From the NCBI GenBank assembly GCA_964389705.1, contig CAYMEO010000005.1, positions 1-51,217 of the forward strand: a DNA stretch of 51,217 nucleotides, given 5' to 3'. Below are positions 1 to 51,217 of this stretch, piece by piece. A program made the translations under genes and the position numbers. The stretch comes from an uncultured Spirochaetia bacterium. Lineage in GTDB: Bacteria; Desulfobacterota_D; UBA1144; Nemesobacterales; CSP1-2. How positions within the stretch are numbered: position 1 is the first letter of the stretch; each line of letters starts with the position of its first letter. A model generated the notes under the pieces. That model searched no databases. It was not told where the DNA came from and saw nothing but the letters and a program-made list of their open reading frames with translations.

Positions 1-1896
1 TATGTCCTCAAGCGCTTGCTGCTCAATAAATATGCGATACCATATTTCTAAGTTCATAAATATCCATATCCTAAAATTATGGTCTCTCTTACCATTAATG
101 TGCTCCTCTATCATATTATGAACGTATTCATGATTGAAGATTTGACTTCCAATGAAACGCGACTCCTTTACAATCTGTCTTAAAAATGCTTTGAGCTCAT
201 CCCTCATCCAATACGCAAGTGGAAAACCAAAACCCTGCTTTCTTCTAGAGATCAGACTGGGATGGATATATTTCGAAGCGACTTTTCGCAGAATATATTT
301 TAGTTTAGCTCCATTGAGTTTTAAGTGGGCCGGGATTCTAGCAGCAAATTCAACCATCTTATGCTCTAAAAGAGGGGCCCTTACCTCAAGCCCGTGTGCC
401 ATGGCCATTCTATCTACAATTGTCAGAAGATGGTCGGGCATGCGTGTCATAAGGTCAGTGTAAAGCATTCGATCAACTAACTCATCTACATTATGGGAAT
501 TAAAGTGAACTAATATCTTCTCTTTAGAATCTATATAACCCAACTCTCTCTTTACCAAATCGGTAAGCAGTTGTGATTTGGCTTCTTCAGTATATCTCAA
601 AAAACTCATGCTCTCGGCATAACGATCGCCATAATCCAGTAGAGACATTTCATTCAGCCAGCGCAGCTTTTGAGAAAAACTCTTATATGCAAAGCTCTCG
701 GGGACCTTATTTATTATCTTCTTAAATAGGGACTTTCGCAAAAACCTTGGAATTACGCAATAGAAATCTGCAAGACGATTGCCAGAGAAACGGTCATAAC
801 CTGCAAAAAGCTCATCTCCTCCATCCCCACTAAGAGCGACTTTTACATACTTTGATGCCAACTCTGAAACCAGATATACACCCACCCCAAATGGATCCGA
901 AGGTTCATCTAAATGCCAGATCATCTTAGGCACTAGATGAACCAAATCCGCCTGAACTACCTGTTCATGGTGTTTGGTTTTGTATTGCTCTGCCACAAGT
1001 TTTGCAAAGGGAAGTTCATTAAAATCTTCCTCCCTAACACCTATAGAAAAAGTAGAAATAGGCTCCTTAGATCGCTTCGCTGCCATAGCAGTAATTAAAC
1101 TAGAGTCAATCCCTCCGCTTAAGAAACAGCCTATGGGCACATCACTCAGCATATGATCCGCTACAGTTTGGGAAAGTATATGGTCTAGCTGATCCGTAAT
1201 TTCATCTTCTGTTCCATTTATCTTATCAAGACAGGAAAAATCCCAATAACGCTCTATCCTTATTCTGCCATTTTCATATATAAGACGATGAGCCGCAGGA
1301 AGCTTTCTTATACCCTTAAATAGCGTGAACTGATCAGGGATGAACCTTAAGGAGATGTAATGATAAAGCGCTTCTAAGTCAGTTTCTCGTTTTACAAAAT
1401 CACTCGCTAAGAGGCTTTTAACTTCTGAGGCGAATGCAAGCCCCTTTGGTAGTTCACAGAAAAAGATAGGTTTTTGACCTATGTGATCCCTAGCCAGAAC
1501 TAGCCTCTTCCTTCTTATATCCCATATTGCAAAAGCAAACATTCCATCTAGATACTTTACACAGTCCTCACCGTATTTTTCATATAAATGGAGAATTACC
1601 TCCGTATCCGAACGTGTTTGAAAACACCTACCCTCGGCCTCCATTTGTTTCTTTAGAGAAGGATAGTTATAGATCTCACCGTTAAAAACAATAGCCAGAG
1701 ATCTAGAGGCATTAAACATAGGCTGATGCCCTCCTGTCAGATCAATGATGCTTAATCTACGGTGTCCTAAGGCTGCGCCATTGAGATATTCTATCCCTTC
1801 ATCATCCGGACCACGATGGGCAAGTAATGACACCATCCTTGGTAGAGCCTCAAATAGATCGGGACATTCGGATACAATACCGGCTATTCCACACAT
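1..1896 (-). CDS. asnB: Asparagine synthase (glutamine-hydrolysing)-family amidotransferase; C-terminus runs off the left edge of the window
   Basis: Not in the ORF track. Manual minus-strand translation from ATG at 1896 (RBS GGAG at ~1902-1905) gives MCGIAGIVSECPDLFEALPRMVSLLAHRGPDDEG (class II GATase N-terminal Cys). The same frame at the window edge reads RDHNFRIWIFMNLEIWYRIFIEQQ, a typical AsnB C-terminus. Confidence 0.92.
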   Translation of the reverse strand, partial: MCGIAGIVSECPDLFEALPRMVSLLAHRGPDDEGIEYLNGAALGHRRLSIIDLTGGHQPMFNASRSLAIVFNGEIYNYPSLKKQMEAEGRCFQTRSDTEVILHLYEKYGEDCVKYLDGMFAFAIWDIRRKRLVLARDHIGQKPIFFCELPKGLAFASEVKSLLASDFVKRETDLEALYHYISLRFIPDQFTLFKGIRKLPAAHRLIYENGRIRIERYWDFSCLDKINGTEDEITDQLDHILSQTVADHMLSDVPIGCFLSGGIDSSLITAMAAKRSKEPISTFSIGVREEDFNELPFAKLVAEQYKTKHHEQVVQADLVHLVPKMIWHLDEPSDPFGVGVYLVSELASKYVKVALSGDGGDELFAGYDRFSGNRLADFYCVIPRFLRKSLFKKIINKVPESFAYKSFSQKLRWLNEMSLLDYGDRYAESMSFLRYTEEAKSQLLTDLVKRELGYIDSKEKILVHFNSHNVDELVDRMLYTDLMTRMPDHLLTIVDRMAMAHGLEVRAPLLEHKMVEFAARIPAHLKLNGAKLKYILRKVASKYIHPSLISRRKQGFGFPLAYWMRDELKAFLRQIVKESRFIGSQIFNHEYVHNMIEEHINGKRDHNFRIWIFMNLEIWYRIFIEQQALEDI

Positions 1897-1931
1897 AATT
1901 TACTCCATTAATGGGTTAACGCACTCATATT

Positions 1932-2915
1932 CTATAAGTACCCCATCTCTTTGTACCACTGCCCAGTCCTTCTTAGGCCCTCGTCTAGTCCTATTTTAGG
2001 AATGTATCCTAACTCCTTTTTTGCCCTGGTAATATCAAAAGCCCTATTTTGTCTGTACCAATCAACCCTTCTAGGAAAAATAGGAGGGGCAATTCCCAGT
2101 GGCTTACATACTTTTTCGACAATATGGCCAGCAATAACAATGGGCATCACAGGGTAGTAGTTTATTTTAACAGGAATATCCAAAGCCTCACCGACCTTTT
2201 TTACTATCTCTTTTATAGGAAAGTATTCTTCATCGGCAATCAGATACTCCCTACCGTTCCCCTTATCCGGCTCCATACAAATCATGAACGCATCAATGAG
2301 ATTATCAATATATAGAGGGTGATAAAGGGTATCTCCGCTTCCGAACATAGGAAAAGAGCCCTTGGCCACCCTTTTAAAGATCATAAAGAACCTCTCCGGA
2401 TCACCCGGACCGTATATGGCCGCCGGACGTAAGATCACAGTCTTCATCCCCTTATTTGCATATCCCTTCACAATAGGTTCTGCTTCATACTTTGTCCTTT
2501 GATAGTAATCAGCCGGAGCAATTGGCGCATCTTCATTTGCCGGAGGGTTTTCAATATTTCCATGAACCCCACAGGTGCTGCAATATATGAATTTTTTTAC
2601 CCCATTTATATACGCTGCATCTAATACATTACGTGTCCCATTGACATTTACATCGTAATAATACCCATCGGGAACATTCAACTCACGAAATGCAGCCGCC
2701 AGATGAAATACTATGTCTACACCCTCCATACACCGCTCAACTATCTTTTTATCCGTAACCGTACCTATAAATGTCTTTGCACCCATAGAGCGAAGACTAT
2801 CAAATTGGATCCCCTCTTTATAGTCCAATGCTATTACCTCATGCCCCTCATTTAATAGCCTTTTTACTAATGCACTTCCAGTAAACCCTGTTCCACCTGT
2901 AACCAAAACCCTCAT
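1932..2915 (-). CDS. NAD-dependent epimerase/dehydratase (extended SDR)
   Basis: N-terminal GGTGFTG Rossmann motif, YxxxK (YQRTK) and LRPAAIYGP; strong RBS GGAGG upstream. Confidence 0.9.
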   Translation of the reverse strand: MRVLVTGGTGFTGSALVKRLLNEGHEVIALDYKEGIQFDSLRSMGAKTFIGTVTDKKIVERCMEGVDIVFHLAAAFRELNVPDGYYYDVNVNGTRNVLDAAYINGVKKFIYCSTCGVHGNIENPPANEDAPIAPADYYQRTKYEAEPIVKGYANKGMKTVILRPAAIYGPGDPERFFMIFKRVAKGSFPMFGSGDTLYHPLYIDNLIDAFMICMEPDKGNGREYLIADEEYFPIKEIVKKVGEALDIPVKINYYPVMPIVIAGHIVEKVCKPLGIAPPIFPRRVDWYRQNRAFDITRAKKELGYIPKIGLDEGLRRTGQWYKEMGYL

Positions 2916-2942
2916 CTTTCCCTCCTAGTAAAATCCATGGAA

Positions 2943-3740
2943 TCACTTATTAACTCTAGACTTCAAAATTAACATATATCCACTCTGGAAAAAAAGGAGC
3001 GAATCCAGCTTGGAAAAAAACCAAACTATAGGATAGATTAGTGAATAAACCTTAAAAAGCCTTTTGTACCTGTCTATATCACTTCCAGTAACAAAAACAC
3101 CTTTTTTAAACCCATCGTGTTTCGAGCCTTTAAGTATTCCATATCCGAAAGTAATAAGTGTATCAATGAATTCAGAGAAAAATTTGGAGTATGTCTTATA
3201 TGCGATCAGAGTAAATCTACTACCTAAGAGCGAATTAATCTCCTCTATTGTATATCCCGGACGTAAATGCCCATGTCTCTCATCTGTTTGTCCTATGCTT
3301 AGGCGAAATTGCCTAAGCAGGCTATTCTTAATATGCGGGACGTTAATAATCAGCTCCCCACCGGGCTTCATTATTCTAAATAGCTCATCTATAAATTCTC
3401 TGTCTGTAGCAATGTGCTCAAGAAAATCAACAATAACAACCCTGTCAAATTCATTATCTTCAAAAGGAGTTTGAAGGCCGTTGATTTGGAATACATCCGA
3501 CTTTACCAACTCACGTATGGAAAAAACGGCATTTTCATCCAGATCAGCGCTTTTCCAAAAACCGCCCCTTTGTCTTAGCAGATAACTTATCACCCCGTTA
3601 TCTGATCCAATGTCTAAACAAACTAAGGAGTCCGTTTTGCCCAACAGAGTTGTAATTTCTTTTAGTTTTCTCTGTTTGAGAACAGACTTATTGAAAAGGG
3701 CAACTGGCCAGTTCTCCACCAAAGTGTCCATTATCTTCAA
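2943..3740 (-). CDS. Class I SAM-dependent methyltransferase
   Basis: CLDIGSDNG motif I, FDRVVIVDFLEHI, RIMKPGGELII. Confidence 0.85.
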   Translation of the reverse strand: MKIMDTLVENWPVALFNKSVLKQRKLKEITTLLGKTDSLVCLDIGSDNGVISYLLRQRGGFWKSADLDENAVFSIRELVKSDVFQINGLQTPFEDNEFDRVVIVDFLEHIATDREFIDELFRIMKPGGELIINVPHIKNSLLRQFRLSIGQTDERHGHLRPGYTIEEINSLLGSRFTLIAYKTYSKFFSEFIDTLITFGYGILKGSKHDGFKKGVFVTGSDIDRYKRLFKVYSLIYPIVWFFSKLDSLLFFQSGYMLILKSRVNK

Positions 3741-5410
3741 GTCAAGGTAGAAAAGGCAGCCTTTACTTCCTCTATCTCACTCTGAATCCTATATTCATTC
3801 CAACCGAGCTCTTTTGCTATAATATCGGCACAGGTTTTCAAGGCTGTATCTCCAGGATTACCGCCTGAACCAAGCTCAGTGCGTCTAAAGACTACATCGG
3901 TTAGCTTCTGTGCCATCTCCTCACGAATTCCATAAATAACCTCTGCTTTAATTACACGCGATGATGCATCCAAGGTCTGTTTCCAATCGGCATTGTCATT
4001 AATATACTTCAACACTCTATGATATTCCGAGCCATAGTTATAGATTAGATGTCTTATGACATCCCTATCTAGTTCTCTCTCCCTTTTTCCTGTTTCTTGA
4101 GTCAAAAAATCACTAAATTGCTCAATATACCCCCCATAGATCGGAGTTACATTCGTTAAACACATAGGCGACCTCTTTCCAAGCTTTTTAAATACCAGAT
4201 CAATAGCCTTCTCGGCAACGGCCCTTGCGGTTGTATATTTCACACCAATAACAGAAATCAATCCTTCAGTCCCGTCAAACTTTGTATGATCCCAGATTTG
4301 ATACTTCCTAGTGAGTCTAACTTCGCCACCCCTGACACCATCCATAGGAAGAAGGCCACAATGAAAAAAGGAAATGTCATCTCGCTTAAGAGAGGCAGCC
4401 GGGTAGGCTCTGTTGATTTCATATATAAAATTCTGTATGTCTCCTTCGGTTATACTAAGATTATTTGGGCTGTCATCAAAAGGAACATAAGTGGTTCCAA
4501 TCAAAGAATACTCATGCCAAGGCACTATAAATAAAAGGCGGAAACCCTTATTCACAATGCCGTCTCCATTTTTGAATTCAAATGGGCTTGATACTCCAAC
4601 GGCATATTCCGGTATTAATCGGCGGTTTACAACAATGTTTATTGCTTTTGAAAGAAGAATCCTAGGAACACTATAGTTGCCATTTAGGACACGCAGAACC
4701 TCATTCACCCATGGCCCAGTTGTATTTACAACAACTCTAGCACGAATATCTATCTCATCACCGGTAAGCACATCCCTGGCTTTTACTCCTATCACGCGGT
4801 TCCCACATCGGAGAAATCCGGTTACCTCTACGTAATTGGCAATAACGGCCTGTGCCTTTTCAGCCGACCGAAGAACAGAGAGGATCATTCGCTCTGAGTT
4901 ATACACCTGACAATCATACCAGATTGCACCTCCGGTGAGTTCCTTTTGATTGATACCTGGAAGGAGCCTTAGACATTGATCTCTAGAGATAACCAGCCCC
5001 CCGGGGAGGTGCTTCTGCGGATCACTCAGCCAATTTCGATCAAAGCCAACTATATCATTTATCATAAGGGCTATGGACATTATCTCCTTACCCTTCATAA
5101 GGTGCCCATATGTAGGCATTAAAAAAGGGAGAGGATGTATAAGATATGGAGCAACTTTCATCATTATCTTTCTTTCACGAATTGACTCACGCATACGACC
5201 AAAGTCGGCTTGCTGTAGATACCTAAGGCCCCCGTGTATTATCTTCATCGTATTGGAAGAGGTGGCAGAACCAAAATCTCTTCTATCTACAAGGGCTACA
5301 GACAAACCCCTCAAAGCCGCATCCCATGCAGCCCAAGCACCGTAAATCCCTCCACCGATGATAAGGGCATCATAAACTTTCCCTGATAATTGAGCTATAT
5401 CTCTCTTCAT
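3737..5410 (-). CDS. FAD-dependent glycerol-3-phosphate dehydrogenase/oxidase-family protein (GlpD-like)
   Basis: IIGGGIYG, DFGSATSSNTMKIIHGGLRYL, GVKYTTAR and the C-terminal DVVFRRT domain. Substrate is uncertain given the glycan-operon context. Confidence 0.85.
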   Translation of the reverse strand: MKRDIAQLSGKVYDALIIGGGIYGAWAAWDAALRGLSVALVDRRDFGSATSSNTMKIIHGGLRYLQQADFGRMRESIRERKIMMKVAPYLIHPLPFLMPTYGHLMKGKEIMSIALMINDIVGFDRNWLSDPQKHLPGGLVISRDQCLRLLPGINQKELTGGAIWYDCQVYNSERMILSVLRSAEKAQAVIANYVEVTGFLRCGNRVIGVKARDVLTGDEIDIRARVVVNTTGPWVNEVLRVLNGNYSVPRILLSKAINIVVNRRLIPEYAVGVSSPFEFKNGDGIVNKGFRLLFIVPWHEYSLIGTTYVPFDDSPNNLSITEGDIQNFIYEINRAYPAASLKRDDISFFHCGLLPMDGVRGGEVRLTRKYQIWDHTKFDGTEGLISVIGVKYTTARAVAEKAIDLVFKKLGKRSPMCLTNVTPIYGGYIEQFSDFLTQETGKRERELDRDVIRHLIYNYGSEYHRVLKYINDNADWKQTLDASSRVIKAEVIYGIREEMAQKLTDVVFRRTELGSGGNPGDTALKTCADIIAKELGWNEYRIQSEIEEVKAAFSTLT

Positions 5411-5422
5411 TCCCTAATTGGC

Positions 5423-6604
5423 TCACACAGCTGTATCTTCTCTTACAAGCCTTGCCTCTAGCCAATCGTAAAGGCTATTGAACTCTCTTTTAAAAGACTC
5501 ATAACTGTATTTTTCTTCTATGAGCTTTTTCCCAGCCCTCCCCAACTGTAGTCTCAGAGCACTATTTTGCATTAGGCTTAACATCCCCTTTGAGAACTCC
5601 GTTGGGATAGGAGCCGAAAGCATGGCAACACTCCTATCGAGTATCTGTGTATGAGTCGGCAGATCAGTCGCCAAAACTGCTTTTCCGGAATGAAGGTAGG
5701 AGTAGAGCTTCATAGGGGTATTTCCCCCCTTAATCCTTGGGGATACTAGAATATCAGCCTGAGAAAGGTAATTAGTTAAGACCCCTACAGGCCTTGGACC
5801 AAGAAAGTGGACTCTGTCTCCTATACCCAGTACGGAGCTCTTACTCTTATATTTCTCTATATCTGACGGCGCTCCGCCAATTACAACGAGATCCGCTTTA
5901 TCCATTTCCTTTAATGCTAAGGCAAAGCTCTCAATGAGCAGATCAATTCCCTGATATACCTCTAGATTCCCAACATACATAACAATGAGATTATTGTCTA
6001 TTCCGAGTTCCCTTTTTAGACAGTTTTGATTTTCTTCCTCTACATCACCTAGTAAAGAAACGTCACGCAATGTTACAAGCCTCTTTGGATTATATTTTCC
6101 TACAAACCCTGTAAGAGAATCGCATACTGTAATGACTACTTCACTTCTCTTTACAGCAATCTTTTCAAAAAACTCTAGCAGCGGACTGAGAAAAGCCCAT
6201 GCTGGATACTTTTCAACTATTTGTTGAGAAAGAGACGAATCCATATCGTAAATGTAGGGAATTTTGAACAGGAATTTTAAAAACAGCGCTATAAAGACAG
6301 ACTCCTCCACCGCGTGGATGACCTGATAAGGCTTTCTCAATGCAAGCGAAAAAACCTTAAAGAACATAAAAAAGTCACAGATCACTTTTTTCCAAGAAAA
6401 ACCCGGGCGAATGTTTCGGACAAAAGGTATATTAAAGATCCGATGAATATTTACACTATTGTACTGAATTGTCCTCCCTTCGTGATAAGTAACTAAATCA
6501 ATCTTATATCCCCGCTCGCATAGGGTCCTCAGGAGCAAATCTACAGCAATCGGCGTTCCGCGATCTTGATAAAAGGGATGGGGAGCTAGAAATAAAATAT
6601 TCAT
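5423..6604 (-). CDS. Glycosyltransferase family 4 (GT-B)
   Basis: MYVGNLEVYQGIDLLI and ADILVSPR...TPMKLYSYLHSGKAVLATD, the GT4 C-terminal signature. Confidence 0.9.
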   Translation of the reverse strand: MNILFLAPHPFYQDRGTPIAVDLLLRTLCERGYKIDLVTYHEGRTIQYNSVNIHRIFNIPFVRNIRPGFSWKKVICDFFMFFKVFSLALRKPYQVIHAVEESVFIALFLKFLFKIPYIYDMDSSLSQQIVEKYPAWAFLSPLLEFFEKIAVKRSEVVITVCDSLTGFVGKYNPKRLVTLRDVSLLGDVEEENQNCLKRELGIDNNLIVMYVGNLEVYQGIDLLIESFALALKEMDKADLVVIGGAPSDIEKYKSKSSVLGIGDRVHFLGPRPVGVLTNYLSQADILVSPRIKGGNTPMKLYSYLHSGKAVLATDLPTHTQILDRSVAMLSAPIPTEFSKGMLSLMQNSALRLQLGRAGKKLIEEKYSYESFKREFNSLYDWLEARLVREDTAV

Positions 6605-7332
6605 CAGAGCTTCAAATCTCCTCGAATCACCTTTAAAACAACTGGAGAGCCAAAAACCCGTGTCAATCCTAAGAGGCGGCAGATTTTTTCAGTAAATGAG
6701 GAAAAATAGATTGATTTTAAAACACGATGAAGCACCATAGGTAGAAAAAACTCTGCATATCGCTCGGCATAGACAAAACCGTATAGTTTAAAAACCTCCA
6801 TTAACTCAGATTCACTGAATAAAGTAAATGGTCTAGTGTTGCCCTCTAATCTCTTTTTGAGCCTAAAAAAAGGCGATGAAATACAATTAATACTCTGTTT
6901 GGATGGATAATCAACAATAACAGCCTTGCGTGCAACCCGTGTCAACTCCCTTATAAGTTGTTTCCACTTTGTCACATGTGGCAGAAGTCGAAAGCTGATT
7001 ACTATATCAAATGCCTTATCCGGATAAGGAAGTTCAATTATATTTCCAGTTGTAAACTCACATAATCCCCTATCAATAAATTCCTGAATCCTCTTTTTAC
7101 ACACCTCGGCGCTTCCGAGTACCGAGACCCTATATCCATTATCAACGAGTGAACCCGTTAATTGCCCGTGCCCTCCACCAACATCCAAAATGGTTGCACC
7201 TGGCCAAGGAGACATCATCTTTAAGGCCGCTTCCTCTTGGACTTTTAAAAACCATAAACCTACTTCCCCTGAGAATCGCTGTGCATAATCGTCCGATGAT
7301 GTTTCAATATCAGCCGTTTCTGTATAAACCAT
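6604..7332 (-). CDS. Class I SAM-dependent methyltransferase
   Basis: ILDVGGGHG motif I and LPYPDKAFDIVISFRLLPH; 1-nt overlap with the downstream GT4. Confidence 0.85.
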   Translation of the reverse strand: MVYTETADIETSSDDYAQRFSGEVGLWFLKVQEEAALKMMSPWPGATILDVGGGHGQLTGSLVDNGYRVSVLGSAEVCKKRIQEFIDRGLCEFTTGNIIELPYPDKAFDIVISFRLLPHVTKWKQLIRELTRVARKAVIVDYPSKQSINCISSPFFRLKKRLEGNTRPFTLFSESELMEVFKLYGFVYAERYAEFFLPMVLHRVLKSIYFSSFTEKICRLLGLTRVFGSPVVLKVIRGDLKL

Positions 7333-7456
7333 AATTCCGTAAAGCTAAATTAATCACATATTCTCACTTCTTGAGATAGGCATTAATAATACCAATTCAT
7401 GTCTTGTAAGTCGAGCAGAAGTTTATTTAAATCACGGATTTATGTGAAGCTACCTT

Positions 7457-9088
7457 TTAGTGGCTCCCTACAGGAGATAGCGACGCCTCATGCTCTTGTT
7501 GAATTTCAAATGCCTTATATAATCCGAGCTGGGCTATTTGTTTGAGCTTAAGGTCTGGATCAGACCATATCCAGCTCAGAGTAATATGATCTTGCAATCC
7601 CTCTTGCTGCTCAATTTCTTTCAGGTAATCTACTCCAAACCACCGTAATCTCTTCTTCAGATTGAGGACTGCAGGATTATATGTCCAGCCAATATAAATC
7701 CACGGTCGAGGTAGCTGATTAAGTAATTCAAGAGAATCCACATAGTTTTTCTCACCAACCCAGTGACGAAATGATTTATTTGGAAAAATTTCCTCGCCTT
7801 CGGCTCTCCCCTTGCTCCAAGACAGCTTGATATCCTGCTTCGGAAATGCAAATCTGAGAAAGCTATAATCTGAAAGCCATGGAATGAGGTAGGTGGCATT
7901 TGGATAACGTTGTATGAGTCCGGCCATAATCTTCAAGTACTGGTTTTGATCAATCTCATAGGGAACAAGGGGGGCAAAGAACAGCCGATTTCCAAGTACC
8001 AAGATGATTAAAAGAAAAACCAAGTTTATTCTGTACCGTGAGAGTATTGCGGTAAATCTCTGCAATCCCAAGTAGGTTAGAACCGAGAGTGGCACGAGTG
8101 CTGTATAAAAATAGCGAGGCTCAAAATGCCGCAATCCAAGAATAAAGGGCAGGGTACAAACGCCAACCCATACAAGCACCAACCCAGTTCTAGAACTCCA
8201 GGGCGGCCATATAGCAAGGACCAGAGCCGGTAGAAAAAGCTGAACTGACATCATAAGCTCATAAAGCTTTACACCTAGACTTTCTCTACGCTCCACGACA
8301 CCCATAGTGATTGCCATGAGTCCGTGGTATGATAGACCAATAAGCTTATAAAAGGCAACCATCATTACAATTAGGCAGACAAAAACGAGACTCGCCCGTA
8401 TAAAAACCTTTGTCCAGCTATATAGTCCATTTCTAAGAACAAAGAGCCCTAGAACCAAGCCTGCGAAAAAGAGAAAGGAAGTAAAGCGGCAAAGAACTCC
8501 TAATAATAAGCCTATTGCAGCAAGAACTATAAACCCTCCCAACCGCCATCTATTAAAACTCTGAAAACTCCTCAGAAATGCCCAACATCCAAGAGTAGTA
8601 AATAGTAAGCTGGGCACCTCAGAGAGAACTTTGTAACTAAGGTAAACAGAAATTGGCTGGAACATTAGCACAACAGTAATATAAGGCGCCTCTCTCTGTT
8701 CAAAAATTTCCCGAAGCAACACATAGCTTGCAACTACAAATCCTACTAACATCACAGCAAATATGAACTGAATGATTAGAAGAGACCAGAGTCCACTGCC
8801 TAAGAGTTGAACAAGAAAACGCAGGATAACGACTAGTCCGATCTTTGCTGCAAAAAATCCCTCTGGAAATATGCCATAGCCCTCGGGGAATATTCCACTA
8901 GCAAGACCAACCTCTAGTTTCATCAGTTCACCTGTAGAGTGATGGAGTACCGAAAACAGATAAAAATACTCATCCTGGTGATGACCTAGACCAAAGCCAA
9001 TTAGTAAAAGGGTAATAGCAGATAGGGATAACAAAAGCGCTGGTGATAGGGGAATTAATTTCTTCCCTTGATGGATCTGTGGTAACAT
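7457..9088 (-). CDS. Multi-pass membrane protein, probable GT-C fold (ArnT/PMT-like) glycosyltransferase
   Basis: Many hydrophobic segments; acidic DE pair after the first TM helix (HHQDEYFY); LSEVP, RFTS and HFEPRYFY motifs; soluble C-terminal domain. Family assignment is inference. Confidence 0.55.
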   Translation of the reverse strand: MLPQIHQGKKLIPLSPALLLSLSAITLLLIGFGLGHHQDEYFYLFSVLHHSTGELMKLEVGLASGIFPEGYGIFPEGFFAAKIGLVVILRFLVQLLGSGLWSLLIIQFIFAVMLVGFVVASYVLLREIFEQREAPYITVVLMFQPISVYLSYKVLSEVPSLLFTTLGCWAFLRSFQSFNRWRLGGFIVLAAIGLLLGVLCRFTSFLFFAGLVLGLFVLRNGLYSWTKVFIRASLVFVCLIVMMVAFYKLIGLSYHGLMAITMGVVERRESLGVKLYELMMSVQLFLPALVLAIWPPWSSRTGLVLVWVGVCTLPFILGLRHFEPRYFYTALVPLSVLTYLGLQRFTAILSRYRINLVFLLIILVLGNRLFFAPLVPYEIDQNQYLKIMAGLIQRYPNATYLIPWLSDYSFLRFAFPKQDIKLSWSKGRAEGEEIFPNKSFRHWVGEKNYVDSLELLNQLPRPWIYIGWTYNPAVLNLKKRLRWFGVDYLKEIEQQEGLQDHITLSWIWSDPDLKLKQIAQLGLYKAFEIQQEHEASLSPVGSH

Positions 9089-9203
9089 GGACTAAATTAT
9101 CAAAAAGTCAGTAGAAAACCCTTATCTTTATTACAATAGCCAATCATCAGATATGATCTCAAATTCAATATTAGTTAAGAAAATCCAACCCCTTGACTCA
9201 GAT

Positions 9204-10523
9204 CTATCTTTCAAAATTAAAATTCCCAATCCCCACACCCAGGTATTTAAACCCTATGTCCCTTAATCTCTTTGGATTGTATAGATTTCTTCCGTCAAAT
9301 ATCACAGGGGATTTCATAATCTTCCTCATCCTATCAAAATCAGGTTGCCTATACTCATTCCACTCAGTGTGTATTACTAATGCATCTGCCCCAGAGCATG
9401 CATCATAATTTGACTGTGCATATTCTACCCTATCCCCTAGAATCTTTCTTGCATTCTCCATTGACACTGGATCATGCACACATACGCTGGCTCCATTTGA
9501 TAACAACCTATCTATTACAAACAAAGAAGGTGCTTCTCTGAGATCATCTGTTTTAGCCTTAAACGACAATCCCCATACCCCAAACCTTTTGTCCGTCAGA
9601 TCCCCCCTAAAGTACCCTTTTATCTTTCTCCAGAACACCTCTTTTTGCATCATATTCACTTCATCTGTTGCCTTGCATATTTTAAGCTCGTAATCCAATT
9701 TCTCACCTGTTTTTACAAGCGCCTTTACATCCTTTGGAAAGCATGACCCTCCGTAGCCTATACCTGGAAAAAGAAAAGATCTCCCGATCCTACTGTCTGA
9801 CCCGAGTATCACTCTTATATCTGATACATCTGCTCCTACAATCTCACATAAGTTCGCCATCTCATTCATGAATGATATCCTCGTCGCGAGCATCGCATTT
9901 GCAGCATACTTGGCTAGCTCTGCAGACCTTATCCCCACTACTATTACAGGATTACTCGTCCTTACAAAAGGAGAATACATCTCCTTGAGGATCCCTGCAA
10001 CTGATGCCTTATCTGCTCCAATTACAACCCTATCCGGCTTCATAAAATCCTCTACAGCAGATCCCTCTTTAAGGAACTCCGGGCACGATGCTACATCAAA
10101 CTCCACATCCGTAATCTGCCTTATGACATCTCTTACCATCTCTGTTGTACCCACCGGAACCGTGCTCTTTGTAACTATAATTCTATAGTCCTCAAGACAC
10201 TCTCCTATTTCCCTTGCTACATCGAGCACGGCACTAATATCGGCCGATCCATCTTCGCTCGGCGGAGTAGGTACAGCAATGAATATTATGAATGAGTTCC
10301 TTACCACCTCTGATAGATCAGTCGTAAAATGAAGTCTGCCCTCTTTTATATTTCTCTCAATGAGTTCCTTGAGTCCAGGCTCATAGATCAGAGGCTTTGA
10401 CTGTCTTAGATTCTCAATCTTTACCTCATCAATATCCATACATATCACATTATTTCCTGTCTCCGATAGACACGCCCCTGTAACAAGTCCCACATAACCC
10501 GTCCCAATTATACCTATGTTCAT
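9204..10523 (-). CDS. ugd: UDP-glucose/GDP-mannose dehydrogenase family (UDP-glucose 6-dehydrogenase)
   Basis: IGTGYVGL, KSTVPVGT, PEFLKEG, GYGGSCFPKD (catalytic Cys), FKAKTDDLRE. Confidence 0.95.
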   Translation of the reverse strand: MNIGIIGTGYVGLVTGACLSETGNNVICMDIDEVKIENLRQSKPLIYEPGLKELIERNIKEGRLHFTTDLSEVVRNSFIIFIAVPTPPSEDGSADISAVLDVAREIGECLEDYRIIVTKSTVPVGTTEMVRDVIRQITDVEFDVASCPEFLKEGSAVEDFMKPDRVVIGADKASVAGILKEMYSPFVRTSNPVIVVGIRSAELAKYAANAMLATRISFMNEMANLCEIVGADVSDIRVILGSDSRIGRSFLFPGIGYGGSCFPKDVKALVKTGEKLDYELKICKATDEVNMMQKEVFWRKIKGYFRGDLTDKRFGVWGLSFKAKTDDLREAPSLFVIDRLLSNGASVCVHDPVSMENARKILGDRVEYAQSNYDACSGADALVIHTEWNEYRQPDFDRMRKIMKSPVIFDGRNLYNPKRLRDIGFKYLGVGIGNFNFER

Positions 10524-10542
10524 CTTTTATCCTCCTAATCTA

Positions 10543-12378
10543 CTACTCAACCGTAACACTTTTTGCCAGATTTCTGGGCTGATCTATATCACAACCTCTC
10601 TTCTTCGCAATGTGATATGCAAGAAGTTGCAGAGGAACTGTAAAGAGAATAGGAGAGAGAAACTCCTCAGTTCTTGGCACATAGAATACATGGTCTGATT
10701 TATCTCTTATCTCTTCATCCCCTTCTGTAGCAATAGATATCACCACCCCATCTCTTGCCCTCACCTCTTCAATATTACCCAGCATTTTCTCCCTTAGGTG
10801 GTTGTCAGGAATAAGACAAACTACCACTATGTCTCTATCTACAAGGGCAATAGGCCCATGCTTCATCTCCCCTGCTGCATAGCCCTGTGCATGAATATAT
10901 GAGATCTCTTTTAGTTTTAGTGCCCCTTCAAGTGCTATTGGATATGTAATACCCCTGCCAAGAAATAGAAAGCCCTTCCTGTCCCAGAATAGATTCGCAA
11001 TACTCTCGACCTCGCCTTCTCTTTTGAGTATATCCTCAACCTTTGTAGGAATAGTGCCTAGCTCAGTCATCATATTATGTACTGCCGTAGGTGAGACTGT
11101 TCCCCTAATCCTTCCCATATATATACCAAGCAAGTAGAGTATGACTAACTGAGACGTAAACGCCTTTGTAGAGGCTACTCCTATCTCTGGTCCAGCATGG
11201 GTGTAGATAACCACATCTGCCTCTCTCGTTGCGCTGCTACCTACGACATTACATACCACAAGAACTGCCGAACCGCACTCTTTAGCCTTCTTTATTGCCC
11301 CAAGTGTATCTGCTGTCTCTCCGGACTGTGTAATGCCTATTGTGAGTGTATTTTTATCTATTATAGTATCTCTGTATCTGAATTCCGATGCTAAATCTAC
11401 CTCCACTGGAATATGTGCCAGAGATTCTATTATATACTTGCCTACCAAAGACGCGTGCCAGGAGGTGCCACATGAGACTATGTATATCCTAGATATGTCC
11501 CTTATACGCTCCTGTGAGAGATTTATCTCCTCCCAATACATTTCGTCTCCATCAAGAGCAGTTCTTCCAGAATAGGTGTTCTTTACAGATTGGGGCTGTT
11601 CATGAATCTCCTTTAGCATAAAATGGGGATAACCGTTTTTCTCTGCCACTTCAGCACTCCACGGTATCTGGTGTACTGTTTTACACCTAGAACATCCGTC
11701 ATCAATACCCATTACCTCTATTCCATTACCATTTAAGACGACCATCTCATTGTCGCTTACATATATAGCGTTCTTCGTGTATCCCAGTATTGCAGGCACA
11801 TCCGAGGCAAGAAAATACTCCCCTTTGCCCCTTCCCACAATCAGTGGACTTCCCCTTCTTGCAGCCACTATCATATTTGGTGAATCAGAGCTTATTACAC
11901 CTATTGCAAATGTCCCCTCTATCTCACAAAGGGCTCTTCTTACTGCCCCCACAAGGTCTCCGTCTGCTGAGTATCTCTCAATTAGATGTGATATGACCTC
12001 AGTGTCTGTCTCCGATTGAAATACGTGGCCTTCAGAGGTAAGCATCCGCTTAAGTGAAAGATAGTTCTCAATAATACCATTATGCACAACCATTACTCTT
12101 CCATGACAGTCTCCATGGGGATGGGCATTTATCTCACATGGTTTTCCATGCGTAGCCCATCTGGTATGACCTATTCCTATGTGGCTTGTATATATCCTAC
12201 CATTTAAGATATTCTCGAGATTCGATAACTTGCCAACGGCCTTCTTCAGTATGATCTGACCATCCTCATAAAACGCTATGCCAGAGGAATCATACCCCCT
12301 ATACTCTAGTCTCCTCAGTCCATCTATTAGTATTGGCACTGCCATACGTTCTCCAATGTATCCTACTATTCCACACAT
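10543..12378 (-). CDS. glmS: Glutamine-fructose-6-phosphate aminotransferase (isomerizing)
   Basis: MCGIVG, LEYRGYDSSG, GHTRWATHG, SQ-like TQSGETAD, ALKLKEISY and C-terminal PRNLAKSVTVE. Confidence 0.97.
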   Translation of the reverse strand: MCGIVGYIGERMAVPILIDGLRRLEYRGYDSSGIAFYEDGQIILKKAVGKLSNLENILNGRIYTSHIGIGHTRWATHGKPCEINAHPHGDCHGRVMVVHNGIIENYLSLKRMLTSEGHVFQSETDTEVISHLIERYSADGDLVGAVRRALCEIEGTFAIGVISSDSPNMIVAARRGSPLIVGRGKGEYFLASDVPAILGYTKNAIYVSDNEMVVLNGNGIEVMGIDDGCSRCKTVHQIPWSAEVAEKNGYPHFMLKEIHEQPQSVKNTYSGRTALDGDEMYWEEINLSQERIRDISRIYIVSCGTSWHASLVGKYIIESLAHIPVEVDLASEFRYRDTIIDKNTLTIGITQSGETADTLGAIKKAKECGSAVLVVCNVVGSSATREADVVIYTHAGPEIGVASTKAFTSQLVILYLLGIYMGRIRGTVSPTAVHNMMTELGTIPTKVEDILKREGEVESIANLFWDRKGFLFLGRGITYPIALEGALKLKEISYIHAQGYAAGEMKHGPIALVDRDIVVVCLIPDNHLREKMLGNIEEVRARDGVVISIATEGDEEIRDKSDHVFYVPRTEEFLSPILFTVPLQLLAYHIAKKRGCDIDQPRNLAKSVTVE

Positions 12379-12499
12379 CTACTTCCTACCTCCAGATTTA
12401 TGTAATCACAATTTAGGTCTGAGGCACTGGTTACCTATCACCTTAGTATCTAAATATAAATAATACAGCCATTATTTGGAATTTTTCTCTCTAAAATCC

Positions 12500-12937
12500 T
12501 CACTGAAAAGAGGAGAAATTCGAGATGACTTTGGCCATCATCTTTCTCGGTATCCATACCTCTCCCTGTACCAATGCCCTTATTGATTTTATTAACTCCC
12601 CAGCGTTTGCGTTCTTTAGAATGTATCCTAGTGCCCCTGCACAGATCGCCCTCTTTATCCTCTCTTCATCATAATCTCTCATTATAAATAAGAGTACCCC
12701 TAAATTGGGATTCTTTTTCCTTACTAGACTCAGAACCTCTAAAGGGTTGAGATTAGCTATATCCATATCAAGCAAAATAAGATCGGCTTTAGTCCTTCTT
12801 ATAACTCTTTTCACCTCCGCTGCCTTAGAAGCCTCAGCTACAATCTCAATATCTCTTTCAGAGGCCAGCACTCTAGATATAGCAGCTATATAGAGAGCAT
12901 ACTCACAGGCTACTATTAATTTTATCTTTTCTGTCAT
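12500..12937 (-). CDS. Stand-alone atypical receiver (REC) domain protein, NarL-type, without HTH
   Basis: REC fold with LLLD-like ILLD and GYILKN. The beta1 acidic pair is replaced (IVACEY). Ends at WIPRKMMAKVISNFSSFQ; clear paralogue of 13406-14092. Confidence 0.8.
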   Translation of the reverse strand: MTEKIKLIVACEYALYIAAISRVLASERDIEIVAEASKAAEVKRVIRRTKADLILLDMDIANLNPLEVLSLVRKKNPNLGVLLFIMRDYDEERIKRAICAGALGYILKNANAGELIKSIRALVQGEVWIPRKMMAKVISNFSSFQ

Positions 12938-13132
12938 TTGTGTACCCCTGACATTGTATTATAAGATGTAAGGGACTAAACTTATTCTTCTTTGGGACCC
13001 ATATAATAATCTGAGTAGAGAACTGAGTTATTTCTCCGTGCTAATTACGTACTCCAATTTATTCATATAGAGCGGAAAACAAGTATTAATCCCTAGCCAA
13101 GACATTTATAAATCCCCATTGGGTATGCTTCC

Positions 13133-13162
13133 GCAACTCACTTACATAAAAAAGTGAGTTGC
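13133..13162. other. Perfect 11-bp inverted repeat (hairpin) in the 468-bp intergenic region
   Basis: GCAACTCACTT-acataaaa-AAGTGAGTTGC; no U-tract on either strand. Confidence 0.7.
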
Positions 13163-13197
13163 ACATTGGTAGTTTAGATGATATTTATATGTGCCCT

Positions 13198-13280
13198 AGA
13201 GACTAAATTCAATAGGACTTTAGAATGATTAATTGAAATAAAAAAGCCCTATTTATTACCTAACGTATAACTTTAGTCCA
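13198..13280. promoter_or_regulatory. Cluster of three degenerate GACT-WW-AGTC boxes
   Basis: GACTAAATTC (13201), GACTTTAGAA (13216) and AACTTTAGTC (13269); a further GGGACTAAAC at 12972. Confidence 0.5.
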
Positions 13281-13405
13281 TATTAGATGAACAATGGTCT
13301 ACTCTAGAAAAAAATCAGAATACAGGCAGGCTCTCTGAATCGGATACAGCCGTTGGCAAAGCTCACCTCATTAGAGTCAATATAACCAAACGACAGCTCA
13401 ATCAC

Positions 13406-14092
13406 CTAGTCTGTAAATCCATTCCGAAAACCGTAGAGTATAAGTTCAGACCTATTTTTCACAGAGAGCTTCTTAAAGATTTTATATAGGTGAAATTTCA
13501 CAGTCTTTTCACTTAAGAAAAGATTTTTTGCTATATCCTTATTGCTACAGCCACTCAAAACCAATTTTACAACCTTCGTCTCAGTTTCAGTGAGATCATA
13601 TATAGACTTACTCCCCTTGGCTCCCCTACGCGGGGATGAAAAGGCTTCTAAAACTTTTATCATCATCTTTCTTTCCACCCATAGCTCCCCGTCGTTTACA
13701 GCCTTAACTGCCTTTATAAGCCGAGAGGAATCCGCGTTTTTCAGCAAATATCCCCTTACACCAGAACGAATGGCATTTATAAGCATATTTTCATTGTAGT
13801 CGCTATTTACAATTAGAATTACCTTAGTAGCCTTATTCTTTCTAAGTATTTGGAGAATCCTTGAGAGATTTAAACCCTGCAGATCAATATCAAGAAGCAA
13901 AATGTCAAAATTGAGTCCTTCACACACTTGAACAAGATCGAGTACATTGGAAACCTTGGACACTACCTGTATGGTTTTATCACTTTCAAGTATCTTACAA
14001 ACTCCTTCTACTAAGAGTGGGTAATAACAAGCTAATACTACACGTAAGGTCCCATCACTTTTCTTCGATTGGCTTCCATTTTGCATGGCCAT
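13406..14092 (-). CDS. NarL/LuxR-family regulator with atypical receiver domain (VpsT/CsgD-like)
   Basis: REC domain (LLLD, GYLLKN; acidic pair replaced by ACYY) plus a C-terminal LuxR HTH (LTETETKVVKLVLSGCSNKDIAKNLFLSEKTVKFHLYKIFKKL). Strong RBS GGAGG. Confidence 0.9.
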   Translation of the reverse strand: MAMQNGSQSKKSDGTLRVVLACYYPLLVEGVCKILESDKTIQVVSKVSNVLDLVQVCEGLNFDILLLDIDLQGLNLSRILQILRKNKATKVILIVNSDYNENMLINAIRSGVRGYLLKNADSSRLIKAVKAVNDGELWVERKMMIKVLEAFSSPRRGAKGSKSIYDLTETETKVVKLVLSGCSNKDIAKNLFLSEKTVKFHLYKIFKKLSVKNRSELILYGFRNGFTD

Positions 14093-14114
14093 ATCACCCT
14101 CCTTCCCCTTTTTA

Positions 14115-14123
14115 CAACCGCCT
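14115..14123 (-). promoter_or_regulatory. ops-like element (AGGCGGTTG) in the leader of the LuxR-type gene
   Basis: GGCGGTTG versus the RfaH ops core GGCGGTAG; lies just downstream of the NusG paralogue and upstream of the RBS. Short, so it may be chance. Confidence 0.3.
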
Positions 14124-14212
14124 GTCGCAATTCATACTACAGATGAGACAGAGCAGCTTGAGATAAGTATTTACTGCTGTTGATCATCGCTGTTTTTCAA
14201 CCCCATCCAGCC

Positions 14213-14743
14213 CTACAGCGGCTCCATATCAAGAACATTAACCTCTACAGAAACAGACTTTTTTATAAGGTCTATAGACAATACAAACCTGTGTTTTGAG
14301 CGTTTCTCCATAATCCTACCGATTACCCCCTGTAGAGGACCACTTTTTATCAAGACTTCCCTTCCTCTGTCGAGGTAAGGATATGGATCATACTTTAGCT
14401 TGCTTTGAACAAGCGTCCTTATGGCCTCCACTTGCTCAGCGGGCACAGGCACAGGGGTACCATTACACCCCACTACTTTCAAGACCCCCTTTGTATACAT
14501 AACCCTATGTATATCTCCAAGGCCTACATTTACAAAAACATAAGAGGGAAAAAGGGGAACGTTTATAGTTTTATTACGGTCCTTCCATCTAGATACAATC
14601 TCCCTTAGAGGAAGAAAGGTTGTAACGCCTCGATTCTTCAAGTTTATTTCTGCTACCTTCTCATGTCGGCTCTTAGTATAAACAGCATACCACTCTTTTC
14701 CATTGGATAAGTCATCAACAACCGCTGATATGTCAAACGACAT
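14213..14743 (-). CDS. UpxY/RfaH-type NusG paralogue (transcription antiterminator)
   Basis: WYAVYTKSRHEK...FLPL...PLFPSYVFV NGN domain and KOW motif GREVLIKSGPLQGVIG; heads a polysaccharide operon. Confidence 0.9.
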   Translation of the reverse strand: MSFDISAVVDDLSNGKEWYAVYTKSRHEKVAEINLKNRGVTTFLPLREIVSRWKDRNKTINVPLFPSYVFVNVGLGDIHRVMYTKGVLKVVGCNGTPVPVPAEQVEAIRTLVQSKLKYDPYPYLDRGREVLIKSGPLQGVIGRIMEKRSKHRFVLSIDLIKKSVSVEVNVLDMEPL

Positions 14744-14793
14744 ATAACTAATTCTCCCCGAGTTAAGAATTTATTCCTTAATACTAATGCCTA

Positions 14794-14860
14794 ATTAAAA
14801 TGCAAATGGCGCCAAAAGTCAATAAGACTTTAGTTATACCCCGCTACTAGGCTAAAGTTA
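14794..14860 (-). promoter_or_regulatory. sigma70-type promoter of the NusG paralogue with two upstream boxes
   Basis: Minus strand TTGACT (14822-14817)-N17-TTTAAT (14799-14794). Boxes AACTAAAGTC (14835-14826) and AACTTTAGCC (14859-14850) are spaced 24 bp apart. Confidence 0.6.
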
Positions 14861-14873
14861 TAAGAAATCCGAC

Positions 14874-15980
14874 TCATTTATAGCTTTTTAGTCGAAACAT
14901 CTTTCCCGGAAACTGAGTAATCAAACCGCTGAGTTCCAGGGATAGAAGAACCGAGAGCACATTTGCCGGACTCATTCCGGTCAGCTTGGTGATTTCATCA
15001 ATGTGAAGGGGCTCATCTCTGAGCACAGAATAAATTGTCTTCTCATCTTGAGAAATACCGCAGAGTGAAACAGTACTAGCAGACACGGATTTATCTTCCT
15101 TAAACCTTCTAAGCAATTCTATCTCGGTTAATATATCCTCTACCGACTCGACTAGCTTTGCTCCTTCTTTTATTAATTTGTTTGTTCCCCGACTGAGTTT
15201 GGTCTCTATGTTTCCCGGTACAGCAAACACCTCTCTATTCTGCTCGAGTGCAAAAGAGGCTGTAATAAGGGAACCACTCTTATCAGAGGCCTGAACCACA
15301 ACAACTCCGAGAGAAAGACCACTTATGATTCGGTTTCTTTTTGGAAAGTTTATAGAATCTGGAGAGGTCCCAAGAGAGAATTCCGAGACAACCGCCCCTC
15401 TGTTAGAAATCTCCTCATAGAGTTTTTTATTCTCGATTGGATAAATAACATCCAAACCCGATCCCAGAACGGCAATGGTTCTTCCCCCGGTTCTTAATGC
15501 CCCCGCATGAGCAATAGAATCAATCCCACGCGCCATTCCGCTTACGATGGTAATGCCTCTTTGAGAGAGTTCCTCTGCAAGCCTCTGCGTAACGGATCTC
15601 CCATATCTGTCGGGAACCCTTGTTCCGACTATCGCAATCGCATTGTTATCTTCAGAGACAATCTCCCCCTTCACATAGAGAAAAGGCGGGGGGTTATATA
15701 TATTAAAGAGATTCCTTGGATAGTTTGGATCTGTAAGGAGTAGTAATTTAAAACCCGACCTTTTAATCTTCTCGATCTCTTCTTCAACCCTATCCCAGTC
15801 AGAAAAGCCCTTTATTGCCTGAGCCGTCTTCTCGCCGATTCCATCTACTCTCTCAATTTCATTTATCTGCGCCCTAAAGACATTTTGAGGACTATGGAAT
15901 TCAGAAATGAGGTTTCTGAATAAAACCTCCCCTACACCCTGAACCATCTTTAGCGCAATCCAGTATCTCCATTCTTCCAT
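14874..15980 (-). CDS. dprA: DNA-processing protein DprA/Smf
   Basis: IAIVGTR, IVSGMARGIDSIAH, FPKRNRIISGLS, SGSLITA, VFAVPG and a C-terminal winged helix. Confidence 0.95.
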   Translation of the reverse strand: MEEWRYWIALKMVQGVGEVLFRNLISEFHSPQNVFRAQINEIERVDGIGEKTAQAIKGFSDWDRVEEEIEKIKRSGFKLLLLTDPNYPRNLFNIYNPPPFLYVKGEIVSEDNNAIAIVGTRVPDRYGRSVTQRLAEELSQRGITIVSGMARGIDSIAHAGALRTGGRTIAVLGSGLDVIYPIENKKLYEEISNRGAVVSEFSLGTSPDSINFPKRNRIISGLSLGVVVVQASDKSGSLITASFALEQNREVFAVPGNIETKLSRGTNKLIKEGAKLVESVEDILTEIELLRRFKEDKSVSASTVSLCGISQDEKTIYSVLRDEPLHIDEITKLTGMSPANVLSVLLSLELSGLITQFPGKMFRLKSYK

Positions 15981-16059
15981 AATATTAGAAGTTTTAATCC
16001 CGAGTCTCAGGCAAAGTCAAGGTATTATTTATTCCTTTCTCCAAAGAGCAAATTACAAA

Positions 16060-16983
16060 CTAAACGAGGTTCCCTTTAAATAATCTCCCCTGGTATGTGT
16101 TTTTTCTTTGGAGTTCCATATCAATTCCGCGCAGAATTTCAGCGTGGGTTTTATTCCATATTGGAGCTATAAGAAGGTCTTGAGGAGTGTCCGTAAAAAG
16201 CCTCTCTAACACAATTTTAGGGGATAAGCGCTCGAGAAAACGCGAAATAAAATCGAGGTATTCTTCATAGGTAAATAGGTGGAAGGGCTCTTTCATATAC
16301 ATTCTAGCCAGAGGTGTATTCTTCACGATATGGAGGTTATGAATCTTTAGGAAATCAATGCCCAGATTTGACATTTCATCAGCCATCCTGAGCATTTCAT
16401 CCTGGGTTTCACCCGGAAATCCGACAATTATATGAGCGCCTATATGTATTCCCCTATCTTTCGTGATACGAATCGCATTAAGAACAGATTGATAGTCATG
16501 CCCTCTATTCATAAGTTTCAATGTTCTATCGTAAATTGACTCAATCCCGTATTCGACTGTTATAAACCAATCTCTGGAGAGGTTCTCAAATAGCTTTATC
16601 TTTTCCTCGTCCACACAGTCGGACCTAGTACCTATAGCAAGGCCTACTACACCGTCATATTCAAGCGCCTCTCTATATATTCTTTCGAGTTTTTCGGTCT
16701 TATCATATGTATTCGTATAGGCTTGAAAATAGATTATAAATTTCTCGGCTCTAAACCTCTTCTTTAAATACTCTATTCCGGTTTTAATCTGATTGTGAAG
16801 GGCAATACGCGATCGAGCATAGGAGGGAACAAAGCTATCATTGTTACAATACACACATCCTCCATTGGCTACGGTACCATCTCTATTTGGACAAGTAAAT
16901 CCAACGTCTACTGAAACCTTATGAACCCGGCAGCCAAATTTTCCTCTTAAATAGGCACTATAAGAATTGTAATATCTATCCAT
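16060..16983 (-). CDS. TIGR01212-family radical SAM protein (YhcC/YtqA-like)
   Basis: GFTCPNRDG...GGCVYC cluster motif, FQAYTNTY, GLAIGTRSDC, KIHNLHIVK. Confidence 0.88.
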   Translation of the reverse strand: MDRYYNSYSAYLRGKFGCRVHKVSVDVGFTCPNRDGTVANGGCVYCNNDSFVPSYARSRIALHNQIKTGIEYLKKRFRAEKFIIYFQAYTNTYDKTEKLERIYREALEYDGVVGLAIGTRSDCVDEEKIKLFENLSRDWFITVEYGIESIYDRTLKLMNRGHDYQSVLNAIRITKDRGIHIGAHIIVGFPGETQDEMLRMADEMSNLGIDFLKIHNLHIVKNTPLARMYMKEPFHLFTYEEYLDFISRFLERLSPKIVLERLFTDTPQDLLIAPIWNKTHAEILRGIDMELQRKNTYQGRLFKGNLV

Positions 16984-17110
16984 AGCCCGAATAATATAGG
17001 AGAAAACTAGGTATTAAATAATACTATGCTACAAATGATTGTTAAGAGGACAACAATCGGCCTTTCCCCTAGAATAGGAAAAGGTTTGGGTAAGTGAGTG
17101 GAGCTTCTCA

Positions 17111-17138
17111 TTGACTTGACTGACACCCAAGGTAAAAT
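17111..17138 (+). promoter_or_regulatory. Putative sigma70 promoter of the ABC ATPase (likely leaderless transcript)
   Basis: TTGACT (17111)-N16-TAAAAT (17133-17138), with the GTG start 7 nt after the -10 and no SD. Confidence 0.45.
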
Positions 17139-17145
17139 CCCCTAA

Positions 17146-18453
17146 GTGTGCATAACTAAATCACACGAGCCAATAATTGAAGCGCGCGCAGTGGAGAAGT
17201 TCTATTCTCAATCGGACGGACACCGTATCGAGGTTATCGCCCCAACTAACCTGGCCATATACCCCGATCAGATCGTCGCCCTACTTGGTCCATCCGGTTG
17301 TGGCAAATCTACACTCATGCGTATATTGAGTGGGCTTGCGCCCCCATCCGCAGGTGAGGTGCTGTGGCACGGATACCCAATTGATGGTCAGGTTCCTAAT
17401 GTCGCTATTGTATTTCAAAGCTTTGCCCTCTTCCCTTGGCTTACAGTGTTAGAGAATGTTGAAGCCCCACTAAAGGCCCGTGGCGTAAGCGTTATAGAGC
17501 GGCGTAAGCGCACATTAAAAATCTTGGATATAGTCGGTCTAGACGGCTTTGAGACAGCCTATCCGAAAGAGCTCTCCGGTGGGATGAAACAACGAGTGGG
17601 CTTTGCCAGGGCGTTGGTGATCGAACCCGAGGTCCTCTTCATGGATGAACCCTTCTCAGCACTTGATGTCCTGACAGCAGAGAACCTACGCAGTGAACTC
17701 CTAGAGTTGTGGCTCAATAAGAAGATACCAACACAGGCAATCTTTATTGTCACCCACAACATCGAGGAGGCAGTGTCTTTAGCTGACCGGATTATAGTAC
17801 TTGGCTGGAAACCAGCAAGAATCCGCACTGACTTCGAGATTCAGCTGGCGCATCCGCGTGAGCGTCAATCACAGCAGTTCATTGATCTCGTTGATTATAT
17901 CTACAAGGTACTTACGCAACCGCAGACTGATCAACAACTACCGCCAACCTCAACGGCTGAGCATGTTGATAAGAAGTATCCCATGCTACCACACGCACGA
18001 CCAGGCGGCATAGCCGGCTTTCTCGAGATTCTATTTGACCACAACGGACGCAGCGATATCTACCTCCTGGCAGATGAACTAGCAATGGAAGTAGACGATC
18101 TGTTGCCGATTATTGAGGCAGCCGCGTTGCTCAATTTTATACGCCTACATGAGGGTGATGTGGAGCTTACACCTGAAGGTCGAGCCTTTGTCGAAGCCGA
18201 TATTCCCACGCGAAAGATACTCTTCCGTGAGGCAGCGCTCAAGCACGTGCCCTTGCTCCGCCAGATTGAACACTCACTGCGAGCCAAATCAAATCGTGTA
18301 CTCCCCGACGATTTCTTCTATGATATTCTCGAGGAGCACTTCAGTGAGAAAGAGGCCAGACGACAGCTCGAAACTGCAATCAATTGGGGGCGCTATGCAG
18401 AGATTTTCGACTACGATGCTGGAACCGGGCAGATATTTTTAACCGAGTTATAG
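17146..18453 (+). CDS. NitT/TauT-family ABC ATP-binding protein with C-terminal AAA-associated extension
   Basis: Walker A GPSGCGKS, signature LSGGMKQR, Walker B LFMDEPF, H-loop VTH, and a ~170-aa C-terminal extension. Confidence 0.9.
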   Translation: MCITKSHEPIIEARAVEKFYSQSDGHRIEVIAPTNLAIYPDQIVALLGPSGCGKSTLMRILSGLAPPSAGEVLWHGYPIDGQVPNVAIVFQSFALFPWLTVLENVEAPLKARGVSVIERRKRTLKILDIVGLDGFETAYPKELSGGMKQRVGFARALVIEPEVLFMDEPFSALDVLTAENLRSELLELWLNKKIPTQAIFIVTHNIEEAVSLADRIIVLGWKPARIRTDFEIQLAHPRERQSQQFIDLVDYIYKVLTQPQTDQQLPPTSTAEHVDKKYPMLPHARPGGIAGFLEILFDHNGRSDIYLLADELAMEVDDLLPIIEAAALLNFIRLHEGDVELTPEGRAFVEADIPTRKILFREAALKHVPLLRQIEHSLRAKSNRVLPDDFFYDILEEHFSEKEARRQLETAINWGRYAEIFDYDAGTGQIFLTEL

Positions 18454-18513
18454 CCGCACTAAAAATTTAAATTCCCTAATATTATATATTAAGGATATTA
18501 TAAGGGCTCAAAC

Positions 18514-20244
18514 ATGCCGCCAAGAACACTCGGTAAAGTCATAATTCACAATCGCACGTGGCCACACTTGATTGACATATTAATCTTTGGGGCAGGATTG
18601 GCACTGCTCTATGGCCTCTTAACGGTAGCACGCACATGGATTAGTCCATCTACACCCATTGCTTCTATCTCACGCCGCCCTTCGGCACTGCCTGCCTATG
18701 CCGTCTATTCACTTGTGCGCATGGCCATCGCCTATACACTAAGCCTAATCTTTACCCTGGTATATGGCTATATAGCTGCATACAACGCTAAGGCTGAGCG
18801 TATAATGATTCCTCTTCTCGACATACTACAATCAATCCCTGTACTTAGCTTCCTGCCCGGTGTGATGCTGGCTATGGTGGCACTCTTTCCTCACAGCCAG
18901 CTTGGTATCGAACTCGGTTCTATACTGCTTATATTCACTGGTCAAGTCTGGAACATGGTCTTTAGTTTCTATATGTCGCTTAAGACCATCCCACGTGATC
19001 TGCATGAAGTGGCACGCATATACCGCTTTAGTTGGTGGCAACGCCTCACCCAGATTGAGCTACCCTATGCAACAACCGGGCTGGTGTGGAATTCAATGAT
19101 GTCAGTAGCAGGCGGGTGGTTTTTTCTAATGGCATGTGAAATGTTTGTGCTCGGCAAGCGCGACTTTCGTCTGCCCGGACTGGGTTCATATTTACAGACG
19201 GCAGCCAGTGCCGGTGACACCCATGCTATTGTTTGGGGACTCGGCACAATGATTGGCATCATTGTACTGATCGATCAACTAATATGGCGTCCTATTATAT
19301 CCTGGGCCGACAAATTCAAGTTTGAGCAGGTCGAAAGTACAATGATGCCGCGTTCAGCAATACTCGATCTATTGCGTCAATCAACCGTCCTGTCGTATCT
19401 CAAGCGTCAAACCCTTGAGCCTCTGAACGAACGCCTAACCCTATTTTTCGCACGCCGTGCTGCTAATAGACCCCAGCCTCACAAGCACACTCTCTGGCGG
19501 ATTTGGACAACACGGGCAATAGCATCAGTACTATTGCTGGCAATCGGCTATGGGCTAATACGTGCCGGCTTGATGATATCAGGTCTGACAATTGCCGAGC
19601 TTGAAGAGATAGCCCAAGGCGCCGTTGCTACCTTTCTACGCTTGAATCTAGCATTGATTATCGGTATAGCCTGGACAATTCCCACAGGTGTGGCAATCGG
19701 TTCGAGTCCGCGTCTGGCACGTATAGCACTCCCTCTGACACAGATCGCCGCCTCTGTACCAGCCACAGCGCTCTTTCCAGTAATACTACTAATACTAATC
19801 AGCGCCGGTGGTGGTCTGGGGATTGGCTCGGTGTTGCTGATGCTGATTGGGACTCAGTGGTACATACTTTTTAACGTCGTTGCGGGTACAATGGCAATTC
19901 CAAATGATCTGAAAGAGGCAGCCCACATCTTCCGGTTCAAACTATTAGACCGCTGGCGGCTGTTGATCCTGCCTGGTATTTTCCCCTATCTCATTACCGG
20001 GCTGATAACGGCAGCCGGTGGAGCTTGGAATGCAAGTATCGTTGCTGAATACTTTCATTTCAAAGGCCAGACGCTGTCAACTATCGGACTCGGGGCAATC
20101 ATCAGTCGAGCTAGCGACGCGGGCAACTCCAATCAATTGCTTGTGGCTACCATTGCTATGTCAGCAATGGTAGTAGCTATCAATCGGCTTGTATGGCGCA
20201 GGCTTTATCACATAGCTGAAATGCGCTTCAAACTGGAGGCATAA
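18514..20244 (+). CDS. ABC transporter permease with duplicated permease domains (anion-transport type)
   Basis: About 12 hydrophobic segments with two EAA-like loops (DLHEVARIYRF; DLKEAAHIFRF). Confidence 0.85.
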   Translation: MPPRTLGKVIIHNRTWPHLIDILIFGAGLALLYGLLTVARTWISPSTPIASISRRPSALPAYAVYSLVRMAIAYTLSLIFTLVYGYIAAYNAKAERIMIPLLDILQSIPVLSFLPGVMLAMVALFPHSQLGIELGSILLIFTGQVWNMVFSFYMSLKTIPRDLHEVARIYRFSWWQRLTQIELPYATTGLVWNSMMSVAGGWFFLMACEMFVLGKRDFRLPGLGSYLQTAASAGDTHAIVWGLGTMIGIIVLIDQLIWRPIISWADKFKFEQVESTMMPRSAILDLLRQSTVLSYLKRQTLEPLNERLTLFFARRAANRPQPHKHTLWRIWTTRAIASVLLLAIGYGLIRAGLMISGLTIAELEEIAQGAVATFLRLNLALIIGIAWTIPTGVAIGSSPRLARIALPLTQIAASVPATALFPVILLILISAGGGLGIGSVLLMLIGTQWYILFNVVAGTMAIPNDLKEAAHIFRFKLLDRWRLLILPGIFPYLITGLITAAGGAWNASIVAEYFHFKGQTLSTIGLGAIISRASDAGNSNQLLVATIAMSAMVVAINRLVWRRLYHIAEMRFKLEA

Positions 20245-20307
20245 CCCTTTAGTGGATCAGTGCTCGATAAAACGAGGTATTCAGGATAAGAAATAGAGAT
20301 GAGAATA

Positions 20308-21510
20308 TCATCCTTCGATCCCGTGACGACCCTTAACGAAAAGGTAGGCTTCTAGCAATTTATCAATAGAATTTTTCCAAGAGTACTTCTCAATACCGAT
20401 TGCTTTTAGTTTCATAGCCAGGTCATGTCTTAATTTATCATCATCGAGCAACTTAATAATACAATCCCTTAGCGAGACAGGATCATTTGGTCGAGCATAG
20501 ATTCCCAAATTACCGAGGATCTCCCGATTTACTGGATAGTCAAAAACAACACTGGGAAGACCACTAGCAATATAATTATAAAGTTTGATATTGGCTTCAC
20601 CACTCAAATCTAAGAGTTTTGGAGACACCGCAATTATTCCAAGGGCCAGGTAATTATATATCTCCCAATAGGAAACCCTTCCCGTAAAAGTTATATACTG
20701 GGAAATATTTAAATCCTCTGAAATTTTTTTATAGTATTCTACATCAGGATATCCCATAATGAGAAAATGCACATCGTCTCTTTTCTCCACTATATATTTA
20801 ATGGCCTTTAACAAAAGATTCATACCCTGATACTCAGTAAGTAGACCCAGGTAGAGGATTATTTTTTTACTGTCCGGTATATTTAATCTCCTCCTTAATG
20901 ACTCGGTTTCATCTGATATATTTGGATGCGGTAAATCAGCAGCATCAGGAACGACGAAAATCGATTCCTTTTTTATTCCAGAGTTCTTATGAAGGCGATT
21001 GGACATAAAATTAGAATTTACTACAAATGCATCAGCGGCTTTATAAGATAGTCTCTCCAAAGTCAATGCCACTTTATTTATCACTTTATGAAGGAATGGA
21101 TATTCCTTCATAAATTTATGAGCCCTTACTTCACCCGTAAATTCACCTTGGACGTCAAAAACCATAGGAATTCTAAACAGCAAGCTACAGATTTTTCCGA
21201 TCAAAGCACCCTCATTTAGATGTGCATGAATGACATCCGGCTTAGTCTGATAAGTTACAAATATGGATTTTAGTAAGAGTAGAAAGTCCAGATATATCTT
21301 GTGAATTGAGGGTCCGGCTGAGGTCTTTTTATACCAAGGAATATTAATAATGCGTCTAATATCAATTCCGGGGATATCCTTGTCCAGATGATACGTACAA
21401 ATAGTAACACTATTCCCTAAGGATATTAAATTTTTTGCCTCTTCGTATATTCTCACATGGCAACCCCTATCTGAGAAAAATGGAGTCGGGGCTATCATCA
21501 AGATCTTCAC
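20308..21510 (-). CDS. Glycosyltransferase family 4
   Basis: MKILMIAPTPF, LYLGLLTEYQG, EANIKLYNYIASGLPSVVFD; GTG start. Confidence 0.9.
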   Translation of the reverse strand: MKILMIAPTPFFSDRGCHVRIYEEAKNLISLGNSVTICTYHLDKDIPGIDIRRIINIPWYKKTSAGPSIHKIYLDFLLLLKSIFVTYQTKPDVIHAHLNEGALIGKICSLLFRIPMVFDVQGEFTGEVRAHKFMKEYPFLHKVINKVALTLERLSYKAADAFVVNSNFMSNRLHKNSGIKKESIFVVPDAADLPHPNISDETESLRRRLNIPDSKKIILYLGLLTEYQGMNLLLKAIKYIVEKRDDVHFLIMGYPDVEYYKKISEDLNISQYITFTGRVSYWEIYNYLALGIIAVSPKLLDLSGEANIKLYNYIASGLPSVVFDYPVNREILGNLGIYARPNDPVSLRDCIIKLLDDDKLRHDLAMKLKAIGIEKYSWKNSIDKLLEAYLFVKGRHGIEG

Positions 21511-21665
21511 GGAAATTATCCCTATTTAACAATTTAAATTTAGAATTATAATCCCCTTATCAAAGAGTCTCTATTTGGTTTTGAATTTTGCTTTGTTTTA
21601 ATATTAACTGTCACCGATATTTTTCTTTCTATAGAGAAAACTCAGCGAATCTTAACACCCCTAAA

Positions 21666-22679
21666 TTATACGGCTAGATTCATAGATATAATTTTCTGAT
21701 ATACCGACTCTATTGATTCTACCATTATTTCGGGACTAAACATCTCTACCCAAATTGGATGATCCCTTAAATCAATTTTTCTTTCTACCTTACCGCTTCT
21801 TAAAGAGGCAACTATACTGGCTGCCAATTGTTTACTGTCTCCTCTTTCAACCAGGAGCCCATTGATACCATGGCTAATAATCTCGGGAATACCACCTACA
21901 TTAGTAGCTACTATTGGCAATCCAGCGGCCATAGCCTCCAGCAACACTATGCCGCTAGCCTCTATCTCCGAAGGAAGAACAAATACATTAGCTCGATAAA
22001 AGTACTCTCTTACATCATTTGGGGATAGTCCATTTATAAATTCTATAGGTAGATTTCTACTCAAGAATCTGGCTACAAGTCTGGAATGTAGGTACTCCGG
22101 TCCAATAACTAATACCCTAGCACTAGGAATCTCTTCTAATACGAGTGGCAGGGCTTTTATTAATGTAAAAAGACCCTTTCTAAAATAGTCCCGACCAACA
22201 AATAATATGAGGTTCTCGTCTCTCTGATCAGAAGTGTAATTATAACCATCTGTATCTATAGCCAATCTAATAACAAATGTGTTGGGGTGACTAATTTTTT
22301 TTCTCATATATTCCGAGTGGATTATAATTGCCTGAGCCTTCTTTAGGATTTTTGAGTATTTCCACTTACGCACCTTCTGAAGGATATATCTCAACGGCAG
22401 GTCCGGGCACGGAAATGGATAAAATTGAGTCCAGTAATAATCGTGGATGTCAACTATCACCGGGCATCTCAGTTTTTGCAAATACTTTAAATTTGCATGC
22501 TTGAGATCGAGTACGTGGGCAATATCCCAATCTCCCTCGTAATCTTCCGGCAACGAGAAGATTTTAACAGTATGCCGCTTATTCATTTCATTCAGCACTA
22601 TATCACGGTATGTACCTGAGCCAGTCAATAATCGACCCATTTGGGTAAAATAGAGGATCCTCATGTCGTTTTCCAACAT
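21666..22679 (-). CDS. Glycosyltransferase family 4
   Basis: LFVGRDYFRKG and FVLPSEIEASGIVLLEAMAAGLPIVATNVGG (EX7E). The true start may be 22664. Confidence 0.9.
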   Translation of the reverse strand: MLENDMRILYFTQMGRLLTGSGTYRDIVLNEMNKRHTVKIFSLPEDYEGDWDIAHVLDLKHANLKYLQKLRCPVIVDIHDYYWTQFYPFPCPDLPLRYILQKVRKWKYSKILKKAQAIIIHSEYMRKKISHPNTFVIRLAIDTDGYNYTSDQRDENLILFVGRDYFRKGLFTLIKALPLVLEEIPSARVLVIGPEYLHSRLVARFLSRNLPIEFINGLSPNDVREYFYRANVFVLPSEIEASGIVLLEAMAAGLPIVATNVGGIPEIISHGINGLLVERGDSKQLAASIVASLRSGKVERKIDLRDHPIWVEMFSPEIMVESIESVYQKIISMNLAV

Positions 22680-22696
22680 TGGTAGTTATATAGCAG

Positions 22697-23719
22697 TCAG
22701 CTACTTTTCTCTTGCAAAATGCGGTCCAATCGGCAGCGGCGCTTATAAATAAACCAAGGAGAATAGTAGGGTCCCCAAAATCTATCCATCTCTGCATAAG
22801 TGATTCTCCGATTGCTCTGGATTCTACTTCGCTCTCTTAGGACCCGCGGTAGCTGTTTTAAGGCACTGATCTTGGCTTTAAACCTTGAAATGTCCTTCTT
22901 TTTTAATAGATAGTATCCATCTGCAAGTATATCATAAGCAACAATAAGAGGAGCATAATAGAGTATGTACCTAATAGGCCAGTCTTTCAGAATGGTCAAA
23001 ATTTTATTCCTCTCAAGCAGAAAGATCTTTCTACTCGATTCATGGCCCAGCGACCATGCATGGTGATGAAATACAACAGCCCTAGGAACGTATAAACACC
23101 GCCAACCGGCCAGTCTCGCCCGGAATGCTAAATCAACCTCTTCGTAATAGATGAAATAATCCTCATCAAATAGCCCTACGTCCTCAAAGACCTCCCTTTT
23201 ATAAAATGCTGCGCCGCCAGAAGGGCAGAACACCTCTTCAATCTGCTCGGAACCCCCTTCATCTATGGTAAGCCCCATCCTACCATATACATTGCCATCT
23301 TTACTAATCTCCACACCCGCACAATCTATGATGTCTCGACTAGAACTAAATAATACCTTGGAAGCCAGCATCCCTATTCCTTCATCCCTCGATTTAAACC
23401 TCATAAGCTCTTCCAACCATTTACTATCGGGAACCATATCATCGTCAAGCGTAACGATGTATCTTCCTCTGGCCTCTTTAATCCCCTGATTTCTCCCGCC
23501 AGCGCAACCCTTGTTTTCTTCGTTTTCTATGATCCTAACAGTGGGGTGTCTATTTTTAATCTCGTTTACATGGCTTTGATCCAATCCATTGGTGACCAGA
23601 ATAATCTCGAATTCCCTAAAGCTCTGCCGATATATGCCCTGTAAGCATCTGTCCAAGATTTTTCCTTGATCTCCCCATCTCGATGTCAGGATAATTATAG
23701 AAACTAGGTTTTGAGTCAT
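22697..23719 (-). CDS. Glycosyltransferase family 2 (rhamnosyltransferase-like subfamily)
   Basis: VSIII, LDDD (DxD), YYEEVDLAFRARLAGW. Start uncertain: 23719 matches the domain start; in-frame ATGs at 23845 and 23890 overlap the upstream gene. Confidence 0.85.
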   Translation of the reverse strand: MTQNLVSIIILTSRWGDQGKILDRCLQGIYRQSFREFEIILVTNGLDQSHVNEIKNRHPTVRIIENEENKGCAGGRNQGIKEARGRYIVTLDDDMVPDSKWLEELMRFKSRDEGIGMLASKVLFSSSRDIIDCAGVEISKDGNVYGRMGLTIDEGGSEQIEEVFCPSGGAAFYKREVFEDVGLFDEDYFIYYEEVDLAFRARLAGWRCLYVPRAVVFHHHAWSLGHESSRKIFLLERNKILTILKDWPIRYILYYAPLIVAYDILADGYYLLKKKDISRFKAKISALKQLPRVLRERSRIQSNRRITYAEMDRFWGPYYSPWFIYKRRCRLDRILQEKSS

Positions 23720-23831
23720 TGACTTAATAAAAGGAACGTAGTAGAAATCTGCTCTCGAAGTCGGATACCGCTCAGTAAATGTACCTACGAGTTGACTCTT
23801 GCCGTTGACAATGCGAAAATGGGAACTAATT

Positions 23832-25457
23832 TCATTTTGTGTCATAGGCCCCCACATCATACGCCGACCCTTGGGGTATAGTATCACCATAGAAGTCTGT
23901 CTGGCCCGGGTTTATACCAAATTGCGTTAAATTCAAGCCCGCATCAATGAGCGGAGATGTACTCCGCAATTGATAGGCAGTAAGTGTAGGAAGAAGGGTA
24001 GCATCACCAAAGGTCCCTCCTCCGCCTAGACTTACAAGCTCAGGGTCTACGTTAAATCCGGTAATTACATTTCCTATTTTCTCCTGGCCGGTAGCATTGC
24101 GCCAAGAACCTAAGTCGGTGTAAGTAGTAGAGCCCCATTTAATGGCAAAGCTATCGTCACTTGACCAGTAATCATTACCCTGAAACAAAATGCCGCTTTG
24201 TCCAGAAGGAACGTTTACCAATTGTAGGCCCCCTGTGGTTATAAAAATATTGTTGCGCACATGGACATTCACGGTAGGACCAGAGATGGATATTGCTTTG
24301 GGGCTGCCGCTAGGCGCCGGGCTTATATAGACTGTATTGTTATAAATCTCACTATTCTTAATTCCGCTTCCGTCATTCCACAACTGGATTCCTCCAAAGC
24401 CGTTCTTGCGTCCGTCGTCCTGACTAATGTTGTAACGGATGGTATTCCCATAAAAGGGCCGAGCACCGCTGAACTGTGCCAGTAAAAAACCAGCCCCGTC
24501 GTTGTCATGTGAATAATTATACTGCATGATTGAATTGGTCACCCCCCCGTCAAGGTCAAAACCCCCTCCATCGGCACTAGAGTCAGTAGCGTTGTTGTAA
24601 GACTCATTGTGCTGAATGATAATACTGTTTGAGTTCCAGGCCCAAATACCTATAGGGCCACCCACCGCTGTATTAAGCCATCCATTGTTATAGGCCACAG
24701 ACCATTCAATAATTCCCCCATTAACGTCTGAGATCACAATGCCATTCCCCGAATTATATGGTAATCCCGGTATTCCAGGATTATTATAGGCCTCGACGTA
24801 GCCTATATAGACGTCTTCATGAGCATAATCGGTTGCGGTTGAACTTAGAGAAGAATCGCCCCAAATCGAGATACCGGCATCTGCGTTATCATGAGCCGAT
24901 GTATTAGTAATACTAACGTCTCGAAAACCACTTTTACCATTATCCCCTACAATAGAAATACCAACCCCTCCAAATTCGCTGACCTCAACGCTGTCTATAT
25001 GTACATAATCCAATTTTATATCTCCCGGAAGATCATTGTAAAAAATTATTCCGTCGTCTGTATTGACCTCCCGACCAGCCCCAACGAAATTTATATTCTT
25101 TAGCATGTATCCAGCAGTATTGTAGGCGAAGAACCCGCTACCAGTACCTGCCTGAATGGTTGCACGACCCCGGCCATAAGAAGAGATAGTAATAGGAAGG
25201 GCACTTGTCCCCATTGAAGCAGAATCAAAGTAAAGATTACCGGTAAATGTGTTTCCGCCTTTAAATAAGATATTATCCCCCGCGGCAAATTTGGCCCTGT
25301 TTACTCGATTTATGGTTCTCCAGGCTTGCCTTCGCGAGGTTCCAGAATTACTGTCATCCCCCGAAGGACTGACATAGTAGGTAGTAGCATAAGCGTATGT
25401 GATTTCCCCCAAAAATATCGCTAAGGAAATTATAATCCCCCCTATCTTAAACCTCAT
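23832..25457 (-). CDS. Secreted right-handed parallel beta-helix protein, probable polysaccharide lyase/hydrolase
   Basis: Signal peptide (..ITYAYA/TTYYVSPSGDDSNSG), Asn/Gly-rich PbH1-like repeats (DGGGFDLDGG), C-terminal IDAG...D..G..IPQGSAYDVGAYD tail; SD AGGAGGTG at 25472-25465. Confidence 0.8.
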   Translation of the reverse strand: MRFKIGGIIISLAIFLGEITYAYATTYYVSPSGDDSNSGTSRRQAWRTINRVNRAKFAAGDNILFKGGNTFTGNLYFDSASMGTSALPITISSYGRGRATIQAGTGSGFFAYNTAGYMLKNINFVGAGREVNTDDGIIFYNDLPGDIKLDYVHIDSVEVSEFGGVGISIVGDNGKSGFRDVSITNTSAHDNADAGISIWGDSSLSSTATDYAHEDVYIGYVEAYNNPGIPGLPYNSGNGIVISDVNGGIIEWSVAYNNGWLNTAVGGPIGIWAWNSNSIIIQHNESYNNATDSSADGGGFDLDGGVTNSIMQYNYSHDNDGAGFLLAQFSGARPFYGNTIRYNISQDDGRKNGFGGIQLWNDGSGIKNSEIYNNTVYISPAPSGSPKAISISGPTVNVHVRNNIFITTGGLQLVNVPSGQSGILFQGNDYWSSDDSFAIKWGSTTYTDLGSWRNATGQEKIGNVITGFNVDPELVSLGGGGTFGDATLLPTLTAYQLRSTSPLIDAGLNLTQFGINPGQTDFYGDTIPQGSAYDVGAYDTK

Positions 25458-25561
25458 AATGGGTCACCTCCTACTAGTTTTTGTTACTTCCAGATGGAGG
25501 CAAACCATTAGCTGAGATGATTAGAAGCTAAGGGGATAAGATGAGAAAGCTCCTTGCTCTA

Positions 25562-25653
25562 CTTCGGTAACCCAGCCGCCATAGATTGCCCGCGCAATCT
25601 TTAGGCCGAAGGTTTTGCGCCCCATCCTTTTGGATGGTTTGCCTTTGTCGGTT
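25562..25653 (-). ncRNA. c-di-GMP-I (GEMM-I) riboswitch aptamer
   Basis: Minus strand reads ACCGACAAAGGCAAACCAUCC-AAAA-GGAUGGGGCGCAAAACCUUCGGCCUAAAGAUUGC-GCGG-GCAAUCUAUGGCGGCUGGGUUACCGAAG. It aligns position by position to the GEMM-I consensus (GGCAAACC, CGCAAA, CCUAA/UAUGG receptor, GGGUUACCGA). Confidence 0.9.
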
Positions 25654-25812
25654 AGAGACAACCATCTTGTAATTGTGTAATTCAGATACCTTTATGCACA
25701 AGGCTTTTCTATTTATTACACAAGAATAATCTATTGTCAAATAAGCTTTCTAAATTTTGGATATATTCTGAATCATTGCCATTCTCTTAGTGTAATGCAC
25801 TATTGGATTAAT

Positions 25813-26739
25813 CTATTTTTGACTAATCCGGGGTTCGAATACCCTATATTTGAAAGACAGCGGCTTCATTAACCCCTTCCATATCCCGTGGATAACAAAA
25901 AGATAGCAATAGCCCTTGAGTAATCTATGCTTATTTCTGGTCAGGGCTGCCAACACGATATTTCCTATCCCTCGAATGAGGAGCCTCTCAATAATCAGTC
26001 CGAGTACATACACATCTCCATAACGCAGGTGTTTAATCAATAACGCACCCGCACCGATATTGTAATCCTTCTCTACACGCAAGGCTTCCACATCTCCTCT
26101 CCACAGTCTGTGGTATATAATAGCCTCAGGTGTATAGACGACTTTCAGTCCACAACGAAGCAGTCTATAGGCCATGTCAGCATCATCACAATTCCTCAAT
26201 TCGGCCCCCGGTCCCAGCAATTCATCAAAATATCCTATCTCTTTAAAAACCCCTCTTCTGAGAGCCATATTATTGCCAGACTGAAACTCCCAGGGATTGA
26301 CTAATCTTTTGTATTCCTGACGATTGTCTTTCAAGCGAATAGCCAGCATCTTTCTGGTTCGGGCTCCATCAAAAACAGGGGGCACCTTCCCATAAACAGC
26401 CATAGTATCTCTATCCCTTTTGAACTCCCGAATAATGGCTTCAGCCCAATCACCGGTTACAATACAGTCATCATCGGTAAAGGCTATTATATCACCAGTA
26501 GCGGTCTTAATACCCACATTTCTTGCCTTAGATAGACCCCTGGTTTCTGTGGGTATGTGCTTGAGGTTCCTTATAACAGGTAATAACTCCTCTATAACAG
26601 ATATGGTAGCGGCAATATTGGAGCTCTGATCTACAACTATGACCTCATGGAATTCGAGTCTGCTTTTAGAGAGGGACTGAAGACAGGTCCTTAAGAGATC
26701 CGCTCTATCTCTGGTGCAGATTATTAAAGAAATTCTCAT
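25813..26739 (-). CDS. Glycosyltransferase family 2
   Basis: ISLIICTRDR, VVDQS, AFTDDDC, DDADMAYRL. Confidence 0.9.
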   Translation of the reverse strand: MRISLIICTRDRADLLRTCLQSLSKSRLEFHEVIVVDQSSNIAATISVIEELLPVIRNLKHIPTETRGLSKARNVGIKTATGDIIAFTDDDCIVTGDWAEAIIREFKRDRDTMAVYGKVPPVFDGARTRKMLAIRLKDNRQEYKRLVNPWEFQSGNNMALRRGVFKEIGYFDELLGPGAELRNCDDADMAYRLLRCGLKVVYTPEAIIYHRLWRGDVEALRVEKDYNIGAGALLIKHLRYGDVYVLGLIIERLLIRGIGNIVLAALTRNKHRLLKGYCYLFVIHGIWKGLMKPLSFKYRVFEPRISQK

Positions 26740-26803
26740 AGCTAATCACCTAAATACAAAAATATATCGTTGCCATATCATCCAGTCTCGACATCTCCAC
26801 ACC

Positions 26804-28117
26804 TTACGAGCCGATACCCATAATGTCCCTTACTTTAGACCCATCCGTGTAAGACCTATTTTTTAAGTAAAACTTAATTCCCGACACATAGCCCGAAATT
26901 TCTACCAGTAGCGTACTTCGCCTTTGCCCAAAGCCTTTTAATGTCCCAGTTAAAAAGGATTTAACATAGAAGGCGGGTAAAGCAATGAACAGACGTAGCA
27001 GATTACCAAAGTGTCTGTACTTTTCAAACTGAATTAAAAGTGCGGCTACATGCCCCCGCATATAATAGTACACCTGCCGCTCTAAGCTATCTGTGTCTCG
27101 ACGATGGTTGTGATAAACTACAGCAGCCGGTTCATAGACACAAGTCCAGCCCCCGGCAATCATCCGATACCATAATTCAGAATCTCCACTACATCCGGCG
27201 GCTCCTACATCCAACCGCTCGTCAAACCCCCCCACCAGCTCAAAAACCGTGCGCCGAAATGCCATATTGGCTCCGGCACCAATGCGCCAAACGGGCACAC
27301 CCCAAGTCCTGTGATCCTCAAAGAAACGACTGTCGAAGGTCAAAGCTCTATATCCTCGATTAAAGCCCCAGTATTTTTCAAAAATAAACTGGGCTTCCGT
27401 TTCCAATTCCATTGGCAGAACGAGCCCGGTAACAGCCATCACCTTCGGATCATTAAAGCCTTGTAATAATCGGGTGATCCAATTGGGATGAACCATTACA
27501 TCATCATCTATAAAGGCGACGATGTCACCTGTGCTCTTGCGAATACCTGTATTTCTGGCTACATCCAAACCGGGGCGCGGTTCCAATATATATCTGATTC
27601 TCGGCATCTTCGCGACTAATTGGCGTGTGGAGTCTGATCTCGGGGCGTTATCAACAACCAATATCTCTTCGGGATATTGAGATAGATCTTGAAGCGATCT
27701 TAGGCACTTTGCCAGTTGTTCTGATCTATCCCGTGTGCATATAATAACCGAAACAGATTCATCCACAGGTCTTGACAAATACTCATGCACTTGGGAGAGA
27801 GATTGGTCTAACATCATCAGACCTCGTTGGCCCGAGTTCATAATTCTTGAATTTTGATATAATTCGGCTGAATGGCCCTTCAAGCCTTGCTTCAATAGAC
27901 GATCGCAGACTACCGGTGTAATGGTCCGAAGTGCTAGATTTGCAAGCTGCTCAGAAGTTATAGGCAATTGAGCAGATGGGATTTCCCGATGGCCAAGCGG
28001 AATGCTATACCACCAAAAGACAATATATAGCCCCTGATAGCCCTCGTCAATTTGCAGCGAAGGCAAGCCCTTACCTAAATCGATATTCAGAATTTTCCAA
28101 GGCTTAAAGGCATTCAT
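26804..28117 (-). CDS. Glycosyltransferase family 2 with N-terminal accessory module
   Basis: VSVIICTRDR, VVDNAP, AFIDDDV, GDSELWYR, preceded by a ~115-aa non-GT N-terminus. Confidence 0.9.
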   Translation of the reverse strand: MNAFKPWKILNIDLGKGLPSLQIDEGYQGLYIVFWWYSIPLGHREIPSAQLPITSEQLANLALRTITPVVCDRLLKQGLKGHSAELYQNSRIMNSGQRGLMMLDQSLSQVHEYLSRPVDESVSVIICTRDRSEQLAKCLRSLQDLSQYPEEILVVDNAPRSDSTRQLVAKMPRIRYILEPRPGLDVARNTGIRKSTGDIVAFIDDDVMVHPNWITRLLQGFNDPKVMAVTGLVLPMELETEAQFIFEKYWGFNRGYRALTFDSRFFEDHRTWGVPVWRIGAGANMAFRRTVFELVGGFDERLDVGAAGCSGDSELWYRMIAGGWTCVYEPAAVVYHNHRRDTDSLERQVYYYMRGHVAALLIQFEKYRHFGNLLRLFIALPAFYVKSFLTGTLKGFGQRRSTLLVEISGYVSGIKFYLKNRSYTDGSKVRDIMGIGS

Positions 28118-28127
28118 AGAGATTGAC

Positions 28128-29045
28128 TTATCTCCAAATATATTCCAGTCGCTTCTTGATTCGGCTAAGTCGGTATAAAATGGGGTGGTTATATGGCCAA
28201 AATCCTTTTTGAAGAGCCTGCCAGACCTCCTCGTCCCGAATTCCCTGTTTGGATAAATACTCCGTCATCCAGTTTAAAAAATTCAAGTGCTCCGGGTTTG
28301 GCCGTGAGAGTTGGAGTTGCCCTGTTCTCTCAGCAACAGAGCAGCATGAATCCGGGTGCTGACGATACCTATCCCAACATTCACTGGATACATACACCGG
28401 CACCCTGAGATACACCTTAGCAAAAAATGCCCTGTCCTCAAACAACCCCCTAAAGATATCTTCAAATCCACCCACCTCATCAAACACCCTGCGCCTTATT
28501 AGGACACTACAAGTGGCAGGCGCATTCGCTCTGTTTTGCAATAAAAGCGTGAGCAATTGGGGCGGTTGGTAAAGCGTATTGGGCAGAACCCCGATTTCCC
28601 GCACCGAGTCACTTTGGCTATCTTCCGAATTACCTGTCCAGCTGTACCAATATTGAGTAGATCCAAAAACCATGCCGGCCACAGGATAAGAATCTAGAAT
28701 CACTGCCTGCTGCTCCAGTTTGTGTGGCAGCCAAACGTCATCGGCATCTAAGAAGGCGATGTATTCCCCCCTGGCATTACTGATGCCCAAATTACGCGAA
28801 GCGCTCATGCCCTGATTTTGATGACCATCATGTTTAAGATAACGAACCTTCTTGGGATATTGCCTAGCATACCCTAGCGCAATTTCAGTGCTACCGTCGG
28901 TTGAACCATCATCTACAAGCAAAAGTTCCCACTCGTCATAGGTCTGGGCAAAGACGCTCTCGATAGCCTCCTGTATAAACTTCCCGGCGTTTAAAAATAT
29001 AGTGATGACTGAGACCAGCGGCTGTCTAATAATCGTATCAACCAT
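28128..29045 (-). CDS. Glycosyltransferase family 2 (paralogue 3 of 3)
   Basis: PLVSVITIFLN...VDDGSTD...FLDADDVW. Start set at 29045 (SD AGGTGG; ATGGTTGA overlap with the deacetylase stop) rather than the track's 29231. Confidence 0.88.
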   Translation of the reverse strand: MVDTIIRQPLVSVITIFLNAGKFIQEAIESVFAQTYDEWELLLVDDGSTDGSTEIALGYARQYPKKVRYLKHDGHQNQGMSASRNLGISNARGEYIAFLDADDVWLPHKLEQQAVILDSYPVAGMVFGSTQYWYSWTGNSEDSQSDSVREIGVLPNTLYQPPQLLTLLLQNRANAPATCSVLIRRRVFDEVGGFEDIFRGLFEDRAFFAKVYLRVPVYVSSECWDRYRQHPDSCCSVAERTGQLQLSRPNPEHLNFLNWMTEYLSKQGIRDEEVWQALQKGFWPYNHPILYRLSRIKKRLEYIWR

Positions 29046-30072
29046 GGAACCACCTAAGTAAACGCTTCCCAAATTCGTCTCCATTCCAATCCTCCACTTG
29101 AACACGAGGTAGCTGAAAACAGTCAGTATGTCGCCAGACGGTTTCTTTAACGGTAGTGCAGGCACATGCAAATCCCGCCTCTTGAACGAGGCCGATCGTC
29201 TCCGGTGTGTAATCCCCGTACGGATATGCAAAACTACTTACCGGACACCCCAGCAAGTCCTCTAATTGGGCTTTATTCCGCTGGATTTCATATTGCTGAA
29301 AAGCAACAGGATGTTCAGAAAGACAAGGATGAGTTATTGTATGTGCGCCAATCTCGATTAGCCCACACCTATGAAGCATTGATAGCTCCTCATCCATAAG
29401 AGGACGATGAGTCGGACGGGCTATGGGTTGAGTTCCAGCCCATGCCGTTATTTCATCCAACACCTCTTGTTGCTCGTCCAGCCGCAAAGGCTGCAGTAGT
29501 TGCCAAAGTGCCCAATAGAGGAAATGCCGAGAACCTTCCTTTCCCTCCCATGGTTTCAGGCCAAGATGGCGTATGTAGTCATCTTCGCTGTAATAGGCTG
29601 CTTCGTCTAACTCCCACCTATGGGTATTACCCCTAATAGTTAGGCAAAGCGTTTGCGGTAGTGTGCCGGGTTGCAAGAGGAGTCCTTCCAATTCATCCCA
29701 CCAGAATTCGCGGGCCCGCCCAATATACCCAGTTGTTATAAAAACCGTTGCAGGTATTCCGTAGCGCTCCAGTAATGGTTTTGCATTATGCAGGTTATCT
29801 GCGTAGCCATCATCAAACGTAATGGTCACTGCGTGGTGCGGGATCTTCCCGTCTTGACACTTTTGAACTAATTGATGCAACGGCATAGGGAAGCAATACT
29901 TTTGTAACACCTCTAATTGCTCAGCAAAGTATTCCGGTGTCACACACAAAGACCAAGGGTCTGATCGCCAATTATTTACACTGTGGTACATCAGGATGAG
30001 TCCATTCGGTGCAAATCGTTTCTTAATCCGCCGTACCGTTCCTCGAAAGCGGTTGATTCCTGGTATCTTCAT
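29038..30072 (-). CDS. CE4/NodB polysaccharide deacetylase (IcaB/PgaB-like motif order)
   Basis: LMYHSV, ITFDDGY, GAHTITH, FAYPYG. Start set at ATG 30072 (SD GGAG) rather than 30159. Confidence 0.9.
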   Translation of the reverse strand: MKIPGINRFRGTVRRIKKRFAPNGLILMYHSVNNWRSDPWSLCVTPEYFAEQLEVLQKYCFPMPLHQLVQKCQDGKIPHHAVTITFDDGYADNLHNAKPLLERYGIPATVFITTGYIGRAREFWWDELEGLLLQPGTLPQTLCLTIRGNTHRWELDEAAYYSEDDYIRHLGLKPWEGKEGSRHFLYWALWQLLQPLRLDEQQEVLDEITAWAGTQPIARPTHRPLMDEELSMLHRCGLIEIGAHTITHPCLSEHPVAFQQYEIQRNKAQLEDLLGCPVSSFAYPYGDYTPETIGLVQEAGFACACTTVKETVWRHTDCFQLPRVQVEDWNGDEFGKRLLRWFHG

Positions 30073-30096
30073 ATTATCTCCACAGTTGTAATGTTG

Positions 30097-30136
30097 ATTA
30101 TAAATTGGCAGTTTGACACTCTCCTGACTAAAGTCA
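30097..30136 (-). promoter_or_regulatory. Putative activator-dependent promoter: perfect -10 plus a palindromic box abutting -35
   Basis: TATAAT at 30102-30097; no -35 consensus at N17 (AGGAGA); TGACT-TT-AGTCA palindrome at 30136-30125, centred near -40.5. Confidence 0.55.
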
Positions 30137-30314
30137 AGGAGATTCCCAGGCAACCTCAAAATAGTTTGAGGTTAGCGCCTGACGGTTGTGCCCCAACCGA
30201 TTGTTTCATATTCTATTAAGTTTAGCTTTCTGTATCTCCGAGTTAAAACTCTGGAGTTTTAGAAAACAGGATTCTGATAAGATGGTGTTTGGGTACCTTT
30301 CATAAAAGGGAACC

Positions 30315-32003
30315 TTAAAAAAGCAGTCGCGGTATCTCCTCATCAGATTTTATAGTCACTAGTTTTTGCTCACGTATAAGCCTTTGCCCCATATTTATAA
30401 GAAACTCTTTAAACCTCTTTCGACGCGACTCAGGGTCGGTTCTGATTATTTTAATCGCGATGTGCACAGGCCGCATTCTCAACACAAGCCAAAGAAAACG
30501 CATCAATAGCAGCGGTTCGCGCAGTAGGCCGTCCCGCAACTGCCAGCGTAGCACCGGCACGAGAAGACCAGCCAATTCTAAGGGAATACGCAAGGGTTGA
30601 TTCTCTTGTGTCAATCGGCGAATTCGTATATGCAACAACGTATTATCGCGCGGCAACCTGATTCGAAAATAAACCAACATGAGTGGCAAGGCGAGATCAT
30701 TCTCAATGGCTTCTGCAATAGCCTTTTTGGATACGACCTCTTGAAAGGCAGACAGCCGAATCGAGCCTATATACTGCCCCATGGATTCAACCGCACAAAT
30801 TAGCTGCTCAACACCCTCCTGTACCTTCACATCCTCGATGGGAAAGTCAATATTTATGCGAACCTTGTGCGTAGTTCCGATGGTAATTGGCTGTTTGAGA
30901 TCCGCTATATTGGCGATCAATCGCTCGATGTGGAGGATAGTCTGTTTAGCCAAATCCGCTACTTGTGACTGAGCTTCTAACGCTGAAAGAAAGGCATTGA
31001 GCCGTATCGCTAAAGTTGGCCATAGTATTGGCCAATCTTTAGATGTGCAATTGGCAGCAAGGGGTATGTATTTGAAAAGGCATGTGGCAACTTCGAGGGG
31101 ATTGAGGTTTGGAGCACGCACCTTCTCAAGGAATTGTAGCAGTGGTCTGGCATCCTCACCTCGGACGATTTTATGACTGACAGGCCACAAGGAGTGTCGG
31201 TAAAATTCCTCGGATAGACCATTAGAGGACAGACCATTGGCATAATCAGGGTGTGGGAATCGAACCCGGGGATCCCGGTCATGTCCACGCCGAATAACAG
31301 TCAGTCCATCGACGAGGATGCGTTCGGCATTCGAAGAGGCAGAGCCCGGTCGCATTCGGTAATATGCCAACACTTCAGGTATGTTACCGAATCGGGCACC
31401 TGTGCGTGCAACGCGCTGCCAAAAGTCCCAATCCGCACAGGTAACAAGACCTGTATCGAATTCTCCGATCTCCTGTACCAGTGAGCGCCGCACTACACAG
31501 TTAAGGAGAGCAAAAGGGCAATCCTTAACAAACTCTGGGAAGAGATTACTTAGTAGCGATTGTGTATAGACTGATGCGGGACCGTACTGGCCGGACGGCG
31601 TTACTCGAACGCAACCGCATACCACAGCGTCGAGCTTAGGGTCTTTTGCAATTTGTTTCGCCATACGTTCAAGGTACTGCGGAGCAAGCCAATCGTCTGA
31701 ATCGAGAAAAACCAACCAGTCGTTTCTTGCGGCTCGAATACCTGTATTTCGTGCAGCACTCTCTCCGCCATTACTCTGACGAATCACGCGGAATCGGTTA
31801 TCTCTTTGAGCCCAACTGTAGGCGATGGTTGCAGTGCTGTCTGTTGAGCCGTCATCGACAATGATCGCCTCCCACATTGGAAAGGTCTGGGTTCTTAAGC
31901 TGGCAAGGGTCTCATCCAGCGTATCTGCAGCATTATACGCAGGTACAACTACAGAAAAATGGATTTTAGACATTTTTCTTTTGAATTTTGACAGCACTTG
32001 CAT
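30315..32003 (-). CDS. Glycosyltransferase family 2 with long C-terminal extension
   Basis: FSVVVPAYN, VDDGSTD, FLDSDDW, CADWDFW. Alternative start at 31973. Confidence 0.88.
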   Translation of the reverse strand: MQVLSKFKRKMSKIHFSVVVPAYNAADTLDETLASLRTQTFPMWEAIIVDDGSTDSTATIAYSWAQRDNRFRVIRQSNGGESAARNTGIRAARNDWLVFLDSDDWLAPQYLERMAKQIAKDPKLDAVVCGCVRVTPSGQYGPASVYTQSLLSNLFPEFVKDCPFALLNCVVRRSLVQEIGEFDTGLVTCADWDFWQRVARTGARFGNIPEVLAYYRMRPGSASSNAERILVDGLTVIRRGHDRDPRVRFPHPDYANGLSSNGLSEEFYRHSLWPVSHKIVRGEDARPLLQFLEKVRAPNLNPLEVATCLFKYIPLAANCTSKDWPILWPTLAIRLNAFLSALEAQSQVADLAKQTILHIERLIANIADLKQPITIGTTHKVRINIDFPIEDVKVQEGVEQLICAVESMGQYIGSIRLSAFQEVVSKKAIAEAIENDLALPLMLVYFRIRLPRDNTLLHIRIRRLTQENQPLRIPLELAGLLVPVLRWQLRDGLLREPLLLMRFLWLVLRMRPVHIAIKIIRTDPESRRKRFKEFLINMGQRLIREQKLVTIKSDEEIPRLLF

Positions 32004-33792
32004 AAAACCCCTTCATATACCTTCTGTTCTTAGGATCGGTCTTAGCTCTGTACTCTCTAATTGTAATTGCTAGTTTCAGACACAACCGCTTTAGAGGTGA
32101 ACGTATTCCAATTGAAGAAATAATTGTTTGTCCGGCCATGGCGAGTTTCCAACGGAGCCTCCATCCCACATCAGACCTCAGAATCTCGATCCTTGGAATC
32201 TGATAAGGATTTTGAAAGGGCATCACGCAACCGGCTGTTACTGTAAACGCAGCCTGTATGCCAGCTTCCTGTACAGCTTTTTCCACCCTCTCGTCACTTT
32301 CACCGTGGGGATAGGCAAAAAGCCGTGGTCGCGGTAGCCCAATTGTTTCTAGATCTGTTAGCGACCCCCCCACTTCTTCGGCCAATTCTTCAGTCGGGAC
32401 CTGGGTGAGAGGGCGATGTGTCTTAGAATGAGAGCCAATCTCAACTCCCCCGGCTGATAATTCCTTCAGGCCGTTGGCATCGAGCAATCGAATTTGCTTA
32501 GCCCCAATCATTTTATCCCAGTCATTCATTTCACCCAAACGTCCACTTACGGCAAAAGCGACCGCCGGTATGCCCTGCTTCTTAAGTATAGGCAACGCGA
32601 CCTTTAAGATGTCCTCAAAACAGTCATCGAATGTTAGCAATAATGGTTTTCGCGGCAGACCACCATTTCCATTTAAAAAACGCAAAAACTCATCAGTTGT
32701 TACAAATCTATAGCCGGACTTTTGAAGTGTATCTATCTGCCGGAGAAACAACCCTTCTGGTACCCCGTATTGCTCGAGTATAGAACATCCCGAGAGATCC
32801 GATATCGAGTGATAGGCTAAGACCCTTAGGGGCTGAGGTTTCGGTATCCCTCCGGCCTCACGCACTCCACGCCAGTATTCCAAGTCCCGCCCCCGGAAAA
32901 ACAACCTCGTTGTGATAGCGTTTTGAATCCCCATATTTACTAGAGCGAGCAAGAGCCAAGATGTCAGACGCCACAAGACCCGCTCGATTAAGGACCCGGC
33001 AGGGTGGGCTGCAAAGATATCATTGATAAGATCGGGGTGCTTCCGTACAAGAGCTATATCTGCACGCCCCGCCTGTCGCCACTGGCGCAGGTAATCAATC
33101 GGGGTAACTACGTACTTCTGCCAGCTAATGGCATTTGGGTTGAAGACGATACGATATCCTTTGAGTTTGAGACGGTAGCAAAAATCGAGGTCCTCATCCC
33201 CAAACGAGCCATTGCGGTTGAAATTTGTGTCGAACCCACCGAGCTTATGAAAGACCTCAAATGATAAGGAAGCCTGTCCGGTAATCATATCATGAATGGT
33301 CGGGGTTGCATTTGGAGACGACAGCCGCTTAACCCTTTTCTCAGCCCAAATGCCGACCCCGACGCTCAGGAAGTTTGAAGGCGATTCGGGATGCAATGGA
33401 ATGTGTCCAAGAACAATATCAGCTCCCTCTCGGTGAGACCGGTTGTGCTCTGCCAAGAGACGTGGATGGGCTTCCATGTCGTCGTCCAGAAAGAGTAAAA
33501 TTTCCCCATGAGCAACATCGGCACCACGGTTCAGAGCCGTAGCCCTACCCTTGTTTTGTTGTTCAATCACCGTCATGGGAAAGGGGACATTGATTTCTCG
33601 GAGGGCTTGGGCTGTGCCGTCTGTTGAGCCGTCCACCACCACAATGACCTCGAAGTGGCCGTCAAATTCCTGTCTTACCAAAGAACGCACCGATGCCAAT
33701 ACAAGCTCTCGCCTTTGGTAGGTTGGAATAATTACACTAAATCTCACAGATTTGTCTTTACTAATATCCCGCATCAATCTGAGATCATTCAT
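31966..33792 (-). CDS. GT2 - CE4 polysaccharide deacetylase fusion protein
   Basis: N-terminal GT2 (SVIIPTYQR, VDGSTD, FLDDDM, DEDLDF); C-terminal CE4 (LAYHSI, LTFDDC, GSHSKTH, FAYPHG). Confidence 0.9.
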   Translation of the reverse strand: MNDLRLMRDISKDKSVRFSVIIPTYQRRELVLASVRSLVRQEFDGHFEVIVVVDGSTDGTAQALREINVPFPMTVIEQQNKGRATALNRGADVAHGEILLFLDDDMEAHPRLLAEHNRSHREGADIVLGHIPLHPESPSNFLSVGVGIWAEKRVKRLSSPNATPTIHDMITGQASLSFEVFHKLGGFDTNFNRNGSFGDEDLDFCYRLKLKGYRIVFNPNAISWQKYVVTPIDYLRQWRQAGRADIALVRKHPDLINDIFAAHPAGSLIERVLWRLTSWLLLALVNMGIQNAITTRLFFRGRDLEYWRGVREAGGIPKPQPLRVLAYHSISDLSGCSILEQYGVPEGLFLRQIDTLQKSGYRFVTTDEFLRFLNGNGGLPRKPLLLTFDDCFEDILKVALPILKKQGIPAVAFAVSGRLGEMNDWDKMIGAKQIRLLDANGLKELSAGGVEIGSHSKTHRPLTQVPTEELAEEVGGSLTDLETIGLPRPRLFAYPHGESDERVEKAVQEAGIQAAFTVTAGCVMPFQNPYQIPRIEILRSDVGWRLRWKLAMAGQTIISSIGIRSPLKRLCLKLAITIREYRAKTDPKNRRYMKGFYASAVKIQKKNV

Positions 33793-33811
33793 AACCCTGG
33801 AATTTCATTAG

Positions 33812-34576
33812 TTACCTTCTTTGATCATAAATTAACAACGGCTTAACGGCCCTCACCGTGATTAAGACCTCATAAGCAGGGTCATAGAAATCGAGCTCTT
33901 CCTGACAAAATTCTCTAGCTGCAAGCCCCTGCAGAAACGCGATTGCCGACAGCACATTCCCATAGGCTTCTACCTTAACATTATCTGCTGGGAAAAATTC
34001 CTCAAACAGCCGTCGCGATGATAGGCTCGTGAAACTCCAACACTGATAATCACCCCACTTGTCGCTTGCAATCTGGCTGATGCCTGAAAATGTGGCTAGC
34101 ACCACCCCACCTGGTTTCAAAATACGGTAGATTGTCCCGATAGCAGCTTTCACATCATAGATAAATTGGAGCGTCTGCGTCAGTATTAAACAGTCGAATG
34201 TATCCGATGGTATGTGGTAGGCTTTTGTCAGGTCACCGACGAATGTGGCAATTGGATTCCCTTCAGAAATATGAAGTACATCTCTGGTATTTACCCTATC
34301 TCCGCCAAATCGCTTGGTATATGAATCGTCTCCAATCTCTAGCACACGTCCTCTAATATCATCGGCATGCCGGGCGAGAAAATTCTCGATGTAGTAGCGG
34401 TCAATAGGCAGACCGCGATCAAATCCAAACTCACGGCTGATTGGTGTTACCCGTCGTAGGCTACCAAAATCCACTGTTCCAACCGGATAACGATACGCCT
34501 GCCATTGACTTCTTAACCAGCGCCATTGATTTTCCAACCAGCGCTGTGTACGTGTTGCTAATTTGTGGTACCCCAT
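33812..34576 (-). CDS. Class I SAM-dependent methyltransferase-like protein
   Basis: FGFDRGLPIDRYYIE, VLEIGD, FDCLILTQTL, RILKPGGVVL. Confidence 0.8.
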   Translation of the reverse strand: MGYHKLATRTQRWLENQWRWLRSQWQAYRYPVGTVDFGSLRRVTPISREFGFDRGLPIDRYYIENFLARHADDIRGRVLEIGDDSYTKRFGGDRVNTRDVLHISEGNPIATFVGDLTKAYHIPSDTFDCLILTQTLQFIYDVKAAIGTIYRILKPGGVVLATFSGISQIASDKWGDYQCWSFTSLSSRRLFEEFFPADNVKVEAYGNVLSAIAFLQGLAAREFCQEELDFYDPAYEVLITVRAVKPLLIYDQRR

Positions 34577-34623
34577 CAGTCAAGATAGTCTTTATACACA
34601 GAATAATTTCGCGATACCAACAT

Positions 34624-35562
34624 CTAAGACTCCGTGAGCAATGTCCTCACTGCTCGCTTCACTGGTTTTTTTATTTGTTCAACGAGATTACCGGGGAGTT
34701 TTGACAACCTGTACAGGTGCGGATGCTGGTATGGCCAGAAAGCCCTTCGCAGTGCCTTCCAGATATTGATGTCTCTAATCTCTTGTTCAGTCAGATATGC
34801 CTCCAGCCATTTTAGAAAAAACAGTCTAATCTCATCATGGAATTGACTCGTCCTCGCCATACAGGAGTATGGATGTATTCTATATCGGTCCCAACACTCG
34901 CCAGCTGCAAACACAGGCGCACTGAGATACACCTTGATCAAAAACGCTTGATCTTCGTATAATTGGTACATACCCCGAAAGTCTTCTTCAAATCCTCCTA
35001 TATTTTCCACAGTCTCACGACGCAACAGTATATTAGAGGGGCAAGGAGCGGTACCTTCTCCTAATGGGTGGCAGAGAATGGCCAACTTTGGCGGATTGAA
35101 CACGGTATTGGTCTGAACACCAAGTTCTGGTATAAAGTCTCGTTTAGCATCTTCGGGTTTACCTGTCCAGCTATTCCAATATTCACTGGCTCCATAGACC
35201 ATAGCGACTTCGGGATGTGAACCTATGATTTCCACTTGTCGCTCCAGTTTATGTGATAACCAGACATCATCGGCGTCTAAAATAGCGATATACTCACCTT
35301 TAGAATAGCGAATACCTAGATTGCGTGAAACGCATACCCCGTGATTCTGATGCCCCTCGTGTTCGAGATAGTGAATCTTTCCGGGATACAGTTCAGCATA
35401 CCGTCGGGCAATTGATGTGCTCCCATCATCTGATCCGTCATCTACTAGGAGTAGTTCCCAGTATTCGTAAGTCTGTGCAAGCACACTCTCAATGGTTTCT
35501 TTTATGAACCTTTCGGCATTCAAGAAGCTAACAATAACAGAGACAAGGGGTTTTCTATTCAT
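34624..35562 (-). CDS. Glycosyltransferase family 2 (paralogue 2 of 3)
   Basis: PLVSVIVSFLN...VDDGSDD...ILDADDVW...YEDQAF. Confidence 0.9.
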   Translation of the reverse strand: MNRKPLVSVIVSFLNAERFIKETIESVLAQTYEYWELLLVDDGSDDGSTSIARRYAELYPGKIHYLEHEGHQNHGVCVSRNLGIRYSKGEYIAILDADDVWLSHKLERQVEIIGSHPEVAMVYGASEYWNSWTGKPEDAKRDFIPELGVQTNTVFNPPKLAILCHPLGEGTAPCPSNILLRRETVENIGGFEEDFRGMYQLYEDQAFLIKVYLSAPVFAAGECWDRYRIHPYSCMARTSQFHDEIRLFFLKWLEAYLTEQEIRDINIWKALRRAFWPYQHPHLYRLSKLPGNLVEQIKKPVKRAVRTLLTES

Positions 35563-35674
35563 ATCTATAAGAAGAGAATTAAATTGAAAAGCCCATTAAA
35601 GCTACCGGATTATAGAACAATTATATTCCGGAGCCATCTAGCAAACATACACAATCTTTAGATCTTAAGTACCC

Positions 35675-36661
35675 TTATTTAAATGCCTGCCATACCGTTC
35701 GTAGCCAGCACCTAAGAGAAATGGGTAACGTCCGCTTCGCTATAAAAATCATTAGCCCGTGCCACTGGATCGGATTGAAAAAATGGCGGTAAATTTCTAA
35801 CAAACGATTTAGAGTCGGATAACGATAGGGCCATTTGGCCTTTCGAAGAGATTTCCATACCTCAGGATCCTTTACCCCCTGTTTTGATAAATACTCCTCT
35901 ACCCAGTTCAAATAAAATAAGCGATCAGCGTAAAATCGTCCCTCTTCCCATGAAATGTCAGTGTAAGAATCCCAATGACTCCTATATCTATACCAACACT
36001 CACTAGACACAAACACTGCCGAAGTAAGGCATATCTTGACGAGAACAACGGCATCCTCATACATACCACGAAAAACCTCTTCATATCCGCCTACACTTTC
36101 TAATACATTACGTCGTACCATTATACCGCCAGGTATGAAAAATTCGTCCCGTAGGAATAGGTTAAGCAACGCCGGTGGCTTAACTAGCGAGTTACTGTAC
36201 GGATGCACACCATTACGATTTACACCCATGAGATGGTCACGCTTATTATACTCAGGATTACCCAGCCAACTGTACCATACCTGAAGAGGTCCATAAACCA
36301 TGGCGGCTTCAGGTTGTGATTCCAGAATTGCCACCTGTTGTTCTAATTTGTGGGGTAACCAGACATCATCACCATCCAAGAAGGATATGTACTCGCCCTT
36401 GGCATTATGAAAACCCAAATTGCGTGAAGCACTCATGCCGAGATTTCGATGGCCATCATGCTCCAGATAACGCACTTTTTCAGGGTATTTCTCTGCATAA
36501 CGTCTAGCAATTGCAGTGCTACTGTCTGTTGAGCCGTCATCCACAAGCAAAAGTTCCCAATTGTCATAAGTCTGTGCGAATACACTCTCTATGGCTTCCT
36601 GTATGAACTTCTCCTCATTCAGAAAAATAATAATTGCAGATACTAACGGCTTGATGCTCAT
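35675..36661 (-). CDS. Glycosyltransferase family 2 (paralogue 1 of 3)
   Basis: PLVSAIIIFLN...VDDGSTD...FLDGDDVW...YEDAVV. Confidence 0.9.
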   Translation of the reverse strand: MSIKPLVSAIIIFLNEEKFIQEAIESVFAQTYDNWELLLVDDGSTDSSTAIARRYAEKYPEKVRYLEHDGHRNLGMSASRNLGFHNAKGEYISFLDGDDVWLPHKLEQQVAILESQPEAAMVYGPLQVWYSWLGNPEYNKRDHLMGVNRNGVHPYSNSLVKPPALLNLFLRDEFFIPGGIMVRRNVLESVGGYEEVFRGMYEDAVVLVKICLTSAVFVSSECWYRYRSHWDSYTDISWEEGRFYADRLFYLNWVEEYLSKQGVKDPEVWKSLRKAKWPYRYPTLNRLLEIYRHFFNPIQWHGLMIFIAKRTLPISLRCWLRTVWQAFK

Positions 36662-36708
36662 CTCGTCTCACTAGAACTAAAATGCCACTTGGGACTCGGC
36701 CTCTATAG

Positions 36709-38028
36709 TTAAAGATCGCCGACTTTGAATTCATTTAAGCGTGATTGGGTAGTCCATTTTAACATTGGTCTCACAATACCCCCCATATCTCCGGCATAAT
36801 CACCGCGTGCTGAATCTCCATCAAAATTGTCGATAACCTGAAAAGCAACTGCATCGCATTCATCAAATTGAGGGATAACAGGGTCAATCGTATCGAGACC
36901 AGCATGGACAAAAAACATTCCCTCAGAGAGTAGATTGCCGGGAATCCATACTGTGCTCACATATAAACCTTTCGGACGAGGTCGCCGCCGCCAAGTCGGG
37001 TCGAGATCGTGAGATACAAAGACAAGCACACCTTCTTCATTGTAAAAGGCAAAATGCGGCATAAGCGCATAACCAGGCTTGAGAACTTCATATTCCATCT
37101 CAACTCTGAGGGATTGCCTGATATCAACTGCGTCAATTATATGCCCCTCCTCTGACCTCACCCGTACAGCATGTAAACGAACGATTTCGCCTTGGGGCGA
37201 CTTATCACGGTCGGGCCATATTCGCTCGGCAGTCGTACTGATTCCTGAACTCAAGTACAAGCTGACAACTCGATGAGATGGTCCGTCTTCTAAGATTCTG
37301 CCCTCTTTAATGAGGATTGCTCTTTCACAAAGACGAGTAATAGCAGCCATACTGTGTGATACAAACAACACCGTCCGCCCTTCCTTAGCCACGTCACCCA
37401 TTTTTCCCAGGCACTTCTTCTGAAACGCGGCATCCCCTACTGCCAAGACTTCATCCACAATCAGAATCTCCGGCTCTAGGTGAGCCGCTACAGCAAAGGC
37501 CAGGCGTACGTACATGCCGCTAGAATAGTGTTTTACCGGTGTATCCAGGAATCTCTCAACCTCAGAGAAGGCTACGATCTCATCGAACCTGCGGTCAATC
37601 TCTGCCTTCTTCATACCGAGTACGGCGCCACTCAGATATATGTTTTCCTTTCCTGTTAGCTCAGAGTGGAAACCGATGCCGACTTCAAGGAGTGAACCTA
37701 CCCTGCCATAAATGTCGGCGTAACCCTCTGTTGGCTCGGTGATACGGGCGAGGATTTTGAGTAATGTGCTCTTACCAGCGCCGTTAGATCCAATGATGCC
37801 GACAACCTCACCACGCTTAACCTCGAATGAGACGTCTTTTAATGCCCAGATGATGCCATTGGGCTGCTCATTGCCGATTGCTGATTGCCCATTTACGAAT
37901 TGCGAAAGCCATCGGAAAGGGGTATACACCGCCTCGGATAATGCGTCGCGCAAGGCATTGTAGCGCTTGGGCTGTCCGATGCGGTATTGCTTACCCAGAT
38001 TTTCAGCACGAATAGCAATGTTGCCCAT
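36709..38028 (-). CDS. wzt: Polysaccharide ABC exporter ATP-binding subunit with C-terminal Wzt-C domain
   Basis: GSNGAGKS, YSSGMYVRLAF, IVDEVLAVGD, VSH, then a ~170-aa beta-rich C-terminal domain. Start set at 38028 (MGNIAIRAENLGK), since the track's 38220 overlaps wzm. Confidence 0.92.
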   Translation of the reverse strand: MGNIAIRAENLGKQYRIGQPKRYNALRDALSEAVYTPFRWLSQFVNGQSAIGNEQPNGIIWALKDVSFEVKRGEVVGIIGSNGAGKSTLLKILARITEPTEGYADIYGRVGSLLEVGIGFHSELTGKENIYLSGAVLGMKKAEIDRRFDEIVAFSEVERFLDTPVKHYSSGMYVRLAFAVAAHLEPEILIVDEVLAVGDAAFQKKCLGKMGDVAKEGRTVLFVSHSMAAITRLCERAILIKEGRILEDGPSHRVVSLYLSSGISTTAERIWPDRDKSPQGEIVRLHAVRVRSEEGHIIDAVDIRQSLRVEMEYEVLKPGYALMPHFAFYNEEGVLVFVSHDLDPTWRRRPRPKGLYVSTVWIPGNLLSEGMFFVHAGLDTIDPVIPQFDECDAVAFQVIDNFDGDSARGDYAGDMGGIVRPMLKWTTQSRLNEFKVGDL

Positions 38029-38033
38029 CGCCC

Positions 38034-38864
38034 TTACAGTATATCCGCAAATGTTCTCTCCATACGCCGAAAGTACAGAAGGCCCCCAACAAGGAGTACA
38101 GTGACTGCCAGTACCGAAACAGCCATTGGCATCCCTATCCCTCCGCCTTTGCCCAACAAGGCCCAGCGGAACCCTTCCACCACCCCAGCCATAGGGTTTA
38201 ACCCGTATAAAATACGCCATGCCTCAGGCACCAGGCTGCTGGGGTAGGCAACGGGTGTTACGAAGAGCCAGAACTGTGTCAGAAAAGGTATCGTGTAGTG
38301 CACGTCGCGGTACTGCACATTTAGGGCTGACAGCCATAAGCCCACAGCCAGAGCCGTAGCAATAGCAAACAGTATGATAAATGGCAGCGCCAGAGCAGCC
38401 GTTGTTGGAACAACGCCGTAGTAGAACATCATACCAAGCAAAACCAAGAATGATATACCGAAATCGACTAACCCAGCCAGTACTGCCGATATGGGAATGA
38501 CCAGGCGCGGGAAATAAACCTTTGTTATAAGTCCCTGGTTCGACACCAGACTGTTTCCAGATGTAGTTAATGCATTGGTAAAGAGCTGCCACGGGAGAAG
38601 CGCACAGTATGCAAAAATCGGATACGGAATTCCATCGGATGGTACCTTAGCCAACTTTCCAAAGAAGATGCTGAATACAACCATTGTCATAAAAGGCTGC
38701 AGAATTGCCCATGTAACACCGAGTACTGTTTGTTTGTAGCGCACCTTCATATCGCGCCAGACTAGGAAATATAGGAGCTCACGGTATTCCCACAGGTCTT
38801 TGAGCCTGAGTGATACCCAACCACGCGATGGGCGAATAGTCAAATGAGGCACTGTCTCAAGCAC
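38034..38864 (-). CDS. wzm: Polysaccharide ABC-2 exporter permease
   Basis: RDMKVRYKQTVLG, LITKVYFPR, TPVAYP, LNPMAGVVEGFR. Confidence 0.92.
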   Translation of the reverse strand: MLETVPHLTIRPSRGWVSLRLKDLWEYRELLYFLVWRDMKVRYKQTVLGVTWAILQPFMTMVVFSIFFGKLAKVPSDGIPYPIFAYCALLPWQLFTNALTTSGNSLVSNQGLITKVYFPRLVIPISAVLAGLVDFGISFLVLLGMMFYYGVVPTTAALALPFIILFAIATALAVGLWLSALNVQYRDVHYTIPFLTQFWLFVTPVAYPSSLVPEAWRILYGLNPMAGVVEGFRWALLGKGGGIGMPMAVSVLAVTVLLVGGLLYFRRMERTFADIL

Positions 38865-39070
38865 GGCTGCTTCCTTCCGAATATATAAATTCAGGGATTC
38901 AAATCTACAAGATATCAGTCCTTATCTTTACAGATAACTCTCGCTTGATTAGAGATATTTTGCCTAATCTAATAGGCTTTAACTAATGGTTTTGGTCTTT
39001 CAATATTTTATATAGCTCCGCCTTCTAACTTACAGACAAAGTAATATACTACTTGTCAAATAGAAAAAAA

Positions 39071-39140
39071 TCAGACTTTGGTTTGATTTTTTGAATGAAA
39101 AAGGTACTAAAGCCAGAGAAAATATTAAGACTTTAGATTA
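39071..39140. promoter_or_regulatory. Three degenerate GACT-WW-AGTC boxes upstream of wzm
   Basis: TCAGACTTTGGTTTGA (39071), TACTAAAGCC (39105) and AGACTTTAGATT (39128); a TTGACA lies on the minus strand at 39059-39054. Confidence 0.45.
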
Positions 39141-39239
39141 AGCAAATTTCAGAATTTTGCTTCTAAATTCGCTACGAATGCGGATTTGAAGCTTTCTAAC
39201 CAACTGCAATAATGCAATTAAAAGAATGGAAAACAATAC

Positions 39240-39944
39240 CTAACCGCTCAACTCAACCGAAGGACAGAGATGATTGATTTTACATTTTGGGCACAGGGGC
39301 TTTCTTGCCCGACATATCAGACGCCCATGGTCGCTAAGGGCATTGGAGAAGTATGTCCACTCATGCTCGGGAACTAAATTCATAAGGTCGGCTTCGATTT
39401 TATCCGGGTCGGACTCATAGGAGAGTTCAAGCCTTCTAGCAACCCTCTTTACATGAGTATCTACAATTATTCCCGGAATCCCAAAGGCGTTGCCCAAAAC
39501 GACATTTGCTGTTTTCCTTCCCACTCCGTCAAGCCGAATTAGCTCTTCCATTGATTTAGGAACCTCGCCGCCATAATTCTCAACAAGGGATTTACAACAG
39601 CCTATTATCGCCTTTGCCTTATTTCTAAAAAACCCAGTAGAGCGAATATCGTTTTCCAACTCTTCTTGATTCGCAGAGGCGTAATCTTTAGCCGTTTTGT
39701 ACTTTTTAAAAAGCTCCCTCGTCACCCGATTGACCCTTTCATCTGTGCACTGGGCGGAGAGAATCGTTGCAATGAGAAGCTCCAATGGATTTTGGTAATT
39801 AAGATGACATTTAGAATTTGGATATTGCTCATGAAGGATTGATATTATGCCTTCTAATCTTTTCTTTTTGGTATCTAAGCTTTCATCTTGAGAAAACGCT
39901 TTTTCCTTTTTCAGTATATTCAACCCCTTACTATATAGCCACAA
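39240..39944 (-). CDS. nth: Endonuclease III
   Basis: LSAQCTDERVN, HhH LDGVGRKTANV, VDTHVKRV and the 4Fe-4S motif CRARKPLCPKCKINHLC. Exact start uncertain. Confidence 0.95.
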   Translation of the reverse strand: MWLYSKGLNILKKEKAFSQDESLDTKKKRLEGIISILHEQYPNSKCHLNYQNPLELLIATILSAQCTDERVNRVTRELFKKYKTAKDYASANQEELENDIRSTGFFRNKAKAIIGCCKSLVENYGGEVPKSMEELIRLDGVGRKTANVVLGNAFGIPGIIVDTHVKRVARRLELSYESDPDKIEADLMNLVPEHEWTYFSNALSDHGRLICRARKPLCPKCKINHLCPSVELSG

Positions 39945-40010
39945 ATGACATAAATCTGAGAGTATGGAGAAATCTTATAAATCCTGCGCTCTCTATGGCT
40001 ATGATAAGCT

Positions 40011-40043
40011 AAAAAGGGGATATGCCTCAAACATATCCCCTTT
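40011..40043 (-). terminator. Intrinsic terminator downstream of the ferredoxin
   Basis: 12-bp stem AAAGGGGATATG/CATATCCCCTTT with a 7-nt loop; on the minus strand the 3' arm ends in UUUUU. Confidence 0.75.
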
Positions 40044-40118
40044 GCTAATTTCTAATGAGACGATTTTAGATCTAATATAATGTTCCATCAAATACCGGGA
40101 CGGTTGAAATCTATTAGG

Positions 40119-40388
40119 TTATCCTTTGCGTTGTGCCGGAGTAAGACCGCTTTTACCTACAAAGAAGTTCTTATTCTTCTCTATAAAGCTCTTCCATTTA
40201 TCCGGAAGTTCGTCCTCGTGATATATAGCATCTACAGGACAGGGATCAACACATGCACCGCAGTCTATACACTCATCCGGATGGATGAAAAGCTGATCTT
40301 CACCCTCGTAAATACAATCCACAGGACAAGCATCAACACAAGCCCTATCCTTAACACCGATACAGGGTTCTGCAATAATGTATGCCAT
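40119..40388 (-). CDS. Dicluster ferredoxin, probably 7Fe ([3Fe-4S]+[4Fe-4S]) type
   Basis: C-x7-C-x3-CP (second Cys of the first motif replaced by Val) and CxxCxxCxxxCP. Confidence 0.88.
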
Positions 40389-40587
40389 ATTTTTACCTCC
40401 TTAAAACTTAAAGCTACTATACCAAACTAGCGGTGAACATGCAAGTCTCATAGTCTGATAAACTAATAGCCATTACAACTTTAGGAGGACCGATTTTAGG
40501 CAAACACACTAATAATTCGATACCGAAGATAAGATCCACCACTGTATTATATTTGAATAATAGTGGGGCATGGCAATGGGCCTATAA

Positions 40588-41223
40588 TTATTTGGCCTTT
40601 TGACTCGCCTTCTGGATCAGGGGCTGCAGTTTGTCGGCTAGATGGGGAGCAAGCCTTATTGCCTCATTAAATTCCTCTATAGCCCTTCTGTAGCACTCCT
40701 TAGCCCCCTTGAAATCACTCGTCGCCCCTACACCGGCCGGATGTTCAACCTTTATCTCCTTGCCCATGCCTATTGTGTAATAGGCATTTCCCATCGCGGC
40801 ATGTGCTTCTGCTGAATAGGGATCTATCCGTAGAGCCTCCTCTAACTGGCGCATTGCACCTTCATAAAAACCACTCTTTACGTAAAGTTCGCCCAGTCGG
40901 ATGTGTGCATCAATATAATCCGGGTCTATCTTTATTGCCGCCTGATAATTATTCATCGCCTCTTCTATAGATTCAAAATCCTCGTTGTCCTGTGCTCTAC
41001 TTTCATAAATCCTTCCCAGATAATAATATGCCTCTTTGTGTCCCGGGTTTAGTCTGAGGAGTTTTCTAAATTCATCTTCAGCCCTTCCATAATCCCCGCT
41101 ATCATAAAATTGAGTGCCAGAGTTGAAAAGAGTGATAGTATCACCAACCTCCCGAAGTTCCAAAGGCCCTTTTGTTTCTCCTTCTTTCCTCTTCCCAAAT
41201 ATAGAATCAAGTATGCCCAACAA
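40588..41223 (-). CDS. Tetratricopeptide-repeat protein
   Basis: Repeated TPR patterns (AYYYLGRIY, AHIRLGELY, AHAAMGNAY). Confidence 0.8.
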   Translation of the reverse strand: MLGILDSIFGKRKEGETKGPLELREVGDTITLFNSGTQFYDSGDYGRAEDEFRKLLRLNPGHKEAYYYLGRIYESRAQDNEDFESIEEAMNNYQAAIKIDPDYIDAHIRLGELYVKSGFYEGAMRQLEEALRIDPYSAEAHAAMGNAYYTIGMGKEIKVEHPAGVGATSDFKGAKECYRRAIEEFNEAIRLAPHLADKLQPLIQKASQKAK

Positions 41224-41268
41224 TTAACCCCTGCATGCCGGTGTTTTATCTTGTAAAATGCATATCCC

Positions 41269-41685
41269 TCATTTAGACCCCTTCCCGGATTGAGATTTTG
41301 GTTCTGGTGTCTGAACTAACCCCTGTCCCATATTCGGACTCGGGGAGCTTTGCGATATAGGAGGGATTGATGATTGGTTCTTCTTAGGAGGAACCACCAA
41401 CTCCTGATTAGTCGGTGGTCCAGATTCTTCTATTACCGAAGACCTTATGCCCTTTGCAGAGAAATATCCGAGTGAGAGCGATGTGACTATAAAGACAACG
41501 GCGAGAACCCGTGTGACCTTAGTAAGAAATGGAACCGCACCGCTTGCTCCAAAGATCGATTGACTTGACCCTCCAAATATAGTTCCCAGGTCGTCGCCCT
41601 TCCCAGGCTGAAGGAGAACCGTAATGATAAGAAGGATACTTACGATGATATGAATCGCCTTTATGGCTATTATGATTATGCCCAA
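41269..41685 (-). CDS. secG: Preprotein translocase subunit SecG
   Basis: VLLQPGKGDDLG..FGGSSQSIFG..G...FLTKVT; TTG start; position after tpiA. Confidence 0.9.
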   Translation of the reverse strand: MGIIIIAIKAIHIIVSILLIITVLLQPGKGDDLGTIFGGSSQSIFGASGAVPFLTKVTRVLAVVFIVTSLSLGYFSAKGIRSSVIEESGPPTNQELVVPPKKNQSSIPPISQSSPSPNMGQGLVQTPEPKSQSGKGSK

Positions 41686-41690
41686 TTGAC

Positions 41691-42443
41691 CTATTCTCCT
41701 GCTAACTGAACTATTTTTGTGAAAGAGTCGGCTTCGAGGCTTGCTCCACCTACCAATGCGCCGTCTATATCGGGAGGGGAAAGTAGATCTTTTATATTCG
41801 CCGGGGTTACACTTCCACCATATAGAATCCTCACACCATCTGCGACTCTACCAAAGTTACTCTTCAGCCTCTCTCGAATGAACCCATGAACCTCCTCGGC
41901 TTCTTCTGGCGTGGCATTTCTTCCGGTCCCAATTGCCCATACAGGCTCATAGGCAATTGTGATTTTATCGGGGTTATCTAGACTCAGGCCTCTAAGACCG
42001 TTTTCTATCTGGCTCTCTATCACCCTCATCGTCTTTCGATTTTCCCTCTCTTCAAGGGTCTCGCCCACACACAATATCGGAATAAGCCCCGAACTGAGCG
42101 AGGCCATGACCTTTTTGCATACCATATCGTCGGTCTCACCCAATATGCCTCTCCTTTCCGAATGTCCAATAATTACCCACCTACAGCCAACGTCAATAAG
42201 CATATACGGAGAAATCTCACCTGTAAATGCTCCTGAGTTCTCCCAGAAGACATCCTGAGCGCCGAGGTCTATGTCGGTGCCCCGAATTATCCTATATACA
42301 GCATCGAGTGATGTATATGGGGGGGCTATTACAACGTCTACGCCACTCGAACTGATAGTCTCACAGAGCCTTCGGGCAAGATCTGTCGCCTCTTGCCTCA
42401 ACATATTCATCTTCCAATTTCCAACAATAAGCCTTTTTCTCAT
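41691..42443 (-). CDS. tpiA: Triosephosphate isomerase
   Basis: GNWKMN, GHSERR, AYEPVWAIGTG, YGGSV and LVGGASL all intact. Confidence 0.97.
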   Translation of the reverse strand: MRKRLIVGNWKMNMLRQEATDLARRLCETISSSGVDVVIAPPYTSLDAVYRIIRGTDIDLGAQDVFWENSGAFTGEISPYMLIDVGCRWVIIGHSERRGILGETDDMVCKKVMASLSSGLIPILCVGETLEERENRKTMRVIESQIENGLRGLSLDNPDKITIAYEPVWAIGTGRNATPEEAEEVHGFIRERLKSNFGRVADGVRILYGGSVTPANIKDLLSPPDIDGALVGGASLEADSFTKIVQLAGE

Positions 42444-43636
42444 TTAAACCTCTTCTCCAGGGCCTCAAGTGCAGGGAGCCTCCTTTCTCCAACAAATTCG
42501 AGACTTGCCCTACCACCTGTAGAGAGATAAGTAATTCCCGATGAATAGCCCGTTTTTTTAATCGCCAAAACGGTATCCCATCCTGAGGCCACACTAAAAG
42601 CACCCGATGCTGCTACGGCTTCAGCCACTGCCTTTGTTCCCTCTATAAAATCCTCGTTCTCGTAAATGCCAAGAGGCCCATTCCAAAATATGGTCTTTGC
42701 CCTTGCGAGCCTCAGAGCAAAATCATCCCGCGTTTTTGGTCCAATGTCTACTGCCATTCCATCCTTAGAAAATACCCCGGCAGGGGTCGCAAATGGAGCA
42801 GAGTAGTTGCTTAAATCACCCCTTATGGCTATAAAGTCCTGAGGAAGAACTACTCTAACGCCTCGCGCTCTCGCAGAGGAAATAAATCTTGACGCGCTGT
42901 ATAAAGCAATATCATCTACAACAGATTTTCCTATCTCTTTCCCAAGAGCCTTGAGGAAGATATTAGATACCGCTCCTCCGACTAGAATTGCATCTACCTT
43001 GTCTAGGAGTCTCTCCATAATCGGAATCTTCTCTTCTGCACTCCGACCACCAAATATAGCTATAAAGGGATATTGAGGATTTTCAATAAGCGGTGTTAGA
43101 TTTTTAATCTCATTTTTAAAACCAAGCCCTACACACGCTGTCTCAATAAAATCCAATATGCCAACAACCGATGCATGAGACCTGTGAGAGACAGAAAACG
43201 CCTCATTTACATAAACATCGGCTACCTGGGCAAGTCTCTTTGCAAACTTAGGGTCGTTTTCTTCCTCCCCCTTATGAAACCTCAGATTCTCAAGAAGCAT
43301 AATACCGCCCGGAGCAAGGTCTCCTGCGATCTTCTTTACCACATCCCCTATGCAATCTTCAGGGAAGAATATCTCACGCTTGAGAATCTCTGAGAGCCTC
43401 CTGCCCACAGGCTCAAGGGTGAGTTTGGGCCTCGGTTTCCCACCGGGCCTTCCAAGATGGGAGGCAATTATCACTCTTGCCCTTCCTCTAGACGCATATT
43501 CAATCGTATGTAGAGCAGCAAATATTTTTGTATCGTCTGCAACTTGGCCACTGACAATTGGGACATTGAAGTCAACCCTTATAAAGACCCTTTTTTCTTT
43601 TATATCCAATTCGTCTATGGAAATTAAATTCATCAC
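42440..43636 (-). CDS. pgk: Phosphoglycerate kinase homologue with degenerate nucleotide-site motifs
   Basis: RVDFNVP, SHLGRP, LLENLRF and WNGP present, but DxTRI->DDTKI, GGAK->GGRS, GGGM->GGAV, GGGD->SGWD and STGGGA->STGGRA (four of the five re-read from the DNA; GGAV taken from the ORF track). Confidence 0.85.
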   Translation of the reverse strand: MMNLISIDELDIKEKRVFIRVDFNVPIVSGQVADDTKIFAALHTIEYASRGRARVIIASHLGRPGGKPRPKLTLEPVGRRLSEILKREIFFPEDCIGDVVKKIAGDLAPGGIMLLENLRFHKGEEENDPKFAKRLAQVADVYVNEAFSVSHRSHASVVGILDFIETACVGLGFKNEIKNLTPLIENPQYPFIAIFGGRSAEEKIPIMERLLDKVDAILVGGAVSNIFLKALGKEIGKSVVDDIALYSASRFISSARARGVRVVLPQDFIAIRGDLSNYSAPFATPAGVFSKDGMAVDIGPKTRDDFALRLARAKTIFWNGPLGIYENEDFIEGTKAVAEAVAASGAFSVASGWDTVLAIKKTGYSSGITYLSTGGRASLEFVGERRLPALEALEKRFK

Positions 43637-43639
43637 TTC

Positions 43640-44782
43640 TTATATTTTATCCTTAACGTATTTCCCCAATCTCCTGATTCCCTCATCTATGTTCTCAAGG
43701 GATGTTGTGTAAGAGAATCTAAGGTACCCCTCGCCTCCGTATCCAAAATCAATCCCAGGGGTTACAGCAACAAGGGATTTCTCAAGTATGTCAAATGCAA
43801 GTTCATAAGATTTATCGCCTAATTTCCTTGAATTGACAAAAACATAGAATGCCCCTTTAGGCTCGCAATTAATCTCAAACCCCAAGTCTTTAAGTCCCTC
43901 GATCATTTTCATTCTTCTTTGATTAAATATCTGAACCATCTCTTTTGCCATTGATTTAGCACCCTTGAGCGCCGCAACTCCAGCCCTCTGCACAAATGAA
44001 TTTGGTGATATAAAGAGGTTTTGCTGTATCTTCTGAATAGGACGAATAAAATCAGTAGGGGCAATAAGATACCCGAGTCTCCATCCAGTCATTGAGTAGA
44101 GCTTAGAGAATCCATTAACCGAAAATGCTCTATCCGTAAATTCATAAATCGTATGTGCATCTCCCTCATAAACAAGCCCATGATATATCTCATCAGAGAT
44201 CACGTAAACACCGAGTTCAGATATTTCATTCATTACACGAGGCTCAAGAACCACTCCTGTAGGATTTGATGGAGAGTTTATTACAATTGCCTTTGTCCTC
44301 TGTGAGATTGCCCTTTTAATTCTATCTACGCTAATCTGAAAGCCTTCCTCTTCATATATTCTGACCCGCTTCGGTATACCGCCCGCTATTTTTATAATCT
44401 GGGGATAGCACGAATAGTGTGGGTCTGTAATTATAATCTCATCTCCCGGCTCAATAAGAGATACCATTGAGAGAAACAAAGCAGGAGAGCTACCAGATGT
44501 AACAATAACCCTATCGGGAGAAATATCTACCCCGTACTTTTCCTTGTAATCCTGAGCGATAGCGTATCTTAGCTCCGAAATTCCTAGGCTGTGTGTGTAT
44601 TTCGTATCCCCTTTTCTGATAGCATCTATAGCCTCATCGCATACAATAACTGCTGTGGGAATATCGGGCTCTCCAATTTCAAAATGAACCACGCTCTTGC
44701 CCTGAGACTCAATCTCTTTAGCGCGCTCCAAAACATCCATTACATAAAAAGGAGCCAATCCCTCAGAAAGCTTAGACGGCAT
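43640..44782 (-). CDS. PLP-dependent aminotransferase class I/II (AspC/AspB-like)
   Basis: GEPD, NSPSNPTG, SDEIY, GFSKLYSMTGWRLGY. Start set at ATG 44782. Confidence 0.92.
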   Translation of the reverse strand: MPSKLSEGLAPFYVMDVLERAKEIESQGKSVVHFEIGEPDIPTAVIVCDEAIDAIRKGDTKYTHSLGISELRYAIAQDYKEKYGVDISPDRVIVTSGSSPALFLSMVSLIEPGDEIIITDPHYSCYPQIIKIAGGIPKRVRIYEEEGFQISVDRIKRAISQRTKAIVINSPSNPTGVVLEPRVMNEISELGVYVISDEIYHGLVYEGDAHTIYEFTDRAFSVNGFSKLYSMTGWRLGYLIAPTDFIRPIQKIQQNLFISPNSFVQRAGVAALKGAKSMAKEMVQIFNQRRMKMIEGLKDLGFEINCEPKGAFYVFVNSRKLGDKSYELAFDILEKSLVAVTPGIDFGYGGEGYLRFSYTTSLENIDEGIRRLGKYVKDKI

Positions 44783-44832
44783 AATATTACTTATTCTAAG
44801 CAAAAAGGCCATGATTGTCTACTAAAATAGAC

Positions 44833-44892
44833 TTGACAGAGTAATAGGCAGCTATTATATTTATTCTATACCCCTCCCATATGGGATGGGAT
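44833..44892 (+). promoter_or_regulatory. csoR-copA promoter and CsoR-type operator
   Basis: TTGACA (44833)-N17-TATATT (44856-44861), then ATACCCC-TCCCATATGGGA-TGGGAT over the predicted start site; SD GAGGAGG at 44897. Confidence 0.75.
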
Positions 44893-44909
44893 AAAAGAGG
44901 AGGCAGTAA

Positions 44910-45182
44910 ATGGAAGATAACGAAAAGATAATTAAAAGACTAAAGAACATAGAGGGTCATATCCGTGGGATTCAAAAGATGATAGAAGAGGATAAATACT
45001 GCATAGATATTATAAAACAGACACTCGCCGTAAAGAGCGCGGTGGATAAGGTAAACGCCCTCATTCTTAAGCGCCACCTCGAGAGTTGTGTCACTACCGC
45101 CATAAGGTCAAACAAACAGACCGATAGAGAGCGCATAATATCTGAGCTTCTCGATGTTTTTGAGACATCGGGGAAGATCTGA
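44910..45182 (+). CDS. csoR: Copper-sensing repressor, CsoR/RicR family
   Basis: RLKNIEGHIRGIQKMI..KYC..I..Q..A...HLESC: Cys-His-Cys Cu(I) ligand set. Confidence 0.92.
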   Translation: MEDNEKIIKRLKNIEGHIRGIQKMIEEDKYCIDIIKQTLAVKSAVDKVNALILKRHLESCVTTAIRSNKQTDRERIISELLDVFETSGKI

Positions 45183-45190
45183 TTATTGAT

Positions 45191-45218
45191 GTAGAGGCAA
45201 TTCATGAATTGCCTCTCC
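45191..45218. repeat. GTAG-tagged REP-like palindrome
   Basis: GT-AGAGGCAATTCA|TGAATTGCCTCT-CC: perfect 24-bp palindrome (45193-45216) beginning with GTAG. Confidence 0.6.
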
Positions 45219-45310
45219 TTCTCCGCCGTACACAGGGAAGATCGAAATGAGTAATTCCTTCAAGGGAAAGAAAACACATAAGGTTTTTATTGTATCAGGA
45301 GATATAAATA

Positions 45311-47785
45311 ATGAAAACTGAAAAAATAGACCTACCGATAAGCGGGATGAGTTGCACCTCATGCGCTGCTGCAATTGAGTCCGAAATCAAAAAGATAGAT
45401 GGGGTCTTAGATGCGAGTGTAAACTTCGGGATAGAAAAGGCATCTGTAACTTTCGACACGGAGATAGCAAAAACGGAGGATCTCATCAAGGCAATAAGAG
45501 ATACAGGATATGAGGTAGTTACTCAGAAAGTGACCATCCCTATAAGGGGTATGCACTGCGCATCGTGTGTGGAAACCATTGAGACAACTCTGCGAGGGAT
45601 AGAAGGAGTCGTTTCTGCAAATGTGAATTTCGGAACTGAGAAGGCCGCAGTGGAGTTTATCCCAGACAAGGTTTCGTTATCTGACATCAGGCGTGCAATC
45701 AGAGAATCCGGGTATGAGCCGCTTGATGCAGAAGAGGGGAAAAAAGCTCATGAGAGAGAAATAAGGACACTGAGAAACAGACTCGTATTCAGCGCCGCAG
45801 TCAGCCTAATTGTGTTTATGGGAGGTATGAATGAGTGGTTTCCGTGGATGCCCAATATACTTAAAAATTGGGTTACACTTTTTATCCTTACAACCCCAGT
45901 CCAGTTCTGGGCAGGATGGGAGTTCTATAAGGGTGCATGGTCTGCCTTAAAGCACAGACGCACTGATATGAATACCCTCATCGCATTAGGCACAAGCGCT
46001 GCATATCTCTATAGCGTTATTGTAACCTTCCTTCCCAGTGTCTTCCTAAGAGGCAGAATTGAACCCGCTACTTATTATGATACATCGGCAATAATCATCT
46101 CTCTCATTCTCCTTGGAAGATTTCTTGAATTGAAAGCAAGGAGTAAAACAAATGAGGCCATAAAGAAACTCATCAGCCTTGGAGCAAAGACCGCAAGCGT
46201 GATTAGAAACGGAGAAGAAATGGACATCCCTGTGGAAGAGGTTCGGGTCGGAGACATTGTAGTTGTACGCCCGGGCGAGAAGATCCCAGTAGATGGAATT
46301 ATACAAGAAGGCTACTCGACTGTTGATGAATCAATGATTACTGGGGAGCCAATTCCATCAGAAAAGAAGGTAGGCGATAAAGTAATCGGCGCAACGATTA
46401 ATAGAACCGGCTCATTTAAGTTTAGGGCTACAAGCGTAGGAAAGGATACTGTGCTTTCTCAAATCATAAAACTCGTTGAAGAGGCTCAAACCTCTAAAGC
46501 CCCAATTCAAAGGATCGCCGATATAATCGCTTCATACTTTGTTCCAGTAGTAATCGGGATAGCCGTTCTTACTTTTATAGTCTGGTACTTCTTTGGTCCC
46601 TCCCCTGCATTTACTTATGCCTTCTTAAATTTCATTGCGGTTCTTATTATCGCCTGCCCGTGCGCACTGGGACTTGCAACGCCCACCGCAATCATGGTCG
46701 GAACCGGAAGAGGCGCAGAAAACGGCATCCTAATAAAAAACGTCGAAGCTCTTGAGACAGCACACAAGATAAAGGCGATTGTATTTGATAAAACGGGAAC
46801 ACTTACGAAAGGAAAACCCGAAGTCACAGGTATAATAACGAACGGTGAATTCTCTAAAGATGAAATTCTGAGGATTACAGCAAGCGCGGAATCTAGTTCC
46901 GAGCATCCACTTAGTGAGGCTATTGTTAAACATGCTAAAGAGAAGGGGCTCGATATAAAAGACCCTGAAAGGTTTAGTGCTATACCTGGGGAAGGAATCG
47001 AGTCTACGGTAGACGGACACAGGGTATTGGTAGGAAATGTAAGACTCATGAACAGTAAAGGAATTGATGTGAGCCATCTCAAAAACATGGCTGAGGAACT
47101 CGCAGGCGAAGGCAAGACCCCTGTGTTTGTATCTATAGATAATAAAGCGGCAGGAATAATTGCAGTTGCAGATACACTCAAGCCTTATTCTCTTGAAGTG
47201 GTTCAATCAATTAAAAACCTCGGTATAGAAGTAATTATGATTACGGGAGACAACCGTCGTACGGCTGAAGCCATTGGTAAGAAATTGGGCATTGACCGTG
47301 TCTTTGCCGAAGTGGCTCCTCAAGACAAAGCAAATGAAATAAAGAGACTCCAAGAGGAGGGAAAGACAGTGGCAATGGTAGGAGATGGAATAAACGATGC
47401 CCCTGCACTTGCACAAGCCGATTTAGGAATAGCAATCGGAGCCGGAACAGACATTGCAATTGAATCCGGAGATATAATCCTCATCGGAGACGATTTAAGA
47501 GGCGTGATTACAGCAATAGAACTGAGCAGAAAGACAATAAGCACGATAAAGCAGAACTTCTTCTGGGCATTTCTCTATAACGCTCTTCTTATTCCACTGG
47601 CAGCCGGAGTGCTCTATCCGTTTTTTGGAATCCTGCTCAATCCAATCTTAGCCGCTGCCGCAATGGCACTCAGTTCCGTATCCGTTGTAACCAACAGTTT
47701 GAGATTGAAGAGGTTTAAAACGAAGTTGGGATTTACGAAAGGGGAAATCTCATCTGAACTGCATCCTGTAGAAGCAGGTAGTTAA
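45311..47785 (+). CDS. copA: Cu(I)-translocating P1B-type ATPase
   Basis: Two HMA domains (GMSCTSC, GMHCASC), [23 protein letters not shown] and MALSS. Confidence 0.96.
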
Positions 47786-47845
47786 ATTTAGACTTTAAAA
47801 TAAAACTTGAACAATCTCGACAGGCTCACTTCGTTGGGAACCAAT

Positions 47846-48907
47846 TTAATTACCAGTGAATTGAGCTAAAATAGCACAAACCTCGCGAATGGCTTTCAGC
47901 AGTGGCAAGAGAGTTTCCTCTTTAACATCACGCTGCTTATTATGAACAATATTGCCTCGAATATTTATCGCACTTTGGCATTGATTTATTAATTCTGTTA
48001 ATAATATCCGCTCTTCAAACAGCAATGGTAATAGATAACGAACGGTTCCGGAGAGACCCAAATGTTCGATCTGAGGTTTCAGATGCGCAGTATCTATGCG
48101 ATTGACTAGCTTTGTCTCAATCAGTTTATCAATTTTCGGTGATTCTGCAAAGTTTGAAATGGCTATCTCAAGCGCCGTAACTGCTTCAATAATTGCATTT
48201 CTCCTATATCCTTTACTTGCAAGTGCTTCAGAGTTCGCCAGAAGTTCCAACACTAGATCGGGGCGACTCTTCTCTTTTAAGAATTTGGATACTTCCGACC
48301 AATCTTCTTGTGTAATGAATCTCTTGGGATCTTCGGAACGCAGTTTAATTAGACTAGATAACGCGGGAAACCAAGGAATCCATTCGCGACCCTCAGTTTT
48401 GACCTTCGCGTCAAACTCGATAAAGTCAGAAGTCATTCGATTGAAGTCTATCGAGCGTGGTTCAAGCCAATACTGGCCTTTTATTCGAGCGTAGGAAATC
48501 AACCGATTGAACGCGTCCAAAGCAGCTTGTAATACCTGTTGCCCTAATTCGGAGTACTCCCGCCTGAGTCGCTTATAACGCTCATCTGGATTTTTTTCTA
48601 GCCCTAATCCGCGGCGCTCTTTTTCCTCATAGATAAATCCTGCTAGTTCATCTGATATTCCTTGAATTTCAAGATCAATATAGACTTTATCAACAACTAT
48701 ACTGATAAGCCGATTTATTATAGGCAAATCAGCTTCCCTAAGTTGGGGACAACAATTTAAGTCGCACCACAGTTTAACGGTCATGTTATCCCGATTTGTG
48801 AGCAGAGCGTCATCCTTATTATTCAATGGAACCCATTGATGAAAGACTAGGTAGCCACCACTAGGTAAAAACGGAATTTTCATAGATACAAGAATATCAG
48901 TCGCCAT
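47846..48907 (-). CDS. Hypothetical protein with probable C-terminal HEPN domain
   Basis: Helical C-terminus with YRRNAIIEAVTALE followed by R-x4-H (IRGNIVH, 47959-47942). Confidence 0.6.
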   Translation of the reverse strand: MATDILVSMKIPFLPSGGYLVFHQWVPLNNKDDALLTNRDNMTVKLWCDLNCCPQLREADLPIINRLISIVVDKVYIDLEIQGISDELAGFIYEEKERRGLGLEKNPDERYKRLRREYSELGQQVLQAALDAFNRLISYARIKGQYWLEPRSIDFNRMTSDFIEFDAKVKTEGREWIPWFPALSSLIKLRSEDPKRFITQEDWSEVSKFLKEKSRPDLVLELLANSEALASKGYRRNAIIEAVTALEIAISNFAESPKIDKLIETKLVNRIDTAHLKPQIEHLGLSGTVRYLLPLLFEERILLTELINQCQSAINIRGNIVHNKQRDVKEETLLPLLKAIREVCAILAQFTGN

Positions 48908-48961
48908 CTCGTGCTAATCAATATTACCGCAATGGGCATCAGCGCACATCTACTAAATGGC

Positions 48962-49144
48962 TTACTTGTCAAGCAAACCGCCGAGCTTGCCAGCCATGCC
49001 GCCTAAGCCTGCCTTTTCGAGAAGGGACGTAACTTGCTGAGGGTTATTTTTGATGTACTCAAGAACTGCATCAACCGCCTGCTCAGCCTTTTGTTGATCT
49101 AAACCTACTTTCGATACCAATAAAGATACAAGTTGTTCTTTCAT
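48962..49144 (-). CDS. Small (60 aa) helical hypothetical protein with Gly-rich tail
   Basis: SD GGAGG upstream of ATG 49144; MKEQLVSLLVSKVGLDQQKAEQAVDAVLEYIK...GLGGMAGKLGGLLDK. Confidence 0.65.
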   Translation of the reverse strand: MKEQLVSLLVSKVGLDQQKAEQAVDAVLEYIKNNPQQVTSLLEKAGLGGMAGKLGGLLDK

Positions 49145-49353
49145 TTGACCTTTCCTCCTTTTGCAACACCACAAGATCTCTATAGCAATAAGCTTCATAG
49201 AGAACTCTTACGACATATCTCTAAAGGATAGTATAAACTGAGTGTTCCCGTAAATAAACTGAACAAAAAATAGATGTAGAGCGCTCCATTTCGATTATTA
49301 ATCGGTTAAACTTTAAAACATCCATCTTGAAAAAGGTTAAGGAGGTATCTCAA

Positions 49354-49521
49354 ATGGCAAAAGACCCCGTATGCAACATGGACGTAGATGAAAAGAAGGC
49401 GGCAGCAACATCCGAGTATAAGGGGAAAAAATACCATTTCTGCGCTAAGGGATGCAAAATCGCTTTTGACAAGAATCCGGAGAAATATTTGGGAAAAGAG
49501 AAAGGGAAGCACAAGCACTGA
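49354..49521 (+). CDS. YHS-domain small metal-binding protein
   Basis: SD GGAGGT; DPVCNMDV...YKGKKYHFCAKGC..AFDKNPEKY; His-ended tail. Confidence 0.88.
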   Translation: MAKDPVCNMDVDEKKAAATSEYKGKKYHFCAKGCKIAFDKNPEKYLGKEKGKHKH

Positions 49522-49789
49522 TCGAATTGACATTTAAAACAAATTTTTAGCCCCGAATACAGGATATAGAGACTTGAGTTTTCTCACACATTCTCTTTTA
49601 CTGTTTGATGTACTCTTCCGTCCGTATATATTCGTGCCAATTGCGGCTAATTAATCCATGATTATTCCAAATATTATATTATCCCTGTTCCAAGAAATAA
49701 AAATATAGGTTATTATAGGGTAATAGAAATTTGGATTTCTCACTATATGTAATCCGAAATCTACATTTGGAAGGAGGTGTTAGAGAGTC

Positions 49790-50191
49790 ATGAAGGCACA
49801 TGAGATTATGACTAAAGATGTCCTCTCAGTTGATGAAAATACATCTGTAAAGGAAGCAGCACAGATCATGGCAAAACACAACGTAGGAGCGCTTATAGTT
49901 CAAACTCCAAAACCGACCTTCGGGATATTTACTCAAGGAGACCTTCTCACTCGCGTAGTGGCAGAGGGAAGAGATCCTGAGAAAACAAAGATCCGAGATG
50001 TTATGACAGAGAGTGTTCAATGCGCACAGAGCAACGACAGTGTTGATGAGCTGGCACGAATCATGTATGAAGAGAACGTTCGCTATCTTCCCGTGATGGA
50101 AGGAAGAAAATTGGTAGGCATTATTTCTACGACGGACTTATTCAAGGTCATTTTCAGAGCGGCGGAAGGTTATCAGGAGGAAGTGGTGTGA
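49790..50191 (+). CDS. Tandem CBS-domain protein
   Basis: IMTKDV...GIFTQGDL / DVMTESV...LVGIISTTDL; SD GGAGGT. Confidence 0.9.
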   Translation: MKAHEIMTKDVLSVDENTSVKEAAQIMAKHNVGALIVQTPKPTFGIFTQGDLLTRVVAEGRDPEKTKIRDVMTESVQCAQSNDSVDELARIMYEENVRYLPVMEGRKLVGIISTTDLFKVIFRAAEGYQEEVV

Positions 50192-50215
50192 ATATAGAAG
50201 CTATCTCACATTCCA

Positions 50216-50295
50216 GTTATAATCGTGAAGGAGCAAGGCGACTGAAGAATCCCATCTTTTACAGTGTCAGATGCTTCGCCACGCTCAACATGACA
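50216..50295. repeat. Degenerate bipartite palindromic intergenic repeat (TGTC/CGTC-tagged type)
   Basis: Left part GTGAAGGAGCAAGGCGACTGAAGAATCC and right part AGATGCTTCGCCACGCTCAACATGACA resemble the recurrent TGTCAT...GAGCG.AGCGA..GAAG.ATC / AGAT.CTTCGC..CGCTCAG.ATGACA element (recognised from memory). Confidence 0.5.
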
Positions 50296-50342
50296 AACCA
50301 GTTTTGGGACTACTCCTAGAATATTAGAAGGATTTTTCTAAC

Positions 50343-50371
50343 TTGCAACAGCCTGTCCCAATAGGTATAGT
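50343..50371 (+). promoter_or_regulatory. sigma70 promoter of rpmB
   Basis: TTGCAA (50343)-N17-TATAGT (50366). Confidence 0.6.
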
Positions 50372-50404
50372 TTTTTTATCTAATATAAAGGAAAGGATTC
50401 TTCA

Positions 50405-50599
50405 ATGGCTCAGATTTGCACAATATGTGGGAAAAAGCCCGTTTACGGACACAACGTAAGCCACGCAAATAATAAGACAAAAAGACGATGGAATATCAAC
50501 CTCAGAAGGGTTAAGGCACGCCTTCAGAGTGGAGAGGTAAGAAGAATCAGAGTTTGCACAAACTGTATTAAATCCGGAAGGATCCAGAAAGCCGCTTAG
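50405..50599 (+). CDS. rpmB: 50S ribosomal protein L28 (Zn-ribbon form)
   Basis: [24 protein letters not shown]...VCTNCIKSG. Confidence 0.96.
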
Positions 50600-51111
50600 C
50601 CTTCTTCTCTCCTGAGTGCCTTCTCTATCCTTTTCTTCATTAATTCCCTTTTTAACCTGTTTAGCCTGTCTATATAAAGAATCCCATCTATATGGTCTAT
50701 TTCATGCTGAAAGGCGCGGGCAAGGAGTCCGCTTCCCTCTATCTCAATAGGCTTTCCGCCTCGATCGAGTCCCCGAACCCTGACGGTTGCCTTTCTCCTG
50801 ACCTCGCTTGAAAACCCGGGGATGCTTAAGCAGCCCTCTTCTTCTACCTGATTGCCTTCGGATGAAATAATCTCAGGATTTATAAGCTGTATAAGCCCTG
50901 GCGTGCCCTCTTGCCTTACGGAAACATCAATTACAATCACCCTTAGATTCACACCGACTTGAGGTGCAGCAAGTCCTACTCCCGGAGCCTTATACATCGT
51001 CTCAATCATATCATCAAAGAGCCTCTCAATCTCTTTATCTATCTTCTCTACAGGAGCAGACCTCTTTCTGAGCCTTGGGTCCGGATAAGTAAGGATTCTT
51101 AGAAGCGACAT
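50596..51111 (-). CDS. def: Peptide deformylase
   Basis: [15 protein letters not shown] and HEIDH. Confidence 0.96.
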
Positions 51112-51217
51112 AGCAAGGCTAAAATCCTATCTGAAAGAAAATAGTTGTCAATAAATCTAGTTAAAGTGTAATTGTATTGCTTTAAAAAACAATACAGATA
51201 GAGCCGCTTCAGGAATG

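Follow-up and report, generated by a model that had tools for sequence, protein, structure and literature searches.

Two related proteins with atypical receiver domains, ORF A and ORF B, are encoded in a 51,217-nt stretch of DNA (the window) and are best explained, if tentatively, as a regulator and its decoy. ORF A would be an autoregulated, phosphorylation-independent glycan regulator of the NarL/LuxR family that dimerises via helix alpha6, and ORF B a decoy without the helix-turn-helix (HTH). This explanation is judged likelier than a proven c-di-GMP sensor since the critical third residue of the alpha6 motif differs from that of VpsT, the LuxR/CsgD-family biofilm regulator of V. cholerae (PDB 3KLN/3KLO).

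Table 1. Features of the locus and their coordinates in the window.
Feature	Coordinates	Strand	Size or basis
ORF A: atypical receiver, helix alpha6 and LuxR/GerE HTH	13406..14092	-	228 aa; ORF call, Pfam
ORF A motif G135-E-L-W138-V-E140-R141-K142-M-M144, start of alpha6	13661..13690	-	sequence; VpsT alignment
ORF B: stand-alone atypical receiver and alpha6, without HTH	12500..12937	-	145 aa; Pfam Response_reg only
ORF B motif G125-E-V-W128-I-P130-R131-K132-M-M134, 'proline variant' WxPR	12536..12565	-	sequence
UpxY-family NusG paralogue (specialised antiterminator)	14213..14743	-	Pfam NusG; NCBIfam antiterm_UpxY
glmS, downstream of ORF B	10543-12378	-	Pfam
ugd, downstream of ORF B	9204-10523	-	Pfam
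Predicted operator and promoter of nusG paralogue/ORF A: ACTTTAG-N18-CTAAAGT, 4 nt, TTGACT-N17-TTTAAT	14794..14858	-	pattern count
Predicted ORF B promoter: two direct ACTAAAGT sites (13266-13277, 13217-13223), then TTGAAT-N17-TATAAA	13184..13277	-	sequence
ORF B 5' leader: perfect 11-bp hairpin, then GCGGAAGCA	13133..13162	-	sequence
Putative promoter of 18.5-kb glycan island: CTAAAGT (39130-39136), ACCAAAGTCTG (39072-39086), TTGACA, ACTTTG, TGTAAGT	39028..39136	-	sequence, PWM
c-di-GMP-I riboswitch inside glycan island	25563..25653	-	Rfam RF01051

ORF A is composed of a receiver (residues 16-133), helix alpha6 (141-152) and a LuxR/GerE HTH (163-223), with the Pfam domains Response_reg at 25-130 and GerE at 167-219. 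ORF B is a paralogue (37% identity over 139 aa, hhalign probability 99.95). The AF2 models had pLDDT values of 83 for ORF A and 92 for ORF B, the latter with a helix at 131-142. The original prediction had described tandem atypical receivers that were both regulators. Two related receivers are indeed present, but 468 nt lie between the genes, and a separate, conserved promoter serves ORF B; likewise, ORF A has the GerE HTH of a regulator, but ORF B is without any DNA-binding domain. Judged by its sequence, ORF B is a conserved stand-alone receiver and not a LuxR regulator. Receiver-only proteins of this kind, 145-167 aa long, form ∼27 homologous clusters, which rules out a truncated pseudogene or a recent truncation. 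The stop codon of ORF B is merely 121 nt from glmS, and the likely targets are glmS and ugd (9204..12378), since both lie downstream of ORF B and are conserved neighbours of ORF A. The NusG paralogue passed the NCBIfam model NF033644 (antiterm_UpxY) with 124.7 bits against a cut-off of 100 and is probably co-transcribed with ORF A, since the conserved promoter and operator are located upstream of the NusG paralogue and not of ORF A. The source of the locus is an uncultured Dadabacteria-type bacterium.

The pocket motifs are VVLAC22Y23YP, LLLD68ID, ILIVN96S and GYLLK118N in ORF A and LIVAC11E12YA, ILLD57MD, LLFIM86R and GYILK108N in ORF B. In the HMMER alignment of ORF A onto NarL, C22/Y23 corresponded to D13/D14, D68 to D59, N96 to S87 and K118 to K109, indicating that the acidic pair and the Thr/Ser of the canonical NarL/FixJ pocket are gone whereas the Asp and Lys are kept. 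The beta1 acidic pair had been predicted to be lost from both proteins, which was borne out for ORF A but not entirely for ORF B, where E12 is retained at the second position of the pair. The predicted retention of the beta3 Asp and the Lys (D57/K108 in ORF B) and absence of the Thr/Ser (M86 in ORF B) were confirmed for both; Ser97 of ORF A adjoins the Thr/Ser position and is not conserved in the A family. Among the 118 A-family clusters, position 23 is R, Y, H or N and position 96 is D or N.

It is very improbable that the two proteins are ordinary response regulators phosphorylated at D68 and D57 by a distant kinase or by acetyl phosphate. The retention of D68 and K118 in ORF A and of D57, K108 and E12 in ORF B is compatible with such a role, as is the finding that canonical NarL/FixJ proteins (NarL, 1A04; VraR/LiaR, 5HEV; DosR) are the best overall sequence and fold matches and have the same type of HTH. 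Those proteins nevertheless differ from ORF A in having the acidic pair and Thr/Ser, a partner kinase, and G-x-x-Y-[IL]-x-P in place of G-E-x-W-x-E-R-K. Moreover, the acidic pair is missing in all 118 A-family clusters and the phospho-Asp is replaced by Gly in 20 of them (17%). As originally noted, the window contains no histidine kinase: a Pfam scan of every ORF of at least 200 aa in the 51 kb was empty for HisKA/HATPase_c, and also for GGDEF, EAL and PilZ. No partner kinase was found within 10 kb in the flanks of related loci. ORF A also scored below the cut-off of every NCBIfam equivalog (NarL, CsgD, UvrY, EvgA and others), reaching 121 bits against 250 with NarL, the best, and 82 against 250 with CsgD. 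The receivers of both proteins are atypical and almost certainly phosphorylation-independent, as had been proposed; the Gly at the phospho-Asp, the missing nearby kinase and the association of WxxR with degenerate pockets described below argue strongly for the loss of phosphorylation.

The degenerate pocket, or alpha6, might instead sense another nucleotide, or a redox or thiol signal via Cys22. Cys22 occupies the first Mg-binding Asp position, next to D68 and K118, and is present in 117 of 118 A-family clusters and, at the equivalent position, in 24 of 27 B-family clusters, the families being ∼36% identical. D68 and K118 are mostly kept despite the lost phosphotransfer chemistry, and the conserved acidic third residue of the motif is unlike every characterised VpsT-type site. 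Such sensing is improbable nonetheless: the loss of D68 in the 20 orthologue clusters indicates that function does not strictly depend on the entire pocket, the conserved neighbours include no ligand-related or redox genes, and no precedent was found in the literature searched.

Just after the receiver, both proteins carry GE(L/V)W(V/I)(E/P)RKMM as originally read from the sequence. The VpsT sequence E-M-W131-L-T133-R134-K-L aligned residue for residue with the ORF A motif, the equivalents of VpsT K120, W131, R134 and I141 being K127, W138, R141 and L148, so that the proposed likeness of the helix to that of VpsT extends to residues beyond the motif. In the B family the K120 equivalent is K or R, and the I141 equivalent of ORF B is the hydrophobic I138. 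The survey of homologues that had been suggested identified 120 ORF A homologues, at 58-100% identity, in Dadabacteria/Thermodesulfobacteriota MAGs. Since 119 of the 120 carry ELW[VA]ERK[LM]M, the motif is not due to chance. Across the A-family clusters E136, R141 and K142 are invariant, W138 and K127 are each present in 117 of 118 and E140 in 116 of 118. Both families preserve the motif W, R and K, without exception in the B family and with a single exception, for W, in the A family, and block 134-143 is the most conserved block common to the two at an overall identity of only 35-37%. The third motif position in the 27 B-family clusters is E in 10, Q in 9 and P in 8.

The conservation of the helix bears on whether W138, R141 and K127 form a site for an intercalated c-di-GMP dimer in ORF A, with perhaps a similar site in ORF B, the ligand inducing dimerisation and DNA binding and the glycan response running through both protein and riboswitch. 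This is fairly unlikely. Like VpsT, ORF A combines a non-canonical receiver with a GerE HTH, is associated with exopolysaccharide genes, and has E-x-W-x-x-R-K at the start of alpha6 together with the K120 and I141 equivalents (PMC7288161, PMC3359988). The listed ligand contacts of VpsT include K120, W131, T133 and R134 (PMC7288161); K127, W138 and R141, the equivalents of three of them, are invariant or nearly so, and Lys127 co-varies with WxxR across the subfamily. A c-di-GMP riboswitch (71 bits) acts on glycan genes in the same window, a REC-HD_5 (HD-GYP-like) gene is located near the ORF B homologue of locus L084, and VpsT was the best PDB sequence match of the C-terminal half of ORF A (E 1.5e-16). 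However, the motif W[F/L/M][T/S]R that defines VpsT at the start of alpha6 is W-V-E-R in ORF A and W-I-P-R in ORF B, both outside it at positions 2 and 3. The alpha5 Lys (K or R in the B family) and alpha6 hydrophobic residue are found in both proteins, but the receiver plus LuxR/GerE architecture only in ORF A. VpsT also belongs to a different phylum, and ORF A, unlike VpsT, has a receiver-only paralogue as partner. The third position had been noted as non-canonical, and it is: Glu in 116 of 118 A-family clusters, Pro, Gln or Glu in the B family, and Thr in none of 60 WxxR representatives. A Glu in place of the ligand contact T133 may disfavour an anionic ligand, and 7 proteins that retain a complete phospho-acceptor pocket have WxER as well. 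By analogy with other c-di-GMP sites, on the other hand, the Glu might recognise the N1/N2 edge of guanine instead of keeping the ligand out.

The variants QstR (V. cholerae) and BrpT (V. vulnificus) provide a functional model for ORF A and ORF B. With WLPR, the Pro variant, they dimerise through the alpha6 interface and function independently of c-di-GMP; a Pro-to-Thr exchange restores dependence on c-di-GMP and QstR L137, equivalent to VpsT I141, is essential (PMC6237807). A table in PMC10519070 lists a Kd of 135 uM for BrpT versus 3.2 uM for VpsT. The relation to ORF A and ORF B is by motif and not close homology: QstR and BrpT are DNA-binding proteins with an HTH, whereas ORF B has W-I-P-R without an HTH and Pro is found in just 8 of 27 members of its family, and ORF A has Glu instead of Pro. 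The original suggestion of c-di-GMP dependence is therefore not supported.

Structural comparison with VpsT, which had been suggested as a check, did not single it out. Foldseek searches of the PDB with the AF2 models placed LiaR, VraR, DesR, NarL and RcsB first, whereas VpsT came 26th in the search with ORF A and was not among the first 50 with ORF B; the comparison is non-discriminating since the extra helix is a generic NarL-family linker helix. By sequence, full-length ORF A resembled NarL and VraR more than VpsT, and its N-terminal receiver part was not detectably nearer to VpsT than to NarL. Searches by tblastn with approximate consensus queries for GGDEF and EAL gave no match in the window and 43 related loci (628 kb), a result uninformative on whole genomes since all loci represent the same neighbourhood. 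A Dadabacteria genome paper (PMC8115339) makes no mention of c-di-GMP.

The refuting condition set originally, that WxxR is equally common in ordinary NarL proteins, was examined with the nearest 122 NarL-family representatives, about half of which have WxxR, mostly with degenerate phospho-pockets. WxxR is carried by 10 of 56 canonical and 50 of 66 degenerate proteins; expressed conversely, the pocket is degenerate in 50 of 60 WxxR proteins versus 16 of 62 others (Fisher p = 9e-11, uncorrected for phylogeny). Lys is present at the VpsT K120 position in 45 of 60 versus 18 of 62 (p = 4e-7, likewise uncorrected). The third position among the 60 is E or D in 40 and S in 3. WxxR was found in none of 25 canonical NarL-type matches of the ORF B search, nor in a canonical NarL protein whose gene adjoins those of ORF A paralogues in a related MAG (L038), and canonical proteins have G-x-x-Y-[IL]-x-P where ORF A and ORF B have G-E-x-W. 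WxxR is not equally common in ordinary NarL proteins, and the condition does not refute the original prediction. The small receivers adjoining two of the canonical-pocket WxER proteins (P0202 and P0204) are ordinary CheY-like, on contigs too short to show kinases. A broader and more speculative proposal, distinctly unlikely as a whole, is that G-E-x-W-x-[E/D]-R-[K/R] with the alpha5 Lys marks a large subfamily in which the alpha6 site may have taken over from phosphorylation as the input and might be where a nucleotide second messenger binds (c-di-GMP via Glu instead of Thr, or another dinucleotide). In Dadabacteria it would be wired with the HTH-less decoy, UpxY antiterminator and c-di-GMP riboswitch into one surface-glycan circuit. 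The literature searched contains studies of VpsT-type c-di-GMP sensing by receiver domains in Vibrio alone. The locus described here offers a VpsT-like helix with a different, strongly conserved third residue, which may be the hallmark of a broad phosphorylation-blind NarL-type set in uncultured lineages. The ligand of the Glu variant, be it c-di-GMP, another molecule or none, would decide the annotation of a large number of 'orphan response regulators'.

The predicted operator and promoter of the NusG paralogue and ORF A matched once in the window versus 0.02 expected, and each of 27 related loci has a single copy of the element in the corresponding position. The pattern CYAAAGT-N3-4-TTGA[CA] was found in the window only at the ORF B promoter and at 14833, versus 0.05 expected. 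The ORF B promoter element is conserved in loci L002, L003, L005 and L008, and has the form TTGATT in L006 and L007. Both promoters thus share a predicted ACTWWAGT-type operator, and the glycan-island promoter probably has one as well. With a PWM derived from the operator arms found in other species, the best match in the whole window was the island promoter (18.1 bits, reached in only 3.4% of shuffles). Matches of at least 10 bits were not enriched over shuffles (5 versus 6), only the top match and its position being informative, and scores were low (3-6 bits) at the sites of the ORF B promoter and at the distal site of the island. The operator core ACTWWAGT matches the centre of the DosR box, a dimer site for a NarL-family HTH (PMC2275270). 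The leader hairpin of ORF B is kept in L005-L008, and in L006 and L008 a run of T comes after it. Rfam at a relaxed threshold identified no RNA family in 12300-14950 and no riboswitch in the 468-nt spacer. Sequences resembling ops (GCGG[AT]AGC) in the leaders of ORF B and of the island were discounted, with ∼7 matches versus ∼9 expected in the window.

The genes are located in glycan loci and probably control them, as had been predicted. The order dprA-ORF A-ugd was found in ∼30 species, with ugd directly after ORF A in 27 loci and ORF B-glmS-ugd after ORF A in 5. As for NusG paralogues of UpxY/RfaH-type systems, that of this locus heads glycan genes; here, in contrast, it is coupled to a LuxR-type regulator and a shared operator, and no UpxZ-like partner was identified at this locus. 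The riboswitch in the island aligned with positions 1-87 of the 87 in its model (71.1 bits, gathering score 35, E 4.7e-12) and is 106 nt upstream of the gene for a 541-aa beta-helix-like protein. A bona fide c-di-GMP-I riboswitch indicates c-di-GMP signalling in this genome. Together the regulator, receiver-only paralogue, shared operator, UpxY-type antiterminator and riboswitch may constitute a compact, conserved circuit for control of the surface glycans of an uncultured phylum.

In the favoured explanation, ORF A would be an orphan transcription factor conserved beside ugd across Dadabacteria and related Thermodesulfobacteriota, the receiver of which no longer binds Mg2+ or phosphate and has become an oligomerisation module. 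The dimer contact would be the conserved alpha6 G-E-L-W-x-E-R-K with K127 on alpha5, as in the VpsT/QstR/BrpT group. The dimer or oligomer would bind short ACTWWAGT-type palindromes at its own promoter, shared with the UpxY-type antiterminator, at the ORF B-glmS-ugd promoter and, probably, at the promoter of the glycan island. Having kept the alpha6 surface, ORF B may pair with ORF A in heterodimers that are missing one DNA-reading head and so serve as a decoy or modulator, and its expression from an operator-bearing promoter would create a feedback loop. In BldM-WhiI of Streptomyces and RcsB-RcsA, phosphorylation-independent NarL-family receivers pair with a partner that sets the output, a precedent for an A-B heterodimer. 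The HTH is present in both partners of those pairs, whereas one partner is without it here, which suggests a dominant-negative or decoy role for ORF B. c-di-GMP would not be required for dimerisation, the third residue being Glu in ORF A and Pro in ORF B and not Thr/Ser, and the c-di-GMP input to the glycan genes of the window would come via the riboswitch instead. The conservation of K127, W138 and R141 counts against ligand independence, since a purely protein-protein helix need not keep them, and the occurrence of ORF B-glmS-ugd without an adjacent ORF A in L084 counts against the pairing of regulator and decoy. The operator could also be bound by another factor, such as the product of a convergent second LuxR-type gene that follows ugd in many relatives; absent from the window, this gene encodes a fully degenerate receiver without WxxR.

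The likeliest reading of ORF A is that of a regulator independent of phosphorylation, with a mechanism of the VpsT/QstR type, accompanied by a receiver-only decoy paralogue (ORF B) and an operator in common, although by neither motif nor homology is it a member of the family of VpsT, the c-di-GMP-binding biofilm regulator of Vibrio. Of the original prediction for both ORFs, phosphorylation independence is well supported and c-di-GMP dependence is not; ORF B proved to have no HTH. The two proteins are 37% identical over 139 residues and hhalign comparison of the alignments of their homologue clusters (A and B families) gave a probability of 99.95, by which they are paralogues. The genes are 468 nt apart. 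The ORF B stop is 121 nt from glmS, leaving no space for a lost HTH, and approximately 27 homologous clusters are also receiver-only with 145-167 aa, which rules out a truncation; therefore, ORF B is a conserved stand-alone protein. ORF A scored below all NCBIfam equivalog cut-offs (NarL, 121 vs 250; CsgD, 82 vs 250). The 120 ORF A homologues listed were 58-100% identical, and those with a named source were from Candidatus Dadabacteria or Thermodesulfobacteriota MAGs. Among the closest genome matches was a contig labelled Ignavibacteriales (L004, protein P0134) with the same gene order and an 88% identical ORF A, probably a Dadabacteria-type contig affected by a binning or labelling error. In one related MAG (L038, 5187-9451) the regulator is locally duplicated: successive genes encode a canonical NarL-type regulator, the NusG paralogue, two ORF A paralogues in tandem (each with GQLW[IV]ERK) and ORF B.

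Features of the window and their positions
Feature	Position	Strand	Description
ORF B	12500-12937	-	145 aa; Pfam receiver, no other domain
ORF B motif	12536-12565		G-E-[LV]-W-[VI]-[EP]-R-K-M-M, immediately following alpha5
ORF B leader hairpin	13126-13162	-	perfect 11 bp, then GCGGAAGCA; also in L005-L008
ORF A	13406-14092	-	228 aa; Pfam receiver, residues 25-130; GerE/LuxR HTH, 167-219
ORF A motif	13661-13690		as in ORF B
nusG paralogue	14213-14743	-	passes NCBIfam UpxY-family cut-off
Operator and promoter after dprA	14794-14858	-	ACTTTAG-N18-CTAAAGT, 4 nt, TTGACT-N17-TTTAAT
Glycan island	20308-38864		18.5 kb; GT2/GT4 genes, ABC-2 exporter, about 10 glycosyltransferases, 2 deacetylases
541-aa protein gene	23832-25457		no Pfam match above threshold; partial lacto-N-biosidase-like/choice-of-anchor Q match
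c-di-GMP-I riboswitch	25563-25653	-	Rfam RF01051, full-length, 71 bits; inside island
Island leader motif	39015-39022		GGCGGAGC, similar to that after the ORF B hairpin
Best PWM match	39072-39086		18.1 bits

The original observation of atypical receivers without the acidic pair, and of no kinase in the window, was borne out. With the register set by HMMER alignment of ORF A to NarL, C22/Y23, D68, N96 and K118 correspond to D13/D14, D59, S87 and K109 of NarL; the Asp and Lys are retained and the Mg-binding acidic pair and Thr/Ser are missing. The ORF B pocket consists of C11/E12, D57, M86 and K108. No kinase, GGDEF, EAL or PilZ domains were found among window ORFs of at least 200 aa. The strongest argument against phosphorylation in A-family function is the loss of the phospho-acceptor itself in 17% of orthologue clusters. 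The Cys at ORF A residue 22 and ORF B residue 11 is near-invariant in both paralogous families (117/118 and 24/27, respectively) and stands at the first Mg-binding Asp of the pocket, where it may serve as a thiol-based input.

Residues of the A family in 118 full-length clusters (ORF A numbering)
Position	Residues
21	A 116/118
22	C 117/118
23	R/Y/H/N, acidic in none
68	D 97, G 20, E 1
96	D 88, N 20, S 4
118	K 113/118
127	K 117/118
136	E 118/118
138	W 117/118
140	E 116, D 2
141	R 118/118
142	K 118/118

The W-x-x-R helix motif was confirmed in the sequence of both ORFs and, for ORF A, by alignment to VpsT, with ELWVERKMM falling on EMWLTRKLA. In this alignment K120, W131, T133, R134 and I141 of VpsT (literature numbering) correspond to K127, W138, E140, R141 and L148. 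ELW[VA]ERK[LM]M is present in 119 of the 120 listed ORF A homologues, and in the B family the W, R and K are invariant while the third position is E (10), Q (9) or P (8), with Pro in the window copy. Block 134-143 is the most conserved block common to both families. The AF2 model of ORF A (pLDDT 83) comprised a confident receiver, helix 141-152 and the HTH, and that of ORF B (pLDDT 92) a receiver and helix 131-142. Since the top Foldseek matches were LiaR, VraR, DesR, NarL and RcsB, with VpsT at rank 26 for ORF A and outside the top 50 for ORF B, the 'extra' alpha6 helix is an ordinary NarL-family linker helix, and the likeness of both proteins to VpsT is confined to the sequence of that helix.

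The distribution of WxxR was determined with HMMER, run exhaustively on 1.84 billion cluster representatives; the best 150 were returned, and the 122 of these with single-regulator size were aligned to ORF A. Among these best matches, 60 of the 122 have W...R at the ORF A position. At least one of four pocket features is missing in 50/60 representatives with WxxR vs 16/62 without (Fisher p = 9e-11, kinship ignored), and Lys at the K120 position is present in 45/60 vs 18/62 (p = 4e-7, kinship ignored); ten proteins combine WxxR with a complete pocket. In canonical proteins the motif segment reads G-x-x-Y-[IL]-x-P, WxxR occurs in 0/25 canonical NarL-type matches of the ORF B search, and the canonical NarL protein beside the two ORF A paralogues of L038 reads GGKYVSS. 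WxxR is not, then, equally common in ordinary NarL proteins; it is the mark of a subfamily whose receivers are mostly degenerate. At the third position the WxxR set has E in 32, D in 8, G in 9, S in 3 and T in none; the natural motif of the subfamily is W-x-[E/D]-R-[K/R], other than that of VpsT.

Dependence of ORF A on c-di-GMP, as originally proposed, is unlikely, though VpsT is the best PDB sequence match to the C-terminal half (E 1.5e-16). The W and R and the K120 and I141 equivalents agree with the proposal, whereas the third residue (Glu/Pro) lies outside the VpsT motif and the WxxR set has no T there. PMC7288161 lists K120, W131, L132, T133 and R134 as VpsT contacts, and PMC3359988 reports that R134A abolishes binding and I141E c-di-GMP-dependent dimerisation. 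The WLPR variants QstR (V. cholerae) and BrpT (V. vulnificus) also speak against the proposal. For QstR, PMC6237807 (citing Chodur et al. 2017) describes function at low c-di-GMP, an effect of R130A of only tenfold, strict c-di-GMP dependence of P129T, and an essential role of L137 (VpsT I141) in dimerisation. The tabulated Kd of BrpT is 135 uM vs 3.2 uM for VpsT (PMC10519070). By these QstR/BrpT data, the third position sets ligand dependence and the helix remains a dimer interface; the window's ORF B has precisely the W-x-P-R form. The ORF A carboxylate at the place of T133, a VpsT ligand contact, should disfavour the VpsT binding mode, though the Glu could recognise a guanine by its edge in some other way. 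Literature searches on VpsT-like regulators returned Vibrio work only and no report on a Glu variant.

The riboswitch is 106 nt 5' of the gene for the 541-aa protein, with GT2 and GT4 genes 3' of the latter. Its presence inside the island means that c-di-GMP signalling exists in the organism and controls glycan genes, in this case via RNA.

The operator matches once in the window vs 0.02 expected and once per locus, at an equal relative place, in 27 related loci (L001-L035), and so is conserved across a deep lineage. Its inverted repeat, conserved as ACTTTAG-N16-18-CYAAAGT, lies against the -35 element of the promoter directly after dprA. The arm consensus is yTACTTTrGTyyTA, and in many species a third arm copy stands between -35 and -10. 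Since the operator precedes the nusG paralogue, this gene and ORF A probably share one promoter. The only two places in the window with CYAAAGT-N3-4-TTGA[CA] are this promoter and that of ORF B (0.05 expected), the latter kept in relatives. A PWM trained on operator arms of other species only gave its best match, with a score reached anywhere in 3.4% of shuffles, adjoining TTGACA in the spacer 5' of the first island gene; remaining sites scored weakly, and hits of 10 bits or more in the window were no more numerous than in shuffles. The core, ACTWWAGT, is identical to the central part of the DosR box, TTSGGGACTWWAGTCCCSAA (PMC2275270), which fits a NarL-family HTH dimer. No regulator other than ORF A is conserved at the locus, so that the simplest scheme is that it would autoregulate and control ORF B-glmS-ugd and the island via the operator. 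The element after the ORF B hairpin, GCGGAAGCA, resembles the RfaH ops core; the short ops-like motif showed no statistical enrichment. The hairpin has a T-run 3' of it in L006 and L008, so that it could function as a terminator in the leader, with the UpxY-like protein acting on it.

The window is a glycan region: 3' of ORF B are glmS, ugd, a PMT_2-family glycosyltransferase, methyltransferases, a GT4 and an epimerase. The island has a higher G+C content (0.45-0.49 vs about 0.40) and is missing from the closest relative (L002/L005), in which the HhH-GPD gene stands directly beside the ABC transporter genes; it appears to be an insertion that varies between strains. In 27 loci across species genomes ugd comes directly after ORF A, most of them with dprA upstream, and the subclade nearest the window has the order dprA, UpxY-like nusG paralogue, ORF A, ORF B, glmS, ugd. 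The nusG paralogue is confined to the subclade also having ORF B and glmS at the locus. The UpxY family is familiar chiefly from the capsule loci of Bacteroides; here it occurs in a Dadabacteria-type genome. In a related MAG (L084) ORF B-glmS-ugd lacks an adjacent ORF A, and a nearby REC-HD_5/HD (HD-GYP-like) gene (10033-10460) is a hint that the lineage has genes for c-di-GMP turnover. Many relatives (L009-L031; e.g. L028 10152-10745, -) have just after ugd a convergent 200-aa LuxR-type gene, absent from the window, with a fully degenerate receiver lacking the Lys and WxxR, a second candidate regulator of the locus. Same-strand ORFs overlap by ~190 nt in two places (28128-29231 with 29038-30159; 36709-38220 with 38034-38864), probably the result of mechanical TTG/GTG starts placed too far upstream.

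Follow-up and report, generated by a model that had tools for sequence, protein, structure and literature searches.

Does a recurrent short palindrome join two physically separated blocks of glycan genes, and the gene of a nearby LuxR-type protein, into one regulon? A sequence-only reading of the window (the whole stretch of 51,217 nucleotides analysed here, part of the genome of an uncultured Candidatus Dadabacteria member) had proposed so and had listed ten boxes, and all ten coordinates carry the sequences given for them. Our analysis suggests that the palindrome, refined here to the 10-bp RACTWWAGTY, is most likely the binding site of the local VpsT-like LuxR regulator, and it partly confirms the list: the box is genuine at three promoters, not at all ten coordinates, with 14826, 14850, 13216, 13269, 39074 and 39129 conserved, 39105 a possible half-site, 12972 and 13201 falling away, and 30125 lacking comparative support.

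Frequency and conservation of the box

When all DNA of the window is counted, GACTWWAGTC with up to two mismatches is found 68 times against 66 expected, and with up to one mismatch seven times against 4.8. Intergenic DNA holds 19 matches where 9.3 are expected (P ~0.002 in a post hoc test); GACTTTAG ranks about ninth among the intergenic 8-mers. Enrichment from a single window is weak evidence, and it is the comparison with relatives that decides the matter. A weight matrix built from orthologs only has its three best window matches (at least 12 bits) at 13269, 14826 and 30126, all intergenic, and the housekeeping promoters of the window (secG, tpi, pgk, def, copA and others) carry no such box module.

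Tandem boxes lie upstream of the LuxR-encoding operon in 11 of the 14 related Candidatus Dadabacteria loci compared, most of which were gathered with the LuxR protein as search anchor, which biases the association of box and LuxR gene. It is very improbable that the boxes are not protein-specific and reflect AT-rich upstream promoter features or conservation by descent alone. The chance-level frequency in the whole window, the equal enrichment of other intergenic 8-mers and the conservation of entire intergenic regions in the closest relatives (~88% protein identity) would suit such a reading, but in relatives with 60-70% protein identity the flanks have diverged whereas the box cores, the 2-3 bp gap to the -35 and the 53-bp spacing are kept. 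Moreover, the same design is found at non-homologous promoters (ugd, wzm and L083 genes), and the invariant positions are C and G amid AT-rich surroundings.

Promoters of the regulator and glycan operons

The regulator operon comprises the following features:

14850-14859, minus strand: distal box, AACTTTAGCC on the transcribed strand, centre ~-67.5
14826-14835, minus strand: proximal box, AACTAAAGTC, ending 3 bp before the -35, centre ~-43.5
14794-14822, minus strand: inferred promoter, -35 TTGACT (14817-14822), 17-nt spacer, -10-like TTTAAT (14794-14799)
14213-14743, minus strand: UpxY-family specialised NusG paralog, putative processive antiterminator, first gene of the operon
13406-14092, minus strand: LuxR/GerE-type regulator with an atypical receiver (Pfam GerE 9e-19, Response_reg 3e-13), proposed box binder

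The tandem boxes stand by a TTGACT in the window, L002-L006 and L012, the proximal box ending 2-3 bp before this -35 and the distal one kept 23-24 bp upstream of its partner; the 24-bp spacing of 14826 and 14850 remarked on earlier is thus shared by relatives, and the position of 14826 at -43.5 relative to the hexamers was likewise correctly read. In L008-L011, which lack the NusG paralog and have the LuxR gene first, the boxes take the form TACTWWAGTA (the distal one being TACTTTAGTA in L008, L009 and L011); L007 has one doubtful box only, and L014 (37% identity) has no boxes. Across the 11 promoters of alignment A1, at a mean column identity of 61%, the core A, C, A, G and T columns of the proximal box and the TTGA of the -35 are invariant, and the copy at 14826 scores 13.7 bits with the ortholog-only matrix. 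A third box-like sequence lies directly downstream of the -10 in L005, L006, L008, L009, L011 and L012.

The comparison supports the view that the box accompanies the LuxR gene across Dadabacteria, including genomes without the NusG paralog, and what would link box and protein is this genomic association. Alternatively, the boxes may be real operators bound by a factor encoded elsewhere, with the LuxR operon merely another of its targets, which we regard as unlikely. The LuxR-anchored collection of loci inflates the association, and a 10-bp ACT..AGT palindrome is low in information (at most ~14 bits), such that other helix-turn-helix families could fit it. Against a foreign factor, the box pair stays upstream of the LuxR operon despite differing neighbours and with or without the NusG paralog, the box fits the T-box consensus of VpsT, the closest solved relative, and the window encodes no DNA-binding protein besides the regulator.

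For the glycan operons the comparison is alignment A2: its 12 promoters, of three operon types (receiver-glmS, ugd and wzm), come from seven genomes and line up in the same succession of blocks, from the distal box through middle block, proximal box, -35 and -10 to the leader motif. This promoter design is also present in L013 and L083, and the composite pattern gives 36 matches in 307 kb against 8.7 in shuffles. For the receiver-glmS-ugd operon (glycan operon 1) the features are:

13269-13278, minus strand: distal box, GACTAAAGTT, centre ~-96.5
13216-13225, minus strand: proximal box, TTCTAAAGTC, 3 bp before the -35, centre ~-43.5
13184-13212, minus strand: inferred promoter, -35 TTGAAT (13207-13212), 17-nt spacer, -10-like TATAAA (13184-13189)
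13127-13162, minus strand: ops-like leader element, an 11-bp RNA hairpin GCAACTCACTT / AAGTGAGTTGC running into GCGGAAGC
12972-12983, minus strand: box-like sequence in the 5' leader, directly upstream of the ribosome-binding site of the receiver gene
12500-12937, minus strand: receiver-only paralog (Pfam Response_reg), first gene of the operon

The distal box lies 53 bp upstream of the proximal one, start to start, in the window, L002-L006, L092 and L093; the proximal box is kept as WWCYAAAGTC followed by 3 nt and TTGAWT in L002-L006, and the promoter elements coincide with conserved blocks of A2. The sequence at 13201 was rejected as a separate box, as it consists of the -35 hexamer plus spacer of this promoter, and 12972, ~205 nt into the leader, is probably not a box either: L003, the relative with 88% identity, is alone in keeping it, and L004-L006 lack it. 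The receiver-only paralog is 36-40% identical to the N-terminal receiver domain of the regulator, has a C-terminal W-x-x-R-K-M-M helix in common with it and is kept at the same position in L003-L006 and L013.

At the wzm-wzt glycosyltransferase operon the corresponding features are:

39129-39138, minus strand: distal box, ATCTAAAGTC, centre ~-97.5
39105-39114, minus strand: middle block, GGCTTTAGTA, possible degenerate half-site
39074-39083, minus strand: proximal box, AACCAAAGTC, 3 bp before a weak -35
39015-39070, minus strand: inferred promoter and leader, -35-like TTTTTT (39065-39070), 16-nt spacer, -10 TATATT (39043-39048)
39015-39034, minus strand: ops-like leader of wzm, TGTAAGTTAGAAGGCGGAGC

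Counterparts of the distal box are GACTAAAGTC in L085, GTCTAAAGTC in L087 and AACAAAAGTT in L086 and L090, and those of the proximal box are AACCGAAGTC, AACCAAAGTC and GACAAAAGTC, respectively; the start-to-start distance between the two is 55 bp in the window, 53 bp in L085 and L087, and 54 bp in L086 and L090. The conserved pair is formed by 39129 and 39074, at 53-55 bp, and not by the 24-bp pair of 39105 and 39129 that had been pointed out earlier. Of these four relatives, L090 alone has a full box (GACTATAGTA) where the middle block lies, L085, L086 and L087 having none; in A2, 39105 aligns with A-R-K-R-C-Y-T-T-T, a weakly conserved block that all 12 promoters possess.

Sequences, their conservation and their positions relative to the conserved hexamers are direct observations, as are the domains found in the proteins. 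A consensus promoter scanner made no call at any of the three box promoters, at the regulator operon because the -10 lacks an A at position 2, and the -10 elements TTTAAT and TATAAA are unusual; therefore, we infer positions relative to the transcription start within 2-3 nt, and these could shift by a few nucleotides.

Taken together, the promoters suggest that the two glycan operons and their regulator operon follow one design with two RACTWWAGTY boxes upstream; the regulator operon sets the partner box 23-24 bp beyond the proximal one, and in the glycan operons this distance is ~53 bp (five helical turns). The 13406-14092 protein would bind each box as a dimer and, from about -43, would recruit RNA polymerase to promoters with a poor -35 or -10, activating its own operon (positive autoregulation) as well as both glycan operons; the proximal box at ~-43 by the weak wzm -35 fits an activator. 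The earlier proposal of one autoregulating protein coupling two clusters is partly supported, by comparative inference, in that the regulator promoter and both glycan head promoters share the box; it finds no support at 30125.

The direction of regulation may of course differ, and the LuxR protein might bind the boxes mainly as a repressor or anti-silencer instead of a class II-type activator. VpsT displaces H-NS at several promoters and represses others (PMC8754643), the good TTGACT -35 of the regulator promoter might need no activation, and the third box-like sequence past the -10 in the six loci named above would suit repression. We nevertheless hold this to be quite unlikely, given that the proximal box abuts the -35 without overlap at a fixed 2-3 bp spacer, that the wzm -35s of the window and its relatives are very poor (TTTTTT, TTTTCT, TTTGTT), as in activator-dependent promoters, and that DevR, an activator, has the same kind of tandem phased layout.

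The perfect palindrome at 30125

One further palindrome lies inside glycan operon 2:

30125-30136, no strand assigned: solitary palindrome TGACTAAAGTCA, 22 nt upstream of TATAAT (30097-30102)

It is the single perfect copy in the window, where ~0.03-0.04 are expected, has the highest weight-matrix score (14.2 bits), is identical in the same-species contig L082 and is indeed centred at -40.5 relative to the TATAAT, as had been stated. As the flagship operator of the earlier proposal, it finds no comparative support and shows no feature of the conserved design, and we consider it probably outside the conserved system. A partner box is missing at both 23-24 and 53 bp, as is an ops-like leader, and the palindrome stands 3 bp nearer to the -10 than all conserved proximal boxes.

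For this site we lean slightly towards the reading that it is not an operator, but one stem-loop of a hairpin-rich 163-bp insert that resembles the box by chance, the insert possibly being a mobile-element remnant or an intercistronic RNA structure. L085, the nearest relative that has this gene cluster, lacks the segment holding it (~30114-30276) but keeps the flanks plus a -10-like CATAAT, and in L083 and L086 no box is found upstream of the deacetylase gene. The palindrome extends to CTCCTTGACTTTAGTCAGGAG and forms the hairpin CUCCUUGACUUUAGUCAGGAG. Folding of the intergenic RNA gives z = -3.98 and several further hairpins; these observations, along with the missing partner box and leader and the shift towards the -10, favour a chance resemblance. 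Against it stand the low expectation for a perfect copy, the rank of the site as the best ortholog-matrix match in 51 kb, its intergenic location, its plausible activator distance from a perfect TATAAT and the finding that the segment is not repeated elsewhere in the sequences examined.

The regulator and its closest known counterparts

In the receiver domain of the regulator, C-Y takes the place of the acidic pair (VVLACYYP), and Asp68 is present in the window protein and replaced by Gly or Ser in two orthologs. No kinase gene lies near the regulator, and, since the receiver lacks the acidic pair for phosphotransfer, the protein is probably not controlled by a conventional histidine kinase, a likeness to both VpsT and CsgD. 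Orthologs keep the recognition helix SEKTVKFHLYKIFKKL almost unchanged, two distant homologs differing by one or two conservative substitutions, and we match this constancy to the invariant ACT..AGT core of the box; the type of box suits a GerE/NarL-family helix-turn-helix dimer, as was supposed earlier.

Among solved structures, the C-terminal half matches VpsT best (E = 1.5e-16); this biofilm-matrix regulator of Vibrio cholerae has the same LuxR/GerE helix-turn-helix and a receiver-like domain without normal phosphotransfer chemistry. RACTWWAGTY fits the VpsT T-box consensus WRCYWWRGYW, including the key positions C-3 and G+3, and both are 10-bp palindromes (PMC8754643). Some VpsT promoters also have two boxes, and exopolysaccharide operons would be the targets in both systems. 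However, overall identity is low, with the C-terminal half alone aligning well, and the boxes described here are far less degenerate and hold fixed promoter-proximal positions, whereas VpsT, from a different phylum, counteracts H-NS and often has its sites far upstream. The 2010 VpsT structure paper reportedly defined a four-residue c-di-GMP motif, W[FLM][TS]R; at its position WVER of the regulator aligns with WLTR of VpsT, and the acidic Glu in place of Thr/Ser makes a VpsT-like mode of c-di-GMP binding doubtful. Glycan block 2 contains a c-di-GMP-I riboswitch (25563-25653), scoring 71 bits where the cutoff is 35, which shows c-di-GMP signalling to be at work here, again as with VpsT. The earlier idea that c-di-GMP may act on the regulator is a reasonable one.

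The previously drawn analogy with DosR holds for the ACT/AGT core and the tandem layout. DevR/DosR of Mycobacterium tuberculosis belongs to the NarL/LuxR family, its half-site (GGGACT) contains the ACT core, it requires two or more phased boxes, the proximal of them at -42.5 and their helical phase being important, and DevR controls its own expression (PMC3177182). The analogy fails for the GGG flanks, as Dev boxes are 18-20 bp long with an essential G triplet outside the ACT core that is missing here; their spacing is 21 bp versus 23-24 or 53 bp, and DevR has cognate kinases and is phosphorylated in the manner of a conventional response regulator, in contrast to a protein without acidic pair or nearby kinase. 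VpsT is the closer counterpart. LiaR, VraR and CesR, also of the NarL family, recognise inverted repeats of the ACT-N-AGT type in front of operons that are autoregulated, and when the full-length regulator is compared with solved structures, VraR is among its best matches; unlike the kinase-less protein with its atypical receiver and putative glycan operon targets, they receive their phosphate from the adjacent kinases LiaS/VraS and have envelope-stress genes under their control.

A NusG paralog and ops-like leaders

A putative second regulatory layer, absent from the sequence-only reading, consists of the UpxY-family NusG paralog and the ops-like leaders. The paralog matches Pfam NusG (E = 1.5e-21) and passes the NCBIfam antiterm_UpxY cutoff (124.7 bits against 100), falling under the RfaH, LoaP and NusG cutoffs. 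Like RfaH/ops and the Bacteroides UpxY/opsX systems, the locus ties a specialised NusG paralog to long polysaccharide operons. UpxY is the first gene of each capsule operon, acts on its own leader and is paired with the inhibitor UpxZ; here, there is a single paralog, placed apart in the regulator operon, and no gene resembling UpxZ was identified; the protein would act in trans on two or three operons, similarly to RfaH.

Co-transcription of the paralog with the regulator, along with the leaders, suggests that initiation control is combined with antitermination: at the ops-like leaders, after initiation, the paralog would be loaded onto polymerase paused there and keep it transcribing through operons of 11 kb and 18 kb. 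On balance, we find it fairly probable that the whole model holds, comprising the shared promoter design, LuxR activation of three operons and UpxY-type antitermination.

Both glycan leaders carry an ops-like TGTAAGT..GCGGA(A)GC; TGTAAGTNA..GCGGA(N)GC has exactly two copies in the window, where 0 are expected, both of them downstream of box promoters, and at the wzm operon GGCGGAGC is invariant in L085, L086, L087 and L090. The GCGG(N)AGC of the leaders, comparable to E. coli GCGGTAGC and Bacteroides YGCGNAGCR, agrees with the non-template hairpins of RfaH and UpxY, and the element of operon 1 directly follows an RNA hairpin, as in opsX (PMC11685472). This hairpin is predicted in the window, L002-L004 and L006, and more weakly in L005 and L013, with differing stems (CACTT/AAGTG versus CACCC/GGGTG), and L013 carries GCGGTAGC, identical to the E. 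coli ops hairpin.

Gene layout and motif counts in the window

The window has a G+C content of about 43%, and nearly all of its genes lie on the minus strand.

Gene order in the window, from Pfam and NCBIfam scans; transcription runs toward decreasing coordinates
39944-39240, minus strand: nth-like gene
39239-38865: intergenic region before wzm
38864-20308, minus strand: glycan block 2 (wzm, wzt, many GT2/GT4 glycosyltransferases, a methyltransferase and deacetylases)
Between glycan block 2 and the radical-SAM gene, plus strand: ABC transporter
Radical-SAM gene followed by dprA (dprA at 15980-14874), minus strand
14873-14744: intergenic region between dprA and the NusG paralog gene
14743-14213, minus strand: UpxY-family NusG paralog
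14092-13406, minus strand: LuxR-type regulator, 228 aa
468 bp: intergenic region between luxR and the receiver gene
12937-12500, minus strand: receiver-only protein, first gene of glycan block 1
Down to 1932, minus strand: remainder of glycan block 1 (glmS, ugd, PMT_2, methyltransferases, GT1, epimerase)

In the segments 464-1931 (1468 bp) and 48908-49789 (882 bp), no ORF reached 100 aa, and neither a tRNA nor an Rfam match passing the gathering threshold was found. The Wzm ORF, as called from the GTG at 38864, encodes 276 aa, compared with 282-297 aa in most Wzm homologs, and the true start codon may differ from this mechanical call (window 38864-38912).

The sequence-only reading proposed that a recurrent palindrome, here the 10-bp box RACTWWAGTY, marks promoters in both glycan blocks, and listed ten copies (12972, 13201, 13216, 13269, 14826, 14850, 30125, 39073, 39105 and 39129). 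All ten positions carry the sequences reported for them. The expected excess over background was found only in part: intergenic DNA (6.7 kb in total) contained 19 matches against 9.3 expected, a twofold excess (P ~0.002) in a test picked after the data had been seen, whereas over the whole window the 10-mer occurs at chance frequency (68 observed and 66 expected with up to two mismatches; 7 and 4.8 with up to one), and whole-window enrichment of GACTWWAGTC was rejected as support. An unbiased ranking of intergenic 8-mers, in which GACTTTAG came approximately ninth, did not single out the box either and was likewise set aside. Counts inside the window alone do not establish a motif, and it was the comparison with relatives that decided the question.

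We therefore rely on orthologous sequences. A symmetrised weight matrix, derived from 31 ortholog boxes and leaving out all window sequence, gave its best three window matches (at least 12 bits) at 13269, 14826 and 30126, all of them intergenic; weaker matches fell at both coding and intergenic positions. In the Dadabacteria loci, the composite pattern of a box, 2-3 nt and a TT-rich -35 occurred 36 times as compared to 8.7 in shuffles, a fourfold excess that is due to the true modules, and a metagenome scan with a strict version of this pattern retrieved two more promoters of close relatives and one spurious match. A simple sigma-70 consensus scanner called none of the proposed box promoters; hence, the promoters are assigned by their conserved hexamers only, and the box positions are given relative to these inferred hexamers.

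Box modules at the regulator and glycan promoters

Twelve orthologous loci were taken with 10-kb flanks, and synteny was determined by tblastn; most of the loci used throughout were gathered with the LuxR protein as the anchor. The common gene order in L002-L006 is radical-SAM, dprA, nusG paralog, luxR, receiver, glmS and ugd. Upstream of the nusG paralog, these five loci and the window share tatAACTTTAGYC, 13-14 nt, AACTAAAGTC, 2-3 nt, TTGACT, 17 nt and TTTAAT. In L008-L012, which lack the NusG paralog, the promoter leads straight into the LuxR gene and keeps the same layout, with TACTTTAGTA and WACTAAAGTA boxes and the TTGACT retained. An alignment of these regulator-operon promoters (11 sequences, 61% mean column identity) has the box cores and TTGA as its invariant columns. 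Since the layout persists where the NusG paralog is absent, the box pair tracks the LuxR gene rather than the NusG paralog, which is our main argument for autoregulation. The boxes were also considered as a target of the NusG paralog itself, and this was rejected because their place ahead of the -35 puts them outside the region that these promoters transcribe. No boxes were found in L014, a further LuxR-homolog locus, and only one unclear box in L007; among the more distant acidobacterial homologs (~32% identity), a core-like 8-mer was present upstream in 7 of 67, too few to be informative.

A third box-like sequence (AACTTTAGTT, TACTATAGTA or AACTAAGGTT) was observed just past the -10 of the regulator promoter in L005, L006, L008, L009, L011 and L012. 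It falls on the site where transcription of the regulator operon is expected to begin, has a degenerate form in the window (~14775-14790), and could serve autorepression at high regulator levels.

The promoter of glycan block 1 is located in the gap between luxR and the receiver gene: the window and L002-L006 share GACTAAAGTT, 43 nt, WWCYAAAGTC, 3 nt, TTGAWT, 17 nt and a TATAAA-like hexamer, and in each of the six the two boxes start exactly 53 bp apart. An additional copy of this design precedes ugd in L004 and L005, another lies upstream of the second luxR-receiver-glmS unit in L013, and the strict composite pattern located it on two metagenome contigs, one of which carries a LuxR ortholog directly upstream.

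For glycan block 2, contigs were fetched via Wzm homologs. One of them, L085, contains the same gene cluster with a Wzm 93% identical to that of the window; L086, L087 and L090 are less closely related. Each of the four carries a distal box upstream of wzm (GACTAAAGTC, GTCTAAAGTC, AACAAAAGTT) and a proximal one (AACCGAAGTC, AACCAAAGTC, GACAAAAGTC), spaced by 53-54 bp as compared to 55 bp in the window; the proximal box is followed by 3 nt, a weak -35, 16-17 nt and a good -10. Two box modules also occur within the related glycan cluster of another organism (L083), and no boxes were seen at L088 and L091, two unrelated Wzm loci. The copy at 39105, which had been listed as a box, has a full-box counterpart in L090 (GACTATAGTA) and none in L085, L086 or L087; it lines up with a middle block, weakly conserved, that is common to all twelve glycan-type promoters compared (receiver-glmS, ugd and wzm). 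Upstream of wzm in L085 (1813-2586), the promoter module is present in two tandem copies, the first with a degenerate proximal box and a GGCGGAGC leader, the second with perfect boxes and no GGCGGAGC.

Taken together, six of the ten listed copies proved to be real and a seventh, 39105, is a half-site. The best-supported reading, which we consider somewhat more probable than not, is that the local LuxR-type regulator autoregulates and couples both glycan blocks.

The perfect palindrome at 30125

The copy at 30125 is the best match to the ortholog matrix in the window, and only ~0.03-0.04 perfect copies are expected by chance. Unlike every conserved module, it is solitary, lacking both a partner box (23-24 or 53 bp upstream) and an ops-like leader; its centre lies at -40.5, without a -35 and 3 bp nearer to the -10 than in the conserved modules. 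The site is internal to the second operon, between a GT2 gene and a deacetylase gene, and falls inside a 163-bp segment (~30114-30276) that is missing from the syntenic L085, which retains both flanks and a -10-like CATAAT. L082, a contig of the same species, is identical here and hence uninformative, and beyond it the deacetylase homologs are at most 63% identical (about 60% for the nearest) and largely cyanobacterial (Nostoc, Gloeocapsopsis). Footprinting through these homologs revealed no box in L083 or L086 and the loss of the whole segment in L085, and no other copies of the segment were found among the window and relatives' sequences searched.

The palindrome extends to CTCCTTGACTTTAGTCAGGAG, and the 242-nt intergenic RNA around it folds far better than its shuffles (z = -3.98), with several other hairpins. 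The segment is also rich in inverted repeats, namely AAAACTCCAGAGTTTT, GGTTGGGGCACAACC and CCTCAAActatTTTGAGG in addition to the palindrome. The site may be a recently acquired operator; a structural or inserted element appears more likely. It illustrates that the most conspicuous copy of a motif, here the perfect palindrome, may also be the one to trust least.

The regulator and a possible second layer of control

The closest relatives of the regulator among species-representative genomes come from Candidatus Dadabacteria MAGs (58-88% identity), some of which are labeled Thermodesulfobacteriota or Deltaproteobacteria, and the protein was also found on a Logan metagenome contig. To our knowledge, no member of this phylum has been cultured, and no transcription factor regulon has been described for it. 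The regulator combines a receiver fold (PF00072, 3e-13) with a GerE/LuxR helix-turn-helix (PF00196, E = 9e-19, residues 167-219) and matches NarL, VraR, DevR and related proteins over its full length among solved structures. Its recognition helix SEKTVKFHLYKIFKKL is nearly invariant across 14 orthologs. A complete phosphoacceptor pocket is absent: the acidic pair is replaced by C-Y (VVLACYYP, as compared to IDDHP in NarL), and Asp68 and Lys are present in the window protein, with the Asp changed to Gly in L010 and to Ser in L013b. Scanning of 40 window ORFs against Pfam detected neither HisKA nor HATPase_c. Given the missing acidic pair, the loss of Asp in two orthologs and the lack of a kinase gene in the window, we regard the protein as an atypical response regulator that is probably independent of phosphorylation.

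The C-terminal half of the regulator has its best solved-structure match in VpsT (E = 1.5e-16). The VpsT structure reportedly places the c-di-GMP motif W[F/L/M][T/S]R where the helix after the receiver domain begins. The regulator segment GELWVERK aligns with DEMWLTRK of VpsT, keeping Trp and Arg and having Val at position 2 and Glu at position 3; the orthologs all read W[VAL]ER, except for WIER in the L013b paralog. The Glu at the third position makes the VpsT mode of ligand binding doubtful, and an assignment as a c-di-GMP-binding VpsT-type protein was rejected since the regulator departs from W[FLM][TS]R.

The genome-wide consensus of VpsT, whose dimerisation and DNA binding require c-di-GMP, is the 10-bp palindrome WRCYWWRGYW with critical C-3 and G+3 (PMC8754643), and RACTWWAGTY agrees with it at every specified position, as a fit of sequence only. 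DevR obligatorily uses tandem phased boxes, the proximal one at -42.5, with an ACT core in the half-site (PMC3177182); the three window promoters and their orthologs share this layout, with a proximal box at approximately -42.5 to -43.5 and a distal one. However, the 18-20 bp DevR/DosR box has an essential G triplet (GGGACT half-site), whereas the window boxes are flanked by A/T-rich sequence (tatAACTAAAGTCtta) that shows no conserved G triplet, and a DosR-type assignment was rejected on this ground. Among known systems, VpsT and its T-box come closest, combined with a tandem architecture like that of DevR and a second layer resembling RfaH/UpxY.

This second layer is suggested by the gene upstream of luxR, which scores 124.7 bits with NF033644 (antiterm_UpxY; cutoff 100) and below the cutoffs for RfaH, LoaP and housekeeping NusG. 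Downstream of both glycan promoters, the window has a leader motif, TGTAAGTNA..GCGGA(N)GC, whose only two copies are at 13127-13146 and 39015-39034, with 0 copies expected. It is retained in orthologous leaders, including those of the ugd promoters of L004 and L005, and its carriers besides the window are L002-L005, L013, L083, L084 and L087. At glycan operon 1, the motif forms the 3' arm and tail of a predicted 11-bp RNA hairpin (within 13127-13162), whose stem varies by genome (CACTT/AAGTG in the window, CTCAC/GTGAG in L004, CACCC/GGGTG in L006) and appears to be maintained by compensating changes; the hairpin comes from single-sequence folds, and RNAalifold, run on a MAFFT alignment with a misaligned 5' arm, gave only a small GC-GGAA-GC stem. 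In the opsX sites of Bacteroides, a pause hairpin is joined to YGCGNAGCR (PMC11685472; PMC5995543). The window motif resembles the non-template hairpins of RfaH ops and Bacteroides opsX, and GCGGTAGC of L013 exactly matches the hairpin present in every E. coli ops site. We consider the motif a likely target of the NusG paralog (14213-14743), which, produced along with the activator, would most naturally keep the polymerase processive through the 11-kb and 18-kb operons. Unlike UpxY, whose gene leads the operon under its control and is paired with a UpxZ inhibitor, the paralog heads a separate two-gene operon with the LuxR-type regulator, not UpxZ, as its second gene; the leader of this operon has no ops-like motif. 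This putative pairing of an ops-like element and a UpxY-family NusG paralog lies outside Bacteroidota and Proteobacteria.

The receiver-only protein (12500-12937, minus strand) is a paralog of the N-terminal domain of the regulator (36-40% identity) with the same W-x-x-R-K-M-M helix, and its gene opens the box-linked glycan operon in the window as well as in L003-L006 and L013. A role as a decoy partner for the regulator is conceivable; speculatively, the shared helix would allow heterodimers and negative feedback.

Within glycan block 2, we found a full-length c-di-GMP-I riboswitch (RF01051, 25563-25653, minus strand; 71.1 bits against a gathering threshold of 35, E = 4.7e-12), approximately 105 nt upstream of a 541-aa ORF without a Pfam family (25457-23832). 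A TTGACA hexamer lies upstream of it near 25735, and no box precedes it. The riboswitch indicates that c-di-GMP does act at the locus, so that the suggestion of the sequence-only reading that c-di-GMP acts on the LuxR-type protein is still alive, though unproven.

These elements would fit a three-part master switch for surface glycans in Dadabacteria, a scheme that we regard as unlikely in its entirety. A phosphorylation-independent, ligand-gated and self-activating VpsT-like LuxR activator would read T-box-like palindromes at fixed class II-like positions; the receiver-only paralog would pair with it via the W-x-x-R-K-M-M helix and titrate it, providing built-in negative feedback; and the trans-acting NusG paralog, co-transcribed with the activator, would read the ops-like leaders. 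If true, then together with the riboswitch of the second operon, c-di-GMP or a related signal would act on initiation, elongation and internal attenuation of one pathway. The parts are new to an unstudied phylum but of known kinds. The regulatory map, comprising the box, three promoters of fixed geometry and a candidate VpsT-like regulator with an atypical receiver, is concrete, and its parts are small and testable in E. coli or in vitro.

Finally, the G+C content is 47-49% across glycan block 2 (~28000-38000) as compared to 38-44% in the rest of the window, which, along with the largely cyanobacterial deacetylase homologs, suggests horizontal acquisition of part of this block.

Follow-up and report, generated by a model that had tools for sequence, protein, structure and literature searches.

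The window, that is, the whole stretch of 51,217 nucleotides analysed here, probably carries a self-contained and relocatable island directing the synthesis and ABC-transporter-dependent export of a surface or extracellular heteroglycan, together with a c-di-GMP-switched glycanase unit that would remodel or release this glycan. The general layout given in the preliminary description was recovered: a single co-oriented block at 20308-38864 with Wzm and Wzt (the latter with a C-terminal domain), a methyltransferase, two CE4 domains, a riboswitch and a secreted beta-helix protein. The system is undescribed insofar as none of the homologous loci found has a name or has been characterised, but its kind is already known, and a riboswitch-led unit with a secreted hydrolase and three glycosyltransferases represents an unusual addition to an ordinary ABC route.

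Extent and mobility of the island

All 15 open reading frames listed within 20308-38864 lie on the minus strand, as do all the features described below. The whole island spans 20245-39239 (18,995 bp), as delimited by an empty site and a second copy in ERB_12_1, a Dadabacteria MAG that is the closest genome. On contig PSLL01000001.1 of this genome the island is absent and a 54-bp spacer connects window position 39240 to window position 20244, while the copy is found on contig PSLL01000010.1, flanked by unrelated housekeeping genes. This copy aligns from window position 20332 to 38876 with 90-94% nucleotide identity (92% overall), above the 77-87% displayed by the flanks. The limits of the copy and the empty site thus provide independent confirmation of the borders, and the sequence comparison shows the 19 kb to be a discrete, self-contained and movable island of the Dadabacteria genome analysed here. 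That block A of the window supplies precursors, as proposed earlier, is unsupported given that the island moves independently of this block: in ERB_12_1 the flanks are joined without the island, which sits on another contig.

Upstream of wzm, a 375-nt AT-rich non-coding leader (38865-39239) presumably holds the promoter of the main operon; neither an Rfam match nor an ops-like element was found in it by the respective searches. Pfam searches and inspection of the open reading frames revealed no Wzx, Wzy, multi-pass synthase, WecA/WbaP-type initiating transferase or nucleotide-sugar enzyme in the block, as had been stated before. In the window, no priming transferase, WaaL ligase, outer-membrane export component or oligosaccharyltransferase was found.

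Export system and glycosyltransferases

The first two genes of the block encode the exporter. Wzm (38034-38864) is an ABC-2 permease (ABC2_membrane, PF01061, 66.5 bits) with at least four strongly hydrophobic segments, and Wzt (36709-38028) consists of a nucleotide-binding domain (ABC_tran, 78.6 bits) and a C-terminal domain (36712-37251), its best solved relatives being Aquifex Wzt (8dku/7k2t, E = 2e-65). The Wzt_C match in Pfam is below threshold (24.7 bits, cut-off 30.4); PF14524 is present in homologues of this Wzt. The model of the C-terminal domain (pLDDT 88.4) has as its top matches the Wzt carbohydrate-binding domains 2r5o, 6o14/8dky and 5hno, including the Aquifex domain bound to 3-O-methyl-mannose. 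As modelled, it is a real carbohydrate-binding domain, in line with the export by Wzm/Wzt that had been put forward.

Pfam assigned a GT2 domain to eight proteins of the block and a GT4 domain to two, so that an earlier count of seven GT2 and two GT4 is right only for the latter. The ten glycosyltransferases are all soluble. GT2a (35675-36661; PF00535, 121 bits) is a paralogue, with 52-56% identity, of GT2b (34624-35562; 113 bits) and GT2c (28128-29231; 117 bits, from residue 74 of the reading frame), the true start of the latter probably being near 29045-29084. GT2b belongs to the GT2 type commonly found ahead of the methyltransferase in other genomes, and in 40 of 71 loci a gene of the GT2a/b/c type is the immediate 5' neighbour of the methyltransferase gene. 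Another GT2 protein (30315-32003; 135 bits, restricted to residues 17-145) has an unassigned C-terminal extension of around 350 residues. GT2d (26804-28117; 94 bits) has a 120-residue N-terminal extension and homologues with 43-66% identity in Pontibacter, Acidobacteria and cyanobacterial clusters, and GT2e (25813-26739; 90 bits) closes the main operon.

The riboswitch-led hydrolase unit

The second transcription unit, as read from the sequence, comprises a c-di-GMP-I riboswitch, a secreted GH136-like retaining glycosidase and then three glycosyltransferases. A sigma-70-like promoter is predicted at 25713-25740 (TTGACA, 16 nt, TAATAA), with aligned counterparts in the orthologous contigs L081 (TTGACA-16-TACAAT) and L085 (TTGATC-17-TATATT). 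The aptamer, including its closing helix P1, occupies 25557-25657 and matches RF01051 at 25563-25653 with 71.1 bits (gathering score 35, E = 4.7e-12); orthologous aptamers score 66-72 bits. P1 is formed by CUCUA (25657-25653) and UAGAG (25561-25557), and covaries in L085 (CCCUA/UAGGG).

The expression platform is a hairpin at 25459-25508, where CCUCC (25500-25496) pairs with the Shine-Dalgarno AGGAGG (25472-25467). It is seen in all predicted folds, and its sequence is almost unchanged across five orthologues. The strand GGUUUGCC (25506-25499) complements GGCAAACC of the aptamer (25643-25636), a proposed anti-sequestor pairing that has two mismatches in L081 and L082. In transcripts ending before the Shine-Dalgarno, the minimum-energy structure predicted without ligand has the anti-Shine-Dalgarno strand base-paired to the aptamer core in four of four distinct orthologues, which hints at an OFF switch; full-length thermodynamic folds sequester the Shine-Dalgarno with or without P1. 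The predicted platform is more likely to repress than to activate, and we lean towards c-di-GMP turning translation off: its binding would lock the aptamer and so make the anti-Shine-Dalgarno strand available to block the ribosome-binding site. Pfam detected no GGDEF, EAL, HD-GYP or PilZ domain in any scanned open reading frame of the window, and no c-di-GMP element other than this one riboswitch was found, at odds with the control at multiple levels that had been suggested.

The gene behind the riboswitch (23832-25457) encodes a 541-residue protein that has no Pfam match at 1e-3. A Sec-type signal peptide (MRFKIGGIIISLAIFLGEITYAYA, cleaved before TT) is present, as are a choice-of-anchor Q domain scoring above its cut-off and, in a confident model (pLDDT 94.5), a right-handed beta-helix. 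GH136 lacto-N-biosidases are matched both by sequence (phmmer against the PDB, 7.8e-23; family profile, 3e-35) and by Foldseek (TM-scores of 0.67-0.70). The predicted catalytic residues, D296 (acid/base) and D303 (nucleophile), align with D568/D575 of ErLnb136, and both are invariant across 50 homologues. Sequence and model together indicate a distant relative of GH136 whose catalytic pair is intact, in agreement with the secreted, c-di-GMP-gated glycanase previously postulated.

Downstream, GT2f (22697-23890; PF00535, 76 bits) shares 29-59 nt with the 3' end of the hydrolase gene; in the gene call of the public contig it begins 29 nt within that gene. GT4a (21666-22679; PF00534, 123 bits) begins 17 nt past GT2f, and a gap of 155 nt with promoter-like hexamers separates it from GT4b (20308-21510; PF00534, 81 bits, plus Glyco_transf_4), the final gene of the island. 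Riboswitch and hydrolase, which in the window lead this sub-operon, are conserved as a pair in four related contigs (L002, L081, L082 and L085); in L085 they are immediately preceded by a homologue of GT2e (82% identity).

A possible but rather unlikely alternative is a common LPS O-antigen or capsule locus spread by horizontal exchange, in which the riboswitch-controlled enzyme would be a mere passenger: a secreted glycosidase for foraging on environmental glycans, inserted there by chance. The combination of a methyltransferase with Wzm and a carbohydrate-binding Wzt is typical of the classic O9a/O8 O antigens, and relocatability with better conservation than the flanks is often seen in serotype loci. 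Furthermore, around 69 of 79 loci with hydrolase homologues, and the Methylolobus and Thiocapsa contexts, have no adjacent Wzm/Wzt genes, most of these contexts being non-glycan ones, so the hydrolase could act on foreign glycans; in L083 and L084 a homologue with 70% identity adjoins lgt and has no riboswitch. Against a passenger, the hydrolase gene overlaps GT2f and leads a unit with three glycosyltransferases, the riboswitch-hydrolase pair adjoins the Wzm/Wzt cluster in two arrangements within the Dadabacteria lineage, and the family lies beside Wzm/Wzt clusters in three other phyla (Pontibacter, Acidobacteria and Nostoc). The Pontibacter homologues carry type IX secretion sorting domains.

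Methyltransferase and CE4 de-N-acetylases

The tailoring of an amino-sugar-containing glycan, as anticipated, is supported by the presence of a methyltransferase and CE4 de-N-acetylases. The former (33812-34576; Methyltransf_11, 33 bits) is a class I SAM enzyme with relatives in 77 other genomes (56-74% identity across phyla) and more than 7,700 in databases under generic names only; its best structural relatives are weak and include phosphoethanolamine N-methyltransferases. One CE4 domain forms the C-terminal half of a GT2-CE4 fusion (31966-33792; PF00535, 97 bits; PF01522, 82 bits), which shows IcaB- and PgaB-like matches below cut-off. The other stands alone (29038-30072; PF01522, 82 bits); among solved structures, PplD (6dq3) and IcaB (4wcj) are closest to it. 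Both have residues equivalent to the catalytic H105, D167/D168 and H223/H227 of PplD, within an N-terminal YH, a TFDD and either HTITH (stand-alone) or HSKTH (fusion). Neither protein has a signal peptide or transmembrane segment, so de-N-acetylation would take place in the cytoplasm, before export, in contrast to PNAG and Pel. By sequence, then, both appear to be cytoplasmic de-N-acetylases of the PplD/IcaB/PgaB subgroup.

In 63 of 72 other loci the gene immediately 3' of the methyltransferase encodes a CE4, and the stand-alone enzyme, 45-60% identical to such linked CE4s, appears to be their orthologue. The resulting cassette is unnamed and widespread (cyanobacteria, Acidobacteria, Planctomycetes, Pontibacter). 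Wzt is encoded near the methyltransferase in at least 29 of the 77 loci, but its C-terminal domain was found in 4 of 51 methyltransferase-CE4 loci (around 28-31% identity); this lack of co-conservation makes it less likely that Wzt reads a cap made by the pair. The cassette is usually without a riboswitch, which hence looks like a lineage-specific addition and not, as first described, like an inherent feature of the system.

In the Nod pathway a deacetylase acts first and a SAM-dependent N-methyltransferase second, before an ABC-2 pump exports the product. The product could likewise be a capped oligosaccharide or a protein or S-layer glycan instead of a long polymer, the methyltransferase and CE4 acting as NodS and NodB and the exporter as NodIJ: a terminal HexNAc would be deacetylated, its amine N-methylated, and the product exported by the ABC-2 pump. 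We regard this as unlikely. The tight linkage of the two genes, the cytoplasmic location of both enzymes, the NodI similarity of Wzt (85-89 bits), a weak NodB match of CE4 and the N-methyltransferases among the structural relatives are in its favour; nevertheless, the Nod matches are all far below cut-offs, a NodA-type acyltransferase and a NodC equivalog are missing, as is an oligosaccharyltransferase in the window, and ten glycosyltransferases point to a complex chain.

A biofilm-matrix polymer combining PNAG/Pel logic (deacetylase, hydrolase and activation by c-di-GMP) with ABC export, block A supply and multi-level control, as the preliminary description had it, is very unlikely: IcaB and PgaB are closest to the CE4 domains, a hydrolase and a c-di-GMP riboswitch are both present, and block A holds GlmS and UDP-glucose dehydrogenase, but neither a signal peptide nor a membrane anchor is seen in the CE4 proteins, no synthase, porin or c-di-GMP receptor protein (PilZ, GGDEF, EAL) was found in the scanned open reading frames of the window, the island can be separated from block A, a riboswitch is usually missing from the homologous cassette of 77 other genomes, and the platform more likely represses.

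Proposed pathway and relation to known systems

For an ABC-exported heteroglycan with a switched glycanase, we propose that the chain would be assembled in the cytoplasm on undecaprenyl phosphate, with a priming enzyme encoded elsewhere. HexNAc residues would lose their N-acetyl groups before export, after which the methyltransferase would add a methyl group that either caps and terminates the chain or sits on the freed amine. The carbohydrate-binding domain of Wzt would recognise the completed chain, which Wzm/Wzt would flip across the inner membrane. Outside the cytoplasm the GH136-like enzyme would cut beta-HexNAc-type linkages of the island's own glycan, at a level set by c-di-GMP binding to the riboswitch; this effect would reach GT2f through the gene overlap and probably GT4a and GT4b as well. 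As the riboswitch governs the hydrolase unit, c-di-GMP would serve to remodel or release the glycan and not to switch on its synthesis.

In ABC-transporter-dependent O-antigen assembly of E. coli O9a/O8, a terminal cap is read by Wzt. The island shares with this WbdD-Wzt system and with Aquifex aeolicus WzmWzt (8dku, 8dky) a Wzm and a Wzt C-terminal carbohydrate-binding domain of the same fold, as well as soluble glycosyltransferases, an operon-encoded SAM methyltransferase and the absence of Wzx/Wzy. Unlike them, it has two cytoplasmic CE4 de-N-acetylases, an internal c-di-GMP riboswitch, and a secreted glycoside hydrolase and three glycosyltransferases in a separately controlled unit; compared with O9a/O8, it has no WbdD-like kinase or coiled-coil ruler.

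Cytoplasmic CE4 enzymes acting on lipid-linked or oligosaccharide intermediates before export are also found in Caulobacter (HfsH) and in the rhizobial NodB-NodS-NodIJ system. The HfsH, NodB and NodI matches of the island proteins are weak, all far under the family cut-offs; the Caulobacter holdfast follows a Wzx/Wzy route in contrast to Wzm/Wzt, and the island has no NodA or NodC equivalent. In streptococcal rhamnopolysaccharides, likewise ABC-exported and undecaprenyl-linked, GlcNAc is de-N-acetylated by PplD, a CE4 of the same subgroup (PMC8807736; 6dq3). PplD, which is anchored in the membrane and has its catalytic domain outside the cell, works on the linkage unit after export (PMC8807736), whereas the unanchored island enzymes must act before it.

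The hydrolase shares with the GH136 enzymes LnbX, BsaX, TnX and ErLnb136 (PMC7335108) the right-handed beta-helix fold, the N-terminal YYVS-GDD-N-GT motif and the two catalytic Asp seven residues apart. It differs in its identity of only 16-20%, in having neither an LnbY chaperone gene nor a GH136_I domain, and in being environmental and often adjoining Wzm/Wzt clusters; with the LnbX equivalog model it scores 80 bits against a cut-off of 2,500 bits.

As with PslG, PelA, the PgaB C-domain, BcsZ and Vibrio RbmB, a secreted, c-di-GMP-linked glycanase is here encoded with the biosynthesis genes of its presumed substrate. Those systems are synthase- or Wzx/Wzy-dependent and controlled by c-di-GMP-binding proteins, unlike the island, which uses the Wzm/Wzt route and has the riboswitch on the hydrolase unit as its only c-di-GMP sensor. 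The beta-helix lyase RbmB is among the weaker fold matches of the hydrolase (rank 38).

The glycan block is a discrete and mobile island

The phosphoglycerate kinase encoded in the window is 89% identical to that of the metagenome-assembled genome (MAG) Candidatus Dadabacteria ERB_12_1, and the next four named matches, two of them Dadabacteria MAGs, share 68-71% identity. Using ERB_12_1 as the closest genome, we compared the surroundings of the glycan block. One ERB_12_1 contig (L167) is collinear with positions 39240-47740 at 87% nucleotide identity and, past a 54-bp spacer, resumes at 20244 and continues down to 17461 at 77% nucleotide identity; the whole of 20245-39239 is thus absent at this site. 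A copy of the block, spanning 20332-38876 at 88-94% nucleotide identity, is located on another contig of the same genome, bordered on one side by a luciferase-like gene, queA, a tRNA methyltransferase gene and argG, and on the other by ORFs without counterpart in the window. An empty site together with a copy among unrelated genes defines the block as a discrete and relocatable unit; the glycan island is genuine, has clear limits and is mobile.

The island is more conserved between the two genomes (88-94%) than the surrounding housekeeping DNA (77-87%), and its third-position GC shifts from 0.43-0.53 between wzm and GT2c to 0.34-0.38 in GT4a and GT4b, which suggests a mosaic origin and an exchange after the divergence of the two genomes. 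No direct or inverted repeat of 9 nt or more is common to both borders, no integrase or transposase gene lies inside the island, and its leader carries no RfaH-type ops element (GGCGGTAG). In a more distant lineage (contigs L081 and L082), a reduced Wzm/Wzt cluster stands beside endonuclease-III-like and ferredoxin genes, as flank the island in the window.

Several features of the flanks were also recorded. An ABC transporter (17146-20244, plus strand), consisting of an ATPase with an AAA_assoc_C domain and a double BPD_transp_1 permease, abuts the insertion point; it is richer in GC (0.50) than the window (0.43), and it shares 77% nucleotide identity with ERB_12_1 against 87% for the other flank. 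A gene for an 89-aa 4Fe-4S ferredoxin (40122-40388, minus strand), below the 100-aa limit of the ORF list, is 94% identical to the gene adjoining the riboswitch and hydrolase in L082, and the 116-aa ORF opposite to it (40080-40430) is probably spurious. A 353-aa ORF at 47846-48907 (minus strand) has no Pfam match.

Gene content and export route

All ORFs within 20308-38864 lie on the minus strand. Reading in the direction of transcription, and with assignments from Pfam, the island encodes an ABC-2 permease, Wzm (38034-38864); the ATPase Wzt (36709-38028), whose true start is MGNIAIRAE; the glycosyltransferases GT2a (35675-36661) and GT2b (34624-35562); a SAM methyltransferase (33812-34576); a GT2-CE4 fusion (31966-33792); GT2long (30315-32003); a stand-alone CE4 protein (29038-30072); GT2c (28128-29231), GT2d (26804-28117) and GT2e (25813-26739); a 541-aa protein, hereafter the hydrolase (23832-25457), which has no Pfam match at 1e-3; and GT2f (22697-23890), GT4a (21666-22679) and GT4b (20308-21510). 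The presence of GT2 enzymes stated in the preliminary description is confirmed, their number being eight domains by Pfam and not seven. No protein of the cluster reached an equivalog-level NCBIfam match. The C-terminal half of GT2long (30315-31350; protein of 562 aa) is an extension of about 350 residues to which neither Pfam nor NCBIfam assigns a domain and which is absent from the 295-aa Pontibacter homologue; it might be a chain-length or scaffolding domain.

In agreement with the preliminary description, the domain scan of the block turned up neither Wzx nor Wzy, and neither an initiating transferase nor any enzyme of nucleotide-sugar synthesis. None of the island glycosyltransferases is a multi-transmembrane protein, each having at most one hydrophobic segment, and a synthase is therefore excluded. 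Domain scans of the island and of the whole window likewise found no priming polyprenyl-phosphate transferase, ligase or outer-membrane exporter, functions that may be encoded elsewhere in the genome; WecA is usually encoded away from such glycan loci.

The proposed export route through Wzm and a Wzt with a C-terminal domain holds for the permease and the ATPase, and for the C domain at the level of its predicted fold. The Pfam score of this carbohydrate-binding domain is below the cut-off, homologues carry PF14524, and a sequence search against the PDB returned nothing even at E = 10, so that the domain is identified through its predicted fold only. The fold of the C-terminal 180 residues best matches the binding domains of Wzt from E. 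coli O9a, Aquifex and O12, one of the matched Aquifex entries being bound to 3-O-methyl-mannose. On this predicted fold, the island pathway is of the cap-dependent subtype of the Wzm/Wzt route.

The secreted beta-helix protein is related to GH136 glycosidases

The hydrolase had been described as a secreted beta-helix protein, and both attributes are borne out by a signal peptide of the Sec type (AYA|TT) and by a confident AlphaFold model (pLDDT 94.5) showing a right-handed beta-helix; its C-terminus carries a choice-of-anchor Q domain with a score above the cut-off. The Pfam route to its identity was unproductive, and the family was found only through sequence and profile searches of the PDB. 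Among solved structures, phmmer matched GH136 lacto-N-biosidases exclusively (BsaX, E = 7.8e-23), and a profile built from 50 family sequences strengthened the match to E = 3e-35. The same enzymes are the best Foldseek matches of the model (E = 4e-19, TM-scores of 0.67-0.70). The acid/base and nucleophile of ErLnb136 are D568 and D575, respectively (PMC7335108). D296 and D303 of the hydrolase align to these residues in the phmmer alignments with the same seven-residue spacing, and both are invariant across the 50 homologues of the family alignment. Because of the GH136 match, the fold and the invariant pair of catalytic aspartates, it is highly likely that the protein is an active glycosidase of the retaining kind, from a family related to GH136; this family counts more than 5,000 database relatives in many phyla.

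An equivalent of LnbX was considered and rejected: the hydrolase scores 80.4 bits with NF047897 against a cut-off of 2,500, its identity is 16-20%, and it has no LnbY or GH136_I partner. GH136 enzymes need for activity either the LnbY chaperone or a fused GH136_I domain. Judged from architecture, the island encodes no LnbY and the protein contains no fused GH136_I helical domain, the mature protein opening with the beta-helix.

The neighbourhoods of hydrolase homologues were then compared across genomes. Wzm and Wzt occur within 10 kb of the homologue in about 10 of 79 genomic loci, among them five from Pontibacter and three from Acidobacteria, and the remaining homologues are found in part in housekeeping contexts. 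Homologues of the wzm-wzt-GT2d-GT2-methyltransferase-CE4-GT2b set are present in four of the five Pontibacter loci, with a partial set in locus L043, and in Nostoc NIES-3756 the hydrolase homologue lies inside a cluster of Wzm, Wzt (with Wzt_C), methyltransferase and GT2 genes. In Dadabacteria-type contigs the riboswitch and hydrolase follow GT2e (window, L002 and L085) or are divergent from wzm (L081). This association, recurring in several independent lineages without being obligatory, makes a good, not conclusive, case that the hydrolase would be the island's own glycanase.

The Pontibacter homologue is a protein of 1,149 aa with PA14, PKD and type IX secretion sorting domains. In Pontibacter diazotrophicus, a culturable organism, it is followed by a second beta-helix type IX secretion protein (L004, 9995-15987), both being divergent from a wzm-wzt-GT2-GT2-methyltransferase-CE4-GT2-GT2 operon.

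A predicted c-di-GMP-I riboswitch precedes the hydrolase gene

The c-di-GMP-I riboswitch reported for the block was recovered as a match to RF01051 (25563-25653, minus strand) scoring 71.1 bits against a gathering threshold of 35 and covering model positions 1-87 of 87; it is the single element returned by an Rfam scan of the whole window. GT2e and the hydrolase gene are 355 nt apart, and the aptamer is located in this gap; it is kept in L002, L081, L082 and L085 with scores of 66-72 bits. In the Rfam alignment its ligand-contact positions (the unpaired G preceding GCAAA, the A within CGCAAA and the C of the ACCGA tail at the 3' end), which we take to be G20, A47 and C92 of Vc2, fit the consensus for c-di-GMP and not that of the cGAMP variant; a G-to-A change at the first contact position marks cGAMP-selective variants. 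The closing helix P1 covaries, with CUCUA/UAGAG in the window, CCCUA/UAGGG in L085 and CUCUA/UAGGG, containing a G-U pair, in L002 (four distinct sequences in all), and a sigma-70-like promoter can be read about 60-90 nt upstream of the aptamer in each orthologue.

Downstream of the aptamer, a nearly invariant platform hairpin pairs CCUCC (25500-25496) with the Shine-Dalgarno sequence AGGAGG (25472-25467), with no terminator after it. Thermodynamic folding of the full-length leader sequesters the Shine-Dalgarno with or without P1 enforced, at an opening cost of 8-12 kcal/mol; since it is closed either way, equilibrium folding cannot separate ON from OFF. The anti-Shine-Dalgarno strand GGUUUGCC (25506-25499) is also complementary to GGCAAACC of the aptamer. 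For each of the four distinct sequences, transcripts ending before the Shine-Dalgarno have a ligand-free minimum-energy fold in which this strand is paired with the aptamer core. On the folds of these shortened transcripts, we somewhat favour a kinetic translational OFF switch as the predicted mode of action. The hydrolase and GT2f genes share 29-59 nt, and 17 nt separate GT2f from GT4a, so the switch probably governs these glycosyltransferases too.

The preliminary description placed c-di-GMP control at several levels, a proposal we could not uphold: Rfam and Pfam scans found no further c-di-GMP element or domain, leaving the riboswitch as the sole one in the window. Its distribution was assessed with Rfam on 11 loci and with a motif scan of the hydrolase and methyltransferase loci. 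It was seen only in Dadabacteria-type contigs, and was discarded as a general trait of the hydrolase family or of the methyltransferase-CE4 cassette. In L085 an IS605 OrfB-type transposase gene (6527-7593) lies directly downstream of the riboswitch and hydrolase, a possible hint to movement of this unit.

Cytoplasmic deacetylases and a widespread methyltransferase-CE4 cassette

Both CE4 domains are intact as originally described, each matching PF01522 with 82 bits and keeping the catalytic residues (motifs LMYHSV / TFDDGY / HTITH and LAYHSI / TFDDCF / HSKTH). Their best solved relative is PplD, whose Asp-His-His metal triad, catalytic Asp and N-terminal His are matched in both. Neither CE4 protein has a predicted signal peptide or hydrophobic anchor, which means that de-N-acetylation must be a cytoplasmic step, carried out on the lipid-linked chain as it grows.

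The methyltransferase belongs to a family of more than 7,700 database relatives with generic names, and is 56-74% identical to proteins of 77 other genomes, mostly from filamentous cyanobacteria, plus Blastocatellia, Planctomycetes and others. A CE4 gene lies directly downstream of it in 63 of 72 loci; the cassette CE4 shares 45-60% identity from Dadabacteria to cyanobacteria, Acidobacteria and Planctomycetes. A GT2a/b/c-type gene is found directly upstream in 40/71 loci and within 4 kb downstream in 32/62, and Wzt is encoded within 10 kb in at least 29 of 77. An insertion of two genes, the GT2-CE4 fusion and GT2long, separates the methyltransferase of the window from the CE4 with which it is usually paired; in L116, from an uncultured gammaproteobacterium, these four genes recur in a different order. 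This pairing suggests that the methyltransferase and CE4 enzymes may act on the same residue. Methylation may be on N or on O, and the methyltransferase is a candidate for the chain-terminating enzyme that makes the cap. That the pair makes the cap read by Wzt finds no support in co-conservation, a Wzt C domain being detectable in only 4 of 51 loci.

Relation to known systems

PNAG and Pel logic, on which the preliminary description had modelled the locus, does not apply, since a synthase, an exported deacetylase and a porin are all missing. Those polymers are made by a processive synthase that is embedded in the membrane and works with a c-di-GMP receptor, and they are deacetylated in the periplasm or outside the cell after polymerisation, whereas the island has no multi-transmembrane glycosyltransferase and no PilZ or GGDEF-like domain, and its CE4 proteins lack signal peptides and anchors. 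In their cytoplasmic action the latter resemble HfsH and NodB and differ from PgaB, IcaB, PelA and PplD. PplD is nevertheless a precedent for CE4 de-N-acetylation of an ABC-exported glycan, as PslG, PelA, RbmB and similar enzymes are for a glycanase encoded with biosynthetic genes. The Synechocystis genes slr0977/slr0982/slr1610, encoding Wzm/Wzt and a methyltransferase, affect exopolysaccharide and adherence and not O-antigen (PMC3769361); this cluster was dismissed as a homologous locus, being analogous only. Our literature search found no characterised locus homologous to the island.

Glycan assembly that depends on an ABC transporter, with a binding domain on Wzt, is a known type of pathway. 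What is new is the combination of parts itself, the association of cytoplasmic deacetylases with a conserved methyltransferase, and the predicted c-di-GMP riboswitch within such a locus, placed on a GH136-like enzyme and three glycosyltransferases. The component parts of the preliminary description were thus right, but their synthesis into one scheme was too ambitious. A different overall scheme, speculative and rather unlikely to be correct as a whole, is that the methyltransferase and CE4 form an unrecognised two-step tailoring module that would turn a HexNAc of a glycan carried on undecaprenyl and exported by the ABC route into a cationic amino sugar bearing an N-methyl or other methyl mark, a widespread surface signature without a characterised example; in Dadabacteria the module would sit on a mobile island whose riboswitch controls a dedicated GH136-like trimming enzyme and three extra glycosyltransferases, so that c-di-GMP would rewrite the glycan after export and not gate its synthesis.

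Two leads are of the greatest value, namely the unit formed by riboswitch, hydrolase and glycosyltransferases, and the methyltransferase-CE4 cassette with its wide distribution. What is understood so far of polysaccharide control by c-di-GMP comes mainly from synthase-dependent matrix polymers and their protein receptors; the former lead, if true, would connect this signalling with a glycan of the O-antigen type that depends on an ABC transporter, by way of an RNA switch placed on hydrolase and glycosyltransferase genes. Two large uncharacterised families are indicated as well, namely environmental GH136-like secreted enzymes, GH136 having been studied so far for the use of human milk oligosaccharides by gut bacteria, and the cassette common in filamentous cyanobacteria. 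Dadabacteria themselves are uncultured, and both families are open to experiment in carriers that can be cultured, Pontibacter and Nostoc among them.

A second glycan or lipid-modification locus

The preliminary description had block A (1932-14743, minus strand) supplying precursors to the system, a link rejected on synteny, the flanks being joined without the island at the ERB_12_1 site. It constitutes a second, separate glycan or lipid-modification locus, encoding a NusG paralogue (14213-14743), a LuxR-type response regulator (13406-14092), a receiver-only regulator (12500-12937) and an ArnT/PMT_2-like membrane transferase (7457-9088), all on the minus strand, together with GlmS, UDP-glucose dehydrogenase, two methyltransferases, one GT4, a glycerol-3-phosphate-dehydrogenase-like flavoprotein and an NAD epimerase. 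Block A has the look of a pathway, equipped with an antiterminator of its own, for aminoarabinose-like or glycolipid decoration.

Follow-up and report, generated by a model that had tools for sequence, protein, structure and literature searches.

A c-di-GMP-I riboswitch predicted to control translation of a GH136-like glycosidase gene in a Candidatus Dadabacteria-like bacterium

Described c-di-GMP-I switches and the window leader

The Vc2 element located upstream of tfoY in Vibrio cholerae is described, in PMC9262584 citing Inuzuka 2018, as a translational OFF switch of the c-di-GMP-I class, and P1 is its key switching element (PMC9262584). A preprint (10.1101/617340) likewise calls Vc2 an off-switch and reports that the ligand controls RNA stability. 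Two other OFF switches, Cd1 of Clostridioides difficile and Bc1 of Bacillus thuringiensis, work via intrinsic terminators (PMC9262584, PMC11218506). The GEMM-Ib riboswitches, which respond to 3'3'-cGAMP, have a highly homologous aptamer fold, and the base at position G20 acts as a selectivity factor, not as a hard filter (PMC9262584).

We analysed a stretch of 51,217 nucleotides, called the window below, in which an aptamer of the same class lies on the minus strand in front of a gene for a secreted GH136-like protein. We propose, with a probability of about 0.62, that this c-di-GMP-I riboswitch controls translation initiation of the glycosidase gene and is OFF in the presence of the ligand. 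The element shares its aptamer class with Vc2, with Cd1 and Bc1, and with the ON switch Vc1 (gbpA); its proposed polarity is that of Cd1 and Bc1 and the opposite of that of Vc1. In contrast to Cd1 and Bc1, the window leader has no intrinsic terminator: no minus-strand terminator-like site was found from 25812 to 25458. The differences from Vc2 concern the platform, the host and the target. Whereas P1 is described as doing the switching in Vc2, the competitor strand of the window pairs with the core of the ligand pocket, a stretch that runs from the G20 equivalent into the P2 5' strand; for P1 there seems to be another, distinct partner (the two platforms being compared by description only). 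The host belongs to a Candidatus Dadabacteria-like phylum instead of Vibrio cholerae, and the target is a GH136-like glycosidase instead of TfoY. The window switch would be a new example of the translational OFF kind already known from Vc2, and it leaves unchanged the understanding of how c-di-GMP-I riboswitches work. What it would add is a compact and easily mutable natural translational c-di-GMP OFF switch beyond the usual model organisms, in which the ligand-pocket strand is itself the competitor for the anti-Shine-Dalgarno (anti-SD) sequence.

The aptamer and its relatives

A search of the whole window with Rfam gave a single match, RF01051, on the minus strand at 25653-25563. The match covered model positions 1-87 of 87 with 71.1 bits (E = 4.7e-12), against a gathering score of 35 bits, and it bears out the full GEMM-I aptamer that an earlier reading of the letters alone (the sequence-only reading) had placed at 25653-25562. 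According to the Rfam alignment, the G20 equivalent (Vc2 numbering) is an unpaired G at 25643. The sequence-only reading had correctly given G as the specificity base; its hyphenation pointed to the second G of GGC, and the equivalent is the first (AAA-G-GCAAACC), a misplacement that is harmless because both bases are G. In GEMM-Ib riboswitches of the Geobacter pilM type, by contrast, this position is an A. The ligand-contact positions named for Vc2 are G20, A47 and C92 (PMC11218506). In the alignment, the A47 equivalent is the first A of CGCAAAA. The C92 equivalent is probably in the CC of UUACCGAA.

P1 is formed by CUCUA (25657-25653) and UAGAG (25561-25557). It is paired in 100% of the alignment cells, and one of its positions covaries as U-A / U.G / C-G. 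Taken over P1, P2 and P3, 94.4% of the cells are paired and the pairs changed on both sides number 4, compared with 1.0 +/- 0.9 in shuffles, both values coming from five closely related sequences. Judged by its sequence, the element is a genuine c-di-GMP-I aptamer, and it would be expected to bind the ligand.

We then scanned for GEMM-I elements the 79 genome loci and 80 metagenome loci that encode homologs of the regulated protein. Beyond the window, the whole leader was common only to L001, L103, L104 and L183 (protein identity 92-75%), which are a Candidatus Dadabacteria MAG and metagenome contigs, so that its carriers amount to five sequences of one narrow clade. Among the scanned loci it was absent from relatives at 70% identity or below, such as L105, and no GEMM-I riboswitch was found in L184 (P0008); the GEMM-I elements of L021 and L110 are unrelated to the window leader. 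The aptamers of L001, L104 and L183 scored 66.2-72.2 bits, and for that of L103 the clan variant RF03167 gave the best match (62.5 bits). L001 carries two mismatches in P2/P3. The P2 tetraloop is AAAA in 4/5 leaders and GAAA only in L001, and a receptor-like CCUAAA...UAUGG is present; the non-GNRA AAAA loop may weaken tetraloop-receptor docking. An aptamer that senses another dinucleotide (3'3'-cGAMP or similar), or that is degenerate, could account for the atypical loop, the mismatches of L001 and the best match of L103, and would be compatible with G20 being only a selectivity factor (PMC9262584). We nevertheless hold it to be very unlikely, given the G in place of A at the G20 equivalent, the 71.1 bits obtained with the standard model and the consensus bases at the A47 and C92 equivalents.

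The switching strand and the Shine-Dalgarno hairpin

The start codon of the regulated gene is the ATG at 25457-25455 on the minus strand. It is preceded by the Shine-Dalgarno (SD) sequence GGAGGUGA (25471-25464), which is invariant in 5/5 leaders and includes GGAGGU (25471-25466), the strong GGAGG core (25471-25467) ending 9 nt before the AUG. Upstream of it lies the switching strand AAUGGUUUGCCUCC (25509-25496, minus strand), in which an anti-aptamer sequence (25508-25498) is fused to the anti-SD sequence GCCUCC (25501-25496). The anti-aptamer AUGGUUUGCCU is the exact reverse complement, over 11 nt, of the aptamer core AGGCAAACCAU (25644-25634, same strand), which takes in G20, the GC pairs and the AAA junction and reaches 4 nt into the P2 5' strand. 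A direct reading of the minus strand placed the 11-nt complement, GCCUCC, GGAGGU and the upstream TTGACA exactly where they had been described.

In the comparison of the 91-nt aptamer with the 105-nt downstream leader, 6 of 5000 dinucleotide shuffles gave an exact Watson-Crick complement of at least 11 nt (P = 0.0012, or 0.12%). The duplex of the AAUGGUUUGCCUCC strand with the aptamer core is worth -17.7 kcal/mol, and -14.0 to -16.9 kcal/mol in the relatives, and the pairing persists at 92.7% of the alignment cells. Only the window and the relative 95% identical to it have the 11-nt pairing without a flaw; it is interrupted by an A.C mismatch in L103 and L104 and by a bulge in L183. No compensatory change was found in this helix in the alignment of the five leaders, and its support is therefore the chance statistic and the persistence, not covariation. 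Conservation alone cannot prove that the anti-aptamer pairing is used, because ligand binding keeps the aptamer side invariant and the SD hairpin fixes part of the other side. The same fusion was found in the unrelated gammaproteobacterial GEMM-I element of L081 (73.3 bits), where GGGUUUGCCUCC is complementary over 10 nt to the core of that element. An exact-pattern scan of the genome contigs for AGGCAAACC-N(100-130)-GGTTTGCCTCC gave 23 matches, which is about the chance expectation; the only real GEMM-I elements among them were those of L081 and L099, the latter on the same contig as L001. One could argue that aptamer and platform are complementary by chance, since the SD hairpin constrains the platform strand as well and six shuffles did reach 11 nt. 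With P = 0.0012, pairing at 92.7% of the cells and a recurrence in L081, we find this extremely unlikely.

The sequence-only reading had also proposed that the anti-SD pairs with the SD, and this pairing was recovered as a hairpin at 25509-25458 in the MFE and centroid structures of the leader as well as in the RNAalifold consensus. It consists of a lower stem AAUGG/CCAUU, a middle stem UUGCCUCC/GGAGGUGA and an upper stem CUGG/CUAG. Altogether, AAUGG-U-UUGCCUCC..CUGG / CUAG..GGAGGUGA-C-CCAUU makes 17 bp and -20.5 kcal/mol, a longer helix than the one first proposed. The local energy ranges from -18.4 to -21.7 kcal/mol in 5/5 homologs, 96% of the cells are paired, and RNAalifold independently recovers a hairpin of 14-17 bp over the SD. 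The 25509-25496 strand can thus pair with either of two partners, the aptamer core or the SD, and this either/or pairing would give OFF polarity by architecture. The U-to-C change of L103 and L104 shifts the balance from the anti-aptamer towards the SD hairpin; in L104 and L183 the CCAUU partner of AAUGG is lost, and AUGG is kept and still pairs with the aptamer CCAU.

Two further hairpins were predicted in the leader. The linker hairpin UUAGCU...AGCUAA (25531-25508) stands immediately 5' of the switching strand, with 95% of the cells paired and one compensatory change from A-U to G-C, in L104. The other, predicted by RNAalifold at 25565-25538, would be an alternative to P1, built from the P1 3' strand GAAGUAGAG and, further downstream, CUUUCUCAUCUU. 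In the alignment, columns 15, 155 and 169, which belong to P1 and its alternative, change together (U/A/U, U/G/U, C/G/C). The small open reading frames of the leader all start with TTG and have no SD; we considered them as a possible leader peptide and treated them as noise.

We next considered the folding energies. Because the hand-drawn two-state energies are unoptimised and omit two GC junction pairs, we relied on constrained and ensemble values. In the growing chain, the MFE ground state from 25500 to 25468, when the SD is not yet transcribed, contains 7-9 of the 11 bp of the anti-aptamer helix. Once the SD is transcribed, the ligand-free SD-closed fold beats the SD-open fold by about 8-12 kcal/mol in the nearest-neighbour model, the full spread of the estimates being 8-16 kcal/mol. 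As an in-silico proxy for the effect of the ligand on translation, we used the change in the cost of opening the SD when the aptamer is locked: the ensemble cost rises from 11.9 to 17.8 kcal/mol in the window, and the increase is 2.0-8.3 kcal/mol over the five homologs. Of the OFF logic proposed initially, closure with bound ligand fits both the architecture and this locking cost, whereas the open ribosome binding site postulated for the ligand-free RNA is not the ground state in the model and would be reached only in passing, during transcription, or in the sense that the SD becomes cheaper to open. Since the SD hairpin wins even without the ligand, c-di-GMP would raise the cost of opening the SD instead of flipping an open site to a shut one. 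Moreover, the upper stem and the free CC form a toehold from which the SD can displace the aptamer strand. With energies that favour the closed SD, the ON state without ligand may not last long, and the switch may have only a small dynamic range.

According to the model that we favour, AAUGGUUUGCCUCC would pair with one of two partners at a time, either AGGCAAACCAU, which contains the ligand-contact base equivalent to G20, or the SD region GGAGGUGA..CCAUU. When c-di-GMP is bound, P1, P2 and P3 would be locked, the switching strand could only close the 17-bp SD hairpin, and initiation would be repressed. When the ligand is absent, the newly transcribed strand would invade the aptamer core and the P1 3' strand would move to the downstream pyrimidine tract. 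The SD would then either be briefly free for the ribosome as it emerges or, at equilibrium, be held in a hairpin that is cheaper to open. High c-di-GMP would most likely turn translation down, the OFF polarity in vivo and the kinetic window being our inference.

The main competing view accepts the aptamer as real but holds that the SD hairpin stays closed with and without ligand and that the anti-aptamer is not the working switch. The output would then lie elsewhere, in Rho-dependent termination, in mRNA stability or processing, or in the exchange between P1 and its alternative alone. That the closed-SD fold has the lowest energy when no ligand term is included, that the anti-aptamer is imperfect in 3/5 leaders and shows no covariation, and that the alternative-to-P1 hairpin shows linked changes would all agree with it; so would two features of Vc2, the key role of P1 in switching (PMC9262584) and the ligand control of RNA stability reported in 10.1101/617340. 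Against this view stand an exact 11-nt complement with P = 0.0012, the retention of AUGG where its hairpin partner is lost, the shift in SD-opening cost upon aptamer locking in 5/5 homologs and the independent occurrence of the same fusion in L081. We judge it unlikely, while giving it serious weight.

The regulated gene, its Brocadia homolog and the promoter region

The regulated gene (25457-23832, minus strand) encodes a secreted right-handed beta-helix protein of 541 aa, with a signal peptide, identified by eye, that ends at AYA|TTYY. Comparison with the PDB gave 7v6i (E = 7.8e-23), 7v6m (E = 5.6e-21) and 5gqc (E = 9.8e-19), a significant similarity to GH136 beta-helix glycosidases that agrees with the label of putative glycanase given at the outset. 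The NCBIfam LnbX model matched with E = 7.5e-23 and 80.4 bits, far below the equivalog cut-off of 2500, indicating a distant relative and not an ortholog of the lacto-N-biosidase LnbX. There was no Pfam match for this protein even at E = 10, although relatives carry PF13229, and its function was therefore assigned from the PDB and NCBIfam similarities; we regard it as a putative GH136-like glycosidase. The motif SSADGGGFDLDGG aligns with GNGDGQAWDADYG of LnbX, the D..D.D of SSADGGGFDLDGG facing DGQAWDAD. The catalytic Asp residues of LnbX are presumably D411/D418. LnbX is a retaining enzyme with a beta-helix fold (PMC8106489), and the similarity to its structures (5GQC/5GQF, 7V6I) covers the N-terminal cap as well as the turns of the catalytic beta-helix. 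Unlike LnbX, the window protein comes from an environmental setting and is encoded inside a biosynthetic cluster.

This cluster is of the ABC-transporter-type polysaccharide/glycan biosynthesis kind. The next gene, a GT2 (23845-22697, minus strand), likely starts at the ATG at 23845 after GGGGG, and with this choice of start its first 14 nt lie within the end of the regulated ORF, which makes translational coupling possible. A polar effect of the switch on the overlapping GT2 gene and on the GT4 genes is an inference, and so are the dispersal logic and the possible control of the downstream GT genes suggested by the sequence-only reading. The proposed switch would link c-di-GMP to a secreted GH136-like glycosidase within a glycan cluster of an uncultured Candidatus Dadabacteria-like lineage, a hint at matrix remodelling.

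A GEMM-I element also precedes a homolog (~52% identity) of the window beta-helix protein in Candidatus Brocadia carolinensis (L021). Its terminator overlaps the 3' side of the aptamer, with which it shares its 5' arm (-28.4 kcal/mol, z = -8.15), and this sharing predicts ligand-dependent read-through, that is, an ON switch. We looked for synteny with Brocadia and rejected it, the upstream genes being unrelated. This ON-type homolog, together with the location of the window gene in a glycan cluster and the usual promotion of polysaccharide production by c-di-GMP, could suggest that c-di-GMP binding opens the ribosome binding site in the window too. Against this idea, the only sequence that could keep the anti-SD strand away from the SD is the aptamer core, which ligand binding sequesters; no other anti-anti-SD element was seen in the leader folds, and locking the aptamer raises the opening cost instead of lowering it. 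An ON switch in the window is very improbable in our view. Going back to the OFF reading, we advance only tentatively, and with doubt, a broader proposal: the switch would have two layers, the P1/alternative-P1 and the core/anti-SD exchanges, both decided by c-di-GMP binding and acting mainly within a short co-transcriptional window, and genes of secreted GH136-like proteins would be recurrent, independently acquired targets of GEMM-I, with OFF polarity in the Dadabacteria-like lineage and ON in Candidatus Brocadia.

Finally, the leader probably has a promoter of its own. The candidate -35 hexamer TTGACA (25740-25735, minus strand) is followed by a possible, weak -10 with an extended-10 TG, TGTAATAAA (25720-25712), and a sigma-70 consensus scan did not call a promoter at this TTGACA. 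The hexamer is kept in 4/5 leaders (the window, L001, L103 and L104; L183 has TGGAAA), and both L103 and L104 show TTGACA-16-TACAAT. It is this conservation that speaks for the internal promoter with a poor -10 suggested earlier, from which transcription would probably start ~50 nt before the aptamer. The inverted repeat UUGUGCA...UACACAA (25701-25673), close to where the transcript is predicted to begin, probably forms a 5' stem-loop. Its arms are conserved in 5/5 leaders; they pair perfectly over 7 bp in L103 and L104, and in L183 an insertion of ~90 nt separates them.

Aptamer and leader architecture

The beta-helix gene is preceded by a genuine c-di-GMP-I riboswitch, which is well formed and whose translational OFF platform can be read from the sequence. 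A full GEMM-I aptamer had been proposed by a sequence-only reading, and the Rfam covariance model agreed: RF01051 (c-di-GMP-I) matched 25653-25563 (minus), scoring 71.1 bits (gathering score 35) along the full 87 positions of the model, and was the only Rfam family matched across the 51-kb window. In the Rfam alignment, the unpaired G that corresponds to Vc2 G20 is 25643, which comes first in GGC; the sequence-only reading had set off the second position, and both are G. A47 and C92, which are named with G20 as ligand-contact positions (PMC11218506), also have consensus bases as their equivalents. Judged by its score, ligand-contact bases and helix covariation, the element belongs to the c-di-GMP-I family.

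The key motifs, all on the minus strand, could be read directly: the aptamer core AGGCAAACCAU (25644-25634), its exact reverse complement AUGGUUUGCCU (25508-25498), the anti-SD GCCUCC (25501-25496), the SD GGAGGU (25471-25466), the ATG (25457) and an upstream TTGACA (25740-25735), and every position reported earlier for these motifs proved correct. The claimed 11-nt complementarity is exact and rarely arises by chance: of 5000 dinucleotide shuffles, 6 gave an exact Watson-Crick match of at least 11 nt linking the aptamer to the 105-nt leader downstream of it (P = 0.0012). Both the MFE and the centroid folds of the leader contain the aptamer stems and an SD hairpin at 25509-25458 (17 bp, −20.5 kcal/mol), with the pairing AAUGG-U-UUGCCUCC-AU-CUGG ... 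CUAG-UA-GGAGGUGA-C-CCAUU. The hairpin covers the entire SD and its last base lies one before the AUG; the anti-SD/SD pairing suggested earlier is part of this longer predicted helix. As no terminator-like site was found on the minus strand within the leader, the platform is translational. P1 is formed by CUCUA (25657-25653) and UAGAG (25561-25557), and a linker hairpin, UUAGCU/AGCUAA (25531-25508, minus), lies just 5' of the switching strand. Just 5' of P1, GAUGGUU (25660-25666, minus) is complementary over 7 nt to AACCAUC (25639-25633) of the P2 5' strand, and its sequence is similar to that of the downstream anti-aptamer; relatives keep UGG.UG only.

Conservation among relatives

Homologs of the regulated 541-aa protein number in the thousands, and the leader is common to a narrow clade only: the window, a Candidatus Dadabacteria MAG (L001; 92% protein and 95% leader identity), two metagenome contigs (L103 and L104; 80% protein identity) and a Logan contig (L183; 75% protein identity). 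Among the homolog loci scanned, relatives at 70% identity or less had no GEMM-I, save two independent cases. RF01051 scored 66.2-72.2 bits in L001, L104 and L183. The L103 aptamer (1264-1396) has about 42 nt inserted in distal P3, and its best match is not RF01051 but a clan variant, RF03167 (c-di-GMP-I-GGC), at 62.5 bits against a gathering score of 59. Of the five leaders, L001 alone has GAAA as its P2 tetraloop; the other four, including the window leader (25628-25631, minus), have AAAA, and a receptor-like CCUAAA...UAUGG is nevertheless found in P3.

Covariation was read on A2, an alignment of the five leaders. The OFF-state structure is 94.4% paired, with both-sided changes in four pairs against 1.0 +/- 0.9 in shuffles; P1 runs through U-A, U.G and C-G, and the linker hairpin shows one A-U to G-C change. 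Without any hint, the RNAalifold consensus is the SD hairpin, in a register where a U-to-C change in L103 and L104 turns a U.G pair into C-G. The anti-aptamer helix, 92.7% paired, lacks compensatory changes. Every base pairs in the window and L001 only; L103 and L104 each carry an A.C mismatch plus a terminal G.U, and L183 has a bulged G, with duplex energies of −14.0 to −17.7 kcal/mol across the five leaders. L104 and L183 have lost CCAUU, the hairpin partner of AAUGG, and have kept AUGG, which still matches the aptamer CCAU; this retention favours a real use of the anti-aptamer. RNAalifold also proposed a hairpin at 25565-25538 (minus) in which the P1 3' strand is paired with a pyrimidine tract lying downstream, CUUUCUCAUCUU. 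Columns 15 (P1 5' strand), 155 (P1 3' strand) and 169 (tract) change in step, as U/A/U, U/G/U and C/G/C, which suggests an exchange between P1 and an alternative P1 alongside the anti-aptamer, with one lineage event behind the changes.

TTGACA is kept in four of the five leaders, and the arrangement TTGACA-16-TACAAT in L103 and L104 supports the internal promoter that had been suggested; the window −10 is weak, as was recognized at the time. An inverted repeat, UUGUG(C/U)A...UACACAA (25673-25701, minus), is conserved between this candidate promoter and the aptamer, and in L103 and L104 its arms match perfectly over 7 bp. Since L183 keeps both arms with an insertion of about 90 nt between them, an RNA stem at the transcript 5' end would fit better than a fixed-spacing protein operator.

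Energetics and predicted polarity of the switch

The energies come from nearest-neighbour parameters, without a ligand term or tertiary structure. When the growing transcript was folded, the anti-aptamer helix (7-9 of 11 bp) was the ground state from 25500 (strand out) to 25468 (SD out), past which the ground state shifted to the SD hairpin with an intact P2. Opening the SD through the AUG cost 11.9 kcal/mol over the ensemble with an invadable aptamer versus 17.8 kcal/mol with the aptamer treated as locked, and this difference was positive in all five homologs (2.0-8.3 kcal/mol). Because only the aptamer core competes for the anti-SD strand, and ligand would sequester that core, ligand would mean OFF, a polarity that in these calculations appears fixed by the architecture. 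The ligand-free RBS, in the model, is not simply open: the full-length open-SD fold lies 7.8 kcal/mol above the MFE, and the hand-drawn states are 13-16 kcal/mol apart. The switch proposed earlier is right as a structural reading; to take the ligand-free state as simply ON is an oversimplification. A ribosome could capture the strong SD (AGGAGGUGA) during a brief interval once the site has emerged, and kinetic control has likewise been proposed for Vc2 (PMC9262584). Alternatively, the ligand may act as a dimmer that raises the SD opening cost.

Citing Inuzuka 2018, two papers describe Vc2 of Vibrio cholerae as "the translational OFF switch" among GEMM-I elements, one that masks an RBS at a distance from its aptamer (PMC9262584, PMC11705072). 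The window element would work in the same way, with differences in detail: the predicted partner of its competitor strand is the ligand-pocket core and not P1 alone, the P2 loop is AAAA in four of the five leaders, and the host and target gene are new. The fused anti-aptamer/anti-SD design recurs, since an unrelated GEMM-I in a gammaproteobacterial MAG (L081, 7771-7911, 73.3 bits) has it too: downstream of its aptamer, GGGUUUGCCUCC combines CCUCC with 10 nt complementary to the core of that same aptamer, and in its MFE the anti-aptamer helix is formed and a 5' CCCCC run is paired with the GGGGG SD.

Regulated gene and its cluster

A signal peptide was assigned by eye to the regulated protein, and the protein's significant similarity to GH136 lacto-N-biosidases (7v6i, E = 7.8e-23; 5gqc, E = 9.8e-19) upholds its earlier description as a putative glycanase. 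Its SSADGGGFDLDGG lines up with the region around DGQAWDAD in LnbX, a retaining beta-helix glycosidase of GH136 (PMC8106489). As the regulated protein falls far under the LnbX equivalog cut-off, we label it a putative glycosidase and not an LnbX ortholog. It belongs to a same-strand (minus) glycan cluster running from about 38864 to 20308. The order there is a Wzm/Wzt-like ABC-2 permease and ATPase, seven GT2 genes of which one is fused to a deacetylase domain, genes for a methyltransferase and a polysaccharide deacetylase, the 355-nt gap containing the riboswitch, the beta-helix gene, a further GT2 gene and two GT4 genes; in all, the cluster has two deacetylase domains. With its likely start at ATG 23845, preceded by GGGGG, the next GT2 gene shares 14 nt with the stop region of the regulated gene, and the two may therefore be translationally coupled. 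In L183 (3336-4402), what comes after the beta-helix gene is an IS605 OrfB-type transposase gene and not the GT2/GT4 genes, and the riboswitch-gene pair therefore persists without downstream glycosyltransferases.

Expression at low c-di-GMP had been taken as dispersal logic, and this is one possible reading. It is no general rule for the beta-helix family, because a homolog in Candidatus Brocadia carolinensis (L021) lies about 460 nt downstream of a GEMM-I (2368-2496, 62.1 bits) whose architecture is, by sequence, ON-type: a strong terminator follows (−28.4 kcal/mol, z = −8.15, U-run), its 5' arm being the aptamer 3' side. Three other Brocadia loci are without such an element, and the genes upstream in L021 are unrelated to those of the window. 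No GGDEF, EAL or HD-GYP genes were seen among the scanned ORFs of the window. A GEMM-I in another locus (L110, 615-695, minus strand of the locus, 59.7 bits) adjoins a beta-helix homolog and faces away from it, toward a divergent gene. Specialised NusG paralogs are known, and by analogy a NusG-domain paralog in the window (176 aa, 14213-14743, minus) might be an antiterminator for nearby long polysaccharide operons; it adjoins a LuxR-type response regulator (13406-14092, minus).

What the first reader, a model, noticed from the sequence alone, without database searches (positions are those of the whole stretch)
42440..43636. PGK homologue with systematically destroyed ATP-site motifs but a largely preserved phosphoglycerate site: candidate pseudo-enzyme
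Seen: full length with no frameshift and coupled to an intact tpiA (4-nt overlap). N-domain DFN, SHLGRP, LRF and HR are kept, but the catalytic Arg (DxTRI) is Lys, GGAKVxDK is GGRSAEEK, GGGM is GGAV, GGGD is SGWD and STGGGA is STGGRA. Known: these Gly-rich loops and the GGAK Lys bind the nucleotide phosphates and are nearly invariant in PGKs; Trp/Arg in place of Gly should obstruct the site. Inference: a non-catalytic metabolite sensor or scaffold, or an enzyme with a changed phosphoryl donor, kept in the glycolytic operon.
Basis: partly seen in the sequence, partly recalled or inferred. Interest (0 to 1): 0.75.

Follow-up and report, generated by a model that had tools for sequence, protein, structure and literature searches.

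The report
Dadabacteria-wide PGK with rebuilt active site
The only phosphoglycerate-kinase gene in this operon belongs to a conserved, selected family found across the candidate phylum Dadabacteria in which the residues that hold the transferred phosphate have been replaced, so an abundant bacterial group may run central carbon metabolism without a normal PGK, or with a rewired one.

Summary
ORF 42440-43636(-) is a full-length PGK (Pfam 411 bits; AF2 model TM 0.92 to T. maritima PGK) and overlaps an intact tpiA by 4 nt. Mapped to human PGK1, four of the five groups that hold the transferring phosphoryl are changed: R38K, K215S, G373W, G396R. Only K219 is kept. A214, which lines the adenine cleft, is Arg. 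The 3-PG pocket and the ribose, Mg and alpha/beta-phosphate ligands are intact, so "ATP site destroyed" overstates it: the transfer centre is what was rebuilt.

This is not an assembly artefact. About 35 relatives (61-100% identical, named Ca. Dadabacteria) share the changes. dN/dS is about 0.12, the same as tpiA. A sister group from marine Dadabacteria, in the same gene order, has also lost the 3-PG-binding arginines. All variants form one clade (bootstrap 97-100). In every Dadabacteria locus an AspAT-like aminotransferase sits where gap sits in canonical relatives.

My best reading (0.4) is a PGK-derived protein that no longer does normal ATP-dependent catalysis and binds 3-PG. A rewired but active PGK (0.3) and a new enzyme activity (0.2) stay open. 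I could not test whether a second canonical pgk or a gapdh lies elsewhere in these genomes.

The parts
42440..43636 (-). PGK-like gene, 398 aa from GTG 43636. The likely real start is ATG 43633, giving 397 aa.
   Evidence: ORF. Pfam PF00162 at 411 bits over residues 7-382. Best solved structure is 1vpe at 4.8e-102. AF2 pLDDT 95.3, TM 0.92 to 1vpe.
43523..43534 (-). DTKI. Lys37 stands in place of the transition-state Arg (human R38).
   Evidence: This position is Arg in 25 and Lys in 10 of 35 group-A sequences.
43445..43462 (-). SHLGRP, carrying the 3-PG phosphate ligands (human H62, R65). Retained.
   Evidence: Conserved in 35/35 group-A sequences; lost in group B.
43169..43207 (-). NEAFSVSHRSHAS. 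H169/R170 are retained. G166->Ser148 and D->Glu145 are family-specific changes.
43028..43051 (-). GGRSAEEK in place of GGAKVxDK. A214->Arg198 (adenine cleft), catalytic K215->Ser199, K219 = Lys203 retained.
   Evidence: Residue roles from PMC2441801 and PMC5594045.
42569..42589 (-). ASGWDTV in place of xGGGDS/T. G371->Ser351, G373->Trp353, D374/T375 retained.
   Evidence: Trp is present in 33/35 group-A sequences.
42503..42523 (-). STGGRAS in place of STGGGAS. G396->Arg376.
   Evidence: Group A has K27, R4, N2, Q2 at this position.
41691..42443 (-). tpiA with an intact catalytic set. Its ATG overlaps the PGK-like stop (ATGA).
43640..44812 (-). Class I/II (AspAT-like) aminotransferase occupying the position that gap holds in canonical relatives. 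Its stop lies 3-6 nt before the PGK-like start.
41269..41685 (-). secG, the last conserved member of the pgk-tpiA-secG string.

Best explanation
The gene is the Dadabacteria orthologue of pgk. It sits in the ancestral pgk-tpiA-secG position, but its phosphoryl-transfer centre was rebuilt in the ancestor of the phylum. The catalytic Lys (human K215) is lost. A Trp and a Lys/Arg have been placed in the two glycine loops whose backbone NH groups normally grip the transferring phosphate. A bulky residue now occupies the adenine-cleft Ala.

The protein still folds as a two-domain PGK and is under selection as strong as that on tpiA. I judge it most likely that it no longer carries out efficient ATP-dependent 3-PG/1,3-BPG phosphotransfer. 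In the window's branch it survives as a 3-PG-binding protein, a pseudo-enzyme acting as sensor or partner, co-translated with the aminotransferase and TPI.

Shown: the substitutions, their conservation, the selection, the synteny and the fold. Inferred: the loss of catalysis and the ligand-binding or partner role.
For: 1. Four of the five groups that contact the transferring phosphoryl in the human transition-state complex are altered. Those groups are K215, R38, G373 NH, K219 and G396 NH (PMC5594045).
2. K215 is described as an essential catalytic residue (PMC2441801). R38M lowers kcat about 10^7-fold. Changes at G166 (G166D) and in loop 214-219 (V216F) lower kcat 15-fold and 47-fold (PMC6040698).
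3. The positions that replace K215 and its neighbours vary within the clade: 198 is R/L/W, 199 is S/N/G/Y/I/K, 376 is K/R/N/Q. New catalytic residues would not be expected to vary like this.
4. The sister group occupies the identical gene order yet has lost N25, R65, R122, H169 and R170. It cannot bind the 3-PG phosphate but is still under purifying selection. The family therefore has a selected role that does not need PGK chemistry.
5. About 15 residues are new and are conserved in both groups, for example C168, F173, Y246, S254 and F347. This indicates a shared new constraint.
6. gap is absent from the operon in all Dadabacteria loci but present in 13 of 16 canonical outgroup loci.
7. Published KEGG-Decoder glycolysis scores for Dadabacteria MAGs are only 0.33-0.67 (PMC8115339 Suppl. 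Table 2).
8. The 3-PG pocket is invariant in 35/35 group-A sequences. dN/dS is 0.12-0.14 against 0.10-0.16 for tpiA.
Against: - No activity data exist.
- In group A both substrate pockets look largely usable. The 3-PG ligands and K219, N336, P338, E343, D374 and T375 are all 35/35.
- Every group-A sequence keeps at least one new cationic side chain (Arg198 and/or Lys/Arg376) next to the transfer centre. This could replace K215.
- It is the only PGK homologue seen in the operon and in the 51-kb window. The genome also carries glpD and an intact tpiA, which normally feed a GAPDH/PGK step.
- The partner or sensor role is pure inference. No interaction evidence was obtainable.
Confidence: 0.4

Rival explanations
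1. Rewired but active PGK. The catalytic positive charge has moved from K215 to Lys/Arg376 in the GGG loop and/or to Arg198. This is comparable to WNK protein kinases, where the catalytic Lys moved to the glycine loop (my own knowledge). Under this reading the enzyme still interconverts 1,3-BPG and 3-PG with an adenine nucleotide.
For: - The 3-PG pocket and the nucleotide ribose, Mg and phosphate ligands are 100% conserved in group A.
- All 35 group-A sequences have a cation at 198 or 376. Whenever 376 is N/Q, 198 is Arg.
- The gene keeps the ancestral operon position and is translationally coupled to an intact tpiA.
- Purifying selection equals that on tpiA.
- No other pgk lies in the window.
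Against: - The 198/376 pattern is not statistically significant. Four N/Q cases all falling among about 25 Arg198 sequences out of 33 has a chance probability of about 0.3 (my calculation).
- Positions 198, 199 and 376 vary, unlike catalytic residues.
- A Trp on the residue whose NH binds the transferring phosphate, and Arg/Leu/Trp in the adenine cleft at A214, are hard to reconcile with normal substrate geometry.
- The orthologous group B has plainly abandoned 3-PG binding.
Confidence: 0.3
2. Neofunctionalised enzyme on the PGK scaffold. Either it uses a different phosphoryl donor (PPi, polyP or ADP), or it acts on a different carboxylate acceptor. Its function would be tied to the co-transcribed aminotransferase.
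For: - The pair of changes, Gly->bulky/acidic at 373 and Gly->Lys/Arg at 396, recalls the Gly->Asp and Gly->Lys switches that separate PPi- from ATP-dependent phosphofructokinases (my own knowledge, an analogy only).
- In group B the basic 3-PG patch is replaced in a semi-conserved way: N25D 15/15, R38K 15/15, R122->E/D 13/15. This is not random decay.
- Aminotransferase, PGK-like and tpiA are joined by 4-nt overlaps across the whole phylum.
- New residues are conserved family-wide.
Against: - No known PGK-fold enzyme has another activity.
- The adenosine and ribose ligands are still conserved, which argues against a nucleotide-free donor.
- The residues lining the altered centre vary within group A.
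- The gene order could simply be inherited.
Confidence: 0.2
3. Artefact or decaying pseudogene: a sequencing or assembly error, or a recently inactivated pgk that is drifting.
For: None beyond the unusual residues themselves.
Against: - The same substitutions appear in about 50 independent sequences from NCBI, JGI, ENA and Logan assemblies.
- The reading frame is intact in all of them.
- dN/dS is 0.06-0.14.
- The AF2 model is confident.
Confidence: 0.02

Closest known systems
Canonical bacterial phosphoglycerate kinase (EC 2.7.2.3), e.g. T. maritima PGK 1vpe and B. stearothermophilus 1php
   Same: Same Pfam family over the full length, 41-44% identity and the same two-domain fold (TM 0.90-0.92). 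The 3-PG pocket is the same, as are K219, N336, P338, E343, D374 and T375. The gene sits immediately upstream of tpiA-secG.
   Different: K215, G373, G396, A214, G371 and G166 are replaced, and in this sub-branch R38 as well. These positions are invariant in 78/78 close canonical relatives. gap is not upstream.
T. maritima PGK-TIM fusion / NCBIfam PRK13962 'bifunctional PGK/TIM'
   Same: Both the PGK-like protein (429 bits) and the TPI (315 bits) score best against this model. The two genes overlap, as pgk and tpi do in Thermotoga (the Thermotoga biology is my own knowledge).
   Different: These are two separate ORFs with an ATGA overlap and no fusion. Scores are far below the 883-bit cutoff. 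The Thermotoga PGK half has a canonical active site.
Trypanosomatid axonemal PGK-like protein (TbPGKL)
   Same: A PGK homologue that lacks key substrate-binding or catalytic residues, is predicted to be inactive, and is retained and expressed (PMC4106842).
   Different: It is eukaryotic and an extra paralogue alongside active PGKs, localised to the flagellum. It arose independently: the Dadabacteria clade nests among bacterial PGKs and occupies the ancestral operon slot.
Mycoplasma mobile MMOB4490
   Same: A bacterial PGK homologue reported to lack the binding and catalytic residues (bioRxiv 10.1101/2024.06.11.597861).
   Different: It is a second copy beside the functional PGK MMOB4530. It is mentioned only in passing, and I did not compare the sequences.
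WNK kinases and PPi-dependent phosphofructokinases (analogies for mechanism, from my own knowledge)
   Same: In both, apparently 'dead' or altered phosphotransferase sites turned out to reflect a relocated catalytic Lys (WNK) or a switch of phosphoryl donor through Gly->Asp/Lys changes (PPi-PFK).
   Different: These are unrelated folds. I cite them only to show that the substitution pattern does not by itself prove inactivity.

Membership tests
Phosphoglycerate kinase (PF00162; EC 2.7.2.3) | Full-length PGK domain by profile HMM | tested here: met
   PF00162 at 411 bits, residues 7-382 of 398 matching profile positions 1-376 of 379.
Phosphoglycerate kinase (PF00162; EC 2.7.2.3) | Two Rossmann-like domains joined by a helix (PGK fold) | tested here: met
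   AF2 model with pLDDT 95.3 and pTM 0.90. Foldseek TM 0.92 to 1vpe at rmsd 2.0 over 394 columns. The model is MSA-driven, and canonical PGKs are in the MSA.
Phosphoglycerate kinase (PF00162; EC 2.7.2.3) | 3-PG binding residues D23, N25, H62, R65, R122, H169, R170 (human numbering) | tested here: met
   All are present in the window protein and in 34-35 of 35 group-A sequences. They are lost in the sister group B.
Phosphoglycerate kinase (PF00162; EC 2.7.2.3) | Transition-state charge triad R38, K215, K219 | tested here: not met
   The window protein has K37, S199 and K203. K215 is absent in 34/35 group-A sequences. Roles from PMC5594045 and PMC6040698.
Phosphoglycerate kinase (PF00162; EC 2.7.2.3) | Glycine loops GGGD(S/T) and STGGGA, whose G373 and G396 NH groups bind the transferring phosphoryl | tested here: not met
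   The loops read SGWDT and STGGRA. Canonical relatives have G at all three changed positions in 78/78 sequences.
Phosphoglycerate kinase (PF00162; EC 2.7.2.3) | Nucleotide-binding residues: adenine cleft A214/G238/L313/V341, ribose P338/E343, phosphates and Mg K219/N336/D374/T375 | tested here: inconclusive
   A214 is replaced by Arg (group A: R27, L7, W1). All the others are kept or lie within canonical variation (roles from PMC2441801).
Phosphoglycerate kinase (PF00162; EC 2.7.2.3) | Curated NCBIfam equivalog score | tested here: inconclusive
   The only hit is PRK13962 (bifunctional PGK/TIM) at 429 bits against a cutoff of 883. That model is 645 positions long, so a stand-alone PGK cannot reach the cutoff.
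Phosphoglycerate kinase (PF00162; EC 2.7.2.3) | gap-pgk-tpiA operon context | tested here: not met
   pgk-tpiA-secG is kept, but gap is replaced by an aminotransferase in the window and in all 15 or more Dadabacteria loci. Among canonical outgroups, 13/16 have gap upstream.
Phosphoglycerate kinase (PF00162; EC 2.7.2.3) | ATP:3-phospho-D-glycerate 1-phosphotransferase activity | not testable with these tools
   This needs an enzyme assay or genetic complementation.
PGK-derived pseudo-enzyme (as in trypanosomatid PGKL and M. mobile MMOB4490) | Loss of residues required for catalysis, with retention of the fold and purifying selection | tested here: met
PGK-derived pseudo-enzyme (as in trypanosomatid PGKL and M. 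mobile MMOB4490) | A catalytically competent PGK elsewhere in the same genome | not tested
No second PGK-family ORF lies in the 51-kb window or in the +/-10 kb flanks of the Dadabacteria loci.
PGK-derived pseudo-enzyme (as in trypanosomatid PGKL and M. mobile MMOB4490) | Demonstrated absence of activity | not testable with these tools
   This is biochemical.

The most novel reading that the evidence does not exclude
Dadabacteria, including the cosmopolitan marine clades, have no conventional GAPDH/PGK step. Their single PGK-fold protein has been re-purposed for new chemistry, working with the co-translated aminotransferase and TPI. That chemistry would be either a non-ATP phosphoryl donor or a different acyl-phosphate-forming reaction. 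This would be the first non-PGK enzyme activity on the PGK fold and a new layout of central carbon metabolism in a free-living phylum.
Probability: 0.2. Interest if true: 0.85.

Novelty: new variant of a known kind. Interest (0 to 1): 0.62.

Why it matters
PGK is among the most conserved enzymes known and is routinely scored as 'present' in metabolic reconstructions from HMM hits. NCBI and JGI label every one of these proteins 'phosphoglycerate kinase'.

If the Dadabacteria protein is inactive or does something else, published glycolysis and gluconeogenesis calls for a cosmopolitan marine and subsurface phylum are wrong at this step. The link between triose phosphates and 3-PG in these organisms would then need another explanation, such as GAPN/GAPOR, a methylglyoxal bypass, or split upper and lower metabolism.

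If the protein is active, it is a natural experiment on the 'charge balance' model of phosphoryl transfer, because the catalytic Lys is gone and new cations sit in a glycine loop.

Either way the family offers graded natural variants on one scaffold. Group A keeps the 3-PG site and group B has lost it.

Tried and rejected
1. Assembly error or pseudogene. Rejected on recurrence in about 50 sequences and dN/dS of 0.06-0.14.

2. An ancient paralogue that merely happens to sit next to tpiA. Rejected. The variant clade is monophyletic, confined to Dadabacteria-named assemblies, and occupies the pgk slot of pgk-tpiA-secG in all loci.

3. A second canonical pgk or a gapdh in Dadabacteria genomes. I could not test this.
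- The genome-contig scan returns only 80 loci and was used for distribution.
- The look-up of encoding contigs gives only +/-10 kb.
- The names of the closest canonical hits were not informative.
- The eggNOG supplement of PMC8115339 is truncated alphabetically before the 'Belongs to...' annotations.

4. Literature on Dadabacteria glycolysis. I found only KEGG-Decoder completeness fractions. Searches gave nothing relevant.

5. AF2 with the 21-sequence variant-only alignment gave a poor N-domain (pLDDT 75.8). I replaced it with a 146-sequence alignment.

6. Covariation between positions 198 and 376 as evidence for a relocated catalytic cation. The pattern exists but is not significant with 33 sequences.

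7. Promoter and terminator scan of 40.0-45.4 kb. Counts were at shuffle expectation, with nothing inside the operon worth reporting.

8. Monophyly of group B. Unresolved (bootstrap 46-84), so I cannot say whether the 3-PG site was lost once or several times.
Full report
**What is there**

The window has an uninterrupted 398-codon ORF at 42440..43636 on the minus strand, starting at GTG. An ATG one codon later gives the 397-aa form held in the protein database. It matches Pfam PGK end to end at 411 bits. Its best solved relative is T. maritima PGK at 4.8e-102. With a 146-sequence alignment AlphaFold2 gives pLDDT 95.3 and pTM 0.90, and the model superposes on 1vpe with TM 0.92.

Its TGA stop overlaps the ATG of tpiA as ATGA. 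tpiA has all its catalytic motifs and is followed by secG. Upstream, 3-6 nt away, lies a class I/II AspAT-like aminotransferase.

**Checking the observation**

The alignments to 1vpe and 1php, and a mapping to human PGK1 numbering, confirm the claimed substitutions. I validated the mapping by checking that R38, K215, K219, G373 and G396 fall where the literature places them.

| Human PGK1 | Window protein |
|---|---|
| R38 | K37 |
| A214 | R198 |
| K215 | S199 |
| V216 | A200 |
| D218 | E202 |
| G371 | S351 |
| G373 | W353 |
| G396 | R376 |

D23, N25, H62, R65, R122, H169 and R170 are kept. The 'GGGM->GGAV' item is weak, because T. maritima has GGAM and Bacillus has GGGL.

One point needs correcting. 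K219, N336, P338, G340, E343, D374 and T375 are all kept. These bind the ribose, Mg and the alpha/beta phosphates (PMC2441801). So the nucleotide site is not destroyed wholesale.

The changed residues are specifically those around the transferring phosphoryl. In the human transition-state-analogue complex that group is held by K215, R38, the G373 NH, K219 and the G396 NH (PMC5594045). Four of these five positions are altered here. In addition A214, which lines the adenine cleft (PMC2441801), is now Arg.

**It is a lineage feature, not an artefact**

A search of 5.8 billion proteins found about 35 clusters at 61-100% identity that share the changes. I call this group A. Its pattern is GG[R/L/W][S/N/G..]A.EK, xGWDT and GG[K/R/N/Q]A.

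NCBI names members of it Candidatus Dadabacteria. GTDB species representatives that carry it include Dadabacteria ERB_12_1, CSP1-2 and nzgw197.

From about 50% identity downward the hits are canonical PGKs (GGAKVSDK, GGGDS, STGGGAS).

Nei-Gojobori dN/dS for the window against its 89% and 84% relatives is 0.118 and 0.138. tpiA in the same genome pairs gives 0.157 and 0.099, and the aminotransferase gives 0.103.

**A more extreme sister group**

A second set of sequences, group B, has the transfer-centre changes as well. It comprises P0036-42, P0270-275 and loci L011, L012, L014, L015 and L088, plus the outliers P0127 and P0228. At residue 373 it carries Q, D or E.

Group B has also lost the 3-PG pocket:
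- N25->D in 15/15
- R38->K in 15/15
- R65->N/G/E/K
- R122->E/D in 13/15
- H169->N/D
- R170->Q/K/L/M

One group-B cluster has 78 members, including proteins NCBI names Ca. Dadabacteria and annotates as 'phosphoglycerate kinase'. One member lies on a 2.46-Mb contig. Group B is also under purifying selection, with dN/dS of 0.06-0.11, although dS is near saturation.

In neighbour-joining trees all variants form one clade. Bootstrap support is 100/100, or 97/100 after removing 32 functional columns. Group A is monophyletic at 86-87. Whether group B is one clade is unresolved.

About 15 derived residues are conserved across both groups: E145, S148, C168, F173, M207, S209, Y246, S253, S254, F347, T355 and others. 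The family has therefore acquired new shared constraints and has not only lost old ones.

**Context**

Every Dadabacteria locus with enough flank has the same order, usually with 4-nt overlaps at both junctions of the PGK-like gene:

aminotransferase - PGK-like - tpiA - secG - (TPR) - ferredoxin - HhH-GPD glycosylase

In the canonical PGK loci returned by the same scan, 13 of 16 have gap immediately upstream of pgk. So gap has been replaced by an aminotransferase in this phylum's operon.

No second PGK-family gene and no GAPDH is present in the 51-kb window. Published KEGG-Decoder scores give Dadabacteria MAGs only 0.33-0.67 of the glycolysis steps, and 0.44 in nearly all marine ones (PMC8115339 Suppl. 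Table 2).

**Interpretation**

Experimental work on human PGK1 shows how sensitive these positions are (PMC6040698):
- R38M lowers kcat about 10^7-fold.
- G166D lowers it 15-fold.
- V216F, in loop 214-219, lowers it 47-fold.

K215 is called an essential catalytic residue (PMC2441801).

Three further facts bear on function. The replacement residues at 198, 199 and 376 vary within group A. The orthologous group B has abandoned 3-PG binding and is still selected. gap has left the operon.

Taken together, the most likely reading (0.4) is that the ancestral Dadabacteria protein stopped being a conventional PGK. In the window's branch it persists as a 3-PG-binding, catalytically disabled protein, co-translated with TPI and the aminotransferase.

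I cannot exclude a rewired active PGK (0.3). Group A keeps both substrate pockets and always has at least one new cation (Arg198 and/or Lys/Arg376) beside the transfer centre. That is reminiscent of the relocated lysine of WNK kinases (my own knowledge). The 198/376 pattern is not statistically significant with 33 sequences.

A new enzymatic activity or a new phosphoryl donor (0.2) is suggested by three things:
- the semi-conserved acidic remodelling of the group-B pocket;
- the Gly->bulky/acidic plus Gly->Lys pair, which recalls the ATP/PPi switch in phosphofructokinases (my own knowledge);
- the phylum-wide coupling to an aminotransferase.

**Comparison with what is known**

Predicted-inactive PGK homologues are known in two cases. 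One is the trypanosomatid axonemal PGK-like protein (PMC4106842). The other is a passing mention of M. mobile MMOB4490 (bioRxiv 10.1101/2024.06.11.597861). Both are extra copies beside a working PGK.

This case differs in four ways:
- the variant occupies the ancestral operon slot across a whole bacterial phylum;
- it shows a graded series, with the 3-PG site kept in one group and lost in the other;
- it is accompanied by replacement of gap;
- public databases annotate it uniformly as PGK.

I found no paper describing it. I class it as a new variant of a known kind.

**Limits**

The key missing test is a census of PGK, GAPDH, GAPN and GAPOR across complete Dadabacteria genomes. I could not run it with the capped tools. 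The structure tool returns no coordinates, so the positions of Trp353, Arg376 and Arg198 relative to the ligands are inferred from the published roles of the backbone amides, not seen. The trees are distance-based.

Noticed in passing
window 20308-38864: About 18.5 kb holding some 14 GT2/GT4 glycosyltransferases, polysaccharide deacetylases, a methyltransferase and an ABC-2 exporter pair. It lies between the HhH-GPD glycosylase and the BPD_transp/ABC genes. In the 89%-identical relative (L001) those two flanks are adjacent. This looks like a strain-specific surface-polysaccharide island. Its G+C is higher (0.44-0.49) than the rest of the window (0.38-0.44).
   Followed up: partly
window 43640-44812 and all Dadabacteria loci (L001-L015, L088, L089): An AspAT-like class I/II aminotransferase occupies the gap position upstream of the PGK-like gene throughout the phylum, usually with a 4-nt overlap. 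Its best NCBIfam hit, PRK08960, falls below the cutoff, so its substrate is unknown.
   Followed up: partly
proteins P0142, P0164, P0169, P0183 (locus L091), P0193, P0200, P0217, P0240, P0246, P0252, P0265: Other PGK-family representatives outside the Dadabacteria clade also lack several catalytic or substrate residues. P0183 is likewise followed directly by a TIM gene. Degenerate PGK homologues may therefore have arisen repeatedly. All of these are on short metagenomic contigs of unknown origin.
   Followed up: partly
locus L009 (JBLNAE010000249.1, 3.6 kb): A contig binned as 'Ignavibacteriales' carries a PGK-like/tpiA/secG string 84% identical to the window. It is probably a Dadabacteria contig mis-binned into that MAG.
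   Followed up: no
proteins P0121, P0122, P0124, P0125: The representative library holds 560-1030-aa proteins made of two tandem PGK domains with canonical motifs. They could be real tandem fusions or gene-calling or assembly joins. In P0124 the second copy looks degenerate.
   Followed up: no
window 44910-47785 (+): A divergently transcribed CsoR-type metal-sensing repressor and a CopA-like P-type ATPase with two HMA domains lie directly upstream of the operon. This neighbourhood is conserved in several Dadabacteria loci (L002, L006, L089).
   Followed up: no
window 3737-5410 (-): A GlpD-type glycerol-3-phosphate dehydrogenase (NCBIfam PRK12266, 270 bits, below cutoff). It would feed DHAP to the intact TPI, which bears on how trioses are used if PGK activity is absent.
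   Followed up: no
window 28128-29231 / 29038-30159 and 31966-32003: Neighbouring ORFs in the glycosyltransferase island overlap by 194 nt and 38 nt. The causes could be mis-assigned TTG starts or a frameshift.
   Followed up: no
PMC8115339 Suppl. Table 5: An archaeal-type cofactor-independent phosphoglycerate mutase (apgM, K15635) is annotated in CSP1-2, which carries a group-A protein, and in GCA-007571325.1 of the same clade. So 3-PG is probably a metabolite in the branch that keeps the 3-PG pocket. The table is truncated, so I could not check whether apgM is absent from the marine clades.
   Followed up: partly
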